From Lentimicrobiaceae bacterium (lineage in GTDB: Bacteria; Bacteroidota; Bacteroidia; Bacteroidales; UBA4417): 64,000 bases of DNA. The stretch covers positions 2,035 through 66,034 of the forward strand of contig JBAZWY010000022.1 of the NCBI GenBank assembly GCA_041660125.1. The letters run 5' to 3'. Every line of letters begins with the position of its first letter. Position 1 is the stretch's first letter. The notes below the pieces were generated by a model, which saw only the letters and a list, made by a program, of their open reading frames with translations, searched no databases and had not been told where the DNA came from. The position numbers were made by a program, and so were the translations under genes. Shown in pieces: positions 1 to 64,000 of this stretch.

Positions 1-1271
1 GAGAGTGAACCTGAAATTGGTTCAAGTCCTACTCTGTTGCGGATAAGGTTTACTGAAGCAGCAGCTCCTGCTGTATTGCCGGTTTCATTCTGGGCTTCCG
101 CTTTCAATAAAATAATATCAGCAAGACGAAGCAAATAATAATCATCCCCACTGGCCCATCCTGCCGGATGTTTCTGCTTGTAATTAAATGGAATTGCTAT
201 TTCAGGATCCTGGCAAGGATTCCAGTTCTCATCAGCCCAGCTGATTGGATCGCCATAGGCATCGGTAGTCATCCAAACAATATTGGCATCCTCCCTTACG
301 GCATCACCGGCTGCATTATAAGCAGCTACCAGGTCTTTCGAAGGCACACAATATTTTTGCCATCCGTCTTCAGGGGCTAAATATAACTCAACTCCCCAGT
401 TGGAAGCTGACCAGTTGCCTTCTTCAAATGGAATTTCGAGAATTGATTCTGAATTCAGATAATGTGCCCCGTCAAATAAATCAGCATAATTTGCCATTAA
501 CGAATAACCGGCAGGGCTGTTTATTACTGCATCGCAATAGGTGAGCACTTTTGAGTAATCCCTGTCGCTGCGTTGAGCCCAAACCTTGGCAAGCGTTGCA
601 TTTGCAGCACCTTTTGTAGCCCGCACTTTGTTTACTGAAGCCTGGGTGCCATAGGTATCTGGCAGGTCAGCAACGGCTGTTTCCAGGTCTTTAACAATCT
701 GATCATACACCTCAGTTTCCGTAGCCCTGGGTTTCCGGGTAACAGCAGGATCTGCAGTATTGGATTCCAGTTCAATGGGCACCCCACCAAATAATTTTAC
801 CATCTGGTAATAATGAAAGGCTCTGAGGAAACTTGCTTCCCCTATGATTTGCTGACGCCTTGTATCTGTTAAAGCCGGGTCAGTAACTGTATTAATCTTA
901 TCTAATAAAATATTGCAGCGGGCAATGCCATTATATAAAGCGCGCCAGTGTACACTGTTGTGAGTATTGCTTGGAGGTAAAATAAACCTGTCGTAATCGT
1001 AGAATGTTTCCTCATTTCCACCGCCGGGATAGGCATTATCCGACCTGACATCGCTAAGCATCACATTTTCCCATTGATAATAATCGGTGCCATAGAAAGT
1101 ATTGTAACATCCTGCCAATACATTTTCCATATCGGATGCTGTACTGTAAGCATTTCCCGTAGTTAATGATGTAACAGGTTTATCATCAATGAATTTATTG
1201 CATGAGCCCAATGATACCGCCATTAAAAGGAGCATCAGAAATATGGGCAGATTGAAAGAATATTTTTTCAT
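1..1271 (-). CDS. SusD/RagB-family outer-membrane lipoprotein (partial; C-terminus lies beyond the left edge)
   Basis: The minus-strand frame is open from the ATG at 1269-1271 to the window edge. It is absent from the ORF track because it has no stop codon in the window. The N-terminus MKKYSFNLPIFLMLLLMAVSLGSC is a lipoprotein signal. An in-frame internal stretch, GDDYYLLRLADIILLKAEAQNETGN, is typical of SusD. The gene lies directly downstream of a SusC gene. Confidence 0.85.
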   Translation of the reverse strand, partial: MKKYSFNLPIFLMLLLMAVSLGSCNKFIDDKPVTSLTTGNAYSTASDMENVLAGCYNTFYGTDYYQWENVMLSDVRSDNAYPGGGNEETFYDYDRFILPPSNTHNSVHWRALYNGIARCNILLDKINTVTDPALTDTRRQQIIGEASFLRAFHYYQMVKLFGGVPIELESNTADPAVTRKPRATETEVYDQIVKDLETAVADLPDTYGTQASVNKVRATKGAANATLAKVWAQRSDRDYSKVLTYCDAVINSPAGYSLMANYADLFDGAHYLNSESILEIPFEEGNWSASNWGVELYLAPEDGWQKYCVPSKDLVAAYNAAGDAVREDANIVWMTTDAYGDPISWADENWNPCQDPEIAIPFNYKQKHPAGWASGDDYYLLRLADIILLKAEAQNETGNTAGAAASVNLIRNRVGLEPISGSL

Positions 1272-1382
1272 GTGTTTATTTTTTTAAATTTTTACGGGTC
1301 ACATGGAACTCGCCATGAATAATCATCCCTCTATGTGATAATTTATTGTCATGGCTTGTTTCATAACGTTCATTTTATAGAA

Positions 1383-4300
1383 TTAGAAAGAAATTTTTAA
1401 ACCCAGTACAAAATCCCTTGATTGAGGATAGGTTCCAAAATCCACGCCTGGCGCAGTATTTTGGTTTGTCGCACCCTGACCGCTGCCGCTAAAAGCGCTG
1501 ACTTCCGGGTCAAATCCAGTGTATTTGGTAAATGTAAACAGGTTCTCAGCTGTAAAATAAACCATGAAGCGGGTGATTTTGAGCTTGGACAATATGGAAG
1601 GGTCAATTGTATAACCTAAGGTAAGTGACTTAACCCTGAGATACGAACCATTTTCAAGGTATCGTGTTGATGGGTTTGAATTGGTCCAGTCGGATGGCGT
1701 TACTCTTGGTATATCCGTAATATCGCCCGGGTTATGCCACCTGTTCAGAACAGTAGCAGACTGGTTCTGGGCTAAAGCCATCGATTCAGTTAAAACGCGG
1801 GTTGCATTAAGTATCTGGTTGCCTTGAACTCCCTGGAGGAAAAAATCAAACGTCCAGTTTTTATATGAAAATGTGTTAGTGAGGCCATATATGAATTTAG
1901 GATTAGCGTCTCCGATTATTCCTGTGCTATCAGCCGATCCATCTGCCGTTTGCATGAATATAATATCACCTGTTGCAGGATCAACTCCTTGCGATATTTT
2001 TCCATAAAATGAGCCTAATGGTTTCCCTTCCTGAACTACAGCGGTATTAAATTCGTCGCCTGCCGGGTTAATTGCTCCTGAAAAGATGGTGGTGCCAACG
2101 ATGCTTAATACTTTGTTTTTGTTGAAAGAAATATTGAAATCGGTATTCCATCTGAAGTCAGAATTTACCATATTTCTGGAACTAACCTGGAATTCAAATC
2201 CTTTATTTTCGAGGCTGCCTGCGTTTTGCAATGCTGTTGAAAACCCTGAACTGGTTGGCTGTGGTACTTCAAGTAAAAGTCCGGTAGTTTTTTTATAGTA
2301 ATAATCGGCAGTAAATGATATACGGTTATCTATAAAAGCCAGGTCAATTCCAATGTCGAATTGTGATGTTTTTTCCCAGCTCAGGGCGGAGTTTTCAAGC
2401 GTAGAAGGGGTAAATGCAGTATGAGTTTCACCTCCGATAAGATATTTGTTGCTAATAGTGTCAACTATCCCATACCAGGCATAGGGAGCTGCCCTGTCGT
2501 TGCCTACTAATCCCCATCCTGCCCGAACTTTCAATTCGCTGATAACGGCATTATTTTTTAAGAATTCTTCCTGTGAGATTCGCCATCCCGTTGAAAAGGA
2601 AGGGAAATATCCCCAGCGATTCTGTGGTGCAAACTGTCCTGAACCATCAGCCCGGAAATTGGATGTGACAAAATACTTATCCTTATATGAATAATTTACC
2701 CTGCCAATGTATGAAAGATGTGATTTTTGTACAAAATCAGGCACTGGTATACTTTGTACGGCACCTGATCCAACATCTGTGTTTCCATTGGAAGCCCTGC
2801 TGAAATCATGTGATGATCTGTATAAATTATCGGTTTGCTCTCTTGAAATAATGAAACCGGCCATTGCACTAATATTATGGTCCACTATTTTTTTTGTATA
2901 GTTCGCTGTATTTTCCGAAACCCAGTAATTGTAATTATACTTGTTTTCTGAAGCTAAGCCTCCCATAGTTTTGCCATACCTGGTTTGGACTGAATCCTGG
3001 AAAGAAGTAAATTTCCCGTCTGTTCTTTCAAAACCATAAAGGCTCTTTAATTTTAGCCCGTCAATTACTTCTGCTTCGGCATAAACATTGCCATGAAACC
3101 TGGTATTTGTATATTGCTGATCGGGCTGATAAACAGTTGACACCGGGTTTTCCAAATCATTGATAAATGGGCTCCTTGCATACATTTCGGGGTTTTCCGG
3201 ATCCCGGATTCCTATATTTGGGATTGTAGTGTATAACCTTGTAATAACACCATTCCTGTTGTTTTCCGAAACGGCTTTATCTTTCCAGTTGTCCAAAGCA
3301 AGGGTAGTCCCTATTTTCAGGATTTTATTTACCTGGTGGTCAACATTTGCATTTAGAGTACTTCTTTTAACATTATTATTAAAAACAATTCCGTTTTGAT
3401 CAATTAAAGATCCTGATATATAATAGCTTGTTTTCTTAGTTCCGCCTGTTGCTGATAACTGATAGTTCTGGGAAAGTGCATTTCTGAATGTTTCGTCCTG
3501 CCAGTTGGTATTGGCATTGTATTTATCCCAGAATGTGGGATCACTTGTTTCACCCATTTCAATGGCAAGATCTTTAAACTGGCTTCCATTAAGAACATTC
3601 TCTTTTTTCCATGCTTTAGATACGGAAAGAGAAGTGCTGAAATCCAGTTTCAGTTTCTGGTTTTTCCCTCTTTTAGTTGTAATTAAAACAACTCCGTTTG
3701 CGCCACTGCTGCCATAAATAGCTGCTGAAGAAGCATCTTTCAGGACGGTAAAACTTTCAATGTCTGCTGGGTTTATTTCGTTTGTGTTATACGTCTGAAC
3801 ACCATCCACAATGTATAACGGATCGCTCCCCGAAGTAATGGAAGATGTTCCCCTGATACGCATGGTAAATCCGGCCTGGGGTTGCCCCGAGGAACGTATA
3901 ACCTGGACTCCTGCAGCCTTTCCTTCGAGTGAATACCCAAACTGAGTATTAGGCCTGTCTTTCAAATCTTTTGACGATACCACAGCTACTGCACCCGTCA
4001 GATCTTTTTTCTGCTGAGTTCCGTAGCCTACTACAACCACTTCGCTCAGGTTACTGGCTGTTTGAGTTAGAGTTATATCCATTTGAGTCTGTGCTCCAAC
4101 TAGCACTTCACGTGATTCAAATCCTATAAAGGAAAAAATCAACGTACTGTTCGAATGTGCTGAAACGGAAAATTTACCCTCAATATCGGTAGTTGTTCCT
4201 GACGAAGTGCCTTTTATAACCACACTTACACCTGGCATTGTGGTTCCGTCATTGGATTTAACTGTGCCTTTAACTGTAACGTTTTGAGCAAAAAGAACAG

Positions 4301-4388
4301 ATTGCACAATCAATAACAAAAACGCAGTAAGATAAAGCGTCTTTGTCCTCAGGATTGGCACGAGATTAATTGGTAGCTTTTTTTTCAT
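1383..4388 (-). CDS. SusC-family TonB-dependent outer-membrane receptor
   Basis: The ORF spans 1383-4505. The likely true start is the internal MKKKLPINLV at 4388, which begins a signal peptide. This is followed by a CarboxypepD_reg-like segment (VTVKGTVKSNDGTTMPGVSVVIKGTSSGTTTDIEGKFS), a plug region (VVVGYGTQQKKDLTGAV) and a C-terminal aromatic residue. The gene is paired with a SusD gene. Confidence 0.9.
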   Translation of the reverse strand: MKKKLPINLVPILRTKTLYLTAFLLLIVQSVLFAQNVTVKGTVKSNDGTTMPGVSVVIKGTSSGTTTDIEGKFSVSAHSNSTLIFSFIGFESREVLVGAQTQMDITLTQTASNLSEVVVVGYGTQQKKDLTGAVAVVSSKDLKDRPNTQFGYSLEGKAAGVQVIRSSGQPQAGFTMRIRGTSSITSGSDPLYIVDGVQTYNTNEINPADIESFTVLKDASSAAIYGSSGANGVVLITTKRGKNQKLKLDFSTSLSVSKAWKKENVLNGSQFKDLAIEMGETSDPTFWDKYNANTNWQDETFRNALSQNYQLSATGGTKKTSYYISGSLIDQNGIVFNNNVKRSTLNANVDHQVNKILKIGTTLALDNWKDKAVSENNRNGVITRLYTTIPNIGIRDPENPEMYARSPFINDLENPVSTVYQPDQQYTNTRFHGNVYAEAEVIDGLKLKSLYGFERTDGKFTSFQDSVQTRYGKTMGGLASENKYNYNYWVSENTANYTKKIVDHNISAMAGFIISREQTDNLYRSSHDFSRASNGNTDVGSGAVQSIPVPDFVQKSHLSYIGRVNYSYKDKYFVTSNFRADGSGQFAPQNRWGYFPSFSTGWRISQEEFLKNNAVISELKVRAGWGLVGNDRAAPYAWYGIVDTISNKYLIGGETHTAFTPSTLENSALSWEKTSQFDIGIDLAFIDNRISFTADYYYKKTTGLLLEVPQPTSSGFSTALQNAGSLENKGFEFQVSSRNMVNSDFRWNTDFNISFNKNKVLSIVGTTIFSGAINPAGDEFNTAVVQEGKPLGSFYGKISQGVDPATGDIIFMQTADGSADSTGIIGDANPKFIYGLTNTFSYKNWTFDFFLQGVQGNQILNATRVLTESMALAQNQSATVLNRWHNPGDITDIPRVTPSDWTNSNPSTRYLENGSYLRVKSLTLGYTIDPSILSKLKITRFMVYFTAENLFTFTKYTGFDPEVSAFSGSGQGATNQNTAPGVDFGTYPQSRDFVLGLKISF

Positions 4389-4544
4389 TGGTTTTGGTTT
4401 TGGTTGGTCATACGTATAAAAATTAAAATTGGATTGAGGATTACCGGTGATAAAAGAAGCGTTTAGAAGGATAGTTCCTAACAGAAAGGAATGATGACTA
4501 TACACCTTTAGTAAGCCAAAGGTACATATGGAATATTCTGAACG

Positions 4545-4582
4545 TGTATGGATTTGCGTATTATATTCTTCGATTTGCGTAA
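4545..4582 (-). promoter_or_regulatory. Operator copy C upstream of SusC: perfect direct repeat ATTTGCGTA (4552-4560 and 4573-4581, 21-bp register)
   Basis: The sequence gtatggatttgcgtattatattcttcgatttgcgtaaa aligns with copies at 10893-10930 and 12845-12882. A TAnnTTTG -7 box (TACCTTTG on the minus strand, 4517-4524) lies 20 bp downstream in the direction of transcription. Confidence 0.5.
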
Positions 4583-4644
4583 ATTCGAATTCAGGATTCT
4601 TGGAAACTGGAATTTGAGCCTTGGAATTTTTTGCAACCGCAAAA

Positions 4645-5808
4645 TTATTTACGGGTAAGATGTTTTTTCCTGTATTCGATAGGAGTACAGCCTTTCACTT
4701 GTTTAAACTGGCGCGAAATATTTTTGCTGTTGTCGAAACCTGATTCAAGTGCAATCTCAAAAATAGTTTTATCCGTTTCGAGCAATCGTTGGGCAAATTT
4801 CTGTATTTGCAGGTTATAAATGTATTTGTACACTCCTATTCCGGTAGTTTCCTGGAAACGTTTTTCCAATGCTCTGCGTGAGAGCGGAACCTGTTTCACC
4901 ACATCAGCAACATTAATCCTGTCATCAATATTCTGATGTATAAATTTGAGGGCTTTAGCAATGTATTTATCGTTGGCCGAAGCGATATCGGTTGATTGCC
5001 GTGTTATAACCTGGGTAGGTTTTACAAGAATGTCGTAATGCTCGGTTACCTGGTGTGTGATCATAAGATCCATTAATCGTGCCGCTTCATAACCGCCTTT
5101 TTCAGTATCCAGGTCGATACTTGATAAAGGAGGATCTGATAAATTGCAGGTCATCTTGTCATTATCAACGCCAAGTACTGCGATTTCTTCCGGGATCTGG
5201 ATCCTGGCATGTTTGCAGGCTTCGGTAATATGCTGGCCCCGTTCGTCGTCGCATGCCATAATTGCGATGGGTTTTGGCAACGACTGCAGCCATTGGCTCA
5301 GAGCCGAAGGTTTATAATGCCACAACTCGCGCGAAGGAGCCTGGTCGTTATCAAAATAATGTACTTCGAAACCAAGTGGATTTAAGTGATTGGCAAAACC
5401 TTCGGCACGTTCGCGGGACCATACTATATTTTTAAATCCGTAAAAAGCGAAATTCCTGAATCCTTTCTCAAGGAAATATTCAGCTCCGATTCTCCCGGCT
5501 TCAAAATAACCTCCGGTGATGTTCGGAATATCCGAAAACCGCTCCTTAAAATCTTCAACAATCAGATGTATTCCTGCATCGAGTACTTTTTTAACGTCAA
5601 GGTCATTGTATAACTGGGCGATAATTCCATCGGCCCCCCATTCTTTTGCGAAATCCACTATGCCTTCCATTCCAAGTGTTTCCCTGTAAAACAATGGCAT
5701 ACGGCAGAATATCCAGGGGCCATGCTCCTTCGAGTATTTTACAACTCCTTTCATCAGGTTCTGACCGTATTCTTCCGAAATATCGATGAGAAGGATAATT
5801 TTGTGCAT
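4645..5808 (-). CDS. XylR-like hybrid transcriptional regulator (periplasmic-binding-protein-like sugar sensor domain plus C-terminal AraC-type HTH)
   Basis: 387 aa. The N-terminal ~270 aa look like a LacI/PBP-type sugar-binding fold. The C-terminal part (ALKFIHQNIDDRINVADVVKQVPLSRRALEKRFQETTGIGVYKYI...ESGFDNSKNISRQFKQVKGCTPIEYRKK) is a classic AraC/XylS HTH pair. Confidence 0.8.
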   Translation of the reverse strand: MHKIILLIDISEEYGQNLMKGVVKYSKEHGPWIFCRMPLFYRETLGMEGIVDFAKEWGADGIIAQLYNDLDVKKVLDAGIHLIVEDFKERFSDIPNITGGYFEAGRIGAEYFLEKGFRNFAFYGFKNIVWSRERAEGFANHLNPLGFEVHYFDNDQAPSRELWHYKPSALSQWLQSLPKPIAIMACDDERGQHITEACKHARIQIPEEIAVLGVDNDKMTCNLSDPPLSSIDLDTEKGGYEAARLMDLMITHQVTEHYDILVKPTQVITRQSTDIASANDKYIAKALKFIHQNIDDRINVADVVKQVPLSRRALEKRFQETTGIGVYKYIYNLQIQKFAQRLLETDKTIFEIALESGFDNSKNISRQFKQVKGCTPIEYRKKHLTRK

Positions 5809-5873
5809 AACGCTTGGTACAGTTATTCAGAAGCTAAAGTAATTCAAAATACAATGATGGCGAAACCGCCTGC

Positions 5874-7112
5874 TTAGTCCCTGATTGTTTTATTGGTGAT
5901 AAGCGGCTTAGCCCAGAAACTGATACTGAGAATGTAGCCTAATGTTATAAAAATAAACAACATTCCTACTTGGAGTGAGGTAATATCACTGATGGCACCA
6001 ATCAAGATTTGAATGATAGCGCCTCCGGCAATACCGGTCATTAAAATTCCTGCAAAAGAACCATGGTGTTTGGCAACTGAATTCAGTCCCAGCGAAACGA
6101 TAATAGGATACATTACTGACAAAAAGAAACCTGAAATCGGGAAAGCCCACAACGAAACCTGAGCGTTGCCAAACAAACCGGTAGCCACACTAATCATTGC
6201 CAGAATAGTAAACCATCTTAAAATGGGTTTGCTGTCGTATAGTTTCATCAAAACTAGTCCTAAAACTCCTCCAATAGTCATTAATCCCCAGAAATAGGAA
6301 ACTGCATCAGCACCTGCAATATCAGGATTGAAACCATGATATTTCAACAAGAATTTTGACATCCAGTAGGAAATACCCTGTTCGGAGCCCACGTATGCAA
6401 AGATGCCGAGAAAATAGAGAATCACATATTTATTTTTAAAAAGTTCAAGATAACTGTCCTTTGTGCCTGCTTTTTCATCTTCCTGTAATTCAACCTTTGG
6501 AAATTTTACCGTGGCAACTACCACAACCATCAAAACAGCAATCAGTGCAAAAACCCAGTACACCGAAACCCAGGACATCGATGTCGGAACCAATCCCGAC
6601 ATCAGTCCGATGATAGGCTTGTTCACATTTCCCTTGTCGATGTTTGTCACTAAATAGGTGTACATCTGGGGGCTCACAAATGAAGCCAGTCCAAAAATCA
6701 GCTGAGCTAGAACAGAATTAAATGCGTAATGCACTTCGCCTCCGGATACACGCAAAAGCGGATTGATAACCACCTGCAATACCGCCATTCCGGCTCCGAT
6801 GGTAAAAAGTGAAATTATAAATACATTAAAACTTGGGGAAAGAGCGAATCCTAAAGCACCTGCAAAAGCAAGCAAAAAAGCCAGCATCATCATTCTCTTT
6901 TCGCCGTACTGTTCAACTAAAAAGCCGGAAGGAATTGACATTATTCCGTAAGCGATAAAAAAGGCGAAAGGCAGCAAACCGGCCATGGTTTCGCTGAGAG
7001 TGAAACTTTCGGAAACTTTTTGGTTGAGTGCTCCCAGGATATTGGTAAGAAATGAAATCACGAAGAAAGTGAGCATAATAAGTATGACTATCAGAAGGCT
7101 TTTTCTCTTCAT
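5874..7112 (-). CDS. MFS sugar transporter of the glucose/galactose/fucose-permease type (NagP-like candidate)
   Basis: 412 aa with about 12 predicted hydrophobic helices. The N-terminal FLTNILGALN...LLPFAFFIAYGIMSIPSG pattern is typical of FucP/GluP-type permeases. It sits inside an amino-sugar PUL. Confidence 0.75.
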   Translation of the reverse strand: MKRKSLLIVILIMLTFFVISFLTNILGALNQKVSESFTLSETMAGLLPFAFFIAYGIMSIPSGFLVEQYGEKRMMMLAFLLAFAGALGFALSPSFNVFIISLFTIGAGMAVLQVVINPLLRVSGGEVHYAFNSVLAQLIFGLASFVSPQMYTYLVTNIDKGNVNKPIIGLMSGLVPTSMSWVSVYWVFALIAVLMVVVVATVKFPKVELQEDEKAGTKDSYLELFKNKYVILYFLGIFAYVGSEQGISYWMSKFLLKYHGFNPDIAGADAVSYFWGLMTIGGVLGLVLMKLYDSKPILRWFTILAMISVATGLFGNAQVSLWAFPISGFFLSVMYPIIVSLGLNSVAKHHGSFAGILMTGIAGGAIIQILIGAISDITSLQVGMLFIFITLGYILSISFWAKPLITNKTIRD

Positions 7113-7225
7113 GGGAAAGAAGTTATTAGATTAAAATGCTATTTATGATTTGACTGGTTTCCAAACGCTGGTAACTGGTGATTTGTATTTCATTTTTCGT
7201 AATCTGAGGCTCGACACTTTTTCCG

Positions 7226-9853
7226 CTATTTAACTTCCACCGATTGATTCCTGACATTCCAGCCTGATATCTGAAGTTTCTTATTCCCTGACTTTAAACT
7301 ACCTTTCGGCATTGAACAGCTAATGTTCCGCTTTTCACCCGGCAATAAACTAATGTAATTATCATCCCAGAAAACCGGGTAAACCTGGTTGCCATTACCG
7401 TCAAGTAAAGCCAGGTTGATAAAAAAGGCAATTTTATCACTATGGTTTTGGAGTTTGGCAGTGAGTTCCAGATTATCGCCTGTGTCAACGGATAGGTATG
7501 AAGCCGAAATTTCAGTTGCCGGCAATTTATTTAATCCTGTGTAGTCGGCAAAATCTTCCATAGGTGTGTAAGCCCAGGTTGTCTTTTTCCAATCAAATAC
7601 ATCAGGTTTATCCGAAAGCCAATAGAAATTCTGTGCAAGCTGTTTGCCTTTATTATCAAATAACCTAACATCCAGGAAAACAGCCTCAGTCAATGGTTCA
7701 AGAGCTAATACTTTTTCAGAATTATTGGAACTAACTGTGAAATTCACATCTTGTTGAGATAACAATTTGGAGTCTAGGTTGAAAATACGGATGGATGCCT
7801 TGAGATTTTCAGCATCATTCACTGTTTCGTTAACTGCAAATACTGAATTATTTTGATAGTCATACATAAGTTGCAATGGCTCATTGGCTTTGCGGGTAGC
7901 ATAGTATGCGGATGTTGGAAGAAGATAATAATCGTATAATTGCCAGTATGTGGATGGCCAGGCAGAATTAAGCATCCATTGTATAATTCCGGTGGTTTTC
8001 GGTAGTCGTACCCTGAATGCTTCGAACATGGCACGCATGGCTTCATATCCCTGGGCATCTGCCTTCAGGAGATAATCATCCAGGTCAGCAGGCTTTCCAT
8101 AGCGATTTTCGAGCATCTCGGTAGTAACTTCCATGGTGTTAAATCCGAATTTCGAATGAGTACAATGGAAATCCCAGGCCTTGCTCAATGGCCATAGTTG
8201 ATCAGCAGGAATCATTCGTTTAAGCGATTCCAGAACCGGAACCTGTGCTCCCGGGCCGGTTTCGGTATTAAATCCAAATGCGCCGCCATTAATGGTATCA
8301 TAGTACCAATATACCGGGGCTACATATTCATAAGGCCCGTTCATCTTTACTCCTGTCGGGCCGCTTATAGCACTCACACGTGTTCCTGCTGAAGTCAGGT
8401 ATGGCCTGTTATCAAGGGTTTTAAACAGACTGTCGTATTTCAATTCAAGCTCCGGTTTGGGGCATTTATCACTTCCAATCATCCATACAAAAATACTGGG
8501 ATGGTTTCGTAACCATAGAATCTGGTCGCGGAACGAAGTAAGTGCAAGAGCCATTTCCTGGTCCGTTTGAATTCCTCCGTATTGATCGCAGGTTTTACCC
8601 AGGTACTCGTCCCATTCCCATTGGCAACTCCAGCCAACCATAACCATTATGCCATATTTATCACACAGATCGTAGATATCCTGTGTGTTTCCCCAAATGC
8701 TTTCGAGTCGTATGGTATTCAGGTTCATATGCTTAACATATTGAATCTGAGTCTCTATACTTGACATGCTATCGCGAAGAAAAAGATCATCGGTCCAGCC
8801 GGCACCTTTAATTAACACTTCTTTACCATTCAGTTTAAATCCTTTATGACCGTCAGGATTTGTGTACATTTCAATTTGCCTTATTCCAAACTGAATCTTT
8901 TCTGAATCAGAAATTTGTTTTTTTATTTTAAAATGCAGTTCAAGCTGGTATAATTCGGGGGAACCCAGGTTGTTGCACCACCAGAGTCGCGGATTCTTAA
9001 TGTGCAGTTCGGGAATTTGCGTGGAAGTAAGAACCAGATCCAATGTTTGACCGGCTTTAAGCACAACCGGGTAACTGAATTCCCGGTTTTCAATTTTCCC
9101 TGTCAGAAAACCCTCTTCGGTTTTTGTGGAATTATTTTTAAGGCTGGTTTTAATAGTCAGTGATGCTTCCTTAAGTGTGGCAGTATTTACTTTTGATTCA
9201 ACATACGTATTGTTGATACTGACTTCACCTGTAATTTTAAGATATACTTCACGCCATATTCCCATATTTTCATCAACCGGTCTGGGATTCCAATCTACAA
9301 ATCCCAGGTTAAAGTCGCCGGGTTGTGCCCTGAAAATTTCTACAGCCAGCACATTATTTCTATTATGCAGCAATTTTGTGATGTCAAATTCAAACCGGCG
9401 AAATGTTCCAAAAACGCTGTCGCGCGAAGCCAGCAACTTACCGTTAAGCCAGATATTGGCATAATAATTTATACCATCAAAATGAAGTGTAACATGTTGG
9501 CCGTGTTTGATAGCAGGGGCTTCAAATTGCTTTCTGAACCACCACGATTGATCGAATTGTTTTGTTTCTACATTATTATAGTTTTCGCCAACAAAAATAT
9601 CCTTATAAAGTCCATTTCGGGTAAGTGCTCCCATTACCGTTGAAGGAACTGAAGTTTTGTACCAGTTCCCGGTACTGATCCCGTTAGTGGATAATTCAGA
9701 TCCCTTAAGATTGATTTTACCGGATTGCTGAACATACCAGTTCTCTTTTAAAACTGTTTTGCCCGGATCGGCAATCCGTTTCTGCGCAAAAGAACTTACC
9801 GGCGTGAGCAGTGAAATTAGTATTCCGGTTTTTAACAGCAATTCTTTTAACAT
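7226..9853 (-). CDS. Glycoside hydrolase family 2, exo-beta-D-glucosaminidase (CsxA)-like or beta-mannosidase-like
   Basis: 875 aa with a signal peptide. The GH2 N-terminal sugar-binding pattern is present (WWFRKQF...LHFDGINYYANIWLNGKLL...FEFDIT), followed by a TIM-barrel region. At the acid/base position the motif reads FVWMIGSDKCP (Ser-Asp) instead of the usual Asn-Glu. Confidence 0.8.
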   Translation of the reverse strand: MLKELLLKTGILISLLTPVSSFAQKRIADPGKTVLKENWYVQQSGKINLKGSELSTNGISTGNWYKTSVPSTVMGALTRNGLYKDIFVGENYNNVETKQFDQSWWFRKQFEAPAIKHGQHVTLHFDGINYYANIWLNGKLLASRDSVFGTFRRFEFDITKLLHNRNNVLAVEIFRAQPGDFNLGFVDWNPRPVDENMGIWREVYLKITGEVSINNTYVESKVNTATLKEASLTIKTSLKNNSTKTEEGFLTGKIENREFSYPVVLKAGQTLDLVLTSTQIPELHIKNPRLWWCNNLGSPELYQLELHFKIKKQISDSEKIQFGIRQIEMYTNPDGHKGFKLNGKEVLIKGAGWTDDLFLRDSMSSIETQIQYVKHMNLNTIRLESIWGNTQDIYDLCDKYGIMVMVGWSCQWEWDEYLGKTCDQYGGIQTDQEMALALTSFRDQILWLRNHPSIFVWMIGSDKCPKPELELKYDSLFKTLDNRPYLTSAGTRVSAISGPTGVKMNGPYEYVAPVYWYYDTINGGAFGFNTETGPGAQVPVLESLKRMIPADQLWPLSKAWDFHCTHSKFGFNTMEVTTEMLENRYGKPADLDDYLLKADAQGYEAMRAMFEAFRVRLPKTTGIIQWMLNSAWPSTYWQLYDYYLLPTSAYYATRKANEPLQLMYDYQNNSVFAVNETVNDAENLKASIRIFNLDSKLLSQQDVNFTVSSNNSEKVLALEPLTEAVFLDVRLFDNKGKQLAQNFYWLSDKPDVFDWKKTTWAYTPMEDFADYTGLNKLPATEISASYLSVDTGDNLELTAKLQNHSDKIAFFINLALLDGNGNQVYPVFWDDNYISLLPGEKRNISCSMPKGSLKSGNKKLQISGWNVRNQSVEVK

Positions 9854-9979
9854 ATTCGGAGCTTTAAGTAACAGGGTTTTAATTCGTTGACAGATTTATG
9901 CGGAGATTCAGAAATGGTGTATTCCGGAATTCATCAGTGTGCTTATCAGAAATTACTTTTACAGATCGTAAGTTCAAAG

Positions 9980-17766: not shown

Positions 17767-18789
17767 ATGAAAGACACAATCAACCAGTTACTCGAAGAAG
17801 TAAAGCTGTTTAATGCCGAAAGTGCGGAACAATTAGAGCATTTTCGTATCCGTTTCCTGGGACGTAAAGGACTTTTGCAGGATTTATTCGACGCATTTAA
17901 AGAACTGCCCGGCGATCAGAAACGTGATGTGGGCCAGTTACTTAATGTACTTAAAAATGCTGCACAGGAAAAAGTTAACCTGCTGAAAGACTCATTTGTA
18001 AGCGTTGAAACAAAAAGTGCTGTTGAAAATGATCTTACCAAACCAGCTAATTTCAGGGAACCCGGCACGAGGCATCCGCTCTCTATTGTCCGTAACGAAA
18101 TGATCAGTATATTTTCCCGTCTTGGTTTTACTGTTAACGAAGGTCCTGAAATTGAAGACGACTGGCATAATTTCTCCGCACTGAATTTCCCGCCTGAGCA
18201 TCCTGCCCGTGATATGCAGGATACTTTCTTTATCGAAAAAGATCCTGATATTGCTTTGCGCACACATACTTCCAGTGTTCAGATTCGTGTGATGGAAAAC
18301 ACAAAACCTCCAATACGCGCTATTTTCCCGGGACGTGTTTACCGCAATGAGGCTATCTCAGCACGGGCTCACTGTTTCTTTCACCAGGTTGAAGGATTGT
18401 ATATCGATCGCGACGTGTCGTTCGCCGATCTAAAACAAACATTATTATATTTCTCGCGCGAAATGTTCGCTCCCGACACACAAATCAGGTTGCGTCCATC
18501 GTATTTTCCTTTTACTGAGCCTTCTGCCGAAATGGATATTTCGTGTAATTTATGCGGAGGTAAAGGATGCACTTTCTGTAAATATACTGGCTGGGTCGAA
18601 ATCCTGGGATGCGGCATGGTCGATCCGGCTGTACTCGAAAACTGCGGAATCGACAGCAAGGAATATTCAGGTTATGCTTTTGGAATGGGAATTGAACGCA
18701 TTACCAATCTTAAATTCCAGGTTAAGGACTTACGCATGTTCAGTGAAAACGATCTTCGTTTCCTGAAACAGTTTGAAACGGCGGGATAG
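17767..18789 (+). CDS. pheS: Phenylalanine--tRNA ligase alpha subunit
   Basis: The ORF spans 17737-18789 with a TTG-initiated extension. The ATG at 17767 (MKDTINQLLEEV) is the likely start. Class II aaRS motifs are present: HPARDMQDTFF, FPGRVYRNE and GMGIERI. Confidence 0.95.
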   Translation: MKDTINQLLEEVKLFNAESAEQLEHFRIRFLGRKGLLQDLFDAFKELPGDQKRDVGQLLNVLKNAAQEKVNLLKDSFVSVETKSAVENDLTKPANFREPGTRHPLSIVRNEMISIFSRLGFTVNEGPEIEDDWHNFSALNFPPEHPARDMQDTFFIEKDPDIALRTHTSSVQIRVMENTKPPIRAIFPGRVYRNEAISARAHCFFHQVEGLYIDRDVSFADLKQTLLYFSREMFAPDTQIRLRPSYFPFTEPSAEMDISCNLCGGKGCTFCKYTGWVEILGCGMVDPAVLENCGIDSKEYSGYAFGMGIERITNLKFQVKDLRMFSENDLRFLKQFETAG

Positions 18790-18910
18790 AAAGAGGGGCG
18801 ACTGGGCGAAGGGCGAGCGGAGACGCAGGGACTAAGAGACTCCGGGATTATAAGAATTTGAGAAAGTCTTTACTTCTTACAGCTGGCACCAGACAATTCT
18901 AATTAGCTAT

Positions 18911-18947
18911 TTGGAATTTGGGTCTTGGAATTTGGGTCTTGGAATTT
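18911..18947. repeat. Tandem repeat of the 14-bp unit ttggaatttgggtc (about 2.6 copies)
   Basis: Read directly from the sequence. It lies between pheS and the convergent methyltransferase gene. Confidence 0.75.
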
Positions 18948-18955
18948 AAACCTTA

Positions 18956-19384
18956 TCACCACACAAACGGGATTATCCTTTTTGTTTTTTTCATATAGGC
19001 TTGGTAGTCAGGATAATGTTCGCAAAGTAGTCTTTCCTCGAAAAGCATTTTTGTAACAAGTCCGGCAATCAAGACCAGTATTAAAATAAGTTTTATAAAA
19101 TCGAATTGACAGGCCAATAAAGCAAATGCAAAGATAAAAATTGATGCATACATTGGATGACGGATTAGCTTGTACGGTCCCCACGAGACCATAACTCCGA
19201 TTTCAACCGGGTATGGGACGATATTAAAATTACCTAACCTCATTGCTGCCATTGCCCAAAATGCAAGAAACCCCGATATGCCCATAAACATAAATGTCCA
19301 CCAGGGAAGTGCAAGCCAATTGGTGAAAATCGCCAGTAATGCCAGGCAAGAAAACTGTATGGTTACAAGAATATTTCCTTTCAT
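18956..19384 (-). CDS. Isoprenylcysteine carboxyl methyltransferase (ICMT)/phospholipid methyltransferase family membrane protein
   Basis: 142 aa with four hydrophobic helices. The motif GPYKLIRHPMYAS...EERLL is typical of the ICMT/PEMT family. Confidence 0.7.
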   Translation of the reverse strand: MKGNILVTIQFSCLALLAIFTNWLALPWWTFMFMGISGFLAFWAMAAMRLGNFNIVPYPVEIGVMVSWGPYKLIRHPMYASIFIFAFALLACQFDFIKLILILVLIAGLVTKMLFEERLLCEHYPDYQAYMKKTKRIIPFVW

Positions 19385-19884
19385 TGATCTTCGGCGTGGG
19401 GCATAATGAGTTTATACATTTCAGCTTTTTTCTTTTTCAAATCGGTCAGATGCAGTTCCAGGTCCAGCAGAATCGGCCCAAGTGCTTTTATGGGTTCCTG
19501 GCTCATCAATGCGGCCAACTGAACACCGGCTATTGATTTAACCTGGGAAATGAGTTGCTTCACCTTTCCATCCGGAATAGCTCCATGTATAACCAGAAAA
19601 CAGCCAAAATGTTTGTGTGTTGACAATAGGTTTATTCCTTCATTCCTGTTACTGATCAAACAGAATATGCTCCTGTAATCATCATCCTGGTAATGAAAGA
19701 ACTTAAAATAATTCAGGCTGTCCGTTTTTTCTGCATATACAGGAAGATCGTCTTCCCGAACCAGGTTGAGCAAGGTTTTGCTGTTAATAAAATGAACCAG
19801 TTGAATTAACGGGATATTCGTGGCAATACCAATTAATGCATCAGCCGCTTCAAAAGCGGGTTCAAGACGTGGTGTGCGGGCCAT
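19381..19884 (-). CDS. Hypothetical protein, possibly a diverged member of the Bacteroidota IPExxxVDY family
   Basis: 167 aa. Its stop overlaps the downstream start by 4 nt (ATGA). The position next to pyk and the size fit that family as I remember it, but the eponymous motif is degenerate here (LLSTHKHFGCFLVI). Confidence 0.4.
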   Translation of the reverse strand: MARTPRLEPAFEAADALIGIATNIPLIQLVHFINSKTLLNLVREDDLPVYAEKTDSLNYFKFFHYQDDDYRSIFCLISNRNEGINLLSTHKHFGCFLVIHGAIPDGKVKQLISQVKSIAGVQLAALMSQEPIKALGPILLDLELHLTDLKKKKAEMYKLIMPHAEDQ

Positions 19885-19974
19885 GAGTGGCTGGGATTAG
19901 GAGTTAGGGATTAGAGGTTGTGGTGACAAAAAGATAGGCGAAAAGGTGAAGGGCGATAGGGCAACCAGGCGAAA

Positions 19975-21402
19975 TTACGCATAATCCAGTTTCACTGTAT
20001 TTGTTTGCCCGGCAACATAAATAGGCGTGCTGGCAACTTTTATGAGTAGGTCGCCTTTTTTGATACGGCCTTCAGCAATCAACTGGTCGGTAATGGATTT
20101 AAAAGTCTTAGTAGTCGAAGCAACGATTTTATCGAAATAGAAACCTTTAATACCCCATACCAGGTTAAGTTTACATAACAAAAATCGGTTACTGGTAAAA
20201 ATAAAAATATCCTGCTTAGGCCGTTGGCTGCTGATTCGTAACGCCGAGTACCCTGTAATTGTCATGGCAATAATAGCACCGGCATTCGATTCAATAGCCA
20301 GGCTGCAGGCTGCTGAAAGTATTGAGTCGGAAATAACCCGCTTTTTGTCTGCTTGATTTGCATAGCGTGGCTTATTATAAATGTCTTCCATTTTCTCAAC
20401 TTCCCAAATGATCTTCTGCATGGTTTCAACAACCTCTTCCGGGTACCGGCCAATGCTGGTTTCACCGCTTAGCATAACAGCATCGGCTCCGTCTAAAACA
20501 GAATTGGCTACATCATTTACTTCAGCACGCGTAGGCCTGATATTGCTGATCATACCTTCCATCATCTGGGTGGCAACAATAATCGGTTTCGAAAGCTGGT
20601 TGCATTTGCGGATAAGCCTTTTTTGAACCAGTGGAACCTGTTCCAAAGGAAGTTCAACACCCAGGTCACCACGGGCAACCATAATACCATCCGATATGGC
20701 AATGATTTCGTCCATGTTTTTTACAGCATCAGGTTTTTCAATTTTGGCAATTATGCCGGGCATATTTGCAGGAATGCCCAATTCGTTTATGGAAGTTTTG
20801 AGGTGCCGGATATCATCGCCTTTTCTAACAAAAGACAAAGCTATCCAGTTGAGTTCATGTTCCAGGATAAAGGCCAGGTCACGCCTATCCTTTTCCGTCA
20901 GCGATGGCAACGAAACCTCTGTATTGGGGAGGTTCACTCCTTTTTTACCGGATAAAATGCCCCCGTGGATCACTACCGCTTTAACCTCATCCACCCCATT
21001 GGTACTGATAACACGGAAAAGCAGTTTTCCGTCGTCAAGCAAAAGGTCCTCACCGGGTTTTACATCGCGTGCAAATTCGGGATAGGTGATATACAATCTA
21101 TCGGCCGTACAGGTACATTCGATAGTGGTAAATACCAACTCATGCCCGTCAGGCATCATCACCTGGTTGTCAGCAAAAGCGCCTATACGGATTTTAGGAC
21201 CTTGCAAATCACCAAGTAAAGCTATATGAGTCCCCAACTCATTGTTCAACGACCTAACATGTTCAATCACCTTTAGATGATCACTGTATGAGCCATGCGA
21301 AAAATTGAGCCGGAATACATCAACACCGGCTTTAATAAGTTTACCTAACATTTCGCGGCTCGAACATGCCGGGCCAACCGTGGCAACAATTTTTGTTTTC
21401 AT
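19975..21402 (-). CDS. pyk: Pyruvate kinase
   Basis: 475 aa. Motifs MKTKIVATVGPA, FRLNFSHG, IIAKIE, MVARGDLGVE and ATQMMESM-like (ATQMMEGM) are present. Confidence 0.95.
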   Translation of the reverse strand: MKTKIVATVGPACSSREMLGKLIKAGVDVFRLNFSHGSYSDHLKVIEHVRSLNNELGTHIALLGDLQGPKIRIGAFADNQVMMPDGHELVFTTIECTCTADRLYITYPEFARDVKPGEDLLLDDGKLLFRVISTNGVDEVKAVVIHGGILSGKKGVNLPNTEVSLPSLTEKDRRDLAFILEHELNWIALSFVRKGDDIRHLKTSINELGIPANMPGIIAKIEKPDAVKNMDEIIAISDGIMVARGDLGVELPLEQVPLVQKRLIRKCNQLSKPIIVATQMMEGMISNIRPTRAEVNDVANSVLDGADAVMLSGETSIGRYPEEVVETMQKIIWEVEKMEDIYNKPRYANQADKKRVISDSILSAACSLAIESNAGAIIAMTITGYSALRISSQRPKQDIFIFTSNRFLLCKLNLVWGIKGFYFDKIVASTTKTFKSITDQLIAEGRIKKGDLLIKVASTPIYVAGQTNTVKLDYA

Positions 21403-21411
21403 AAGCGATGG

Positions 21412-22329
21412 TCAAACTTTTTGATTTCTGACAGAATCTTGAGTTTCTATATAAATAGTACCTATTTCGGGAATTTCGTTTTTCAGGTTAAGTTTTAACT
21501 GCTCTACCATATCTTCAACTTCAGAGCCTTTCATTTCATCGTTTATATCAACCGATAGCAATACTAAATATTTGCTGTCGCCCATCACCATAGTCTGCAT
21601 ACGGTTGACATGCCCGATTTTCTTATATTTATGGATCACATTTCGCATTAACTGTCGTCTCTCACGTGGCATACTCTCTCCAACGATCAGGTTTTTAACT
21701 TCCGCAATCAATACTATTGATACGGCCAAAAGTAATAATCCCACAAAAATACTACCTATGGCGTCGAAAACAGGATTAACGAGCCAGGCCAGAAAAGTCG
21801 AAATCAATACAATCATAAGGCCTGCCATAGCGGCGGAGTCTTCCAATACTACAACAATCAGGCTGACCTGTGTTGAAGCCCTGATGGCTTTTAGAAAAGG
21901 CAGTTGCGTAGTTTTCCTGAATTCGCCAAATGCTACCTGGAACGATTTTGCTTCAATAACAATGGAACTGACCAATACGGCAAAAATCCAGTAAATATTC
22001 CTGATTTCTTCGGGATGCATGAGTTTATGAACACCTTCGTAAATGGAGAACATAGCTCCTACAAAAAACAGCAATATTGCTACCATCAGCGACCAGAAGA
22101 ATATTTCATTGGCATACCCGAAACTATGCATTTCGGAAGGTGATTTTTTAGCTTTTTTATGCCCGATAAGCAGAAGGACCTGGTTAAAGGTATCTGCAGT
22201 TGAATGAATAGATTCGGCAAGCATTGCGGCACTGCCGGTAATAAAAGCTACAATATATTTGATAATGGCGATCAGCAGGTTGCCTGCAAGGGCGAAAACA
22301 ATTGCTTTGTTCGATCCGTGAGTACTCAT
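21412..22329 (-). CDS. Cation diffusion facilitator (CDF) family divalent-metal efflux transporter
   Basis: 305 aa with six transmembrane helices. The motifs SAAMLAESIHSTADT and LEDSAA (metal site) are present, followed by a C-terminal cytoplasmic domain. Confidence 0.85.
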   Translation of the reverse strand: MSTHGSNKAIVFALAGNLLIAIIKYIVAFITGSAAMLAESIHSTADTFNQVLLLIGHKKAKKSPSEMHSFGYANEIFFWSLMVAILLFFVGAMFSIYEGVHKLMHPEEIRNIYWIFAVLVSSIVIEAKSFQVAFGEFRKTTQLPFLKAIRASTQVSLIVVVLEDSAAMAGLMIVLISTFLAWLVNPVFDAIGSIFVGLLLLAVSIVLIAEVKNLIVGESMPRERRQLMRNVIHKYKKIGHVNRMQTMVMGDSKYLVLLSVDINDEMKGSEVEDMVEQLKLNLKNEIPEIGTIYIETQDSVRNQKV

Positions 22330-22581
22330 TCAGATTGGATGAAAAATGGTGAAATGGAGATTAGAAAAAAGATGTATCAGGAAAATTGTCTTTTTGTTTA
22401 GCCCGATGAATCCAAAAAATATTTTATTCTTTGTTCGTTTAAACCCTTCCAGGATTTCAAACCCTTGAAGGGTTAGTCAGTTTAAAGAATAACTAACAAA
22501 ACTGTAAATCAGGTTTGATATTACAAATATACTCTATCGGGAAAACTATTTCAAAGTAAAAGAAAGAATAACAGGCCTGAA

Positions 22582-23316
22582 CTACAATTTTTCAAGTTCA
22601 AGCTGAAGCAGAGCTTTCATTGCTGCATCCTGTTCGGCTCCCTTGATAGAGTAATCGCGGCCTTTGCCCATCGATATTTTATCGATAAGAACATCAACCA
22701 CATATTGCTTGTTGTACCCATGCCCGACCTCGTTGAGGATCACAAATTCAACCGGGCGTTTTTCCCGCTGCGACCATTCGATGATTTGGCTTTTATAGTT
22801 GGTATTGTTATTTTCGAGTTCTTGCAGGTCAAAATGTTGCTTGATAATTTTCTCGATGATAATCTGCCGGGTAAAATTAAAGCCTTTGTCAAGGTACATT
22901 GCTCCAATCAATGCCTCAAATGCATCCCCTTTCATGGAGCGATATACATTATTGTTCTCGGTGCTGACCGTGATCAGGGTATCGACTCCCATTTTCTGCG
23001 AAAGTTTATTCAATTGCGCCCTGCTTACAATGCGCGAACGCATCTCTGTAAGGAAGCCTTCGTCTTTATAAGGAAACATTTTGAATAGGTGGTCGGCAAC
23101 TACTGCACTTAGTATGGCATCACCCAAATATTCGAGTCTTTCGTTACTTACACGGCTGCCATTAGCGAGTTCAATGGCCTGGGATTTATGGCGGAAGGCC
23201 AGTTTATACAAAAAAATATTCCCGGGGTAATACCCGAAAATATTTTTCAGTGCTACGAAAAGCTGCTTGTCTTCAGAGAGAAAGACTCTGATAGGTTTAA
23301 TGACGTCGAATGTCAA
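22582..23316 (-). CDS. rnc: Ribonuclease III
   Basis: 244 aa. The RNase III signature NERLEYLGDAIL is present, along with FEALIGAMYLD and a C-terminal dsRBD. Confidence 0.95.
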   Translation of the reverse strand: MTFDVIKPIRVFLSEDKQLFVALKNIFGYYPGNIFLYKLAFRHKSQAIELANGSRVSNERLEYLGDAILSAVVADHLFKMFPYKDEGFLTEMRSRIVSRAQLNKLSQKMGVDTLITVSTENNNVYRSMKGDAFEALIGAMYLDKGFNFTRQIIIEKIIKQHFDLQELENNNTNYKSQIIEWSQREKRPVEFVILNEVGHGYNKQYVVDVLIDKISMGKGRDYSIKGAEQDAAMKALLQLELEKL

Positions 23317-23318
23317 AA

Positions 23319-24572
23319 TTACTTCACAAATTTCTTGAAAATGAGTGTAGCGTTGTGGCCCCCAAAACCGAAAGTATTGCTTAAGGCAGTGTTAACGGTG
23401 GCTTGCAAGGCTTTATTAAATACATAAGTAAGGGATTGATCAACCTCAGGGTCATCTGTAAAATGGTTGATCGTAGGAGGGATAATATCATTCTGAATGG
23501 CCAGAATAGAAGCCATTGCTTCAACAGCGCCGGCTGCACCAAGCAAATGACCGGTCATGGATTTGGTTGAAGTTACAAATACTTTTGGTGAGTGTTCTCC
23601 AAATAATTTGGCTAATGCAGTGGTTTCGGCAATATCTCCGAGCGGGGTCGAAGTGCCGTGAGTATTCACATGATCAATATCATTCACCGTCATACCGGCA
23701 TCGCGAAGGGCTGAGCGCATCGCGTTGAGGGCGCCTAACCCTTCCGGGTGAGGGGCGGTAATATGATGTGCATCGCCACTCATTCCGGCACCTGCCACTT
23801 CCGCATATATTTTTGCACCTCTTGCAAGTGCATGTTCCAACTCTTCAAAAATTAAGCAAGCTCCACCTTCCCCGATAACAAATCCATCACGATCTAAGTC
23901 GAAAGGGCGTGAAGCCGTTAATGGGTCATCGTTGCGGGTTGAAATAGCGTGCATAGCGTTAAACCCGCCAACACCTGCAGCATTGATTGCCGCTTCTGAA
24001 CCACCGGTAACAAACGCATTTGCCATATCAAGCCTGATATAGTTGAACGCATCAATTAATGCGTTGGCTGAAGAAGCACAAGCTGATACAGTTGCAAAAT
24101 TCGGACCTCTGAATCCATAGCGTATGGAAATCTGGCCTGCAGCTATATCGGCTATCATCTTGGGGATCATCAGCGGGTTAAAGCGTGGTGTACCATCGCC
24201 GTGTGCAAAAGCGGTAATTTCATCAATAATGGTAGTCATGCCACCAATTCCCGAAGCCCAGATTACCCCTATACGATCATGATCAACCTCTGCCACATCC
24301 AACCCCGAATCTTTGACAGCCTCATCGGCAGAAATTACACCATAAAGAGTAAAGGGATCAAATTTCCGAACTTCCTTACGGTCGAAAAAATTTAAAGGGT
24401 CGAAATTTTTGACCTCACAGGCAAACCTTGTTTTGAATTTACTGGAATCAAAATGTGTGATGGGGCCAGCACCACTAACCCCATTAACCAAGCCTCTCCA
24501 GGTTTCCGGAGCTGTATTGCCTAATGGAGTCAGTGCGCCAAGGCCGGTAACTACTACTCGCCTTAACTTCAT
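23319..24572 (-). CDS. fabF: Beta-ketoacyl-ACP synthase II
   Basis: 417 aa. The active-site motif ATVSACASS is present, as are HGTSTPLGD and FGFGGHNA. The acpP-fabF-rnc gene order is conserved. Confidence 0.95.
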   Translation of the reverse strand: MKLRRVVVTGLGALTPLGNTAPETWRGLVNGVSGAGPITHFDSSKFKTRFACEVKNFDPLNFFDRKEVRKFDPFTLYGVISADEAVKDSGLDVAEVDHDRIGVIWASGIGGMTTIIDEITAFAHGDGTPRFNPLMIPKMIADIAAGQISIRYGFRGPNFATVSACASSANALIDAFNYIRLDMANAFVTGGSEAAINAAGVGGFNAMHAISTRNDDPLTASRPFDLDRDGFVIGEGGACLIFEELEHALARGAKIYAEVAGAGMSGDAHHITAPHPEGLGALNAMRSALRDAGMTVNDIDHVNTHGTSTPLGDIAETTALAKLFGEHSPKVFVTSTKSMTGHLLGAAGAVEAMASILAIQNDIIPPTINHFTDDPEVDQSLTYVFNKALQATVNTALSNTFGFGGHNATLIFKKFVK

Positions 24573-24586
24573 CGAATGGATTTTAC

Positions 24587-24823
24587 TTATTTCGCGTTGC
24601 TTTCGAGGTAAGTGATTGCATCACCTACTGTACTGATTTTTTCAGCCTGATCGTCTGGAATAGCAATATTGAATTCCTTTTCGAATTCCATAATCAGTTC
24701 AACGGTGTCCAGTGAATCGGCACCCAGGTCGTTGGTGAAACTTGCTGCAGGGGTTACTTCTTTTTCGTCTACTCCCAGCTTATCAACGATGATAGCTTTT
24801 ACTCTTGTTGCAATGTCGGACAT
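24587..24823 (-). CDS. acpP: Acyl carrier protein
   Basis: 78 aa. The phosphopantetheine attachment motif [11 protein letters not shown] is present. Confidence 0.95.
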
Positions 24824-25136
24824 TGTTGTACGCTTTTAATTGGTTTAAGGCTGCAAAGAAATAACAATTTAGCCGATAAAACAATTATTACACATAATAT
24901 TTTAGCGCCAATAGAACTAACCGGCTATTTGTGAGGCTAGTATGCAGGTATTATAGCTATTGCCTGTTTATTTTTGACTGACTATTTTCATTTATTTTTA
25001 AGCTTCTACCTCATGTTCCTGAAATATGTCGATTGGATTTTGTTATTTTGATGCAGGAAATTCTCATTTATCTGTTGCATCAAATTAATATTGTGATAAC
25101 GAGTTAATTCTCATTCAATCTATTTTCAGTAATCGT

Positions 25137-25724
25137 ATGAAAGTATCTCCAAGAATTGCAATTTTTGCCTCAGGAAGCGGTAGTAATGCGCAGCGAATTG
25201 CTGAATATTTTGCCAGTACAGGATTACTTGAGATTTCAGCCATTTACTGCAATAACCCGAAAGCGTTTGTATTGGAAAGAGCAAAGTTACTTGGGATACC
25301 TTCGGTATTATTTAACCGCAACGAATTTTATCACACATCATTGATATTGGACGATCTGAAGAGTCGAAAAACGGATTGGATCGTTCTGGCTGGTTTTTTA
25401 TGGTTGATACCTGATCCTATTTTAAAAGCATTTCCACATAGGATCATAAATATTCATCCGGCATTGTTGCCAGCCTACGGAGGCAAGGGAATGTTTGGGA
25501 TGAAAGTACATGAATCGGTTATCGCTTCAGGCGAAAAGCAAAGCGGTATAACTATTCATCATGTAAATGAGCTGTATGATGAAGGGGATATTATTTTCCA
25601 GGCAACCTGCCAGGTTCAGCCAGGTGACACACCTGAGATGCTGGCTGCAAAAATCCATGAGTTGGAATATGAGTATTTCCCAGTAGTTATTGGGAAGTTG
25701 GTTTGTGGGGTTGTTAATAGTTAA
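25137..25724 (+). CDS. purN: Phosphoribosylglycinamide formyltransferase
   Basis: 195 aa. Motifs IAIFASGSGSNA, INIHPALLP and SGITIHHVNELYDEGDII are present. Confidence 0.9.
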   Translation: MKVSPRIAIFASGSGSNAQRIAEYFASTGLLEISAIYCNNPKAFVLERAKLLGIPSVLFNRNEFYHTSLILDDLKSRKTDWIVLAGFLWLIPDPILKAFPHRIINIHPALLPAYGGKGMFGMKVHESVIASGEKQSGITIHHVNELYDEGDIIFQATCQVQPGDTPEMLAAKIHELEYEYFPVVIGKLVCGVVNS

Positions 25725-25780
25725 TGGAAAATAGAAAATAGAAAATAGTCTTTGTGTGGGAAGATAATTGCTAAAAGAAA

Positions 25781-25813
25781 AATGGAAAATGGTATTCCCC
25801 ACCATTTTCCATT
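25781..25813. terminator. Perfect 13-bp hairpin (AATGGAAAATGGT / ACCATTTTCCATT, 7-nt loop) between convergent purN and buk; candidate bidirectional terminator
   Basis: The stem was read directly from the sequence. It is embedded in larger inverted arms of gttaat/ggaaaat/agaaaat words (25713-25844). Confidence 0.6.
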
Positions 25814-25852
25814 AACTATTTTCCATTAACTAATTTCTATTAACTTAATTTT

Positions 25853-26929
25853 TCAAACATATTCCTTCACTTCCACCTCACCTCTCAGCACCATTAGGCC
25901 GTTCATAGCCAGGGCACGCATTTCGTCTTCACCAGGATAAATATATACAGGAGCAAATTTATATACTCTTTCAATAATAAGGTTGGTAATCCATTTACTG
26001 TGGGCAACTCCTCCGGTAAACAAAATGGCATCAACTTCACCTTTAAGTACGGGAACCATTGAACCAATGCTTTTAGCTACCTGGTAGGCAAAGGCTTCGA
26101 GGATAAATTTTGCCTGCCCCTCGCCATTTTGAGCACGCTGTTCCGCTTCGTAAACGTTATTGGTCCCCAGGTGAGCCACAATACCACCATTGCCTACAAT
26201 CATTTTTATCACTTCTTTTTCCTCGTATTGTCCGCTAAAGCAAAAGCGTACCAGGTCACCGGTTGGTAATGTTCCACTGCGCTCAGGCGAAAAAGGCCCT
26301 TCCCCGTCGAGCCCCTGGTTTACATCAATAACACGTCCTTTATAATGCGCCCCGATTGTAATTCCACCGCCCATATGAACTACAATAAGGTTCAGGTCTT
26401 CATACCTTTTCATGATGCTTTTGGCATGCTGACGTGCAATTGATTTCTGATTAAGTGCGTGAAAAATAGAAAGCCGTTTGAATAATGGGTGTCCGGCAAC
26501 ACGAGCTATTTCATCGAGTTCGTCAACAACCACAGGATCGGCAATATACGCTTTTGCATCCGGCAGTGCCCGTGCAATATCATCGGCTATCAAACCTCCC
26601 AGGTTACTGGCATGTTCTTTAATAGGATGATCATACAAATCCGATTTCATAGCTTCATTCACCAGGTAAACGCCCGATGAAATGGGTTTCAACATTCCGC
26701 CACGACCAACGACAGCCTGAATTTTATCAAGCTGTACTTCAGCATCTTCCAGTTCTTTGTAAATAATCTCTTTCCGGAAATGGAACTGATCGGCCACATG
26801 CTCAAACTGCGCGAGTTCTTCGCTCGGGTGCATAATATTCTTTACAAAAACCGGGTTCATATTATGATACACCGCAATTTTTGTAGAGGTTGAACCCGGA
26901 TTTATCGCAAGTATGCGGAAATCTTCCAT
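25853..26929 (-). CDS. buk: Butyrate kinase
   Basis: 358 aa of the acetate/butyrate kinase fold. Motifs ILAINPGSTSTK and HMGGGITIGAH are present. It lies directly downstream of ptb. Confidence 0.9.
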   Translation of the reverse strand: MEDFRILAINPGSTSTKIAVYHNMNPVFVKNIMHPSEELAQFEHVADQFHFRKEIIYKELEDAEVQLDKIQAVVGRGGMLKPISSGVYLVNEAMKSDLYDHPIKEHASNLGGLIADDIARALPDAKAYIADPVVVDELDEIARVAGHPLFKRLSIFHALNQKSIARQHAKSIMKRYEDLNLIVVHMGGGITIGAHYKGRVIDVNQGLDGEGPFSPERSGTLPTGDLVRFCFSGQYEEKEVIKMIVGNGGIVAHLGTNNVYEAEQRAQNGEGQAKFILEAFAYQVAKSIGSMVPVLKGEVDAILFTGGVAHSKWITNLIIERVYKFAPVYIYPGEDEMRALAMNGLMVLRGEVEVKEYV

Positions 26930-26946
26930 GTTTTTGGTTAGTTATT

Positions 26947-27061
26947 GGTTCCCTTCGACTACGCTCAGGGTAAAAATGGAAAATGGAAAATAGTTATAAT
27001 TGAAATCATCAAAATAATGATTGTTGACTTTACTATTTTCTATTAACCATTTTCTATTAAC
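26947..27061. repeat. Intergenic word-stutter element in the ptb-buk spacer (shared box GGTTCCCTTCGACTACGCTCAGGGTAAAAATG plus inverted ggaaaat/agaaaat/gttaat arms)
   Basis: The left arm atggaaaatggaaaatagt and right arm actattttctattaaccattttctattaac are inverted copies. The box is shared with 13934-13989. Confidence 0.55.
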
Positions 27062-27107
27062 TCTTCACTGAATGATTCAATCAAAATACCATAATTCGAG
27101 CAACAAC

Positions 27108-28010
27108 TTACGCCATCAAAGCCGCAAGAGCAATTGAATAGGTCTTTGTCAATGCACTGTCGCCACGCGAAGTTAAAACGCAAGGAACACGCGCACCGGC
27201 AACGTAAGCAGCTAGTTCAGCTCCTGCTAGTTTGGTGCCGCCTTTAAAGAAAACATTTCCCGATTCGATATTCGGGAACAGAAGACAGTCAGCATCTCCG
27301 GCAACCGGACCGGTAACTTTCTTGATTTGAACTGATTCCATATCGATGGCAGCATCAAGCGAAAGTGGGCCATCTACAACACAGCCGGGAATCTGACCTC
27401 GGTCGCTCATTTTTGCAAGGATGGCGCCATCAACACAAGCAGGCATTCCTGCAAGCATTTGTTCGGTAGCAGCAATTACGGCTACTTTAGGTTTTTCTAC
27501 TCCTATTGCTTTCGAAACCTTAACCAGGTAATCGATCATTTTAATTTTCTGTTTCAAATCGGGTTGTGGAATAATGGCGACATCGGCAATAGTCAGCAAT
27601 TTGTGATATGCCGGGAATTCCATTACCGATATATGCGACAGTACAGCTCCTTCATTGGTGATTCCGGTGGTTTTATTCAGAATGGCCCGCATGTACTTGT
27701 CCGAACTGAGCGATCCTTTCATAAGCAGGCCGGCTTTACCCTCATTGATCACTTTCACAGCGAGTATGGCAGCTTTTATTTCATTCGGTTCGTGGAGGAT
27801 TTCAAACTTACCTGCATCCATGTGATGCTCCAGGCATATTTTTTTAATAGAAGCTTCGTCACCGGTAAGTGTTGCGTCAACGATTCCTTTTTCGATAGCA
27901 GCATACACAGCTTCAATGGTGTGTGCATCGTTTGCGAAAGCAACTGAAATTCGTTTTTTAGGTTTGCTTTTCAGCAAATCAAACATCTGTTCTAATTTTG
28001 TAATGGCCAT
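27108..28010 (-). CDS. ptb: Phosphate butyryltransferase (phosphate acyltransferase family)
   Basis: 300 aa. The Pta/Ptb family pattern is present (LLMKGSLSSD...VAVIAATE...ESGNVFFKG). It forms an operon with buk. Confidence 0.88.
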   Translation of the reverse strand: MAITKLEQMFDLLKSKPKKRISVAFANDAHTIEAVYAAIEKGIVDATLTGDEASIKKICLEHHMDAGKFEILHEPNEIKAAILAVKVINEGKAGLLMKGSLSSDKYMRAILNKTTGITNEGAVLSHISVMEFPAYHKLLTIADVAIIPQPDLKQKIKMIDYLVKVSKAIGVEKPKVAVIAATEQMLAGMPACVDGAILAKMSDRGQIPGCVVDGPLSLDAAIDMESVQIKKVTGPVAGDADCLLFPNIESGNVFFKGGTKLAGAELAAYVAGARVPCVLTSRGDSALTKTYSIALAALMA

Positions 28011-28294
28011 ATACCCTCCTGGATTAAGTATTGTTATCGTGATAACACGTAAAAGAATAAAAAATTCAACTATTTAGGGCTGCAAAATTAGTTATTTTCC
28101 CCTCATTTCCGAAGGATAACTTATAGTTTTATTGCTTTTTATGAAATCTATTTCCAGAATGGATTTATTACAGGCATGCCACAAATTTCAGATAACAGCT
28201 TAGATAAAGCATACATGTTAAAAATTGAAATAGGATGGCGAACAATTCGTTCAAACAGGCCAATAATTGAGATACCCGAAATTAAAGATCTGCA

Positions 28295-29566
28295 TTATTT
28301 TGTATAGAAATCAATCATTTTCTGGATGGCAGCCGAACAAACCGGGCAGAATTTATCTCCTTTAAAAGTGCGCATCAGGCAATCGGGTGAAGGGCGGTAC
28401 ACTCCTTTGGCTACGTAACCTGCGCCTTCGTAAACACCCAGTTTATATTCATTGCTTTTCTCAATGGGGGTTGGAATGGGCGTGTTAGGCAAAAGCATTC
28501 CTTTCCATTTGCTTTCGAAATTCACTAATGTTGTAATATTGGGTTCCCAGGGTTCGAGATCGAGAGGATACATATCATTAAATGAAGTAGAACCGTCGTC
28601 GTATTCGTCGGCCAAAGCTGCAAAACCATGTCCGAATTCGTGTACAAATATTTTAGCTGAAGATGCGTTGCTATTCACTGAAGTGCTGTAAAGATTATAA
28701 ATGGCACCACCGCCGTATTTGGTAGTATTCACCAAAATATAAATCTGGTCATATGGCGCATTAGATGCCAAATCGCGAACCGATTTGTTGTCGTATGTCA
28801 TCAGGTAACGTTCGGAATCGAAAGTGTAGAAAGAACTGTTCAGGATGGTATTTTTCCAAACTTTATTGCCTGGGATATCTGTACCACTCTCAACAGAGGG
28901 CGCCAGAACAGCCCGGATGTTAAATTTATCGCGGTTTTTAGTGTAAGGTTCATAAGTGAAAAGCCCGGAAGCAAATTTATCGCAATCTGCTTTAAACCTG
29001 TCCATTTCAGTTGCTGTATATCCCTCAGGTAATATTACAATATCAATTTTGGTAGCCGGGTCGCCCGAAATCAACGCATCGTAAACCGGGTAAACCATTT
29101 GTCTTTCATCGGAAATAAAGTAATTCTTCACTTCAACCGTGTATTCGAATTTCTTTTCATAAATACCCATAAAATTGCGGCTGTATAACTCGATTCGGAT
29201 ATCATTTTTAGGAAACGGCATCACGGCTGTTTCTGTAAATGTTCGGGTAGTGTGCTTAGCTTCTTCGGTAAACCGCCATTCATCAAACAAAGCGCAATAA
29301 CCGTGGCTGTATATCAATTTATTGGATTGCGCATCAAATGCTTTGAAATAATACTCTCCATAATTCATTGTGTCGATTAATGCTGTATGCGAGCCGCCCC
29401 AAAATGGTTCCGCCTTCACCTGGTCGATTGAATAAATTTCATTCTGTCTGTTGCCGGTATGATAATAATCGATTCGCAGTGTTTTATTGGCAAACCATTC
29501 GTCGAAGGATGCAAAAGCCTGTATCGAAATAACAAGCAGAAGAATGGGGAGGATCATTTTTTTCAT
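28295..29566 (-). CDS. Peptidase M64 (IgA-peptidase-like) family zinc metalloprotease, secreted
   Basis: 423 aa with a signal peptide. The zinc motif is VHEFGHGFAALADEY. The overall pattern resembles M64 N-terminal and catalytic domains. Confidence 0.8.
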   Translation of the reverse strand: MKKMILPILLLVISIQAFASFDEWFANKTLRIDYYHTGNRQNEIYSIDQVKAEPFWGGSHTALIDTMNYGEYYFKAFDAQSNKLIYSHGYCALFDEWRFTEEAKHTTRTFTETAVMPFPKNDIRIELYSRNFMGIYEKKFEYTVEVKNYFISDERQMVYPVYDALISGDPATKIDIVILPEGYTATEMDRFKADCDKFASGLFTYEPYTKNRDKFNIRAVLAPSVESGTDIPGNKVWKNTILNSSFYTFDSERYLMTYDNKSVRDLASNAPYDQIYILVNTTKYGGGAIYNLYSTSVNSNASSAKIFVHEFGHGFAALADEYDDGSTSFNDMYPLDLEPWEPNITTLVNFESKWKGMLLPNTPIPTPIEKSNEYKLGVYEGAGYVAKGVYRPSPDCLMRTFKGDKFCPVCSAAIQKMIDFYTK

Positions 29567-29983
29567 GGGAACACGGTATAATTTGACGAATCAAATGTAT
29601 GAAATGTAATGTAATCTGCTGATAATTTAATACGCTTATTATTTTATTGATGCCAGGAAGAGATAAGGAATTATCAGCTTTAGTAATAAGGGTTGAACTT
29701 TTATTAAGAGCTCTTTATTCCTACAAAAATTACGAACAAAAGAATTACTCAACTGTTATTATAGTAGATAGAAAAGGGATTAAGAATTGCAATTTATTAG
29801 GTTTCAGCTTCCAAACACAAACACCTTGCCCTGCAAAGGAAACGATGAAAAAGATTCGCATCAGCAAAGATTGGGGCAAAATTGAATTTCACAAATTTCC
29901 GGATATTCTTCCTTTTTGAACAGGCTCAAGTCATAAATGGAGAGTCCTAATACACGTAAGTTGCGTTTTAAATAAAAAATAAA

Positions 29984-30994
29984 ATGTCAGGTCAGGATAA
30001 AATAAACACAAGTGCCGAAGAACGTTGGGTAAAGATTATAGCTCCATACCGAAACGGAGATAATCTGCACAGCTGGTGGCAGATCACAAACACCTTTTTG
30101 CCTTACGTGCTTTTGTGGGTGCTGATGGTGATCAGTTTATCCTACAGTTTTTGGATTACCTTGCCTTTGATATTCATTTCGGCCGGTTTCCTGATCAGGT
30201 TGTTTATAATATTTCACGATTGTGGACACGGCTCCTTTTTTAATTCAAAACGATTGAGCGAAGTTGTTGGGTTTATTATCGGAGTTCTGGCTTTTACTCC
30301 TTATCATCACTGGCACCATTCGCATCTTACGCACCACCGCAATGTGGGAAACCTGGATAAACGCGGAATAGGTGATGTGTGGACTCTTACTGTTGACGAA
30401 TACCTGGCTCTGCCTAAACGGAAGCAGCTGGCATATCGTATCTTTCGTAATCCCTTTGTCATGTTCGGGCTGGGAGCCGGTTTGTTGTTCCTTATTGGAA
30501 ACCGATTCACACATAAAAGCTTTTCACGGAAAGAAAAACTGAGCGTATATGCAACAAATGCCGGCATAGCATTACTTGCAACAACTCTTAGCTTCACCAT
30601 TGGCTGGAAAGCGTATTTGCTGATACAGGTTCCGGTGATGTATTTCGCAGCAATCGGCGGAGTATTCCTTTTCTATCTGCAGCACCAGTTTGAAGGAACA
30701 CATTGGTACGGCGCTCAGGAATGGGATTTTAAAACCGTAGCATTACAGGGCAGTTCGTATTATAAACTTCCGAAAATTCTGCAATGGTTTTCGGGCAATA
30801 TCGGGTTTCATCATATTCATCACCTGAGTTCAAAAATTCCTAATTACAGACTTGAAAAATGCCACCGTGAAAACGAACTTTTTAATAGTATTAAGCCAAT
30901 TCCTTTCCTGCAAGGATTCAAATATGTTAACCTGAAACTTTGGGATACGAAAGCAGGCAAATTAATACGATTCAGGGATTTAAAAATGGTGTAA
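29984..30994 (+). CDS. Membrane fatty-acid desaturase
   Basis: 336 aa. Three histidine boxes are present: HDCGHGS, HHWHHSHLTHH and HHIHHL. Confidence 0.85.
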   Translation: MSGQDKINTSAEERWVKIIAPYRNGDNLHSWWQITNTFLPYVLLWVLMVISLSYSFWITLPLIFISAGFLIRLFIIFHDCGHGSFFNSKRLSEVVGFIIGVLAFTPYHHWHHSHLTHHRNVGNLDKRGIGDVWTLTVDEYLALPKRKQLAYRIFRNPFVMFGLGAGLLFLIGNRFTHKSFSRKEKLSVYATNAGIALLATTLSFTIGWKAYLLIQVPVMYFAAIGGVFLFYLQHQFEGTHWYGAQEWDFKTVALQGSSYYKLPKILQWFSGNIGFHHIHHLSSKIPNYRLEKCHRENELFNSIKPIPFLQGFKYVNLKLWDTKAGKLIRFRDLKMV

Positions 30995-31096
30995 ATTTGT
31001 GTAAAAACTAGCGCTCTAAACTAATATTACTTTTGTTAACTATATTATAACCAGTTAGTATGGTGTTGTAAAACGTTTGATAGGTTAAGTGAACAA

Positions 31097-31133
31097 ACAC
31101 GGCAAGAAATTCATTTAATTGTCGTGTTTTTTT
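31097..31133 (+). terminator. Rho-independent terminator after the desaturase gene
   Basis: The 9-bp stem ACACGGCAA / TTGTCGTGT contains one G-T pair and is followed by a run of seven T. Confidence 0.7.
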
Positions 31134-31269
31134 ATAGTAATTGTTAAAATATCCAGGCTTATTCAGCAACCTTCCAGATAATTTTTAAAAAGATATGCAT
31201 TTGACTTTCATGAATGAAAGCAATTAATACCTTTATGCCTTCAATTTCAATGACTAAACCTCTCCATTT

Positions 31270-33228
31270 ATGAAACAAATATCTTTACTGCTCCTGCTGG
31301 CTTTATTTGCCGGTTCGGTTGCTTTTGCCGGTCCCTACGATGATCTGATTAAAAAAGCCGGCGACAGAAAAACATTTCCCGGATCCAATGTTCTTGTAAT
31401 TTTCGACAGTACGCGTGTTAATATGATGGAAACAGGTTTGAGTCACAATTACATCCATAGGTTGTACAAAGTGCTTACCCCAGAGGGCGCAAAAAACTTG
31501 TCGGTTATCAAATTCGATTACGATCCGCTTTCGGCCTGGTCGGAAATCAGAAATGTTACCATTTATCATGCTGACGGAACACAAACAGTTATTGATACTT
31601 CGCGTGTACTTGACTATCCGCAGCCTGCACGTGCCATTTATTGGGGTGCCCGCGAAAAAATGCTGGAAATAGGGCGATTGGAACCCGGTGATGCCGTGGA
31701 AGTTCACCTGTACAGGAAAGGATTTACGTATGCGCTGCTTGGAGGAGGTGACGACGACGAAAGATATATCCCGCCCATGAAAGGGCACTTTTATGATATT
31801 GTCCCTTTTTACAGCAACGATCCTGTATTGCTAAAGGTTTACCAGATCAGTGTTCCTGATACCAAGGTATTACAATATGAAGTGTACAATGGAGAAGTAT
31901 CGTCTAAAATGTGGCGCAAAGGCAGCAACTTCATATATACATTCGCAAAGAAAAACATTTCCCCTTTCAAGGGTGAACCACGTTCAGTGGATCCTTCGGA
32001 TGTGGCTCCAAAACTATTATTGAGTACCAGCCCCGACTGGAAATCGAAAAGCACCTGGTTTTACGGAGTAAATGAAGATTATAAAAGTTTCGAAGCCAAC
32101 GATGCAATCAGGAATAAAGTGAATGAATTATTACGCAATGCCCGCGATGAAAACGATTCAATAACGATACTGACTCACTGGGCAGGCGACGAAATCCGTT
32201 ACCTGGGTTTGACAATGGGAAAAGGGGAAGGCTACACCTTACACAGCGGCGAGATGAATTTTACCGACCGATGCGGTGTTTGTAAAGACAAAGCCGGCAT
32301 GTTGATCACCATGCTTCGTGCCGCCGGTTTCGAAGCTTATCCAGCGATGACCATGGCCGGTTCGCGTATCGATTATATTCCTGCCGATCAGTTTAACCAT
32401 TGTGTCACTGTTGTGAAAAGCCGTAAAGACGGGAAATATCACTTGCTCGACCCAACATGGGTTCCTTTTGTCAGGGAACTTTGGTCGAGTGCGGAACAAC
32501 AGCAGAATTACCTGATGGGAGTTCCCGAAGGCGCTGACCTGGGTGAAACCCCAATTTCAAATCCTTCGAATCATTACCTCCACATGACAGGAACCACATC
32601 GATTTCAGCCGACGGTACGCTTGAAGGCGAGTATAACGTAACTGCCGAAGGACAGACCGACGCGGCTATCCGTGGAATGTTTACCCGCGCCTATATGGCC
32701 GATTGGGCTGCCAATGTTGAGAAAGAAGTGCTGCATATTTCACCTCTTGCACAATTGGTTGGAGTAACCTACGATGATCCGTATAATTACCTGGAAGGTC
32801 CCATTCAGATGCATTTTAAAATACGCATCCCTGATTACGCAACAGTTGCCGGCGATGAACTGATTTTTACCCCGTTTCTTGCAACAGGATTTATGAAACG
32901 AGCCATGCCACACACCGGATTCGATACAGGTCTCGAAGGACGTAAATTCCCGTTCCGCGACCGAACATCGCATACCGTGGAGATCACCGAAAAGATCAAA
33001 CTCCCTGGAATAAAAATGATGGTGTATTCACCTGAACCCCAATCGGGTAACGGCAGCGGTGCACAATATAGCGGAATTATCAGTAGAGAGAATGATACAT
33101 TGAAATTTACATTTAATGCTTCTTTCCCAAAACGCATTTATCAACCGGAAGATTGGGATTCATTCAAAAAAGCAGTCGCATATCAGAACCTGCTTGCTGC
33201 GGAACCTGTGATCGTTAAAATTAAATAA
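31270..33228 (+). CDS. DUF3857 plus transglutaminase-like cysteine protease domain protein (secreted)
   Basis: 652 aa with a signal peptide. The transglutaminase core retains its Cys in DRCGVCKDKAGMLITMLRAAGFEAY, followed by NHCVTVV and LLDPT (His/Asp candidates). Confidence 0.75.
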   Translation: MKQISLLLLLALFAGSVAFAGPYDDLIKKAGDRKTFPGSNVLVIFDSTRVNMMETGLSHNYIHRLYKVLTPEGAKNLSVIKFDYDPLSAWSEIRNVTIYHADGTQTVIDTSRVLDYPQPARAIYWGAREKMLEIGRLEPGDAVEVHLYRKGFTYALLGGGDDDERYIPPMKGHFYDIVPFYSNDPVLLKVYQISVPDTKVLQYEVYNGEVSSKMWRKGSNFIYTFAKKNISPFKGEPRSVDPSDVAPKLLLSTSPDWKSKSTWFYGVNEDYKSFEANDAIRNKVNELLRNARDENDSITILTHWAGDEIRYLGLTMGKGEGYTLHSGEMNFTDRCGVCKDKAGMLITMLRAAGFEAYPAMTMAGSRIDYIPADQFNHCVTVVKSRKDGKYHLLDPTWVPFVRELWSSAEQQQNYLMGVPEGADLGETPISNPSNHYLHMTGTTSISADGTLEGEYNVTAEGQTDAAIRGMFTRAYMADWAANVEKEVLHISPLAQLVGVTYDDPYNYLEGPIQMHFKIRIPDYATVAGDELIFTPFLATGFMKRAMPHTGFDTGLEGRKFPFRDRTSHTVEITEKIKLPGIKMMVYSPEPQSGNGSGAQYSGIISRENDTLKFTFNASFPKRIYQPEDWDSFKKAVAYQNLLAAEPVIVKIK

Positions 33229-33231
33229 TAA

Positions 33232-33312
33232 ATTACGATTTACGAATGACGATTTACGAATGACGAATGGGGAGGTGAATGATAATCGTAAATCGTACCT
33301 CGTAAATCGTAC
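33232..33312. repeat. Inverted pair of doubled words: (t)acgatttacgaatg x2 on the left arm and tcgtaaatcgta x2 on the right, forming a long imperfect hairpin
   Basis: tacgatttacga (33234-33245) is the exact reverse complement of tcgtaaatcgta, which is present twice in the right arm. The element lies between two co-directional paralogous genes. Confidence 0.65.
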
Positions 33313-33349
33313 TTCATAAAATATTGAACATTTCAACACTCATTAAACC

Positions 33350-35176
33350 ATGATAAAAAATATATTGTTAATTGCCTTCGGACTTTTCACAGGTATAATC
33401 GCAATTGCGCAGGAGAATAAACCCGATGCTGTGTACCAGGAGCAAACCAAAGAATATACACTAAACAAAGATGGCAGCTGGACGTATCATTACAGCCATA
33501 AACTGCTGATAAACACCTATTATGCATTCCACAGACTATATGGAGAGGATTTTATTGTGTATGATCCGGAATATCAGAAACTGAAAATAAACCATTCGGT
33601 AACCACGATGGCTGATGGGAAACAGGTGCCGACGCCTGGGAATGCCTACAACGAATTACTGCCTCGTTTTGCAGCTAATGTGCCAGCATGGAACCGCCTT
33701 CGCGAAATGGTTGTAACCCACACTGCCCTTGAACGCGGAGCTGTAATTGATTTTGATTACCTGCTTACAAATGTAAAAAGCAACATTCCGGTGTTGATGT
33801 GGAATGAACAGCTAATGATGAATTCGCCGGTGAAGAAACTTACTTTTATTATAAGAGTCCCATCCAAATCTTCGTTTAGTTACGAAGCGTCCGGTATCCA
33901 GTCAAAACCCATAGTTGTGAAAAAAGACGGCAAAATCACGTACACATGGACACTTACGGATTTGCCTGCTGCTTTGCGCGAAGACTTCGGCCCGGTTGAA
34001 CAGCAAAACAGACCAAGAATTGTGTTTGCCGCAAGTATAAAAGCAGTTGATGCAATAGCCGTTTTTGCTTCGCAGGAAGCATTTAAATGTGAAACCACTC
34101 CTGAAGTGAAAGTAGCAGCAAAAACTGCCGTTAAGGGAATTGACAAACCTTTGCTAAAAGCATTAAAACTCCAGGAAAAAGTTGCTAACGAACTGAATAC
34201 GTGGCAGGTTCCTTTACAATTTACCGGTTATAAACTGAGAAATGCTGCCGCAATCTGGCAGAGTAATGGTGGAATGGAAGCCGAAAAAGCAGTGCTACTT
34301 ACCGCAATGCTGCGTTCTCAGAATATTCAGGCTGAGCCCGTCGCCGTAATTGCTGAAAGATTTTATACTAAAAAAACTGCCAGCCCTGACTTAATTGAAC
34401 GTTTCCTTGTGAAAGTAAGTATTCAGGGTTTGGAACCGATTTTCTTGTCACCAACTCAAATCAACCAGCAGGATCTCAGATATACACTCTCAGGTAAACG
34501 TATAATCTCACTTGTGCCGGGTAAAATGCAACTTTCGGAAGTGATCGGTGAACCAAAAAATATCCTTACTCTTACAGGCAACCTGAAACTGGATGAAGAA
34601 TCAGAACTGACAGGAAATCTTAATCTGGAACTTGGAGGCAGACTGAACCCCTGGCTGAAAATCCAAAAGGACAGTTCATATGTCACAACCATGCTTTCAA
34701 ATGCGTTTGGCAATGGCAAAATCAGTAAAATTGTTAAAGGCAAAACAGATATTGACCTTTCTTCGTATAGTTTTCACGCATCATCGGGCTCATTTACGGA
34801 TGAAATTGCAGGACATATTTTCTTAAAACTATCCGCTGCTCCTTCAGGTTCCGACAGCTGGCATATGACTGAGCTCATAACGAATCGTATTGAACCGTTC
34901 GAAATACCTTTCCCTATAAATGAATCGTACGATATTTTCATATCAATGCCTGATGATATTTCGCTGGTTTCGCCGGAAGTAGATCTAAAAACAGAGAATG
35001 AATTCGGCAGCCTCGAAGTTTCAATTTCTGCTGAAGGTCAGCAATTACATATTGTACGGAAGTTCAGCATCATCAAAAACTATGTGCCGGTTGAAAAGTA
35101 TGATTTATTCAGAACGATGATCAATACCTGGAACAGCAAAAAGTATCGGGAAATTGTTTTGAAGAAAGGGAATTAA
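33350..35176 (+). CDS. DUF3857/DUF3858-type paralog of the preceding gene; the transglutaminase-like core lacks the catalytic Cys
   Basis: 608 aa with a signal peptide. The aligned core reads GGMEAEKAVLLTAMLRSQNIQAEPV, against GVCKDKAGMLITMLRAAGFEAYPA in the neighbour. Confidence 0.65.
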   Translation: MIKNILLIAFGLFTGIIAIAQENKPDAVYQEQTKEYTLNKDGSWTYHYSHKLLINTYYAFHRLYGEDFIVYDPEYQKLKINHSVTTMADGKQVPTPGNAYNELLPRFAANVPAWNRLREMVVTHTALERGAVIDFDYLLTNVKSNIPVLMWNEQLMMNSPVKKLTFIIRVPSKSSFSYEASGIQSKPIVVKKDGKITYTWTLTDLPAALREDFGPVEQQNRPRIVFAASIKAVDAIAVFASQEAFKCETTPEVKVAAKTAVKGIDKPLLKALKLQEKVANELNTWQVPLQFTGYKLRNAAAIWQSNGGMEAEKAVLLTAMLRSQNIQAEPVAVIAERFYTKKTASPDLIERFLVKVSIQGLEPIFLSPTQINQQDLRYTLSGKRIISLVPGKMQLSEVIGEPKNILTLTGNLKLDEESELTGNLNLELGGRLNPWLKIQKDSSYVTTMLSNAFGNGKISKIVKGKTDIDLSSYSFHASSGSFTDEIAGHIFLKLSAAPSGSDSWHMTELITNRIEPFEIPFPINESYDIFISMPDDISLVSPEVDLKTENEFGSLEVSISAEGQQLHIVRKFSIIKNYVPVEKYDLFRTMINTWNSKKYREIVLKKGN

Positions 35177-35209
35177 ATCCTTGATGTCTTTACACTTCAA
35201 ATATTAAAT

Positions 35210-35770
35210 ATGGAAAAGAACAATCCGGACATTACAATATCAATACCTGATGAAGTATTAATAAACAAAATATACTTAATCCGTGGGCAAAAAGTTATGC
35301 TGGATAGAGACCTTGCGGAATTATATGATGTTGAAACCCGGATATTGAATCAAGCTGTATGGCGCAACGAAAAACGCTTTCCTAATGATTTTATGTTTCA
35401 AATGTCCAAAGAAGAAATGGAAGAATGGAAATCACAGATTGTGATATCCAATAGAGAAAAGATGGGGTTGAGAAAACCCCCTTTAGTTTTTACGGAGCAG
35501 GGAGTAGCAATGTTATCAAGTGTATTGAACAGTGAAAGGGCAATTATAGTAAATATCCAGATCATCAGAGTGTTTACAAAAATGCGCGAATTACTTATCA
35601 CCCATAAAGACATATTGCAAAAGCTTGAATTGATTGAAAAGAAAGACATTGAACAAGATGAAAAAATAATGCTCATTTTTGAATATCTGCATCAATTTGA
35701 ACAAGCTAAACAACAGGAGTTAGAACAAAAAGAGCGTCCTATGATTGGCTTTAAAACCAGGAAAAGATAG
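35210..35770 (+). CDS. ORF6N (KilA-N-like) DNA-binding domain protein
   Basis: 186 aa. The stretch [49 protein letters not shown] is the characteristic ORF6N N-terminal domain. The C-terminus is a coiled coil. Confidence 0.8.
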
Positions 35771-35854
35771 GATCCCTTTATTAGCTGTAGTTTGCAGGTT
35801 AATCTTTAAAACTCGTGTCCCACTAGCCCCCCTCTTCGCTATCTAGAGTTCGAA

Positions 35855-37816
35855 CTAAACAATCGTGCGTCCCAATTGCCCGCCATCAATGAGGTTAGCG
35901 ATGCGCTTGGCATTCATAAACTGCTTTTGCAGATCACTTGAAATATCATCCGATTCGGCCGTTTTAATCTTTTCAAGCAAATCCTTTAAAACCTGGCGCA
36001 CCCGTTTCGATTTAAATGAAAATATAGAATTTGGGATCAGAAAATCGAGGACTTCGTGTTCCTGGAGCAAGCGTATTTTACGCTTTTCCCAGTTAGGGCT
36101 GAAGGTGTATTTTGTAGCAATCAGGTCAATGACTGGCCCTGAAATAGCATTGTCGGGATGATTGGTAAGCTTCCGGTAGTTAATATCCGGATTACTTTTC
36201 AACTCATCCACGCAGGTATTGAAAATCTGTTGATACTGGGTGTTGGTAAAAGTCAACTCATCCGCATTAATATCATTAATAATAAAATTTGCTGCTTTAA
36301 CTTTTTTAAACACCTTTTCGCCGGTTACAGGATCGGGAAAATTTGTTTCTATTTCAACATCGCCGTAAAGCAGTAACTGCCTGATAATTTCACGCTCAAT
36401 CTCTTCAGTGCTCAATGCATCAAACGATTCCTGCTGTTGTTCGGCAGGTTCGGGAGCAAATAAATCGTCAATTGCATCGGATTCGGTAACTGTAGCACCC
36501 GATTTTTGGGTGAATTTTTTTCGCAGCAGTTTGTTAAGTTCATTCAGAATGGCTTTTTCATCCATCTGCATGCGGTCGGCACTTTCCTTCACGTAAGCCA
36601 GCCGGGTAAGCTGGTCGGGTATGAGCGAAATGCTTTCGATAAAATCCTTCAGCACAGCAACCCTTTTTAATGGATCGCGGCCGGTTTCGCTTAATAACAG
36701 GTCAATTTTAAAATGAATAAAATCTTTGGCATTTTGTTGGATAAACTCCTGTACTTCCGCACCACGGCGGCTACGGGCGTATGAATCCGGGTCCTCGCCA
36801 TCAGGAAACAGCACTACTTTCACGTTCATTCCCTGCTCGAGGATCATATCAATTCCACGGAACGAAGCTTTGATACCGGCAGGATCGCCATCGTATAGAA
36901 TGGTGATATTCGGTGTGTAGCGTTTTATCAGCCTGATCTGGTCTGCTGTGAGCGACGTACCTGACGATGAAACCACATTTTGAACACCGGCACGGTACAT
37001 CGAAATTACATCGGTATAGCCTTCAACCAGGAAACACATATCGTTGGCGGAAATAGAGTGTTTGGCGAAAGAAATTCCGTACAGTACCTTACTCTTGTTA
37101 TAAATCTCACTTTCGGGCGAATTAACGTATTTCGGCTTTGTTTTGTCCGAAGTCATGATACGACCGCCAAAGCCAATTACACGCCCGGCCTGGCTGTGGA
37201 TCGGGAACATCACTCTTCCGCGGAAACGGTCATATAACTTACTGTCTTTGTTGATGCTTAACCCCGATTTTTCAAGCATATCGGTACTATATCCATTTTT
37301 AAGGGCATGTTTGCTGAAAGCATCCCATTCGTCGGGGCTATATCCCAACTGGAATTCACGAATGGTTTCGTCGCTGAAACTGCGTCCGTGAAAATAAGAC
37401 AAGCCGACCGAAAGACCTTCGTCAGTATTAAAAAGCTGATCGGTAAAGAACCTGGCTGCAAAATCGGTGATGGCCATCAGGCCTTCGCGGGCAGATTTCT
37501 CGGCGACTTGTTCAGCCGTTTCGGATTCCTCCTTGATTTCAATATTGTACTTTTTAGCCAGGTAGCGGAGTGCCTCAGGGTAGGTGAATTTTTCGTGCTC
37601 CATCACAAAATTTACTGAATTGCCTGCCTTCCCGCATCCAAAGCATTTGTAAATCCCTTTAGTTGGCGACACATGGAACGAAGGTGTACGCTCGTTGTGA
37701 AACGGGCATAACCCTGTATAGTTGCTGCCGCGCTTTTTTAAGGCCACGAAATCAGCTACGACTTCCTCCACTCGGGCGGCATCAAATATTTGTGATATGG
37801 TATCGTGAGGGATCAA
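35855..37816 (-). CDS. dnaG: DNA primase
   Basis: 653 aa. The zinc finger is CPFHNERTPSFHVSPTKGIYKCFGCG. A TOPRIM domain is present (LVEGYTDVIS...YDGDPAG). The apparent start is TTG (MIPHDTISQI). Confidence 0.93.
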   Translation of the reverse strand: MIPHDTISQIFDAARVEEVVADFVALKKRGSNYTGLCPFHNERTPSFHVSPTKGIYKCFGCGKAGNSVNFVMEHEKFTYPEALRYLAKKYNIEIKEESETAEQVAEKSAREGLMAITDFAARFFTDQLFNTDEGLSVGLSYFHGRSFSDETIREFQLGYSPDEWDAFSKHALKNGYSTDMLEKSGLSINKDSKLYDRFRGRVMFPIHSQAGRVIGFGGRIMTSDKTKPKYVNSPESEIYNKSKVLYGISFAKHSISANDMCFLVEGYTDVISMYRAGVQNVVSSSGTSLTADQIRLIKRYTPNITILYDGDPAGIKASFRGIDMILEQGMNVKVVLFPDGEDPDSYARSRRGAEVQEFIQQNAKDFIHFKIDLLLSETGRDPLKRVAVLKDFIESISLIPDQLTRLAYVKESADRMQMDEKAILNELNKLLRKKFTQKSGATVTESDAIDDLFAPEPAEQQQESFDALSTEEIEREIIRQLLLYGDVEIETNFPDPVTGEKVFKKVKAANFIINDINADELTFTNTQYQQIFNTCVDELKSNPDINYRKLTNHPDNAISGPVIDLIATKYTFSPNWEKRKIRLLQEHEVLDFLIPNSIFSFKSKRVRQVLKDLLEKIKTAESDDISSDLQKQFMNAKRIANLIDGGQLGRTIV

Positions 37817-38133
37817 GGTTCAGGTTAGATAATGCAAAATAACGAAAAAATGAGGTGTGATGGACGATTTGAAATTAGGATTTATAATTTACGATTGACG
37901 ATTAAGTCCCCTAATGAATAATCAACATAAAAGCCAATGAGAATGAATGATAGTTAGTTTTATATAAATGGGGTAAACAGGAATAAGGTTATGTGTGTTA
38001 TTTGTGATGTATAAAAACGGGAAAATACATGGATGGGTATTTGAACATTATTATAGGATATTTATTATTTTTACATATTCTAATATTCCAGCTTTCCGTT
38101 TTCTAGATACGCTTCAAATGTAATCAATGAAAT

Positions 38134-38937
38134 ATGACAACCCTGAAAAGTGAAAACGAGGACGATCTTGAAAAACTCAGGATGGAAAATGAGTTGAGAA
38201 AGATGAAACTCAGGCTTGAATATGGTGCCGAAATTTCAGAAACTCCGGGAAATAACCATATTGATATTGCAATGGAGAACAAATTCCTTGATTATATCGA
38301 TGAATTTGAAAAAAACTGTCAGAATGCAGAATCCATTTTACTTTATGATTTCCTGAACCGGCCGGATTATATCAAGGTGAGAGAGATTCCTGATTCAAAG
38401 ATTAATGCAGAATTAGACCGGATAATGAAAATCCTAAATGAAAATGGTATTGAATTAAATGCCCTCTGCGAGGTGGATGAACGTGAGCTCTATCGCTTTA
38501 TTACCGAAGAACTTTTTCTCCATAAGGTTGACAATATGAGAGTTAAAGGAATGATGACTTGTTTTATTTATGAAGAGTTCCATCCGAATCATGATTATGA
38601 TATCAGAAGATACAGTACCGAAGGAGTTGAGGCCTTTTTAAGCAAAGAAGATGAATTTTACGCATATCATTTTACCAAAGAAGCAGAGGAAGCATCATGG
38701 TTCAAAGATTTTCGAAATGCGTTTGAATCGTTTACGTTGAAGCATTTTGAAATAACCCAACTTCACTTTGACGAACAAAAAGCGAAAGTTAGCTTTAATA
38801 TTGACTTTACCGGATTCATTGAAGGGAGTCACGAAAAACATCGCTTTTCAGGCGAAGGCACGTTGGAATTTATTTACCAATACGATTATTGGTATATTCA
38901 AATGATAAATTTCCCGGCTGCTGAAAATTCATTTTGA
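38134..38937 (+). CDS. Hypothetical protein (acidic, helical N-terminus; the C-terminal half may be NTF2-like)
   Basis: 267-aa ORF with coding-like composition. I did not recognise any family. Confidence 0.45.
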   Translation: MTTLKSENEDDLEKLRMENELRKMKLRLEYGAEISETPGNNHIDIAMENKFLDYIDEFEKNCQNAESILLYDFLNRPDYIKVREIPDSKINAELDRIMKILNENGIELNALCEVDERELYRFITEELFLHKVDNMRVKGMMTCFIYEEFHPNHDYDIRRYSTEGVEAFLSKEDEFYAYHFTKEAEEASWFKDFRNAFESFTLKHFEITQLHFDEQKAKVSFNIDFTGFIEGSHEKHRFSGEGTLEFIYQYDYWYIQMINFPAAENSF

Positions 38938-39090
38938 TAAAACATTTAAGCATTGGGAGGGATAAACAAACAGCTCTATGGTTTAATATACCTACCCCGA
39001 CCTAAAATATCATTTATATACCTGTGGAATGCAGTTTGAAGTCTGTGTAATCTGTAAATCGGTGGTAAAAATAGCTTCTAATCGGGCTGA

Positions 39091-39999
39091 TTAGTTACCT
39101 TTTTCTTTTTCCGATTTTTCTTTTTGCAGCTGCATGGTCAAAGCCGTTACTCCACTGAGTCCACCTAATTCCATTGTTTCTAACGCCGAACTGGGAACAA
39201 CTACAATAGTCGAATTCTGTTTCAGTCCTTCGTAGAGCATATTCGTTGCCCTCAGGTGAAGAGTGGTTGGATTGTCGGCATAGGTTCGGGCTCCATCCCC
39301 GAATTTCTCAGCTACCTGCCGTTCCGAATCTCCGAGTATAACACGAGCCTGCCGCTCTCTTTCAGCTTGTGCCTGCATCGACATGGCATCTTCCAAAGCC
39401 GGCGGAATCAGTGCATCCTTAACCTCCACCGAAATAACATTGATACCCCATGGCTCTGTACGCTCATCAATAATTCTTTGAAGTTCGGAACTGATTTTTT
39501 CCCTGCCTTCGAGTATATCCGAAAGCATGGTCTTACCGATTACATCCCTGAGCGCTGCTTGCGAAGCCCAGCTTATGGCACTTTAATAATCGGCAACATC
39601 CAGAGAAGCCTTTTTCTGGTCAAGCACTTTCCAGAACAGCACCGCGTCCACATCCACTAGAACAGTATCTTTGGTAAGGGTTTTTTCGGTTTTGAAAGTT
39701 GTAGTGATTACATGGGTATCAATCCAGTAAGGGATAGCATCGATTACTGGAATAATAAAAAACAGCCCGGGTCCCCGGATGGCACGAAAATTACCCAGGC
39801 ACAGTACTACCGCTTTCTCCCATTGATCCGCAATTTTAATTGCGGATGAAACAATGATAGTGATAATAAAAGTAACGATGATCATACCCATAGTTCCGGC
39901 GGTATCTGCCTGTCCGTTATAGGAAGAATAAGCTATTCCGCAGCCGATAGCAACGATAATTACAAAGATCAGCGAAGCGAAAGCATTAAAACGTCTCAT
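39091..39999 (-). pseudogene. SPFH/band-7 (stomatin/prohibitin-like) family gene interrupted by a single in-frame TAA
   Basis: ORFs 39583-39999 and 39091-39528 are in the same frame. Reading through gives ...ASLDVADY*SAISWASQAALRDVIGKTMLSDILEGREKIS..., a continuous SPFH domain. The TAA lies at 39583-39585. Confidence 0.8.
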
Positions 40000-40116
40000 T
40001 TAAAGTTCTTCCATATTAGGTTCAAATCTTGAAATATTTTATGGATTATCCATATTATAAAGTTACCACCTTTTATAAGAAAATATTCAATTTCAGCAGG
40101 ATAATTATCTGATAAA

Positions 40117-41400
40117 TTATAAATAAAAGCTGATTGCACCCGTCAAAACGGTAACCAGCAACATAACTAATGTTGTAGCAACAGCCCATTTTAAAGTAAA
40201 ACGCTGATGTGCTTCAAAACTAACACCAGCCAGTCCGATCAATAAGTAGGTCGATGCAACCAGGGGACTCAGCATGTGAACGGATTGCCCTAAAAGCGAA
40301 GCCCGTCCGATTTCAACTGCAGTAACTCCGAAATGTGAAGCAGTTACGGCTGTTAAAGGAACAATCCCATAAAAATAGGCATCATTGCTGACGAAATACG
40401 TGAATGGCATTGAAGTAAGGCCAGTGATAATTCCCATGTTTGGCCCCAATGAATCAGGGATAATGTGGATGAAACTTTGTGCCATAGCATCCAGCATTTT
40501 AGTGCCCGACAGAATGCCTGTAAAAATGCCGGCCGCAAAAACCATTGAACCTACTGATAAGGCACTTCCGGCATGTGCTGCCAATTTTTTCCGCTGTTCT
40601 TCAAGGTTCGGAAAGTTGATAATCAAAGCAATAGCAAGGCCAACCATAAATGTAATTGCAATCGGGAATAAACCTGAGACCAAAGTTACAATCAGGACAA
40701 TAGTCAGTAACAGGTTGGTGAAATAGATTTTTTTATTCTTTATTTCTCTGTTTTCAGGAACTTCTATATGTATTATTCCCAGTCGTTTTCGCTCTTTTTT
40801 ACCAAAAATGTACGCAACAAACAAAACCCATACGATCGATGCAACCATACTTGGAATAATCGGGTTAAACAGTTCGGTTGGATTAAGGTGTAAAGCGCTC
40901 AAACAACGTGCATTTGCGCCGGTCCAGGGGAGTTTGATCATGATACCGACGCATAAGGTAAGAATAGCAGTCAGAATCAGAGGATTTATTCCAAGGCGTT
41001 TATATACCGGGAGCATTGCTCCGACAATGATCAGGTAAGTTGCTGCCCCGTCCCCATCTAGCGCAACAATGAAAGCAAGGATACATGTACCCATAATTAC
41101 TTTTAAAGGATCACCTTTAGCAATTTGCAATATCTTAATTATCAATGGCTCAAAAAGCCCTACTTCGAACATGATCCCAAAATACAAAATTCCGAACATG
41201 AGCAATACACCTGTTGGAGCAGTAGCCACCAGCCCATCTTCCATCATTTTGCTTAAACCTGATCCGGCTCCGCTTATCAGTCCAAATAAAATTGGAATCA
41301 GGGTCAGTGCGACCAAAGGGGAAAGTCGCTTAGTCATGATTAAAGTGATAAACGTTGTAATCATCCCAAGGCCAAGTATGGCAAGCATCGTTTCACTCAT
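40117..41400 (-). CDS. CitMHS-family (citrate/divalent-metal:H+ symporter-like) transporter
   Basis: 427 aa and polytopic. The N-terminus LAILGLGMITTFITLIMTKRLSPLVALTLIPILFGL resembles CitM/CitH family permeases of the ion-transporter superfamily. Confidence 0.65.
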   Translation of the reverse strand: MSETMLAILGLGMITTFITLIMTKRLSPLVALTLIPILFGLISGAGSGLSKMMEDGLVATAPTGVLLMFGILYFGIMFEVGLFEPLIIKILQIAKGDPLKVIMGTCILAFIVALDGDGAATYLIIVGAMLPVYKRLGINPLILTAILTLCVGIMIKLPWTGANARCLSALHLNPTELFNPIIPSMVASIVWVLFVAYIFGKKERKRLGIIHIEVPENREIKNKKIYFTNLLLTIVLIVTLVSGLFPIAITFMVGLAIALIINFPNLEEQRKKLAAHAGSALSVGSMVFAAGIFTGILSGTKMLDAMAQSFIHIIPDSLGPNMGIITGLTSMPFTYFVSNDAYFYGIVPLTAVTASHFGVTAVEIGRASLLGQSVHMLSPLVASTYLLIGLAGVSFEAHQRFTLKWAVATTLVMLLVTVLTGAISFYL

Positions 41401-41488
41401 TGCTTTTATCTAAATTATATATAGAACAATTGACAAATTCTCCTGTGTTTTCTTGCATGAAAGAGTTTCCCTAAGTAAGCCTGCTAGT

Positions 41489-41530
41489 AAAAAAGAGGTA
41501 ACCGTTTCTGCAATAAACGGTTAACCTCTT
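41489..41530 (-). terminator. Rho-independent terminator closing the ARH-PUL operon
   Basis: The minus strand reads GAGGTTAACCGTTT-loop-AAACGGTTACCTC followed by a T6 run. It lies 85 nt downstream of the FISUMP gene stop. Confidence 0.7.
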
Positions 41531-41614
41531 CTTAATCAACCACTAATATTCTTCTAAATAAGCTTATCTTCAAATCTTTTAAATTCAAAAAACAAGCCTT
41601 GCTCTAGATGTCTA

Positions 41615-43558
41615 TTAATATGTGTAATCCCATTCTTCTGTTGAACTATCTACTGCATTTGTCTTCACTATCTTTGTTATCCTGTTGTTGGCATCTCTGG
41701 TATACACAAAGGTTGCAGTTTTCTTAACAATGGGAGTTGCGGTTGGATCCCAGTACGTATATGAATCGATCAGTTTTGCGCTTGGCCTACCATACAAATT
41801 ACCATAGGGTCTCCAATCCGAATCGGATATATTTGACTGAAAAATGCCTTCTGCATTATTATCAGCCAGGTATGTAAACACCTTTATCTGAGTTGTATCA
41901 CCTGAATCACTATATTTAACAATTTTACTGACATTTCCATCAGTGATAAAAACTTCTCGCTTTTTAGTGTTTGTACCAGAAAAAAATTCATTATATGAAA
42001 TACCAAAACCATCCGCATTGTATTCGTAGCCAAAATAATCACCTCCGCCCTGGTCGTCTTTTGTAATGTAGCCTGATGCATTCAGATCATATGAAGCATA
42101 TACAGAATTGTCATCTTTTGTGAGGGTCAGTTTATTGGGTACCGAATAATCGTAAGTCAGGGTTTTATCCACAGATCCTGCCCATAGGTCAACCATTTGT
42201 GCTACTTTACCTGATATATCATAAGTAAAATCCCACTCTTCTATATCAGTTTGCCAGGTAGCATGAAAAGCAATTGATTTTATGGTATGATCATCCAGAA
42301 TACAACGAAGCGAGAAACCATTCCGTTTACTAGTGCTGTATGTCATATCAAGAATAGGAGATTCACCAGTCAGGAACGCACACGTGCCTTTGGTAGCATC
42401 AGTAGCGAGCTCTGTAGCTGTCCATAAGTAATTGTAATTATAATCGTTAAATACACCACTGCTATTACACTTAGCACCTGCTCTTGCGGAGAACCCAGTT
42501 TCATTGGTAGCGTCAGCATTAGTCTCTGGTGCCCAATTGACAACCCCTGTTTCTCTTAATTTATTACCAGCTTCATCTACCCCCAAAAATTCTGATAATG
42601 TGCCGTATTCTTCAATGGTTGGTACATGCCAGCCAGCGGGACATATATTACGGACATCATTTACGGCAAACCAGTTGTATAATTTACCAAATCTTGCGGC
42701 ATTGTCAGTATTGTTGTCTAAATCGCACCATGCACCCGTAGTTAAAAGTATCCATGCCTCAGGAGTGGTTACATTGTCAATGGAAGCACCTGAACTGTAT
42801 TTGGTAGTTCTCAGGCATTCAGCCATCCATATTTGACCGCCAATTTTTACAGTTGCATAGTAATTGCCGGAAGCATCTTTGCATTCAATAAAATTGAAAT
42901 TAACTGTCTTGCTATCGGTTGGTACATCGGTAACGATAGTGGCGTAATTCCCGGATATTCCTTTATACAACATGATATCACCAGGTGTATAAGCCAAAGA
43001 GACAGAAGCTTCAGCACTTTTAAGCGGACTTACGATATTCTTTTCCTGAACACCAACAAAAGAAATTTCAGGGTGGCTATTGTTGCTGGAAACACTAATC
43101 ATTTTGCCAGATAAAGCATATCCAGCCCCCTGCACGCCAATCACATAAGCACCTGTTCGCAATGAAACCTGAAATGAATTTGTTCCTTTTTGTAGATTTT
43201 GCGAAAGTGAGGCAATCTTTCTACCATCCATACTGTATACGCTGATACGTGCATTTCCAGCCTGTTTAGCATAAAATGAAACAGTTGAAGTTCCTGCAGT
43301 GGAGTTAGAGGTAATTTGTATCCCGTCATTGTATGCAGATAATGGTTTAAGAGCTGTAGTTACATTTAAAACTAGTACATCTCCACTCGGCACTGTAGTT
43401 GATATGCCTTGGGTAACGTTTTGGGCTTCAACACTTTCAACAGTTGCACTTTCCCCGCTTCCTGTAAAAGAAATGGTGTAAACCTGTGCAAATGTTTGTA
43501 ATGTTCCAAAGAACATTAAGACTGCGGCAAATAATGCCCATGAGTAATTTTTTTTCAT
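41615..43558 (-). CDS. Secreted multidomain protein with a Fibrobacter succinogenes major paralogous (FISUMP) domain
   Basis: 647 aa with a signal peptide. The central FISUMP pattern is present (ATVKIGGQIWMAECL...GKLYNWFAV...CPAGWHVPT...GFSARAGA...YLWTATE...FSLRCI). An N-terminal beta-sandwich resembles a T9SS sorting domain. The C-terminus has YD-like repeats. Confidence 0.75.
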   Translation of the reverse strand: MKKNYSWALFAAVLMFFGTLQTFAQVYTISFTGSGESATVESVEAQNVTQGISTTVPSGDVLVLNVTTALKPLSAYNDGIQITSNSTAGTSTVSFYAKQAGNARISVYSMDGRKIASLSQNLQKGTNSFQVSLRTGAYVIGVQGAGYALSGKMISVSSNNSHPEISFVGVQEKNIVSPLKSAEASVSLAYTPGDIMLYKGISGNYATIVTDVPTDSKTVNFNFIECKDASGNYYATVKIGGQIWMAECLRTTKYSSGASIDNVTTPEAWILLTTGAWCDLDNNTDNAARFGKLYNWFAVNDVRNICPAGWHVPTIEEYGTLSEFLGVDEAGNKLRETGVVNWAPETNADATNETGFSARAGAKCNSSGVFNDYNYNYLWTATELATDATKGTCAFLTGESPILDMTYSTSKRNGFSLRCILDDHTIKSIAFHATWQTDIEEWDFTYDISGKVAQMVDLWAGSVDKTLTYDYSVPNKLTLTKDDNSVYASYDLNASGYITKDDQGGGDYFGYEYNADGFGISYNEFFSGTNTKKREVFITDGNVSKIVKYSDSGDTTQIKVFTYLADNNAEGIFQSNISDSDWRPYGNLYGRPSAKLIDSYTYWDPTATPIVKKTATFVYTRDANNRITKIVKTNAVDSSTEEWDYTY

Positions 43559-43614
43559 GATTTTTTTTTTAGGTTAAACATTAATTAATTGGGGGGTTAG
43601 AAATAATTCGTTAG

Positions 43615-44628
43615 TTAATTTCCGGCCAGAATAATCAGCGCCAGACCAGCTGTAAAAAGTAAAAACATAAACGCAAGCAAGGTATTAACTGATTTATTGG
43701 CGCCTTTAAATTCTTTCCAGATAAAGACACCCCAGAAAGCACCAATCATGGTAGCACCTTGTCCAAGTCCGAACGAAATGGCATACCCGGCTTTATTTGC
43801 TGCCAAAAGGCTTAACGAGGTTCCGAGCGCCCAAATCATTCCACCGATAATTCCTGACAAATGGCTTCGGAAATTACCTTCGAAATATTGTCTGAAATTA
43901 ACCGGAATGCCTTCGATAGGATTTTTCATCAGGTATGTATTGAACAGAAAATTGCTTATAACGATACCAATTACAAAAAAGAAAAATGCGGCGTAAGGAG
44001 TCAGTTTTCCGGCTTCGGATAATCCGGCTGCCGTAGCTTCGGGATCAGTAGCAATTGCACTTGCAACAAAGCGGAAGAACCAGGCCATAAGAAATCCTGC
44101 TGATATTGAAAGGAGGATTCCTTTTGTGGATGCCTTTTTTTCGCTGACAGCATGTTTTTTATAGGCCAATGCATCAAGAATTATTGCCACTACAACAATT
44201 CCAACGCCAATAAACAGGAGTAAAGGGTCTCCTTTAGGCGTAGCTATATAATTGATAAGTACACCCAGTACCATAGCAATTCCAACTCCAACCGGGAATG
44301 CAATAGACATACCTGCAACAGAGATGGCAGCAACCAACAGAATATTGGAAAGATTAAAGATGATACCGCCTAAAATGGGATTGAGAATACTCGAAGTGCT
44401 TGCCTGTTTGATACTCTCAACAAAGCCCATTCCAATATTGCCGATACTGCCGAAAGTGAAACCGAAAAGCAGGGAAAACAGTAAAATCCCGATCACATAA
44501 TCCCAATAGAAAAGCTCGAAACGCCAGCTTTTGGCGGCCATTTTCTGTGTGTTCGCCCACGATCCCCAGCAAAGCATGGTAACAAAAGTGAGAACAACTG
44601 CCAGCGTGTAACTACCTACGATAAACAT
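43615..44628 (-). CDS. GRP/DMT-superfamily sugar permease (ribose/glucose-uptake-type candidate)
   Basis: 337 aa with about 10 transmembrane helices. The N-terminal CWGSWANTQK resembles the GlcU/RbsU FWGS motif. It shares an operon with a ribokinase. Confidence 0.55.
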   Translation of the reverse strand: MFIVGSYTLAVVLTFVTMLCWGSWANTQKMAAKSWRFELFYWDYVIGILLFSLLFGFTFGSIGNIGMGFVESIKQASTSSILNPILGGIIFNLSNILLVAAISVAGMSIAFPVGVGIAMVLGVLINYIATPKGDPLLLFIGVGIVVVAIILDALAYKKHAVSEKKASTKGILLSISAGFLMAWFFRFVASAIATDPEATAAGLSEAGKLTPYAAFFFFVIGIVISNFLFNTYLMKNPIEGIPVNFRQYFEGNFRSHLSGIIGGMIWALGTSLSLLAANKAGYAISFGLGQGATMIGAFWGVFIWKEFKGANKSVNTLLAFMFLLFTAGLALIILAGN

Positions 44629-44660
44629 GGTTTTTAGTTTTAGTTAGTAAAAAGTTATTG

Positions 44661-46220
44661 TTATTTGTGAAATCTTTGTTCTGCAAATGCAATTATTTCC
44701 GGCAACCCTGCCATGAAAAAATCAAACCCGCCTTTGCCTTCCCTCACCCTGTATTCGTGTTGTAAATCTTTGTCACGCAAAAGCATATGAGCATTCCCGT
44801 TGCCTTCGTAAAAACCACCTTTATCAGGTGCGTCGATAAAAAACGAAGTACGTTCGAGGGCTTTAGGTTTCATATCTGATAGTAAACCAGAGAAAAGGTC
44901 TTTTGAAATGAAAGCGTCGCTAATAATACACGAAACAAATTGCTCCTGAAAAGCCGTTTTGCATATATCGGATGCTTCAGCCTGATATCCTGCTATAGCA
45001 CGAAACCGATAGCCTTTGCGTATTCTTAATTTTTCTTCGAATTCAGGCATTAAGGCTGTTAATTGCTTTACAGAATTCTCAGATAAAAACACAATCAATA
45101 TAGGACTCATAAGGTTCTTTTCAATCTCCTGATTCACCTTTTCCGCAATTGTCTTACATTGAGCTTCCGAAAAATTTCCTGCTAAATAAATAACAGGGTA
45201 AAATCGGCTGGTATATTCATATTCAGCAGGCACAAAGGCATAAACTTGCTCATTACCGGCCGTTAGAGTTAGTAATTGTTTTTCAGGCAACATGTTGGAG
45301 ACACTTTTAGTTGTTATATCTCCCCGATACAGTTTACCATCGAATGCATCACTGATAAAACGGAGTGCATTTGGCAATGCCGAACACCAGTACTGGAAAC
45401 TGTGACCTCCATCACGGACCCGGAATTCATGAGGAATATTCAGGTTGCGCATTAGTATATGTAATTCCTCGTTACTCCGGCAAAGTGTTTGTTCTTTGTC
45501 GCCATTATCAATATAAATATTCAGTTTCTTAATATCAGCAGATGGCATTTGAGATAAAATGTAATAAGGGCTATTCTGTTTGTAATACTCAGTGATTCTA
45601 TTTTTGCCTTTAAATTCCGGCTCACCAAATAACCGGCCCCATTGATCATCCCAGCCGGAAGCATCTTCAGTCATATATTGTTCATCGGTACGGACTGAAA
45701 TACTCAAAGGAACCGTAGTGCCAAATACATCCAAATGTTTCAGGTGCAGATTCAGGGCACCAAATCCTCCCATGGAATAGCCCATCAGGGCGCGATGCTG
45801 CCTATCGGCTTTAGTTCGGAAAAGGCTGTCAATGTATGGCACCAGCTCGTTTACAAACATATCCTGATAAAGGAATGACCGTTTATAATCATTCACATAA
45901 TAAGTGCGAAATGCTTCGGGCATCACGAAAATCATGGATTGGATTTCCCCGTCTGCAACGGCCTTGTCAGCATATTGGCTGATTTGACCATATTCCAGCC
46001 ACGAGGCTTCATTATCACCAAGCCCGTGTAATAAATAAACAACAGGAAAGGATTGCTTTGTATCATAATAATTTGCCGGCAGACAAACCGAGAAATGGAC
46101 ATCCTGGTTTAATATCTTACTAGACATCACCATGCTTTCCATAATCCGCAAGCCTGAAGCTGCAACCGTATTGCAAATCAGTATTATGCCAAAGAAAAAC
46201 AGTAAAGAAGTTCGTTTCAT
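44661..46220 (-). CDS. Secreted esterase (esterase-D/CE1-like alpha/beta hydrolase) fused to a degenerate second esterase-like domain
   Basis: 519 aa. The N-terminal domain has YLLHGLGD, the nucleophile elbow GYSMGG, and Asp/His candidates (DNGDKE, DGGHSF). The C-terminal copy reads AGYQAE and GKGGFDF, so both Ser and His are lost. Confidence 0.8.
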   Translation of the reverse strand: MKRTSLLFFFGIILICNTVAASGLRIMESMVMSSKILNQDVHFSVCLPANYYDTKQSFPVVYLLHGLGDNEASWLEYGQISQYADKAVADGEIQSMIFVMPEAFRTYYVNDYKRSFLYQDMFVNELVPYIDSLFRTKADRQHRALMGYSMGGFGALNLHLKHLDVFGTTVPLSISVRTDEQYMTEDASGWDDQWGRLFGEPEFKGKNRITEYYKQNSPYYILSQMPSADIKKLNIYIDNGDKEQTLCRSNEELHILMRNLNIPHEFRVRDGGHSFQYWCSALPNALRFISDAFDGKLYRGDITTKSVSNMLPEKQLLTLTAGNEQVYAFVPAEYEYTSRFYPVIYLAGNFSEAQCKTIAEKVNQEIEKNLMSPILIVFLSENSVKQLTALMPEFEEKLRIRKGYRFRAIAGYQAEASDICKTAFQEQFVSCIISDAFISKDLFSGLLSDMKPKALERTSFFIDAPDKGGFYEGNGNAHMLLRDKDLQHEYRVREGKGGFDFFMAGLPEIIAFAEQRFHK

Positions 46221-46223
46221 TTT

Positions 46224-47834
46224 TTAGTTGTTGAGATGGTCATTGATATATGCAGCCGACTCATATATTCCGTTTAGGAAGGATTCGAATAAAGGTGTTC
46301 CCTGCCGAACCCTGTATTCGTGGTCAAGCTGGTTTTTTCTTAAATTCATATACAGCGAATGATAGACGTTGTAATTGCGCCCTTCATCAGTTATATCAAG
46401 GTAATAACTTAGTGCAGGATTATCAGCATTGGCATTCACAGGAAGATCTGCATCAAAAAGAAGGCACGCATTGATTTGCTCTGAACATGCAGTAACCAAT
46501 TGGTAAGCCAATAATCCAGCCTGTTTATTTCCTAACAGCAAGGTATGATTGCGGTCTGCAATTGCACGATATTTCGTGCGAACCTGGGAAATAATCTGTT
46601 GAAGAATAGCGGCAGTAACAGTTTTTGTTTGCAGGGGGATTTCAACAATTAATGAAGCCGGTATTTTGCTTTCGCCAATCATAGAATTAAACAGTGACTT
46701 TATTTTTTGTGATTCTTCTTCCTGAGTATTGATATTCCGGTCGTGAAGAATAATGATGACCGGATAATTTTTTGCATCTGATAAATAGGTTGGCGGCACA
46801 GTTACGCTATATTCGATATTGGTTCCTTCGGCTTGCTCCGCAAAAATACGTTCAGCCGGAACAGTTGCTCCTGGGTTAACAGGCGCCGGATCTGCCGGAT
46901 AAGGGATATTTTGAACGGCAAAACTGATAAACCTAAGTGCCTCGGGCAATGCACCATGCCAGTAATCCCAGTTGTGAGCGCCATTCCGCACACGATATTC
47001 GTGTTTTATGTTCAGGTTGCGGAGCATGTCGTGAAGTGAATCGTTGGGTTGCGATAGGTTTTCTTCATCATCGCCGCAATCAATAAAGTAATTCTGGCCT
47101 TGTAAGGAAATGTCGTTCGGATTTGTAAAGAAATAGAAAGGATTATTCTCCTTATAATAGTCAGTTAAACGAGCAGCGCCTTTGGAACCTACACCACCAA
47201 AAATGGAACCCCATTGAATATCCCAGTTCGACTGAGGTTCATTCATATATTGCTGATCGGTGCGATAGGACATACTTAATACAACGCCGGTTTTAAATAC
47301 TGAAGGATTTTTTGCCGTTGTAATAAGAGCTCCGTAACCACCCATCGAATAACCCATTACAGCCCTGTGCTGGGGATCCTTAATTGTGTGATACAACAAA
47401 TCTATTTGTGGAATCATTTCTTTTACAAGCATATTCATATATGGGAAAGCGCCATCGTATTGATCGACCCAATAGGAATTAAAACCCTGTGGCATCACAT
47501 AAATCATGGGGATTTTCCCGGCATCATCTGCATCAACATAATTTTGGATATCGCCCCATGTATACCACGCAGTCTCATCATCACCGAAGCCATGTAGCAG
47601 GTATACAACAGGGTACTTCGAATTCAGTGTGTCATATTCTTTCGGTAACAGAACCGTGTATTTAATCTGGCGGTTGAGGAGCTGGCTTTTCAATGTTCGT
47701 TCAGTCAATAAGCGTATTAAGGGCGGCTTGTGAGGAGCAGTAGGATCCGGTTCCGGCTTACAACCAGACAACCCCATTAAAAGGGAAAGGGAGCCGAGAA
47801 TCGCGAGTAAGCTGATGATGAAAGCTTTATGCAT
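46224..47834 (-). CDS. Lipoprotein esterase (esterase-D/CE1-like) fused to a degenerate second esterase-like domain; paralog of the preceding gene
   Basis: 536 aa with lipobox LSGC. The N-terminal domain has YLLHGFGD, GYSMGG and NGAHNW. The C-terminal copy has LGNKQAG and QGTPLF in place of the Ser and His motifs. Confidence 0.8.
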   Translation of the reverse strand: MHKAFIISLLAILGSLSLLMGLSGCKPEPDPTAPHKPPLIRLLTERTLKSQLLNRQIKYTVLLPKEYDTLNSKYPVVYLLHGFGDDETAWYTWGDIQNYVDADDAGKIPMIYVMPQGFNSYWVDQYDGAFPYMNMLVKEMIPQIDLLYHTIKDPQHRAVMGYSMGGYGALITTAKNPSVFKTGVVLSMSYRTDQQYMNEPQSNWDIQWGSIFGGVGSKGAARLTDYYKENNPFYFFTNPNDISLQGQNYFIDCGDDEENLSQPNDSLHDMLRNLNIKHEYRVRNGAHNWDYWHGALPEALRFISFAVQNIPYPADPAPVNPGATVPAERIFAEQAEGTNIEYSVTVPPTYLSDAKNYPVIIILHDRNINTQEEESQKIKSLFNSMIGESKIPASLIVEIPLQTKTVTAAILQQIISQVRTKYRAIADRNHTLLLGNKQAGLLAYQLVTACSEQINACLLFDADLPVNANADNPALSYYLDITDEGRNYNVYHSLYMNLRKNQLDHEYRVRQGTPLFESFLNGIYESAAYINDHLNN

Positions 47835-47843
47835 TCTGTTTGG

Positions 47844-49436
47844 TTATTTTTTGTCAGGATTAAGTATTTCCAGGGGTTTATCAGCGTAAACCACATAGGA
47901 TTTCTCAGTTATCCGGAAAACCGGGTTCTGATTTACCCATTTAATTTCAAGTTTATGATCACCATTTTCCAACATGTATTTATAAAAGATGTCGTATTTG
48001 CGGACGATGTAATCATACGGCATCTTAACCTGCTCAACTTTTGCACCGTCGATATATACATCCAGCAAAGCAACGAAATCACTCTTCTCAACACCACACT
48101 GGCTCTTAACATTCCCCAAAACGACTATGCCATTCCCGGTAAAGTCAATCTTAATACTTTCGTCCAGGTGATCCTTCCTCACTAAAAGCTGCTTGGTTGG
48201 ATACATTCCTTCAAAGGATTGCTCAAACCTCAATGGTTCGGGTTTTTGAATTTTAAGTATAACGCTGTCATTTTTAACCTCACCCCCATTTTTTTCAATT
48301 TGCTCAATCGCATGTTTATAACTCAGTGCATACACCTGGTTCAGCGTGAGGTTAGAATAGGGGAATTTCATATCCTGCACCTTCTCAACAGCCGGTTTCC
48401 AGAAAGCAGGAATTTTATCATACCCCAGGATAACACCCAGGATACCACCCGCAGTTGCCGGGTTACAATCCGAATCCTCTCCGCAGCGTGTTGCAATATC
48501 AATGGTTTTATAGAAATCCTTATTGCCATACAAAAGCCCTATCACCACATAAGCAGCATTAACGCTGGCGTCGATATTGAATGAATTAAAAACTCCTTCG
48601 GGGCAACCTTTTTCGGAAGTATGTTTCTTTTGAAATTCAAACCAGCATTGTTTCCAGTCGTCCGGATACTGCTTGTGCCATTTAATTACATCGCTGATAG
48701 ACTGATAAAACTTACTCTTTTCAGGAATTGGTTTTAATCCCTGTTCGATAATCAAATCCAGATCATCAGAATAGAAGGCTGTTGCATACATGCCGGCCAT
48801 AAAAACGCCACCATACCAACCGTCGCCGTAATTTGTAATATGACCGGTGCGGTCGCATATTTCGGCAGCTGTATTGATCAAACCTGGCGACATCATCCCG
48901 GCAAAGTCTGATTCGATCTGGAAGTCAATATCATCGGCATGGGGATTATTCATCCAATAGCCGGAAGCGGGAGGCTTGATTCCGTTCAAAATATTGTAGC
49001 GGGCCGCCTGGTTGGCATGCCATAATTTATAAGGAGCGTGAGCAAAGCTTTCTGCAAATGAATCAGCTGGCGCATCAAACCCGCATCTTTCTATAACTTC
49101 AATAAAAGACAAATCCATATACACATCGTCAAATAAACCCGGATCCGACTCAAATAATTCTCTGATATAATCGTCGTACCAAACTATAGGTTGATAATCC
49201 TGTATCATGGATCCTTTAAACTGGAATTCAGTAGGACCGCCATACGTGCAGCCGATTGTTTGTCCAGCCCAGCCACCTTTTATCTTGTCTTTCAGCGCAT
49301 CTGCTGATATTGCGACCTTCTCGGGCAGTATTGTTGTCTGCATATTACTGCTACTACATGATGGTTGAAGTAGTAAGGCCGATAGAATAAGCAGCACGGC
49401 AGATATCAGAATCAGAAAAGGTATTCCTTTTTTCAT
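47844..49436 (-). CDS. Exported ADP-ribosylglycohydrolase (ARH/DraG)-fold protein with a C-terminal beta-sandwich domain (lipoprotein)
   Basis: 530 aa with lipobox QPSC. ARH-like motifs are present: GGWAGQTIGCTYGGPTEF, FDDVYMD and CGEDSDCNPATAGGILGVILGY. Confidence 0.75.
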   Translation of the reverse strand: MKKGIPFLILISAVLLILSALLLQPSCSSSNMQTTILPEKVAISADALKDKIKGGWAGQTIGCTYGGPTEFQFKGSMIQDYQPIVWYDDYIRELFESDPGLFDDVYMDLSFIEVIERCGFDAPADSFAESFAHAPYKLWHANQAARYNILNGIKPPASGYWMNNPHADDIDFQIESDFAGMMSPGLINTAAEICDRTGHITNYGDGWYGGVFMAGMYATAFYSDDLDLIIEQGLKPIPEKSKFYQSISDVIKWHKQYPDDWKQCWFEFQKKHTSEKGCPEGVFNSFNIDASVNAAYVVIGLLYGNKDFYKTIDIATRCGEDSDCNPATAGGILGVILGYDKIPAFWKPAVEKVQDMKFPYSNLTLNQVYALSYKHAIEQIEKNGGEVKNDSVILKIQKPEPLRFEQSFEGMYPTKQLLVRKDHLDESIKIDFTGNGIVVLGNVKSQCGVEKSDFVALLDVYIDGAKVEQVKMPYDYIVRKYDIFYKYMLENGDHKLEIKWVNQNPVFRITEKSYVVYADKPLEILNPDKK

Positions 49437-49444
49437 TGTGGTGT

Positions 49445-51085
49445 CTATTTAGGCAAATTACTTTCAGGCTTTTTTTCCGAATAAACCATAATATCATTGA
49501 TCCTGATTTCGTATTCAGGTTTAGGATTGATCCATTTGAGTCTCACATTGTGGCTTCCTTCGGTAAGCTGGTATTTCCAGGCCGGCTCAAGGCGGCGGGA
49601 AGTGTTTTTCATAGGTAATTTTACATGCTCATCAAGTTTCCCATCGATATATACATCAAGTTCAGCAACATAAGGATCGTTGGGTTCGGCTAGGCCAAAT
49701 ACTTCCGATCCAACCCGTTTCGAAACGCGATCGATATAATCTTTATCAATTTTCGAGTTCTTAACGAGGTTTCCATAGAAAATATATCCATTCCCGGTAA
49801 AGTCGTACGAAAGTTCATCGGTAAAGGATTTGTCGTACCTGTCGCGGAAAGTTGGAAAAGTCTTCTCAAAATTCTGTTCAAATGCAACCGGAACCGGCGC
49901 TGCATAAGGAATAACAATTTTATCACCTTCAACAGTTCCACCGGCAAGAGTAATCATCTCCAATGCTTGTTTAAAGCTCATTGCATATGCTTTATTCAGC
50001 GACATATCTGTTCCTTCAAAATCCAGTGGTTCAATTTCCTGAAGCGGTTTCAGCCAAAATGCCGGGATATGCGAATAACCCACCATTACACCCAAAACAC
50101 CACCTACTGTACCAGCATCAGAATCAGAATCCTGTCCGCAATGCGCAACAATATCAACTGATTTTGTGAAATCACCTTTACCATACAAAAGGCCGATTGC
50201 AACATAAGCTGAATTAATTTTTGCATCAATATCAAAGGATAAAAACACACCTTTCGGGCATCCTACGTCGTTATTCCATTTTTTCTGCAGTTCGAACCAG
50301 GTTGCTTTCCAGTCAGTTGGATATTGCTTGTGCCACTTAATGACATCCGCAATACAATCATGAAACTGGGTTCCTTCAGGAATTGTTTTAATTGCCTGTT
50401 CTACAATTTCATTTATATCATTCGAGATAAATGCCGTTGAATACAATGCCGAAACAAAAACGCCGCCATACCACCCATCACCGCTGTTCATGATATGCCC
50501 AACTCGATTGGCAATTTCAGTTGCTGAATTCACCATTCCCGGAGCCATCAGACCAATAAAATCGGCTTCGATTTCGAAATCAATATCATCGGCATGCGGA
50601 TTGTTTTTCCAGTAGCCTGATTTTGGAGGCATAATGCCGTTCAGGATATTATATCTCGAAGCCTGGTTAGCATGTGCAAGATGGTATGGTGTTGATGCCC
50701 AGTGATGTGCAATGGTGTCCATAGACACATTTAACCCGTACTTTTCGAAAACTTCGACAAAATTCATATCAGTGTAGATGTCGTCAAACAGTCCCGGTTT
50801 TTTATCATACCAGTATTTCACATATCCATCGCGCCATGGAATATTCTGATAATCAGGAATAAGTGATCCCAGGTATTTGAATTCAACAGGAGCGCCATAT
50901 ACCACACCGATAGTTTGTCCGGCCCAGCCGCCTTTAATTTTGTCTTGCAGCTGTTCTTTTGTAAAAGTATTTTGAGTCAATGCTTCTTTATTGCCTGTTT
51001 CTTTCTGTTTACAGGAAACTGACATAGTTAGTAACAAAACTGAAACAAACACAAATCGAAAAGTCCTACAGATTATATTTTGCAT
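49445..51085 (-). CDS. Exported ADP-ribosylglycohydrolase-fold protein with a C-terminal beta-sandwich domain (lipoprotein); paralog of 47844-49436
   Basis: 546 aa with lipobox SVSC. Motifs GGWAGQTIGVVYGAPVEF, FDDIYTD and CGQDSDSDAGTVGGVLGVMVGY are present. Confidence 0.75.
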   Translation of the reverse strand: MQNIICRTFRFVFVSVLLLTMSVSCKQKETGNKEALTQNTFTKEQLQDKIKGGWAGQTIGVVYGAPVEFKYLGSLIPDYQNIPWRDGYVKYWYDKKPGLFDDIYTDMNFVEVFEKYGLNVSMDTIAHHWASTPYHLAHANQASRYNILNGIMPPKSGYWKNNPHADDIDFEIEADFIGLMAPGMVNSATEIANRVGHIMNSGDGWYGGVFVSALYSTAFISNDINEIVEQAIKTIPEGTQFHDCIADVIKWHKQYPTDWKATWFELQKKWNNDVGCPKGVFLSFDIDAKINSAYVAIGLLYGKGDFTKSVDIVAHCGQDSDSDAGTVGGVLGVMVGYSHIPAFWLKPLQEIEPLDFEGTDMSLNKAYAMSFKQALEMITLAGGTVEGDKIVIPYAAPVPVAFEQNFEKTFPTFRDRYDKSFTDELSYDFTGNGYIFYGNLVKNSKIDKDYIDRVSKRVGSEVFGLAEPNDPYVAELDVYIDGKLDEHVKLPMKNTSRRLEPAWKYQLTEGSHNVRLKWINPKPEYEIRINDIMVYSEKKPESNLPK

Positions 51086-51099
51086 GGTCTTGGTTTGAT

Positions 51100-53091
51100 T
51101 TAATGATAAACACTGAGTTCCGTTATTGAAGTAAATCCGGAAACCTGTTTGGTATATTTATTCCAGTGGTCCTGGATTTTTGCATCGCCGATAATGCGAA
51201 TTGCCTTGGTTTCGACAGGATCAAAGCTGATAACGTATTCGGCAAAGTGGGGTTGAAAAAACACAATGTCAGTCTCGGGCAAAGGTGGCGTAATTGAAGT
51301 ATTTTCAACCGGTGTCCATTTTCCGGCATCATTCAGATATTGCACGTTGAGTGAGGTAAACCATCCCCCGAATTCTTCGAGACAACCGGTATGCAAGGCC
51401 ATCATACTTATTTTTTGAGGAGTCTTCCAGCCATAGCCGTAATAATCCACTTTTGGGATTTTAGCTTTGGCAGCCAGGCTGTAAAATACAGAGCCAGGAC
51501 CGTCGATTTTACCGTCGTTTATAACTTCCACGTTCTTAGCATACATTGACTTCCCAAAAGTGTACCAGCACGAATCAAGGACTTTTTCGTTAAGCTGACG
51601 AACATTTGCCAGAATAGTATCGGCTGTCGGGGCAAAATTAGTGCCACGAACTAACAGATTGAAATCATGGGTGATTTTTTCTTTCCCGTTATCAAGCTGA
51701 AGTGTAATTTTAGAATAGCCCGAAGTTGTTGGAATACCTGTAAGCTTTCCTTTTGTAAACGTAAGACCTACTGGTAATTTACCTGCAATCATGCTCCAGT
51801 TGTAAATTTTGTTAGCCTCGGTATAGAAATTATAATCAATCGGTTTGCCAATTTCCATAATTGGCAAAGGGCCGATGCAAAATTCGACAGGAGGATTAAA
51901 AACTGCTTCGGTATTGATTGTGAGCACCTGGTTGCCTGGCTTACCAGAAAGTTTGCCACCCTTTGAAACAACCAGGTCAATAGCGGCTTTCAATGTCTGA
52001 TCAATCATCTCCGATATTTTACCATCAGGCAAATCGTATCTTGTAATGTTAATATATTTGTCGTTGAAGGGCATTTTCCACCCATCGACCGGCAAATACA
52101 GATTTTCAGGTAAGCCTTTCATCCCATAAATAACACCCATCAATCCTGCAACTGTTGCAGCCTGGTTGTCGGCATCAAAACCCATTGCACAGGAAAGGTC
52201 AAGTGTATGCTGGAAATCTCCACCGCCATATAGCATTGCCAAAACAGCACATGCACCATTCAGATTAGCATTCCAGATGGTTTTGGTCATATCAGGCTCA
52301 TCGATATAATATTTCTGAGCCATATCTTTCCTTGCAGCTTTCCAGTCATTCGGATATTTTGCATGCAAGGCAATCATTTCCCTGGCTGTAGCTGTAAACC
52401 GGCCATTGGCAGGCAATGCCTTTATTCCGATTTCAATCAGCTTATAGATGTCTTTTTCGAAATAAGCTGCGGAATACATAGCTCCGTAAAAGATTGTTGG
52501 TTCAACGCCCCAATCGTCACTGGTAATACGGGCAGCCCAATCAGATTTTGAAGCTGCATAGTTAATCATACCCGGAGCTGTAACCCCCCATATTTCGTTG
52601 ATAAGCTGAGGGTCAATCTGGAACCAGTGAGGATTCAAGGCTTTACTTCCTGTAAAAGGCGGGGTATAACCGAAATGCATCAGTCCCAAGGCGCCGCGGT
52701 TTGCAAGCCAAACCCTGTCGCGGATATGATACATCCAGGCTTCGCGGAGTTGTCCGTACGAAGGTTCAACACCAAATTTCATCATCTGGAGCAGATACAT
52801 ATATTCAACATCCGTATCGTCATCGGAAAAAGCGCCATCGTACTTTTTAAGCTTATCGATGTTTTTCGTATAACCATATGGCCAGTTTTCAGGACCGGGA
52901 GCATTGATATATTTGCCTTCATGCGGCAATCCGTAAATATTGCCAATCATCTGGCCTATCCACTCAGCAGCAATCTTGTCACGTAGTTCGCGAACTGTTA
53001 TCTTGTTTGGTTTGCTTCCATTCGAAATGAACGGAAGTAAAAACATTACAAAAACAAGATACCACACTATAAATATTTTCTTTATTTTCAT
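51100..53091 (-). CDS. Exported ADP-ribosylglycohydrolase-fold protein with C-terminal Ig-like and discoidin/F5-8-type-C-like domains
   Basis: 663 aa with a signal peptide. Motifs EWIGQMIGNIYGLPHEG, FSDDDTD and GFDADNQAATVAGLMGVIYG are present. These are followed by GKLPVGLTFTKGKLTGIPTTSG (putative Ig) and a C-terminal carbohydrate-binding-like module. Confidence 0.7.
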   Translation of the reverse strand: MKIKKIFIVWYLVFVMFLLPFISNGSKPNKITVRELRDKIAAEWIGQMIGNIYGLPHEGKYINAPGPENWPYGYTKNIDKLKKYDGAFSDDDTDVEYMYLLQMMKFGVEPSYGQLREAWMYHIRDRVWLANRGALGLMHFGYTPPFTGSKALNPHWFQIDPQLINEIWGVTAPGMINYAASKSDWAARITSDDWGVEPTIFYGAMYSAAYFEKDIYKLIEIGIKALPANGRFTATAREMIALHAKYPNDWKAARKDMAQKYYIDEPDMTKTIWNANLNGACAVLAMLYGGGDFQHTLDLSCAMGFDADNQAATVAGLMGVIYGMKGLPENLYLPVDGWKMPFNDKYINITRYDLPDGKISEMIDQTLKAAIDLVVSKGGKLSGKPGNQVLTINTEAVFNPPVEFCIGPLPIMEIGKPIDYNFYTEANKIYNWSMIAGKLPVGLTFTKGKLTGIPTTSGYSKITLQLDNGKEKITHDFNLLVRGTNFAPTADTILANVRQLNEKVLDSCWYTFGKSMYAKNVEVINDGKIDGPGSVFYSLAAKAKIPKVDYYGYGWKTPQKISMMALHTGCLEEFGGWFTSLNVQYLNDAGKWTPVENTSITPPLPETDIVFFQPHFAEYVISFDPVETKAIRIIGDAKIQDHWNKYTKQVSGFTSITELSVYH

Positions 53092-54603
53092 TTAGTTTTG
53101 CATTGGAGGGTTCTGTTGAAGAGAAGGATTTGCATTAAGTACATCCTGGGGAATAGGGAATAATTTTGCATTTGGGCCTCTTACCGGTTTATTCCACCCT
53201 GCATTACCCCAAACGCCAAAACGGATCATATCCTGCCTTCTGTGGCCTTCGAATACGAACTCGCGACCAAGTTCGTCGAGTAATCCGGTATCGGTCAAAT
53301 CCGATGCTTCCAGAGGTGCCAGCCCGGCGCGGGTCCGTATTTTCTGAAGATCGGCATTACCCAGCATTTCAGCCCCACGTCCCAGGCGGTATAAGGCTTC
53401 GAGCTTCGTGTAAAGTACATCGGCATAGCGGAACAATACAAAATCGTTATCCATATCGTATTTATCATAATCCAATACGTTTAACGCGTATTCGTATTTC
53501 CCAATGCGGGCGCCTTCCCATTTTTTACGGCTACTATAATTGATGATAGTGTCGGTGTAAATAAAGTTTGGAATGATTTTACCGGTTAAATCTTTTTGCT
53601 GTCCCCTGATAAATGATTTTTTTCGCTGGTCGTTATCGGCAAACTTATGTAAATATGGCGGCTCAGTAACAAACTCATCCCAAAACGAATTCCCGGTCAT
53701 CCCATAGGTAGCGGCACTGGAAGAGTTGAGTGTAAGCGCAAAAAAGTAAAAAAGTTGCGGAGTTAAAATAGGATCATATGGGATTACGAAAATATTCTCT
53801 TGCGAAGATTCATTTTTTATTTTGAAATTTGTAAAATAATTGTTTTCTATTTTATAACTATTAAGCGCTATCACTTTATCGCAGGCATCCACTGATTTTT
53901 GAAAGTTATCCACACCAATCCATTCCTGGGAATTGAGGTATAATTTTGCCAGTAAGGTATAAGCCATTCCCTGGGTAACACGGCCATAATATGCCGGAGT
54001 TGGAAGTTTTTGTAGTATATCAACATTAGCGAGAATCTCTTTCTCCACAAAATCAAATACAAATTTCCTGTCCTTTTGCGGAGGCAGTTCTTTACTGGTG
54101 AAATCGGTCACAAAAGGTATATTCCCCCAATTATCCATTGCCCAATAATATTCGTACGCACGTAAAATCTTGATTTCGGCAATTATCCGTTCTTTTTCAG
54201 GAAACGTAATAGATGTTTGTTCGGTTTCGTAGAGTACTTCGTTGCAGCCTGCAATGCCCTGGAAAACAGAATTCCATGCCCAGAGATTGATTTTATTGGT
54301 AGATAGGACCATATGCTGTTGTATTTGATCCCAGCGCCCGCCATCCCACACGGAGCCATCATACTTCTTAGGAGCAGCTAATTCGTCGCTCGACAATTCG
54401 TCAAGCGTCCACAGGCTGAATTCCTCCGGATAATGCTGAAGTTTGGTGTAAGCCCGCGCCGCATTCTGTAGTACAGCTTGTTCATTCACAAAGAATTGGT
54501 CGATGGTGATTTTAGAATATACTGTTTCGTCGAGCTTTGTGCATGCAACCATGCTTAACACCAGGGTTAAACATATGGCCTGTATATAGTTGAACTTTTT
54601 CAT
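53092..54603 (-). CDS. SusD/RagB-family outer-membrane lipoprotein
   Basis: 503 aa with lipobox MVACTK. It is TPR-like and helical with typical SusD C-terminal conservation (FEGHRRQDMIRFG, PIPQ). Its stop abuts the next gene's start with no gap. Confidence 0.85.
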   Translation of the reverse strand: MKKFNYIQAICLTLVLSMVACTKLDETVYSKITIDQFFVNEQAVLQNAARAYTKLQHYPEEFSLWTLDELSSDELAAPKKYDGSVWDGGRWDQIQQHMVLSTNKINLWAWNSVFQGIAGCNEVLYETEQTSITFPEKERIIAEIKILRAYEYYWAMDNWGNIPFVTDFTSKELPPQKDRKFVFDFVEKEILANVDILQKLPTPAYYGRVTQGMAYTLLAKLYLNSQEWIGVDNFQKSVDACDKVIALNSYKIENNYFTNFKIKNESSQENIFVIPYDPILTPQLFYFFALTLNSSSAATYGMTGNSFWDEFVTEPPYLHKFADNDQRKKSFIRGQQKDLTGKIIPNFIYTDTIINYSSRKKWEGARIGKYEYALNVLDYDKYDMDNDFVLFRYADVLYTKLEALYRLGRGAEMLGNADLQKIRTRAGLAPLEASDLTDTGLLDELGREFVFEGHRRQDMIRFGVWGNAGWNKPVRGPNAKLFPIPQDVLNANPSLQQNPPMQN

Positions 54604-54621
54604 GGTTTACTTCTGTTTTAA

Positions 54622-57597
54622 TTAAAAAATAACGTTTACACCTAAAGTTACTGAAGTAGAGCGTGGATAATAACTCAATGGCTCCATCCCGGGAGCTAAC
54701 CCGCTTAAACCCACTTCCGGGTCAAGGCCTTTATAGCCGGTTATGGTAAATACATTCTGGGCAGTAATGTTAACCCTGATTTTTGAAATATATTTCAAAC
54801 TGAAAGGGATGTTATATCCGAGCGATATATTATCGAGCTTAAGATAGGTTGCTTTTTCAATATATTTCGACGAATATTGTGCTTTACCAGTGAATTCAGG
54901 GTTATCGAGTTGTGTGTGTACTATATTCTTACCGAGTACCACCCAATTCTCGTAATATAGCCGGTAGGTATTCAATACTTCGCCTCCTATCTGGGCCCTT
55001 AACGAAAAGTTTAAATCCCAGTCTTTATAGGTAAGCATATTACTCCATCCCAGGATACAAAACGGCATCGCATTGCCGATCGGACCGATGAATGCTTCAT
55101 TATAAAAAGTTGTTGTATCACTTTTATTTGTTTTTGCAATTGCTGTGTCATTTTTAAAAATATCATTACCCTTTGAATCAATTCCCAACCAGTCAGGCCC
55201 ATAGAATGTACCGATTGGTTCTCCTTCATAAAGACGCTCAACTTTTATAGGAAAATCGTTGTAAAGCTGGCCGGTTTCGATATATGGAGCTTTAAATTCA
55301 GCATTGGTAAATGAGATAAGCTTATTGTTATTTTTACTAAAAGTTACAGTAGTTGTCCAGTTAAAAGATTTCTGTTGAACAGCTATCGCATTTACTGAGA
55401 TTTCAACCCCATGATTTCCGATTACACCAACATTGGTAAACAATGATGGGTAAATATATGGCGGAACATTTACCGGATAGGTATAAAGCAGATCGGTGCT
55501 TTTGCGATAGTAATAGTCAAAAACGCCACTCACACGGTTATTCAGGATTGAAAAATCGACACCGGCATTAAGCTCCTGCTTCTTTTCCCAGCGGAGATCC
55601 GGGTTCGGGTTCGAAGTTGGTGCATAACTATTTATCCACTGCCCGTTGTATAAGAATTTCCCGGCTGATGCCATCATAATCAGTGACTGATAGTTAGCGA
55701 ATTCCTGGTTCCCAGTAGTACCGTACCCAACGCGGAGTTTAAGGTCGTTGATCCAGGAAACGTTGTTCATAAAATTCTCCTTATTCATCCGCCAGCCAAG
55801 ACTAGCCGCAGGGAACCAGCCCCATTTATTGTTTGCACCGAAGCGCGATGATCCTTCCTTGCGGAGCGAAACAGCAAGCAAGTATCGCTCGCTGTAATTG
55901 TACATAAGGCGACCAAAAAACGAGATGAGGGTACTGCTCTCTCTATAAGAGCCCATATATGCCTGACCAATACCCAAAGCTGAACCTGCCCCGATATTAT
56001 TCGGACCGTAAAGATCAGTATCGAATTTGCTGTTAACCATATATGATGAATTCGCATCCTGTGTCTGATAGGAGTAGCCGGCAAGAGCCTGGAGAGTATG
56101 TTTTTCAATTGTTTTAGTATAATTCAGGGTACTTTCGTATTGCAGGGAACTGTTTTTTCCGTTATCAATTTCGGCTTCACCAAATTGGCCCAGAATACTT
56201 GGGTAATACTTGGTTTTGTATGAGAGCATTTCATCATCCGTTTGGTCAATCGAAAGGAAATTGACCCATTTCAATGAATTAGCCAGTTTTAATGTAGCGC
56301 GGACATTAGCAGTACCTTCAATAGTCTTTCCGTTGACAGTCCGCTCATTAAGCATAGCAACCGGATTGTAATACGCATTCCCCGGCAACACTGTATAACC
56401 ACCTGAATTTATATTAGCAGAGTCATAAACAGGACTCGTCGGGTTACGGATAAATGCCTGGTAAAAAATATCATAATTGGCAGGTTTGTATTTACGCATA
56501 CCATAACTCAGGTTATAGTCGAGCAATAGAATGCCGCCAAAAGCTTTTTGCATAATATTAGTACGAACAAGGTATTTATTTGATTCATTGTTTTTAAGCA
56601 AACCATCCGACTTCTCAATATAAATATTTGTCCGGTGCGAAAAGTTTTCATTACCCCCGCTGATGGCTAAGTTATGTTTCTGGCTAAACGGGTTTGTATT
56701 AGTTATCTCTTTAAACCAATCCGTACTAGCGTTTAATATATTGACGGTATCGCCGTACTGTCTGATTGCTGTGCGGAATTCGTCGGCTGACAGGTTTTTA
56801 ACACTGCGTGGAGCTACTTGAAACGAAAACTGCCCGGTGTATTCAATTTTAGACTCGCCTGCCTTAGCACGTTTGGTGGTGATGATTATTACACCATTTG
56901 AACCACGTGTACCATAAATAGCTGCAGCTGCACCGTCTTTTAATACATCCATGGATTCAATTTCTTCAGGGCTTATATTCTTCATATCAGCACCGGCTAC
57001 CCCATCAATAATGATCAGGGGACCCTGCCCGGAAGTAAGTGTACCGGTACCACGGAGGATGATATTGGGATTTGCCATCGGATCGGAGCCGTTGGGATTC
57101 ACAATTGTTAATCCGGCTACTTTTCCCTGCAAAAGTCCCATCGGATTGGTATAAGCGCCCTTGTTAAACTGGTCAGATTTAACACTGGCAATTGCACCTG
57201 TGACTTCTTTTTTAGTGGTTGTCCCATACCCGATCACAACTACTCCCTCTATCGCCTGCGATATAATTTTGAGATGGGCATCAATGTTTTGTTGAGTGCC
57301 CACTTCTACTTCAAGCTTTTCATATCCAATGAATGAAAAAATGAGAGTTGCACCTAAGGGAACATCTAAGGAATATTTCCCGTTAATGTCAGTAACAGTT
57401 CCGGTTTGTGTACCTTTAATGGTAATACTGGCACCCGGAATAAGTTCATTGTTGTTAGCATCTGAAACGGTTCCTGAGACTTTGATTGCAGTTACTTCCT
57501 GGGCAATTGTATAACTTGTAGTAAATACAAACAGGAATGCAAGTGTAAGGCCAAATAAGCCGGATCTTAGTTTTACGTACCTCATGATTGTTTTCAT
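54622..57597 (-). CDS. SusC-family TonB-dependent receptor (no STN signalling domain)
   Basis: The ORF spans 54622-57696. The likely start is MKTIMRYVKLRSG at 57597. The signal peptide runs directly into a CarboxypepD_reg-like domain (VSGTVSDANNNELIPGASITIKGTQTGTVTDINGKYS), then a plug and barrel, ending in F. Confidence 0.9.
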   Translation of the reverse strand: MKTIMRYVKLRSGLFGLTLAFLFVFTTSYTIAQEVTAIKVSGTVSDANNNELIPGASITIKGTQTGTVTDINGKYSLDVPLGATLIFSFIGYEKLEVEVGTQQNIDAHLKIISQAIEGVVVIGYGTTTKKEVTGAIASVKSDQFNKGAYTNPMGLLQGKVAGLTIVNPNGSDPMANPNIILRGTGTLTSGQGPLIIIDGVAGADMKNISPEEIESMDVLKDGAAAAIYGTRGSNGVIIITTKRAKAGESKIEYTGQFSFQVAPRSVKNLSADEFRTAIRQYGDTVNILNASTDWFKEITNTNPFSQKHNLAISGGNENFSHRTNIYIEKSDGLLKNNESNKYLVRTNIMQKAFGGILLLDYNLSYGMRKYKPANYDIFYQAFIRNPTSPVYDSANINSGGYTVLPGNAYYNPVAMLNERTVNGKTIEGTANVRATLKLANSLKWVNFLSIDQTDDEMLSYKTKYYPSILGQFGEAEIDNGKNSSLQYESTLNYTKTIEKHTLQALAGYSYQTQDANSSYMVNSKFDTDLYGPNNIGAGSALGIGQAYMGSYRESSTLISFFGRLMYNYSERYLLAVSLRKEGSSRFGANNKWGWFPAASLGWRMNKENFMNNVSWINDLKLRVGYGTTGNQEFANYQSLIMMASAGKFLYNGQWINSYAPTSNPNPDLRWEKKQELNAGVDFSILNNRVSGVFDYYYRKSTDLLYTYPVNVPPYIYPSLFTNVGVIGNHGVEISVNAIAVQQKSFNWTTTVTFSKNNNKLISFTNAEFKAPYIETGQLYNDFPIKVERLYEGEPIGTFYGPDWLGIDSKGNDIFKNDTAIAKTNKSDTTTFYNEAFIGPIGNAMPFCILGWSNMLTYKDWDLNFSLRAQIGGEVLNTYRLYYENWVVLGKNIVHTQLDNPEFTGKAQYSSKYIEKATYLKLDNISLGYNIPFSLKYISKIRVNITAQNVFTITGYKGLDPEVGLSGLAPGMEPLSYYPRSTSVTLGVNVIF

Positions 57598-57598
57598 A

Positions 57599-58531
57599 TT
57601 AAGTTGTTGGTTGTTGTATTGTGAGTGATGATAATTCGGACCGGTATGGAATTGATGTTTGTGCACCCATACGTGTAACCGTGATTGCTGCAGCACGGGC
57701 AGCCAATTTTACGGAATCCAGAATTGATTTTCCTTCCGAAAGCCCGACACAAAAAGAACCACAAAAAGTATCTCCTGCCGCTGTTGTATCAAGCGCCTCA
57801 ACTTTAAAGGCTTCTACAAAATTATAATCTGAATATTCTTTAATTAATGCTCCCTGTGAACCAAGAGTGATAACAACAATATCAACACCTTTTGCGCTGA
57901 TGATGTCAGCAGCTTGTTTGGCAGATTCAATATCAGTTACTTTTATTCCGGAAAGGATTTCTGCTTCACTTTTATTAGGTATTATAATGTAGATATGTTT
58001 TAAAAGGTCATTGGACAGTGTCCTTGCCGGAGCAGGGTTTAAAATAACTTTGATGCCTTTTTTATTTGCCATTTCAGCAACATACTCAACGGTTTCGATA
58101 GGTATCTCAAGCTGCATTAAAACCAGGTCGCAGTTTTCAATTTCAGTACTCGCTTTGTCAATATCCACGGGATTAAGATAGGCGTTGGCACCTGAAGCAA
58201 CCACAATGCAGTTTTCTCCCAAAGAGTCAACAGTAATAAGGGCAACTCCAGAAGGATGCTTGGGATCCGATACGATAAAATCCGTTTTAATATTCTCAGC
58301 AGCATATAACATGACTGATTGCTTGCCAAAAACATCATTCCCTGTTTTGGAAATTAAAGTAACGTTTCCGCCCATGCGTGATGCAGCAACAGCCTGGTTT
58401 GCGCCTTTACCACCTGGGTTCATAAAAAAAGTACCACCTAAAATGGTTTCACCAGGCACGGGAAGCCTATCCGCTTTTATTACCATATCTGTATTACAAC
58501 TTCCAACAACAACGATTTTTTTTGATTGCAT
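57599..58531 (-). CDS. rbsK: Ribokinase (PfkB family)
   Basis: 310 aa. Motifs VVVGSCNTDM, PGGKGANQAVA and DTTAAGDTF (anion hole/catalytic Asp) are present. Confidence 0.88.
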   Translation of the reverse strand: MQSKKIVVVGSCNTDMVIKADRLPVPGETILGGTFFMNPGGKGANQAVAASRMGGNVTLISKTGNDVFGKQSVMLYAAENIKTDFIVSDPKHPSGVALITVDSLGENCIVVASGANAYLNPVDIDKASTEIENCDLVLMQLEIPIETVEYVAEMANKKGIKVILNPAPARTLSNDLLKHIYIIIPNKSEAEILSGIKVTDIESAKQAADIISAKGVDIVVITLGSQGALIKEYSDYNFVEAFKVEALDTTAAGDTFCGSFCVGLSEGKSILDSVKLAARAAAITVTRMGAQTSIPYRSELSSLTIQQPTT

Positions 58532-58553
58532 ATCCTTTCGATTTTATAAGCAA

Positions 58554-58561
58554 CAAAGATA
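58554..58561 (-). promoter_or_regulatory. Candidate Bacteroidota -7 promoter box TATCTTTG for the ribokinase-led operon
   Basis: It matches TAnnTTTG on the minus strand, 23 nt upstream of the ribokinase ATG, within a 390-bp AT-rich spacer. Confidence 0.35.
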
Positions 58562-58921
58562 TATCATGATAAACATGAAAAGTATCAATAATTTATACAA
58601 ATCGGTAATTATAAAATACACGTATTTATAAAATAAATTGTTTATAATATTGAATAACAGGTTATTAAATTATATTTTAATATGACAGATCATACATTAT
58701 GCTGTAATTTTAAACTAATAATGATGAATATTTTTATTCAATCTGTATATTTACAGCTTCTTAGCAGCTGTTTAAGTTTTATTACAAACCAAAGAAAGTT
58801 CATGAAGTATACTTTTCAGGGAGTAGAGGTCATTCTAATCCATTTCCCACGGAGGCTAACAGCACTTTCTTACCTTTTGTAATAAGCTAATTTCAAAAAC
58901 AATTAAAATCAATATTCCTCC

Positions 58922-60466
58922 ATGTCGAAATTTCAATCACTTGTGTTGCTTACTCAATCCATGTCTTTGGCTGAGAAGAAGGCATTCAGAATCCGTTCGT
59001 TACGCAACAAGGCAAGTACGGATTATATTATACTGTATGACATCATTGAGAAAAACAGGGAACTAACCACAGCATCATTATTAACTGAATTCCTGGAAGT
59101 TCGTCCGGGAGCTTCTTTTGAAACTACAGTGAAATACCTGTTCGAATTATTGCTCGACACAATGCTTGAATTGAAGAAAGAGCAGGATAGTTTCTATTTA
59201 CTTTTTAATAAGATATTAAAGGCTAAAATATTATATGAAAAATCCTTGTTTGATGAATGCTTCAGTATGCTTGATGATATTATTGATCAGGCCGAAAAGT
59301 ATGAAAACTATTATGCCATGCTTCTGGCCTCACGCTTGGAATTAGATTATTTGCTGGCGTTAAATTTCGCAAATCTGAACGAAAAAACACTTTTAAAAAA
59401 GCAATTCCGGGTGAATGAGGCTTTAAAGTATGTGCGTAAGATCAATGAACAGTCAGCACTTTATGAAAATCTGAAACACCGCATTGTTTATAAAGGCTAT
59501 GCCCGCTCGCAAAAGCAAAAGGACGAATTGAATGATCTGGTGTATAGCGAGATCAGTATAGTCGCTTCACAAAATCTGGATAGTTTCGAAATCAGTAAAC
59601 TTCATCAGCTTTTTCAATCGAACTACCTGATCAGTGTCGGCGACTATCAATCGGCATTAAACTCATACATTGAACTAAATAACCTTTTTGAAGCGAACAA
59701 ACATCTCTGGAGCAACCCACCGGTATATTATGTGCATACTCTCGAAGGCGTACTCGAAAGCCTTAGAAGCATTCATAACTATGAAGGGATGAACTATTTT
59801 ATTAACCAATTAAAGGCAATTGAATATCAATCAGCTAGCTTTAGAAATAACCTTACAAGCATTATATATTTATATGAGTTGTTTCCATTACTTGATCGTG
59901 GTGATTTTACAGCATCCATGTCGCTAGTGAATAAATATAAAGATACTTTATTTGATAAACTTTTTACACTCAACAGGGCCCGACAGGCTGAACTTTGCCT
60001 TTACACCGCATTAATTTATTTCGGAAATTCGGAATACCATAAAGCTCACAAGTTCCTGAACCAGATAATATTAAGAGGTAAAAACTATTACTATCTTCCT
60101 TTGTACAGGACTATTCGACTGGTAAACCTGATGATTTTATACAAATTGGGCGATTTTGATCTTATTAAGTATGAAATCCGATCGATGAAACGCGATTTAC
60201 TTGATGCCGCCAAGGATTATAAGATTGAGCGCTTTCTTTTTAAATTTTTAAGCAAGCAACTCCCGACAATTGCAAAAAAACGGGAGCACTTGCTTGAAAA
60301 GACCCTGAAAGAAATCGATGAAATAAACCAGGATGTATTTGAGAAACAGATATTAAGGATTTTTGATTTCACTGCATGGATTGAATCTCTCTTGCGGAAA
60401 GTTTCTTTATCAGATGTGTTGCATGGCAGAATAAATACTTACACTATTCCTGGCAATCAAGCTTAG
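58922..60466 (+). CDS. Hypothetical all-alpha (TPR/helical-repeat-like) protein
   Basis: 514-aa ORF rich in K, N, L, Y and F. It has no signal peptide, and I did not recognise an HTH or a catalytic motif. It is monocistronic with large spacers on both sides. Confidence 0.5.
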   Translation: MSKFQSLVLLTQSMSLAEKKAFRIRSLRNKASTDYIILYDIIEKNRELTTASLLTEFLEVRPGASFETTVKYLFELLLDTMLELKKEQDSFYLLFNKILKAKILYEKSLFDECFSMLDDIIDQAEKYENYYAMLLASRLELDYLLALNFANLNEKTLLKKQFRVNEALKYVRKINEQSALYENLKHRIVYKGYARSQKQKDELNDLVYSEISIVASQNLDSFEISKLHQLFQSNYLISVGDYQSALNSYIELNNLFEANKHLWSNPPVYYVHTLEGVLESLRSIHNYEGMNYFINQLKAIEYQSASFRNNLTSIIYLYELFPLLDRGDFTASMSLVNKYKDTLFDKLFTLNRARQAELCLYTALIYFGNSEYHKAHKFLNQIILRGKNYYYLPLYRTIRLVNLMILYKLGDFDLIKYEIRSMKRDLLDAAKDYKIERFLFKFLSKQLPTIAKKREHLLEKTLKEIDEINQDVFEKQILRIFDFTAWIESLLRKVSLSDVLHGRINTYTIPGNQA

Positions 60467-60818
60467 ATTTACTATTAAATCAATTGATGTGAATTACCTC
60501 CTAGAGGGGGAATAGCTGAATTATTTTCATTCATAATGATCATCCTGTAATTCTTTATAAATCCGCCGTAAATCAATTTTGACATTCTGTAAAACTTTTT
60601 AAGTCTACTGTAAAAAATCCGTAAAAATCATCCGGATTTTGTATCTAAAAATATAAATTGCTCTTTTTATAAGTCACAATACCGAAACTAAAAATTAAGT
60701 GACGCAAGTATAGATCGAAGAGAATTTTTTAAGTATGCTGAACAATATCTTGGAAATTAACCATGAGGCGTCAGGAGACGTGCAAGCACTGTTAATTTAC
60801 AACAGGTTTTATGATTCC

Positions 60819-60853
60819 AATCCCAGGTGGAGATAGTTGTCCGGGATTTTTTT
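60819..60853 (+). terminator. Rho-independent terminator-like hairpin inside an ORF-free spacer
   Basis: The stem AATCCC(A)GG...CCGGGATT is followed by a T7 run. It overlaps the stop codon of a 33-codon sORF (60735-60836). Confidence 0.5.
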
Positions 60854-61105
60854 GGTTCTAGTTTAGATACGACATTGAGTCAAATTCTGAATTTATTCTC
60901 TTAAGAAATAAGCCAGATCTTGACTATCATAACTCCTGGTAATCTTTTACAGAAGATAATTTCTTAAGTTTACATCAAACCTTTTACCTGATGTTAATCT
61001 GGTATTCAATTCGGAAATCATCTGAATACATTGTAATTAGACGGGCTGTTGTATTGGCTATGCAAGGATGCAGCTGAAGCTGCACCCTGCAATGCCGCAC
61101 CAAAT

Positions 61106-61714
61106 CTACTTTTTAGTTTCCCGTTCAATTAGTGAAGTCAATATCTGTGCATCTTCTATTTCATATCCCTGCTTTTGATATATGATTTTCCCCTCCTTAT
61201 TTATAAGGACATTGCGGGGGATATATTTCGTAAAGAATAAGTTATATATATTCTTTTCCGGATCAGGAGCCATTGGTAAAGTAAATCCGTGCTTCTCTTT
61301 AAATTTAACAACTTCCTCTTTCGTGTTTTTCCTGCCCAAAGCAAGGAAAATGATATTTCGGGATTTAAATTCGGGCCAAATCGTAGATTCAACTTCAGTC
61401 AATTCTTTCAAGCAGCCGGGGCAAGTATTTGAAAAAAAGATGAGAAGCACTGTTTTCCCTTTGAGTTTCGATATCTGGTAGGTTTTACCATCAACAGCCG
61501 TAACTGTGAAATCGGGCACAGCCTGACCTACTTTGGTTAGGTTGAATGAGCCCGGATCTTCTTTTTCCTTCTTACTTGTATCTGCCTTCTTGGTTGAGTC
61601 TTCCTTATTAATTGCATTTCCCGTCTTATTTACATTTTCCGTTTTACTCGTACATGCAGTCAGGCATACTCCAGCTACGACAAGCATCATTACTATTTTT
61701 TTTAGCATTTTCAT
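61106..61714 (-). CDS. TlpA/ResA-like thioredoxin-fold thiol:disulfide oxidoreductase (lipoprotein)
   Basis: 202 aa with lipobox LTACTS. A Lys/Glu-rich linker is followed by a thioredoxin fold with the CxxC motif NTCPGC. Confidence 0.8.
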   Translation of the reverse strand: MKMLKKIVMMLVVAGVCLTACTSKTENVNKTGNAINKEDSTKKADTSKKEKEDPGSFNLTKVGQAVPDFTVTAVDGKTYQISKLKGKTVLLIFFSNTCPGCLKELTEVESTIWPEFKSRNIIFLALGRKNTKEEVVKFKEKHGFTLPMAPDPEKNIYNLFFTKYIPRNVLINKEGKIIYQKQGYEIEDAQILTSLIERETKK

Positions 61715-61947
61715 AAATTTGTTAGTGAAACTTGAATTAAGTTAATTTAAAAATTTAAATTAGGCATGCATTTATAATGAAACAGGCACAGGTAAAAATA
61801 AGACTAGTGCTGTAGTAATAAATCTGGTTACTTATATTTCCAAGCTAAGTTTATCAATGTAATAGCAAGCATTTTTGTTTGCTTGTTAATTTTTCGTTTA
61901 TGTTTGTAATCTTAAAATGAAGATTAAATGCTAATAAGTGCTTAAAT

Positions 61948-62502
61948 ATGGAAACCGAAATCCTCACTAAATTAAGCAAAGGAGATAAAACAGCATTTAA
62001 ATATGTTTTCGATATGTACTATAGTAGTATATGTTTATTTATTAAAAAATACAATTTTGATATTGAACAAGCCGAGGATATTGCACAGGAAGTATTTATC
62101 AAAATTTGGGAAAAGAAATTAATTTTTAAAAATTCACTGACTTTTAAAGCATACCTGTATCAAACTGCCAAGAATTTAGCTCTTAATGTCTTACAACACG
62201 AAGCTGTTAAGAAAAGATATCAGGAACAATTTTCCTACAATTTAGAATCAGAAGATTTCTTTTTTCAAACCTTCATTGAGCAGGATTCGTATCGTTTAAT
62301 ATTACAAGTAGTTGATAAGTTAAATCCGCGCGCAAAAGAAGTACTTTATTTAAACCTTGAAGGTCTAAAAAACCAGGAGATAGCAAACCAGTTGGGAATT
62401 TCAATTAATACTGTCAGAGCCCACAAAGTTTCTGCATACAAATTTCTGAAAATGAATCTGAGAGATTTAGTTCTTTTAATCCTTTTCCTTCTATTTAGGT
62501 AG
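61948..62502 (+). CDS. ECF-type RNA polymerase sigma-70 factor
   Basis: 184 aa. Region 2 (AEDIAQEVFIKIWEK) and region 4 HTH (LKNQEIANQLGISINTVRAHKVSAYKFL) are present. A FecR-like gene follows. Confidence 0.9.
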   Translation: METEILTKLSKGDKTAFKYVFDMYYSSICLFIKKYNFDIEQAEDIAQEVFIKIWEKKLIFKNSLTFKAYLYQTAKNLALNVLQHEAVKKRYQEQFSYNLESEDFFFQTFIEQDSYRLILQVVDKLNPRAKEVLYLNLEGLKNQEIANQLGISINTVRAHKVSAYKFLKMNLRDLVLLILFLLFR

Positions 62503-62582
62503 TTTACGCTTCTGCAGGTTTACAAAAAAACAAAATTCCACTAGTCCCCTTTTTTTCATTAACTGTTTAATAAGTATCATTT

Positions 62583-63773
62583 ATGGATATGCAAAAAGAA
62601 AACAAACTTAAAATTCCTGATATTATTATTAAAGAACTAAATCAGGAAACCAATTTGGAGGAGAAAATGATTCTTCATGAATGGTTATCTCAATCTGAAA
62701 ATAACATACTATTGTTTGAGAGACTTAAACAAAAGGAAAATCTTGTATCAGTTGTAAAAGAGCGAAATAAAATAAATAAACAGGATGCCTGGGAAAAGAT
62801 TAATGCAGAGATCATGCGAATAGAGCCAGGCAATAGATTTAGTATTCTGCGTATGCTTAGGTATGCTGCTATTATTGTAATTCCTTTACTCATAGCGTCA
62901 TACTTTCTTTTACATAAAAAGTCACTGAATAGTAATCCCCCTATTTCTTTTAGCGCACTTGAAAAACAGGTTCAGGATTTCGACCAATCTTCCTTAATAA
63001 CATCAAATGGTGAAATAATCACTCTTGGAGCTTCGAAAGACTCAATTTTTGAAATTGATGCCACCAAAATTACAAAGGGCGTAGCGAATATTTCTTATTC
63101 CACTGATAAATCACAAAATGATCAGGGAATTAAATACAATACGTTAGTTACACCTAAGAGTAAGGTCTTTAGTATAATTCTGGCTGACGGAACCAAAGTG
63201 TGGCTAAATGCCTCATCGGCAATTAAATATCCAACTCAATTCACCTCTGATGTCAGGAATGTTTATCTGACAGGTGAGGCATTTTTTGAGGTTGCTAAAG
63301 ATGCTTCAAAGCCATTCATTGTTTTTACTAAAAACATGTCGGTTGAAGCTCTGGGAACAGCTTTCAATGTTATGGCATACCCCGATGATGAAGTAACCGA
63401 AGCCACTTTAGTAAAAGGGGGAGTATCCGTCAAAACCGTAAAAAACGAATTAATTCTTGAGCCGGGAAATCAGGCAAGATTTAATAAAATAACAGAGAAC
63501 CTACAAAAAAGACTCATAAATGTTGAATTGTTCACATCCTGGAAAGATGGCAAGTACATTTTTGAATATGAAAATATAGAAACAGTGCTGACGAAAATAT
63601 CCAGATGGTATGATGTTGATGTCTCCTACTTAAACAATGATGTTAAGAAAATACATTTTTCGGGTACGCTGTTTAAATATAATGATATCAAACAAACATT
63701 GCATATAATTGAACTAGCTACAAATGTAAAAATAGATTTGGTCAATAATTCAATCCAGGTGAATAAAAAGTAA
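62583..63773 (+). CDS. FecR-family anti-sigma factor/sensor
   Basis: 396 aa with one transmembrane segment (AAIIVIPLLIASYFLL). The FecR periplasmic domain pattern is present (ILADGTKVWLNASS...LTGEAFFEV...PFIV). Confidence 0.9.
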   Translation: MDMQKENKLKIPDIIIKELNQETNLEEKMILHEWLSQSENNILLFERLKQKENLVSVVKERNKINKQDAWEKINAEIMRIEPGNRFSILRMLRYAAIIVIPLLIASYFLLHKKSLNSNPPISFSALEKQVQDFDQSSLITSNGEIITLGASKDSIFEIDATKITKGVANISYSTDKSQNDQGIKYNTLVTPKSKVFSIILADGTKVWLNASSAIKYPTQFTSDVRNVYLTGEAFFEVAKDASKPFIVFTKNMSVEALGTAFNVMAYPDDEVTEATLVKGGVSVKTVKNELILEPGNQARFNKITENLQKRLINVELFTSWKDGKYIFEYENIETVLTKISRWYDVDVSYLNNDVKKIHFSGTLFKYNDIKQTLHIIELATNVKIDLVNNSIQVNKK

Positions 63774-63904
63774 CCATAAAGCAAGAGGAGAATGCTGTAA
63801 CATCCTCCTCTTTGAATTGATTAGTTTGATTTAACAGAACACCTTTAAAAACACAATGCATATGAACCTAAAGTTGAACCAAAGTTAAACCAACCTGTAA
63901 AGTT

Positions 63905-64000
63905 ATGAAAAAATCACTACTAACTAATCTTTTCCTGCAAAGGAAAAAAAATTTTTACGTGCTTATGAAACTGAAAGTAATTATCCTATTGGTTTCTGCA
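63905..64000 (+). CDS. N-terminus of a probable SusC-type TonB-dependent receptor coupled to the ECF/FecR pair (partial)
   Basis: The ATG at 63905 opens a frame (MKKSLLTNLFLQRKKNFYVLMKLKVIILLVSA) that runs to the window edge. The call rests on the canonical sigma/anti-sigma/SusC gene order and only 32 codons, so it is tentative. Confidence 0.5.
   Translation, partial: MKKSLLTNLFLQRKKNFYVLMKLKVIILLVSA

Follow-up and report, generated by a model that had tools for sequence, protein, structure and literature searches.

The closest described systems are the rus loci of Glowacki et al. (2019/2020), in which ribose induced expression 100-1000-fold in all eight rus-like systems tested. According to the same authors, rus loci hold at least 22 GH families, including GH76. 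In B. thetaiotaomicron, ADP-ribose is used in a rus-dependent way, with (poly)ADP-ribose named among the possible sources, while the SusC/D pair and the enzymes proved dispensable for the phenotypes tested, and the enzymes for growth on ribose and nucleosides; a 513 aa protein, RusR (BT2802), is described as its candidate regulator (Glowacki et al.). One architecture, Type 8, was reported from B. ovatus ATCC 8483 (BACOVA_02049-02058) and B. xylanisolvens XB1A (BXY19510-19610). Its ADP-ribosylglycohydrolases (ARHs) were listed, its B. ovatus permease is put at 67% identity with RusT of B. thetaiotaomicron, and qPCR primers were designed for its genes, the primer table naming the B. ovatus rusC homologue Bacova_02051 and the BXY19510-19610 genes of B. 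xylanisolvens (Glowacki et al.).

The window analysed here, by which we mean the whole 64-kb stretch of DNA, comes from an uncultured Bacteroidales bacterium and holds a real ten-gene outer-membrane nutrient-uptake operon. Its ten ORFs are tightly packed on the minus strand at 41615-58531, with gaps of 1, 18, 0, 14, 8, 9, 3, 32 and 56 nt, at the coordinates given in the earlier note, and the gene order recurs with median gaps of 3-50 nt in ~45 other species, which takes the arrangement beyond chance. The genes encode a ribokinase, SusC, SusD, three PF03747 proteins, two PF00756 esterases, a DMT/GRP permease and a FISUMP protein (Table 1). Pfam and NCBIfam searches agree with every gene identity proposed in that note, as well as with its remark that no canonical glycoside hydrolase, polysaccharide lyase, nucleoside hydrolase or phosphatase could be recognised: none of the ten proteins has a GH, PL, IU_nuc_hydro or phosphatase domain. 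The strong terminator claimed downstream is borne out by its stability (dG -20.6 kcal/mol, z = -6.0, 0/200 shuffles as good), and the candidate -7 box claimed upstream can be read in the sequence; orthologous loci keep it as TAnaTTTG, ~30 nt ahead of the ATG.

Table 1. Features of the operon and its flanks, with positions in the 64-kb window
Feature	Position	Strand	Remarks
CitMHS-family citrate transporter	40117..41400	-	separate transcription unit; PF03600 97.5 bits
Intrinsic terminator, operon end	41490..41533	-	18-bp stem then U run
FISUMP-domain exported protein	41615..43558	-	last operon gene; Fib_succ_major E 5e-37
Inner-membrane DMT/GRP-type sugar permease (RusT-like)	43615..44628	-	Ureide_permease, Sugar_transport, RhaT/GlcU
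est2, secreted or periplasmic	44661..46220	-	519 aa; PF00756 E 7e-36
est1, lipoprotein	46224..47834	-	536 aa; PF00756 E 5e-31
ARH3, lipoprotein	47844..49436	-	530 aa; PF03747 E 1e-41
ARH2, lipoprotein	49445..51085	-	546 aa; PF03747 E 8e-34; lipobox ...SVSC
ARH1, exported	51100..53091	-	663 aa; PF03747 E 7e-26
SusD-like lipoprotein (rusD)	53092..54603	-	SusD_RagB, SusD-like_3; lipobox ...SMVAC
SusC-like TonB-dependent transporter (rusC)	54622..57597	-	TIGR04056 719 bits
Ribokinase (rbsK / rusK)	57599..58531	-	TIGR02152, PRK11142, PfkB
Bacteroidota-type -7 box	58554..58561	-	TATCTTTG (TAnnTTTG); read from sequence
Promoter-proximal element	58585..58610	-	AATTACCGATTTGTATAAATTATTGA; conserved; candidate activator site
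Candidate RusR-type regulator	58922..60466	+	514 aa; divergent from operon

The ribokinase passes the equivalog cut-offs of both TIGR02152 (380 bits against 299.65) and PRK11142 (355 bits), and matches PfkB with E 2e-72. The SusC-like transporter has CarbopepD_reg_2, Plug and beta-barrel domains and no STN domain in the domain search, and its start is most likely ATG 57597; the ORF as called mechanically reaches up to GTG 57696. The FISUMP protein, whose tail gives a weak DUF4595 match (26 bits against a Pfam cut-off of 34.2), is probably a surface binding protein, and in virtually every environmental orthologue of the locus its gene comes after that of the permease, at a gap of 29-177 nt.

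Nine of the genes form a core whose strict collinearity and tight gaps are shared by ~45 species of Bacteroidota, spread over Bacteroidales, Lentimicrobiaceae, Marinilabiliales, Cytophagales and Chitinophagales, and the system occurs widely in lakes, soils and guts. With BXY19590, a published qPCR primer for the rus locus of B. xylanisolvens XB1A, we retrieved human-gut contigs on which these nine genes follow one another in the order of the window (ribokinase, SusC, SusD, Ig-domain ARH, ARH, ARH, two esterase-like genes and permease), an order that also agrees with the BACOVA_02049-58 rows of Table S5 of Glowacki et al. Judged by this shared content and order, the locus and the Type 8 rus of B. 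ovatus / B. xylanisolvens are orthologues. Gut and window proteins are 60% (rbsK), 51% (SusC), 44% (SusD), 65, 62 and 57% (ARH1-3), 37% (esterases) and 54% (permease, against its counterpart in a B. xylanisolvens-type gut locus) identical. The gut locus, however, has a LacI-family regulator where the window has a RusR-like 514 aa gene, its tenth gene encodes an fn3-domain protein instead of the FISUMP protein, and no citrate genes lie nearby. The link to the rus system drawn in the earlier note is therefore upheld by collinearity with Type 8, whereas its novelty was overstated there: the locus is more than a relative of rus, being the orthologue of a type that Glowacki et al. had already drawn and tabulated. 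The locus is not of a new kind, since Type 8 rus is already catalogued in human gut Bacteroides. What this work adds is the collinearity, the conservation of the metal site in 164 copies, the dead esterase domains, the RusR-like gene, the promoter element and the citrate flank.

Known ARHs use the two-metal centre to grasp a ribose by its 2- and 3-hydroxyls. The ARH fold proposed earlier for the three PF03747 proteins (E 7e-26 to 1e-41) is supported by AlphaFold2 models of window ARH1 (pLDDT 71) and ARH3 (pLDDT 81, pTM 0.80), both of which retrieve ARH-fold proteins in Foldseek. The top 44 matches of ARH3 are all of this fold (PF03747-type), with characterised ARH3, DraG, ARH1, the T. thermophilus ARH and a few others, at TM up to 0.71 and 11-15% identity, and the core of ARH1 matches MJ1187 at TM 0.70. 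The carbohydrate-binding-like modules and the export that had been claimed are also found, the latter as a prediction. In ARH1 the catalytic domain is followed by two modules, one Ig-like and one resembling CBM32 / F5-8 type C. ARH1 matches He_PIG and F5_F8_type_C weakly in Pfam, and Foldseek aligns this tail with the Ig+CBM32 region of the sialidase of M. viridifaciens, with a module of BgaA and with the CBM32 of AlyB. ARH2 and ARH3, 47% identical over their full length, each combine an ARH-fold domain with a C-terminal beta-sandwich, that of ARH3 giving weak CBM36/CBM35-like Foldseek matches. All three proteins, as well as both esterases, begin with a hydrophobic signal sequence, which has no Cys in ARH1 and a lipobox Cys in ARH2, ARH3 and est1, the one in ARH3 being conserved in at least 90% of its homologues.

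The metal-binding Glu, Asp-Asp and Asp-x-Asp (E70, D103, D104, D321 and D323 in ARH3) are kept in 164 out of 164 ARH orthologues and paralogues. N142, N164-P165-H166, D171 and N293 are invariant in this family specifically, and the residue after Asp-x-Asp is Cys, Ser or Asn, as opposed to the Thr of canonical ARHs. ARH3 is the core paralogue, present in simple ribose loci too; proteins like it always have a signal peptide and pair with ribokinase and permease even in loci that lack SusC/D. Members of the subfamily are fused to GH92, CBM32-type, PKD, Laminin_G_3 and Big_2 modules, which suggests an extracellular glycan context and speaks for a ribose-containing glycan. Literature searches returned no enzyme assay for any exported ARH-fold protein and, given that identity to the characterised ARHs is this low and that profile comparison with them aligns the motif regions only, the chemistry of the window proteins could differ from theirs.

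The nearest solved structures to est1 are the ferulic acid esterases 7XRT and 5VOL, and est2 matches 7XRT with E 4e-45. We know of no ribose-linked substrate for enzymes of this type. In both proteins the N-terminal CE1-like domain has a complete GxSxG motif and the His, and the C-terminal half aligns to it without the GxSxG Ser and without the His. To go by these residues the second domain is catalytically dead in both, which had gone unremarked in the earlier note, and it may serve for binding.

The 514 aa protein encoded divergently from the operon, and the conserved element in the operon's promoter region, had likewise escaped attention. The protein has no Pfam match, and the profile of its homologues has no match in the PDB. 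It has 707 homologues, and the 120 of them listed have no Pfam domain and, bar one, no informative name. In at least 27 related loci, simple rbsK-ARH-permease ones among them, its gene lies upstream of rbsK and is read away from it. Close in length to the candidate regulator BT2802, the protein is a candidate RusR-type regulator. The element AATTACCGATTTGTATAAATTATTGA stands out as conserved columns amid an otherwise unalignable intergenic alignment and occurs once in the window; its upstream half-site reads TTTayAATTAy, and the -33 region overlaps with its downstream part. As a regular expression it matches 19 of the 46 rbsK-upstream regions, lying 75-87 nt before the rbsK ATG in 17 loci, at 44 nt in L033 and at 121 nt in L062/L063, and the same scan did not find it in the LacI-type loci L040-L042.

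Just past the terminator lies a citrate-gene neighbourhood, also a new observation. The CitMHS protein of the window shares 91% identity with cluster c3. In 33 of 38 loci the gene directly after FISUMP encodes a citrate transporter of the DASS or CitMHS type or a citrate lyase, and such genes flank 38 of the 41 environmental cassette loci and none of the 25 variant ones.

With the identities of the genes established, along with the fold and its conserved catalytic residues, the export signals, the operon structure and the Type 8 orthology, the explanation we consider probable, though far from certain, is that of a rus-type PUL in which exported ARH-fold proteins set ribose free from a ribofuranosyl substrate that bears acyl groups. 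On the cell surface, an acylated glycan or glycoconjugate with ribose would be bound by SusD and the FISUMP protein and then taken in by SusC; the two CE1-like serine esterases would strip its acyl groups, and the three ARH-fold proteins would cleave its ribofuranosyl linkages through their conserved two-metal centre, yielding free D-ribose. This, to go by family assignment, would be brought into the cytoplasm by the RusT-like permease and turned into ribose-5-phosphate by the ribokinase. The RusR-like protein would activate the promoter through the conserved upstream element on ribose, by analogy with RusR in B. thetaiotaomicron (Glowacki et al.). Since the SusC/D pair and enzymes of the B. 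thetaiotaomicron rus were dispensable for the phenotypes tested, ribose sensing could be partly uncoupled from the substrates that the enzymes cleave. The low ARH identity, the replaced Thr and the ferulic-type affinity of the esterases count against ribose release, as does the citrate neighbourhood, for which it does not account.

The ARHs could also be periplasmic N-ribohydrolases, analogous to RusNH, for modified nucleosides, nicotinamide riboside or alpha-ribazole-type compounds. Mammalian ARH1 does cleave an N-glycosidic ribose bond, simple loci place one exported ARH3-like protein between ribokinase and permease, often with its gene adjoining that of an exported IU_nuc_hydro protein, and the unusual conservation of the ARHs (65-89% across orders) would suit a universal small substrate. 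Molecules able to diffuse through porins, however, would need neither three paralogues with CBM-like modules nor SusC/D, a surface protein and two esterases, and a co-occurring true nucleoside hydrolase suggests that the ARH has a different, complementary activity; we thus regard this as unlikely. It is quite unlikely, too, that the exported ARHs keep their canonical activity and strip ADP-ribose, outside the cytoplasm, from ADP-ribosylated proteins, poly(ADP-ribose), O-acyl-ADP-ribose or NAD-derived debris, with housekeeping nucleotidases of the periplasm finishing the conversion to ribose. Their best structural matches (ARH3, DraG and ARH1), their conserved metal ligands, the role that O-acetyl-ADP-ribose would give the esterases, and the rus-dependent use of ADP-ribose by B. 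thetaiotaomicron (Glowacki et al.) would all fit. Yet there is no pyrophosphatase, phosphodiesterase or phosphatase in a cassette otherwise invariant over ~45 species, although permease and ribokinase require free ribose; the CBM32-like and other beta-sandwich modules and the GH92 fusions point to glycans; such substrates are scarce and fit poorly with a ten-gene system found in lakes, soils and guts; and identity to real ARHs is only 11-15%. ADP-ribose and poly(ADP-ribose), one of the substrate classes offered in the earlier note, thus come out as the weaker option, the conserved operon being without an enzyme to turn ADP-ribose into free ribose.

The substrate might even hold no ribose at all (e.g., feruloylated or acetylated furanosyl glycans), with ribokinase, permease and RusR acting as a ribose-sensing switch. 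The closeness of the esterases to ferulic acid esterases of Bacteroides, the many GH families of rus loci without an obvious link to ribose, and the dispensability of the B. thetaiotaomicron enzymes on ribose and nucleosides would agree with it. The ARH fold, however, is built around recognition of the ribose cis-diol, and every architecture examined, even those without esterases, links an ARH3-like protein to ribokinase and permease, which makes a substrate of this kind improbable.

With the known members of the ARH/DraG superfamily (MJ1187, DraG of Rhodospirillum, Tri1 of Serratia and ARH1 and ARH3 of humans) the ARHs of the locus have in common the all-helical fold and three motifs: the Gly-rich one near the N-terminus, which ends in Glu, the Asp-Asp and the Gly-x-Asp-x-Asp. 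In contrast to those members, the window proteins are predicted to be exported or lipid-anchored instead of cytoplasmic or nuclear, bear the extra beta-sandwich, Ig and CBM32-like modules, and sit in a context of sugar catabolism, not protein modification. E. coli yegTUV, with a nucleoside-type transporter, the ARH-family YegU and the PfkB kinase YegV, forms a triad like that of the window; it is cytoplasmic and is not known to include SusC/D, esterases or CBM-like modules, and we take it as a lead only. The esterases share the GxSxG and catalytic His of the Bacteroides CE1-type feruloyl esterases, which their N-terminal domains match with E 1e-31 to 4e-45, but add the degenerate copy and have ARH-fold partners in place of xylanases or arabinofuranosidases. 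The prototype rus of B. thetaiotaomicron (BT2802-BT2809), for its part, differs in its second ribokinase, its DUF4969 'RusGH' and its IU-type nucleoside hydrolase, and in having neither an ARH-fold protein nor an esterase. It shares with the window the ribokinase, SusC/D, the DMT-type permease and, upstream, a candidate regulator of ~513 aa, and with them the logic by which ribose sensing, import and phosphorylation are tied to exported hydrolases.

The cassette of ten genes between 41615 and 58531, which the earlier note had read as a minus-strand operon, is confirmed. The ORF listing gives ten tightly spaced ORFs on that strand, with intergenic gaps of 1, 18, 0, 14, 8, 9, 3, 32 and 56 nt when SusC is started at the ATG at 57597 (the mechanical SusC ORF extends to a GTG at 57696 and would overlap rbsK), and Pfam and NCBIfam agree with each of the gene assignments made earlier. 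The ribokinase scores 380 bits against TIGR02152, whose equivalog cut-off is 299.65 (NCBIfam), SusC and SusD form a pair matching TIGR04056 (719 bits) and the SusD_RagB and SusD-like_3 families (Pfam, NCBIfam), the 337-aa DMT/GRP permease matches the Sugar_transport / RhaT-GlcU / Ureide_permease group (Pfam, NCBIfam), and the FISUMP protein shows an additional weak match to DUF4595, under the Pfam cut-off. Neither database finds a GH, PL, IU-type nucleoside hydrolase or phosphatase domain in the ten proteins, in agreement with the absence claimed before, and the cassette thus does not have the one or more recognised GH or PL catalytic domains of a canonical PUL. The candidate -7 box and the strong terminator proposed for its two ends also stand (see the table).

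Features of the window, with the amino acid identity of cassette products to their counterparts on human-gut contigs
Feature	Position	Strand	Identity to gut contig	Remarks
RusR-like ORF	58922-60466	+		514 aa; divergent from the operon
Promoter element	58610-58585	-		only occurrence in the window
-7 box	58561-58554	-		TATCTTTG; fits Bacteroidota consensus TAnnTTTG
rbsK (ribokinase)		-	60%	
SusC		-	51%	
SusD		-	44%	
ARH1	51100-53091	-	65%	
ARH2	49445-51085	-	62%	
ARH3	47844-49436	-	57%	
est1	46224-47834	-	37%	
est2	44661-46220	-	37%	
Permease		-	54%	
Terminator	41533-41490	-		18-bp stem; dG -20.6 kcal/mol; z = -6.0
CitMHS transporter	40117-41400	-		just beyond the operon terminator
SPFH / Band 7, N-terminal half	39583-39999	-		adjacent to the next ORF
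SPFH / Band 7, C-terminal half	39091-39528	-		
Redoxin/AhpC-like gene	61106-61714			
ECF-type sigma factor	61948-62502			

Of the 70 configurations of the ribose utilisation system (rus) described by Glowacki et al. (bioRxiv 10.1101/574913), where ADP-ribosylglycohydrolases and carbohydrate esterases are among the variable enzymes, the one called Type 8 resembles the cassette gene by gene. Table S5 of that work lists for B. ovatus ATCC 8483 a ribokinase (BACOVA_02050), a “Putative Ig domain” protein with 25% identity to the ADP-RGH query (BACOVA_02053), two ADP-ribosylglycohydrolases of 535 and 527 aa (BACOVA_02054 and 02055) and a permease with 67% identity to B. thetaiotaomicron RusT (BACOVA_02058); 02051, 02052, 02056 and 02057 are absent from it, and the primer table gives 02051 as the rusC homologue. 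Primers for qPCR are given there for the B. xylanisolvens XB1A locus in its entirety (BXY19510-19610) and for the rusC homologue of B. ovatus, and ribose is reported to induce each of the eight rus-like systems tested 100-1000-fold. With the BXY19590 forward primer as an exact probe, 59 metagenome contigs were retrieved, the descriptively named ones being human-gut assemblies, and nine of the window proteins map on them in the same order. The window locus is therefore an environmental orthologue of rus Type 8, with its ribokinase, RusT-like permease, rusC/rusD pair and collinearity with a catalogued type, even if the link of the permease to RusT (BT2809) is an indirect one, through gut Type 8 (54%) and the B. 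ovatus copy (67% to RusT). The earlier note was right about rus membership and understated it in speaking of a relative only; likewise, its interpretation keeps the rus link and the exported ARH-fold enzymes and loses its novelty, as Type 8 was already published. What we have here is a new environmental member of a published kind, and no new system.

The three ARH-fold proteins all exceed the PF03747 (ADP_ribosyl_GH) cut-off of 26.2 bits (143.7, 118.1 and 92.1 bits; E 7e-26 to 1e-41), and structure prediction bears the fold out for the two proteins modelled. The AlphaFold2 model of ARH3 (pLDDT 81, pTM 0.80) consists of a helical core (residues 40-382) and a C-terminal beta-sandwich (386-518), and all 44 of its significant Foldseek matches in the PDB are to ARH-fold proteins, chiefly ARH3, DraG, ARH1 and a T. 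thermophilus ARH-like protein, with TM up to 0.71 at 11-15% identity; the model of ARH1 (pLDDT 71) shares this core and reaches TM 0.70 with MJ1187, both top TM values being normalised to the target. Single-sequence searches of the PDB with ARH3 and ARH1 gave no match, and sequence profiles against solved ARHs align the motif regions only. There, the GxDxD(C/S/N) segment of the window proteins aligns with GGDTDT of human ARH3, the segment with D314, D316 and T317 of that protein, and the N-terminal DKIxG...GxPxE segment aligns with the corresponding Glu motif of MJ1187 and Tri1. In all 164 ARH1, ARH2 and ARH3 sequences of the fetched loci E70, D103, D104, D321 and D323 (ARH3 numbering) are invariant, so that the two-metal catalytic centre is kept in all three paralogues; in place of the canonical final Thr of Asp-x-Asp-Thr, ARH1 has Asn and the other two have Cys or Ser. 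Among the paralogues, ARH2 and ARH3 are 47% identical and ARH1 is about 30% identical to either.

Their export, also claimed before, is borne out by a signal peptide or lipobox in each. Signal sequences start all three ARH proteins and both esterases, a lipobox Cys is present in ARH2, ARH3 and est1 (that of ARH3 is at least 90% conserved among its homologues), and every ARH3-like homologue inspected has a signal peptide or lipobox. The carbohydrate-binding-like modules earlier seen in them have structural counterparts as well: the beta-sandwich of ARH3 gives weak Foldseek matches to CBM36, CBM35-like and CE2 N-terminal domains, and beyond its core the ARH1 model carries an Ig-like module and a C-terminal beta-sandwich, a tail resembling the Ig+CBM32 part of a Micromonospora sialidase, the C-terminal module of BgaA and the CBM32 of AlyB. 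Elsewhere in this subfamily the ARH domain is one part of large, secreted proteins of many domains, with F5/8 type C (CBM32-type), PKD, Laminin_G_3, FIVAR, Big_2 and FG-GAP modules, and one 1170-aa protein (P0369) is a natural fusion of the subfamily ARH domain with a complete domain of GH92, an alpha-mannosidase family. Judged by their domains, such fusions have the architecture expected of extracellular carbohydrate-active enzymes. In the literature we found no characterised exported ARH, no ribofuranosidase, no enzyme work later than that of Glowacki et al. and no known substrate for the exported ARH-fold family.

Both esterases match PF00756 (“Putative esterase”) and are built of two halves. 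The N-terminal domains are nearest to the ferulic acid esterases 7XRT and 5VOL (E 1e-31 to 4e-45) and have both GYSMGG, the GxSxG nucleophile motif, and the catalytic His intact. Each esterase ends in 220 residues that repeat this domain in diverged form (E 1e-5 to 1e-10) without the Ser and His, and that probably serve as a non-catalytic binding or scaffolding module.

Homologues of ARH3 make up at least 8000 clusters at 90% identity, of which those with a source name nearly all bear a Bacteroidota label and the best 120 show 68-89% identity; at 50% identity there are 477 clusters with E <= 1e-30. Scanning a single genome for each species gave 80 loci (numbered with the prefix L), some 45 of them with the strict order rbsK-susC-susD-ARH1-ARH2-ARH3-est1-est2-permease-FISUMP, and median intergenic gaps in orthologous loci are 3-50 nt. 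The hosts are labelled Bacteroidales, Prolixibacteraceae, Lentimicrobiaceae, Marinilabiliales, Cyclobacteriaceae, Roseivirgaceae, Saprospiraceae, Chitinophagaceae and Flavitalea, with a single cultured isolate among them, Ferruginibacter sp. HRS2-29 (L038). The ARH proteins and the ribokinase are the most conserved products (65-90% identity) and the esterases the least (42-87%). The cassette is among the most conserved PUL cassettes of this analysis, and is shared by human gut Bacteroides and Bacteroidota of lakes, soil and wastewater. Two loci of the scan are peculiar: L019 (CAVPBC010000002.1) has susC, susD, ARH1 and ARH2 each in two ORFs, by possible frameshifts or long-read assembly errors, and L036 comes from a bin labelled Omnitrophica WOR_2 that is probably mis-binned, since the cassette under that label is typical of Bacteroidota.

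Other loci hold an ARH3-like gene and no esterases. In four such variants (L053, L054, L064 and L077) it is accompanied by sulfatases and SusC, with ribokinase and permease in L053 and L077 and with two beta-solenoid proteins, one with an isopullulanase-type repeat, in L053, L054 and L077; the sulfatase-bearing variants hint at a different target, a sulfated ribose-bearing glycan. In simple loci devoid of SusC/D (L055-L066, L071 and L079) the exported ARH3-like protein is joined by an IU-type nucleoside hydrolase, likewise exported, in most cases by the permease and, where the contig shows it, by a ribokinase; several of these loci continue with genes for a response regulator and four or five PQQ-like beta-propellers.

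Concerning the control of the cassette, the ORF divergent from it is, by size and placement, probably homologous to RusR (BT2802) of B. thetaiotaomicron, a 513-aa candidate regulator required for activation (Glowacki et al.), in a family with no described domain structure. The window protein has neither a Pfam nor a PDB relative, and it is for this reason that we can only infer its DNA binding; it has 707 homologues, and among the 120 listed there is none with a Pfam domain and only one with an informative name. Such a gene is always divergent from that of a ribokinase, and in at least 27 related loci, simple rbsK-ARH-permease ones among them, it is found upstream of rbsK in this orientation. 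Between the two genes of the window lies an element of the form TTTayAATTAy, about 12 nt, wATTATTGA, at a fixed distance from the -7 box and at aligned positions in 18 other loci, with an alignment consensus of TTTa.AATTAc followed by aaTtaTTGa and, at the -7 box, by aTA.aTTTg. Its regular-expression form matches 19 of the 46 rbsK-upstream regions, and in 17 loci it begins 75-87 nt ahead of the ATG; the element is found in loci with a RusR-like gene and is missing from three that have a LacI gene instead. The upstream half-site, TTTayAATTAy, is a candidate activator site.

In 39000-62000 Rfam recognises neither a riboswitch nor any other RNA, and its sole match is a chance one on the terminator; sigma-70 promoter sites are no commoner than in shuffled sequence, under a model inapplicable to Bacteroidota; and terminator-like sites inside the operon region are at chance level. 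Control by an ECF-sigma/anti-sigma pair was considered on account of the sigma factor gene at 61948-62502 and rejected because the SusC has no STN domain. That gene and the redoxin/AhpC-like one lie in a stretch where G+C falls from about 0.41 to 0.32-0.35 beyond the operon (58000-64000), and appear unconnected to the cassette.

At the other end of the operon, the CitMHS gene is part of a recurrent linkage. In the environmental orthologues the gene after FISUMP encodes a DASS-family transporter in 24 loci, CitMHS as in the window in 9, and a CitD-CitE fusion followed by CitF, i.e., citrate lyase, in 11-14, whilst CitF lies upstream of rbsK in L032, L035 and L044. Where the gene next to FISUMP is visible, it is a citrate gene in 33 of 38 loci; over the whole of the fetched flank, 38 of 41 cassette loci have a citrate gene, against none of the 25 variant loci with an ARH3-like gene and no esterases. 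The occurrence of several arrangements and two transporter families argues for selection on the linkage, although the loci are not independent observations, since cassette and neighbours may have spread as one. The citrate genes are a separate transcription unit, given the gap of 123-341 nt that parts them from FISUMP, and the rbsK promoter element, sought upstream of them as a sign of a shared regulon, was not found; in the window the CitMHS transporter is the only such gene, with no citrate lyase genes elsewhere. Citrate might be a product of the esterases, a lead only, and no ribofuranosyl citrate ester was found in the literature. For the environmental lineages the linkage is a new and concrete hint at what the substrate is. 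Further downstream, two adjacent ORFs match the two halves of one SPFH / Band 7 domain, a pattern that points to a frameshift or interruption in a single gene, or to an error of sequencing.

For the cassette the best-supported model is ribose scavenging by a PUL of the rus type. The substrate would be captured at the surface by SusD together with the FISUMP protein, SusC would import it, est1 and est2 would remove its acyl groups and the three ARH-fold enzymes would release free ribose, to be taken up by the RusT-like permease, phosphorylated by the ribokinase and sensed through ribose-dependent activation by the RusR-like regulator. The esterases presumably act ahead of the ARH step, because a metal centre that binds the 2,3-diol should be blocked when the ribose hydroxyls are acylated. 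The fold and metal ligands of the ARH proteins would suit canonical ADP-ribosyl or NAD scavenging outside the cytoplasm; this we consider rather improbable, as the invariant cassette has no pyrophosphatase or phosphatase, the permease and the kinase act on free ribose, and ARH3-like proteins are always exported and always paired with these two, all of which favours the release of free ribose over the removal of ADP-ribose.

Release of ribose could also come about by N-ribohydrolase activity of the ARH proteins on nucleoside-like molecules, an unlikely reading. Least probable of all, and by our estimate very unlikely, is a substrate free of ribose, with ribose acting as a signal only. Returning to ribose scavenging, it is hard to refrain from a speculation that would bring the citrate genes in and that, taken as a whole, is a long shot: the ARH proteins would found a new GH family of D-ribofuranosidases, and the environmental cassette would degrade an undescribed ribofuranose ester of organic acids including citrate, the esterases freeing the acid for the adjacent citrate transporter and lyase to consume and the ribose passing to the ribokinase. 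If they are ribofuranosidases, the ARH proteins would define a new class of carbohydrate-active enzymes, and would imply a pool of ribose-containing nutrients that has escaped recognition. Among the strains with orthologues, B. ovatus ATCC 8483, B. xylanisolvens XB1A and Ferruginibacter sp. HRS2-29 are tractable. The analysis adds new handles in the catalytic residues now defined, the inactive second domains of the esterases, the linkage to citrate genes, and the RusR-like gene together with the promoter element.

Iron may be of relevance to the citrate linkage, citrate being an iron chelator: the rus operon of B. thetaiotaomicron (BT2804-09) is reported to be 4.5-6.4-fold down under iron depletion (PMC10434189). 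The ARH-family gene that Prevotella intermedia carries in its iron-induced hmuY locus (PMC10434189) is unrelated to the window locus. In spite of their collinearity, the gut and environmental versions of Type 8 differ at both ends. The tenth gene encodes an fn3-domain protein in the gut locus and the FISUMP protein in the window; the genes beyond it belong to another PUL in the gut version, where the citrate linkage is missing; and B. ovatus has the LacI-family regulator BACOVA_02049 (Table S5, bioRxiv 10.1101/574913) where the window has the divergent RusR-like ORF. With the ARH/DraG superfamily the window proteins share PF03747, the all-alpha fold and the acidic metal ligands; the characterised members of that superfamily, however, are intracellular, whereas those of the window are exported, as their signal peptides and lipoboxes indicate, and have the final Thr replaced.
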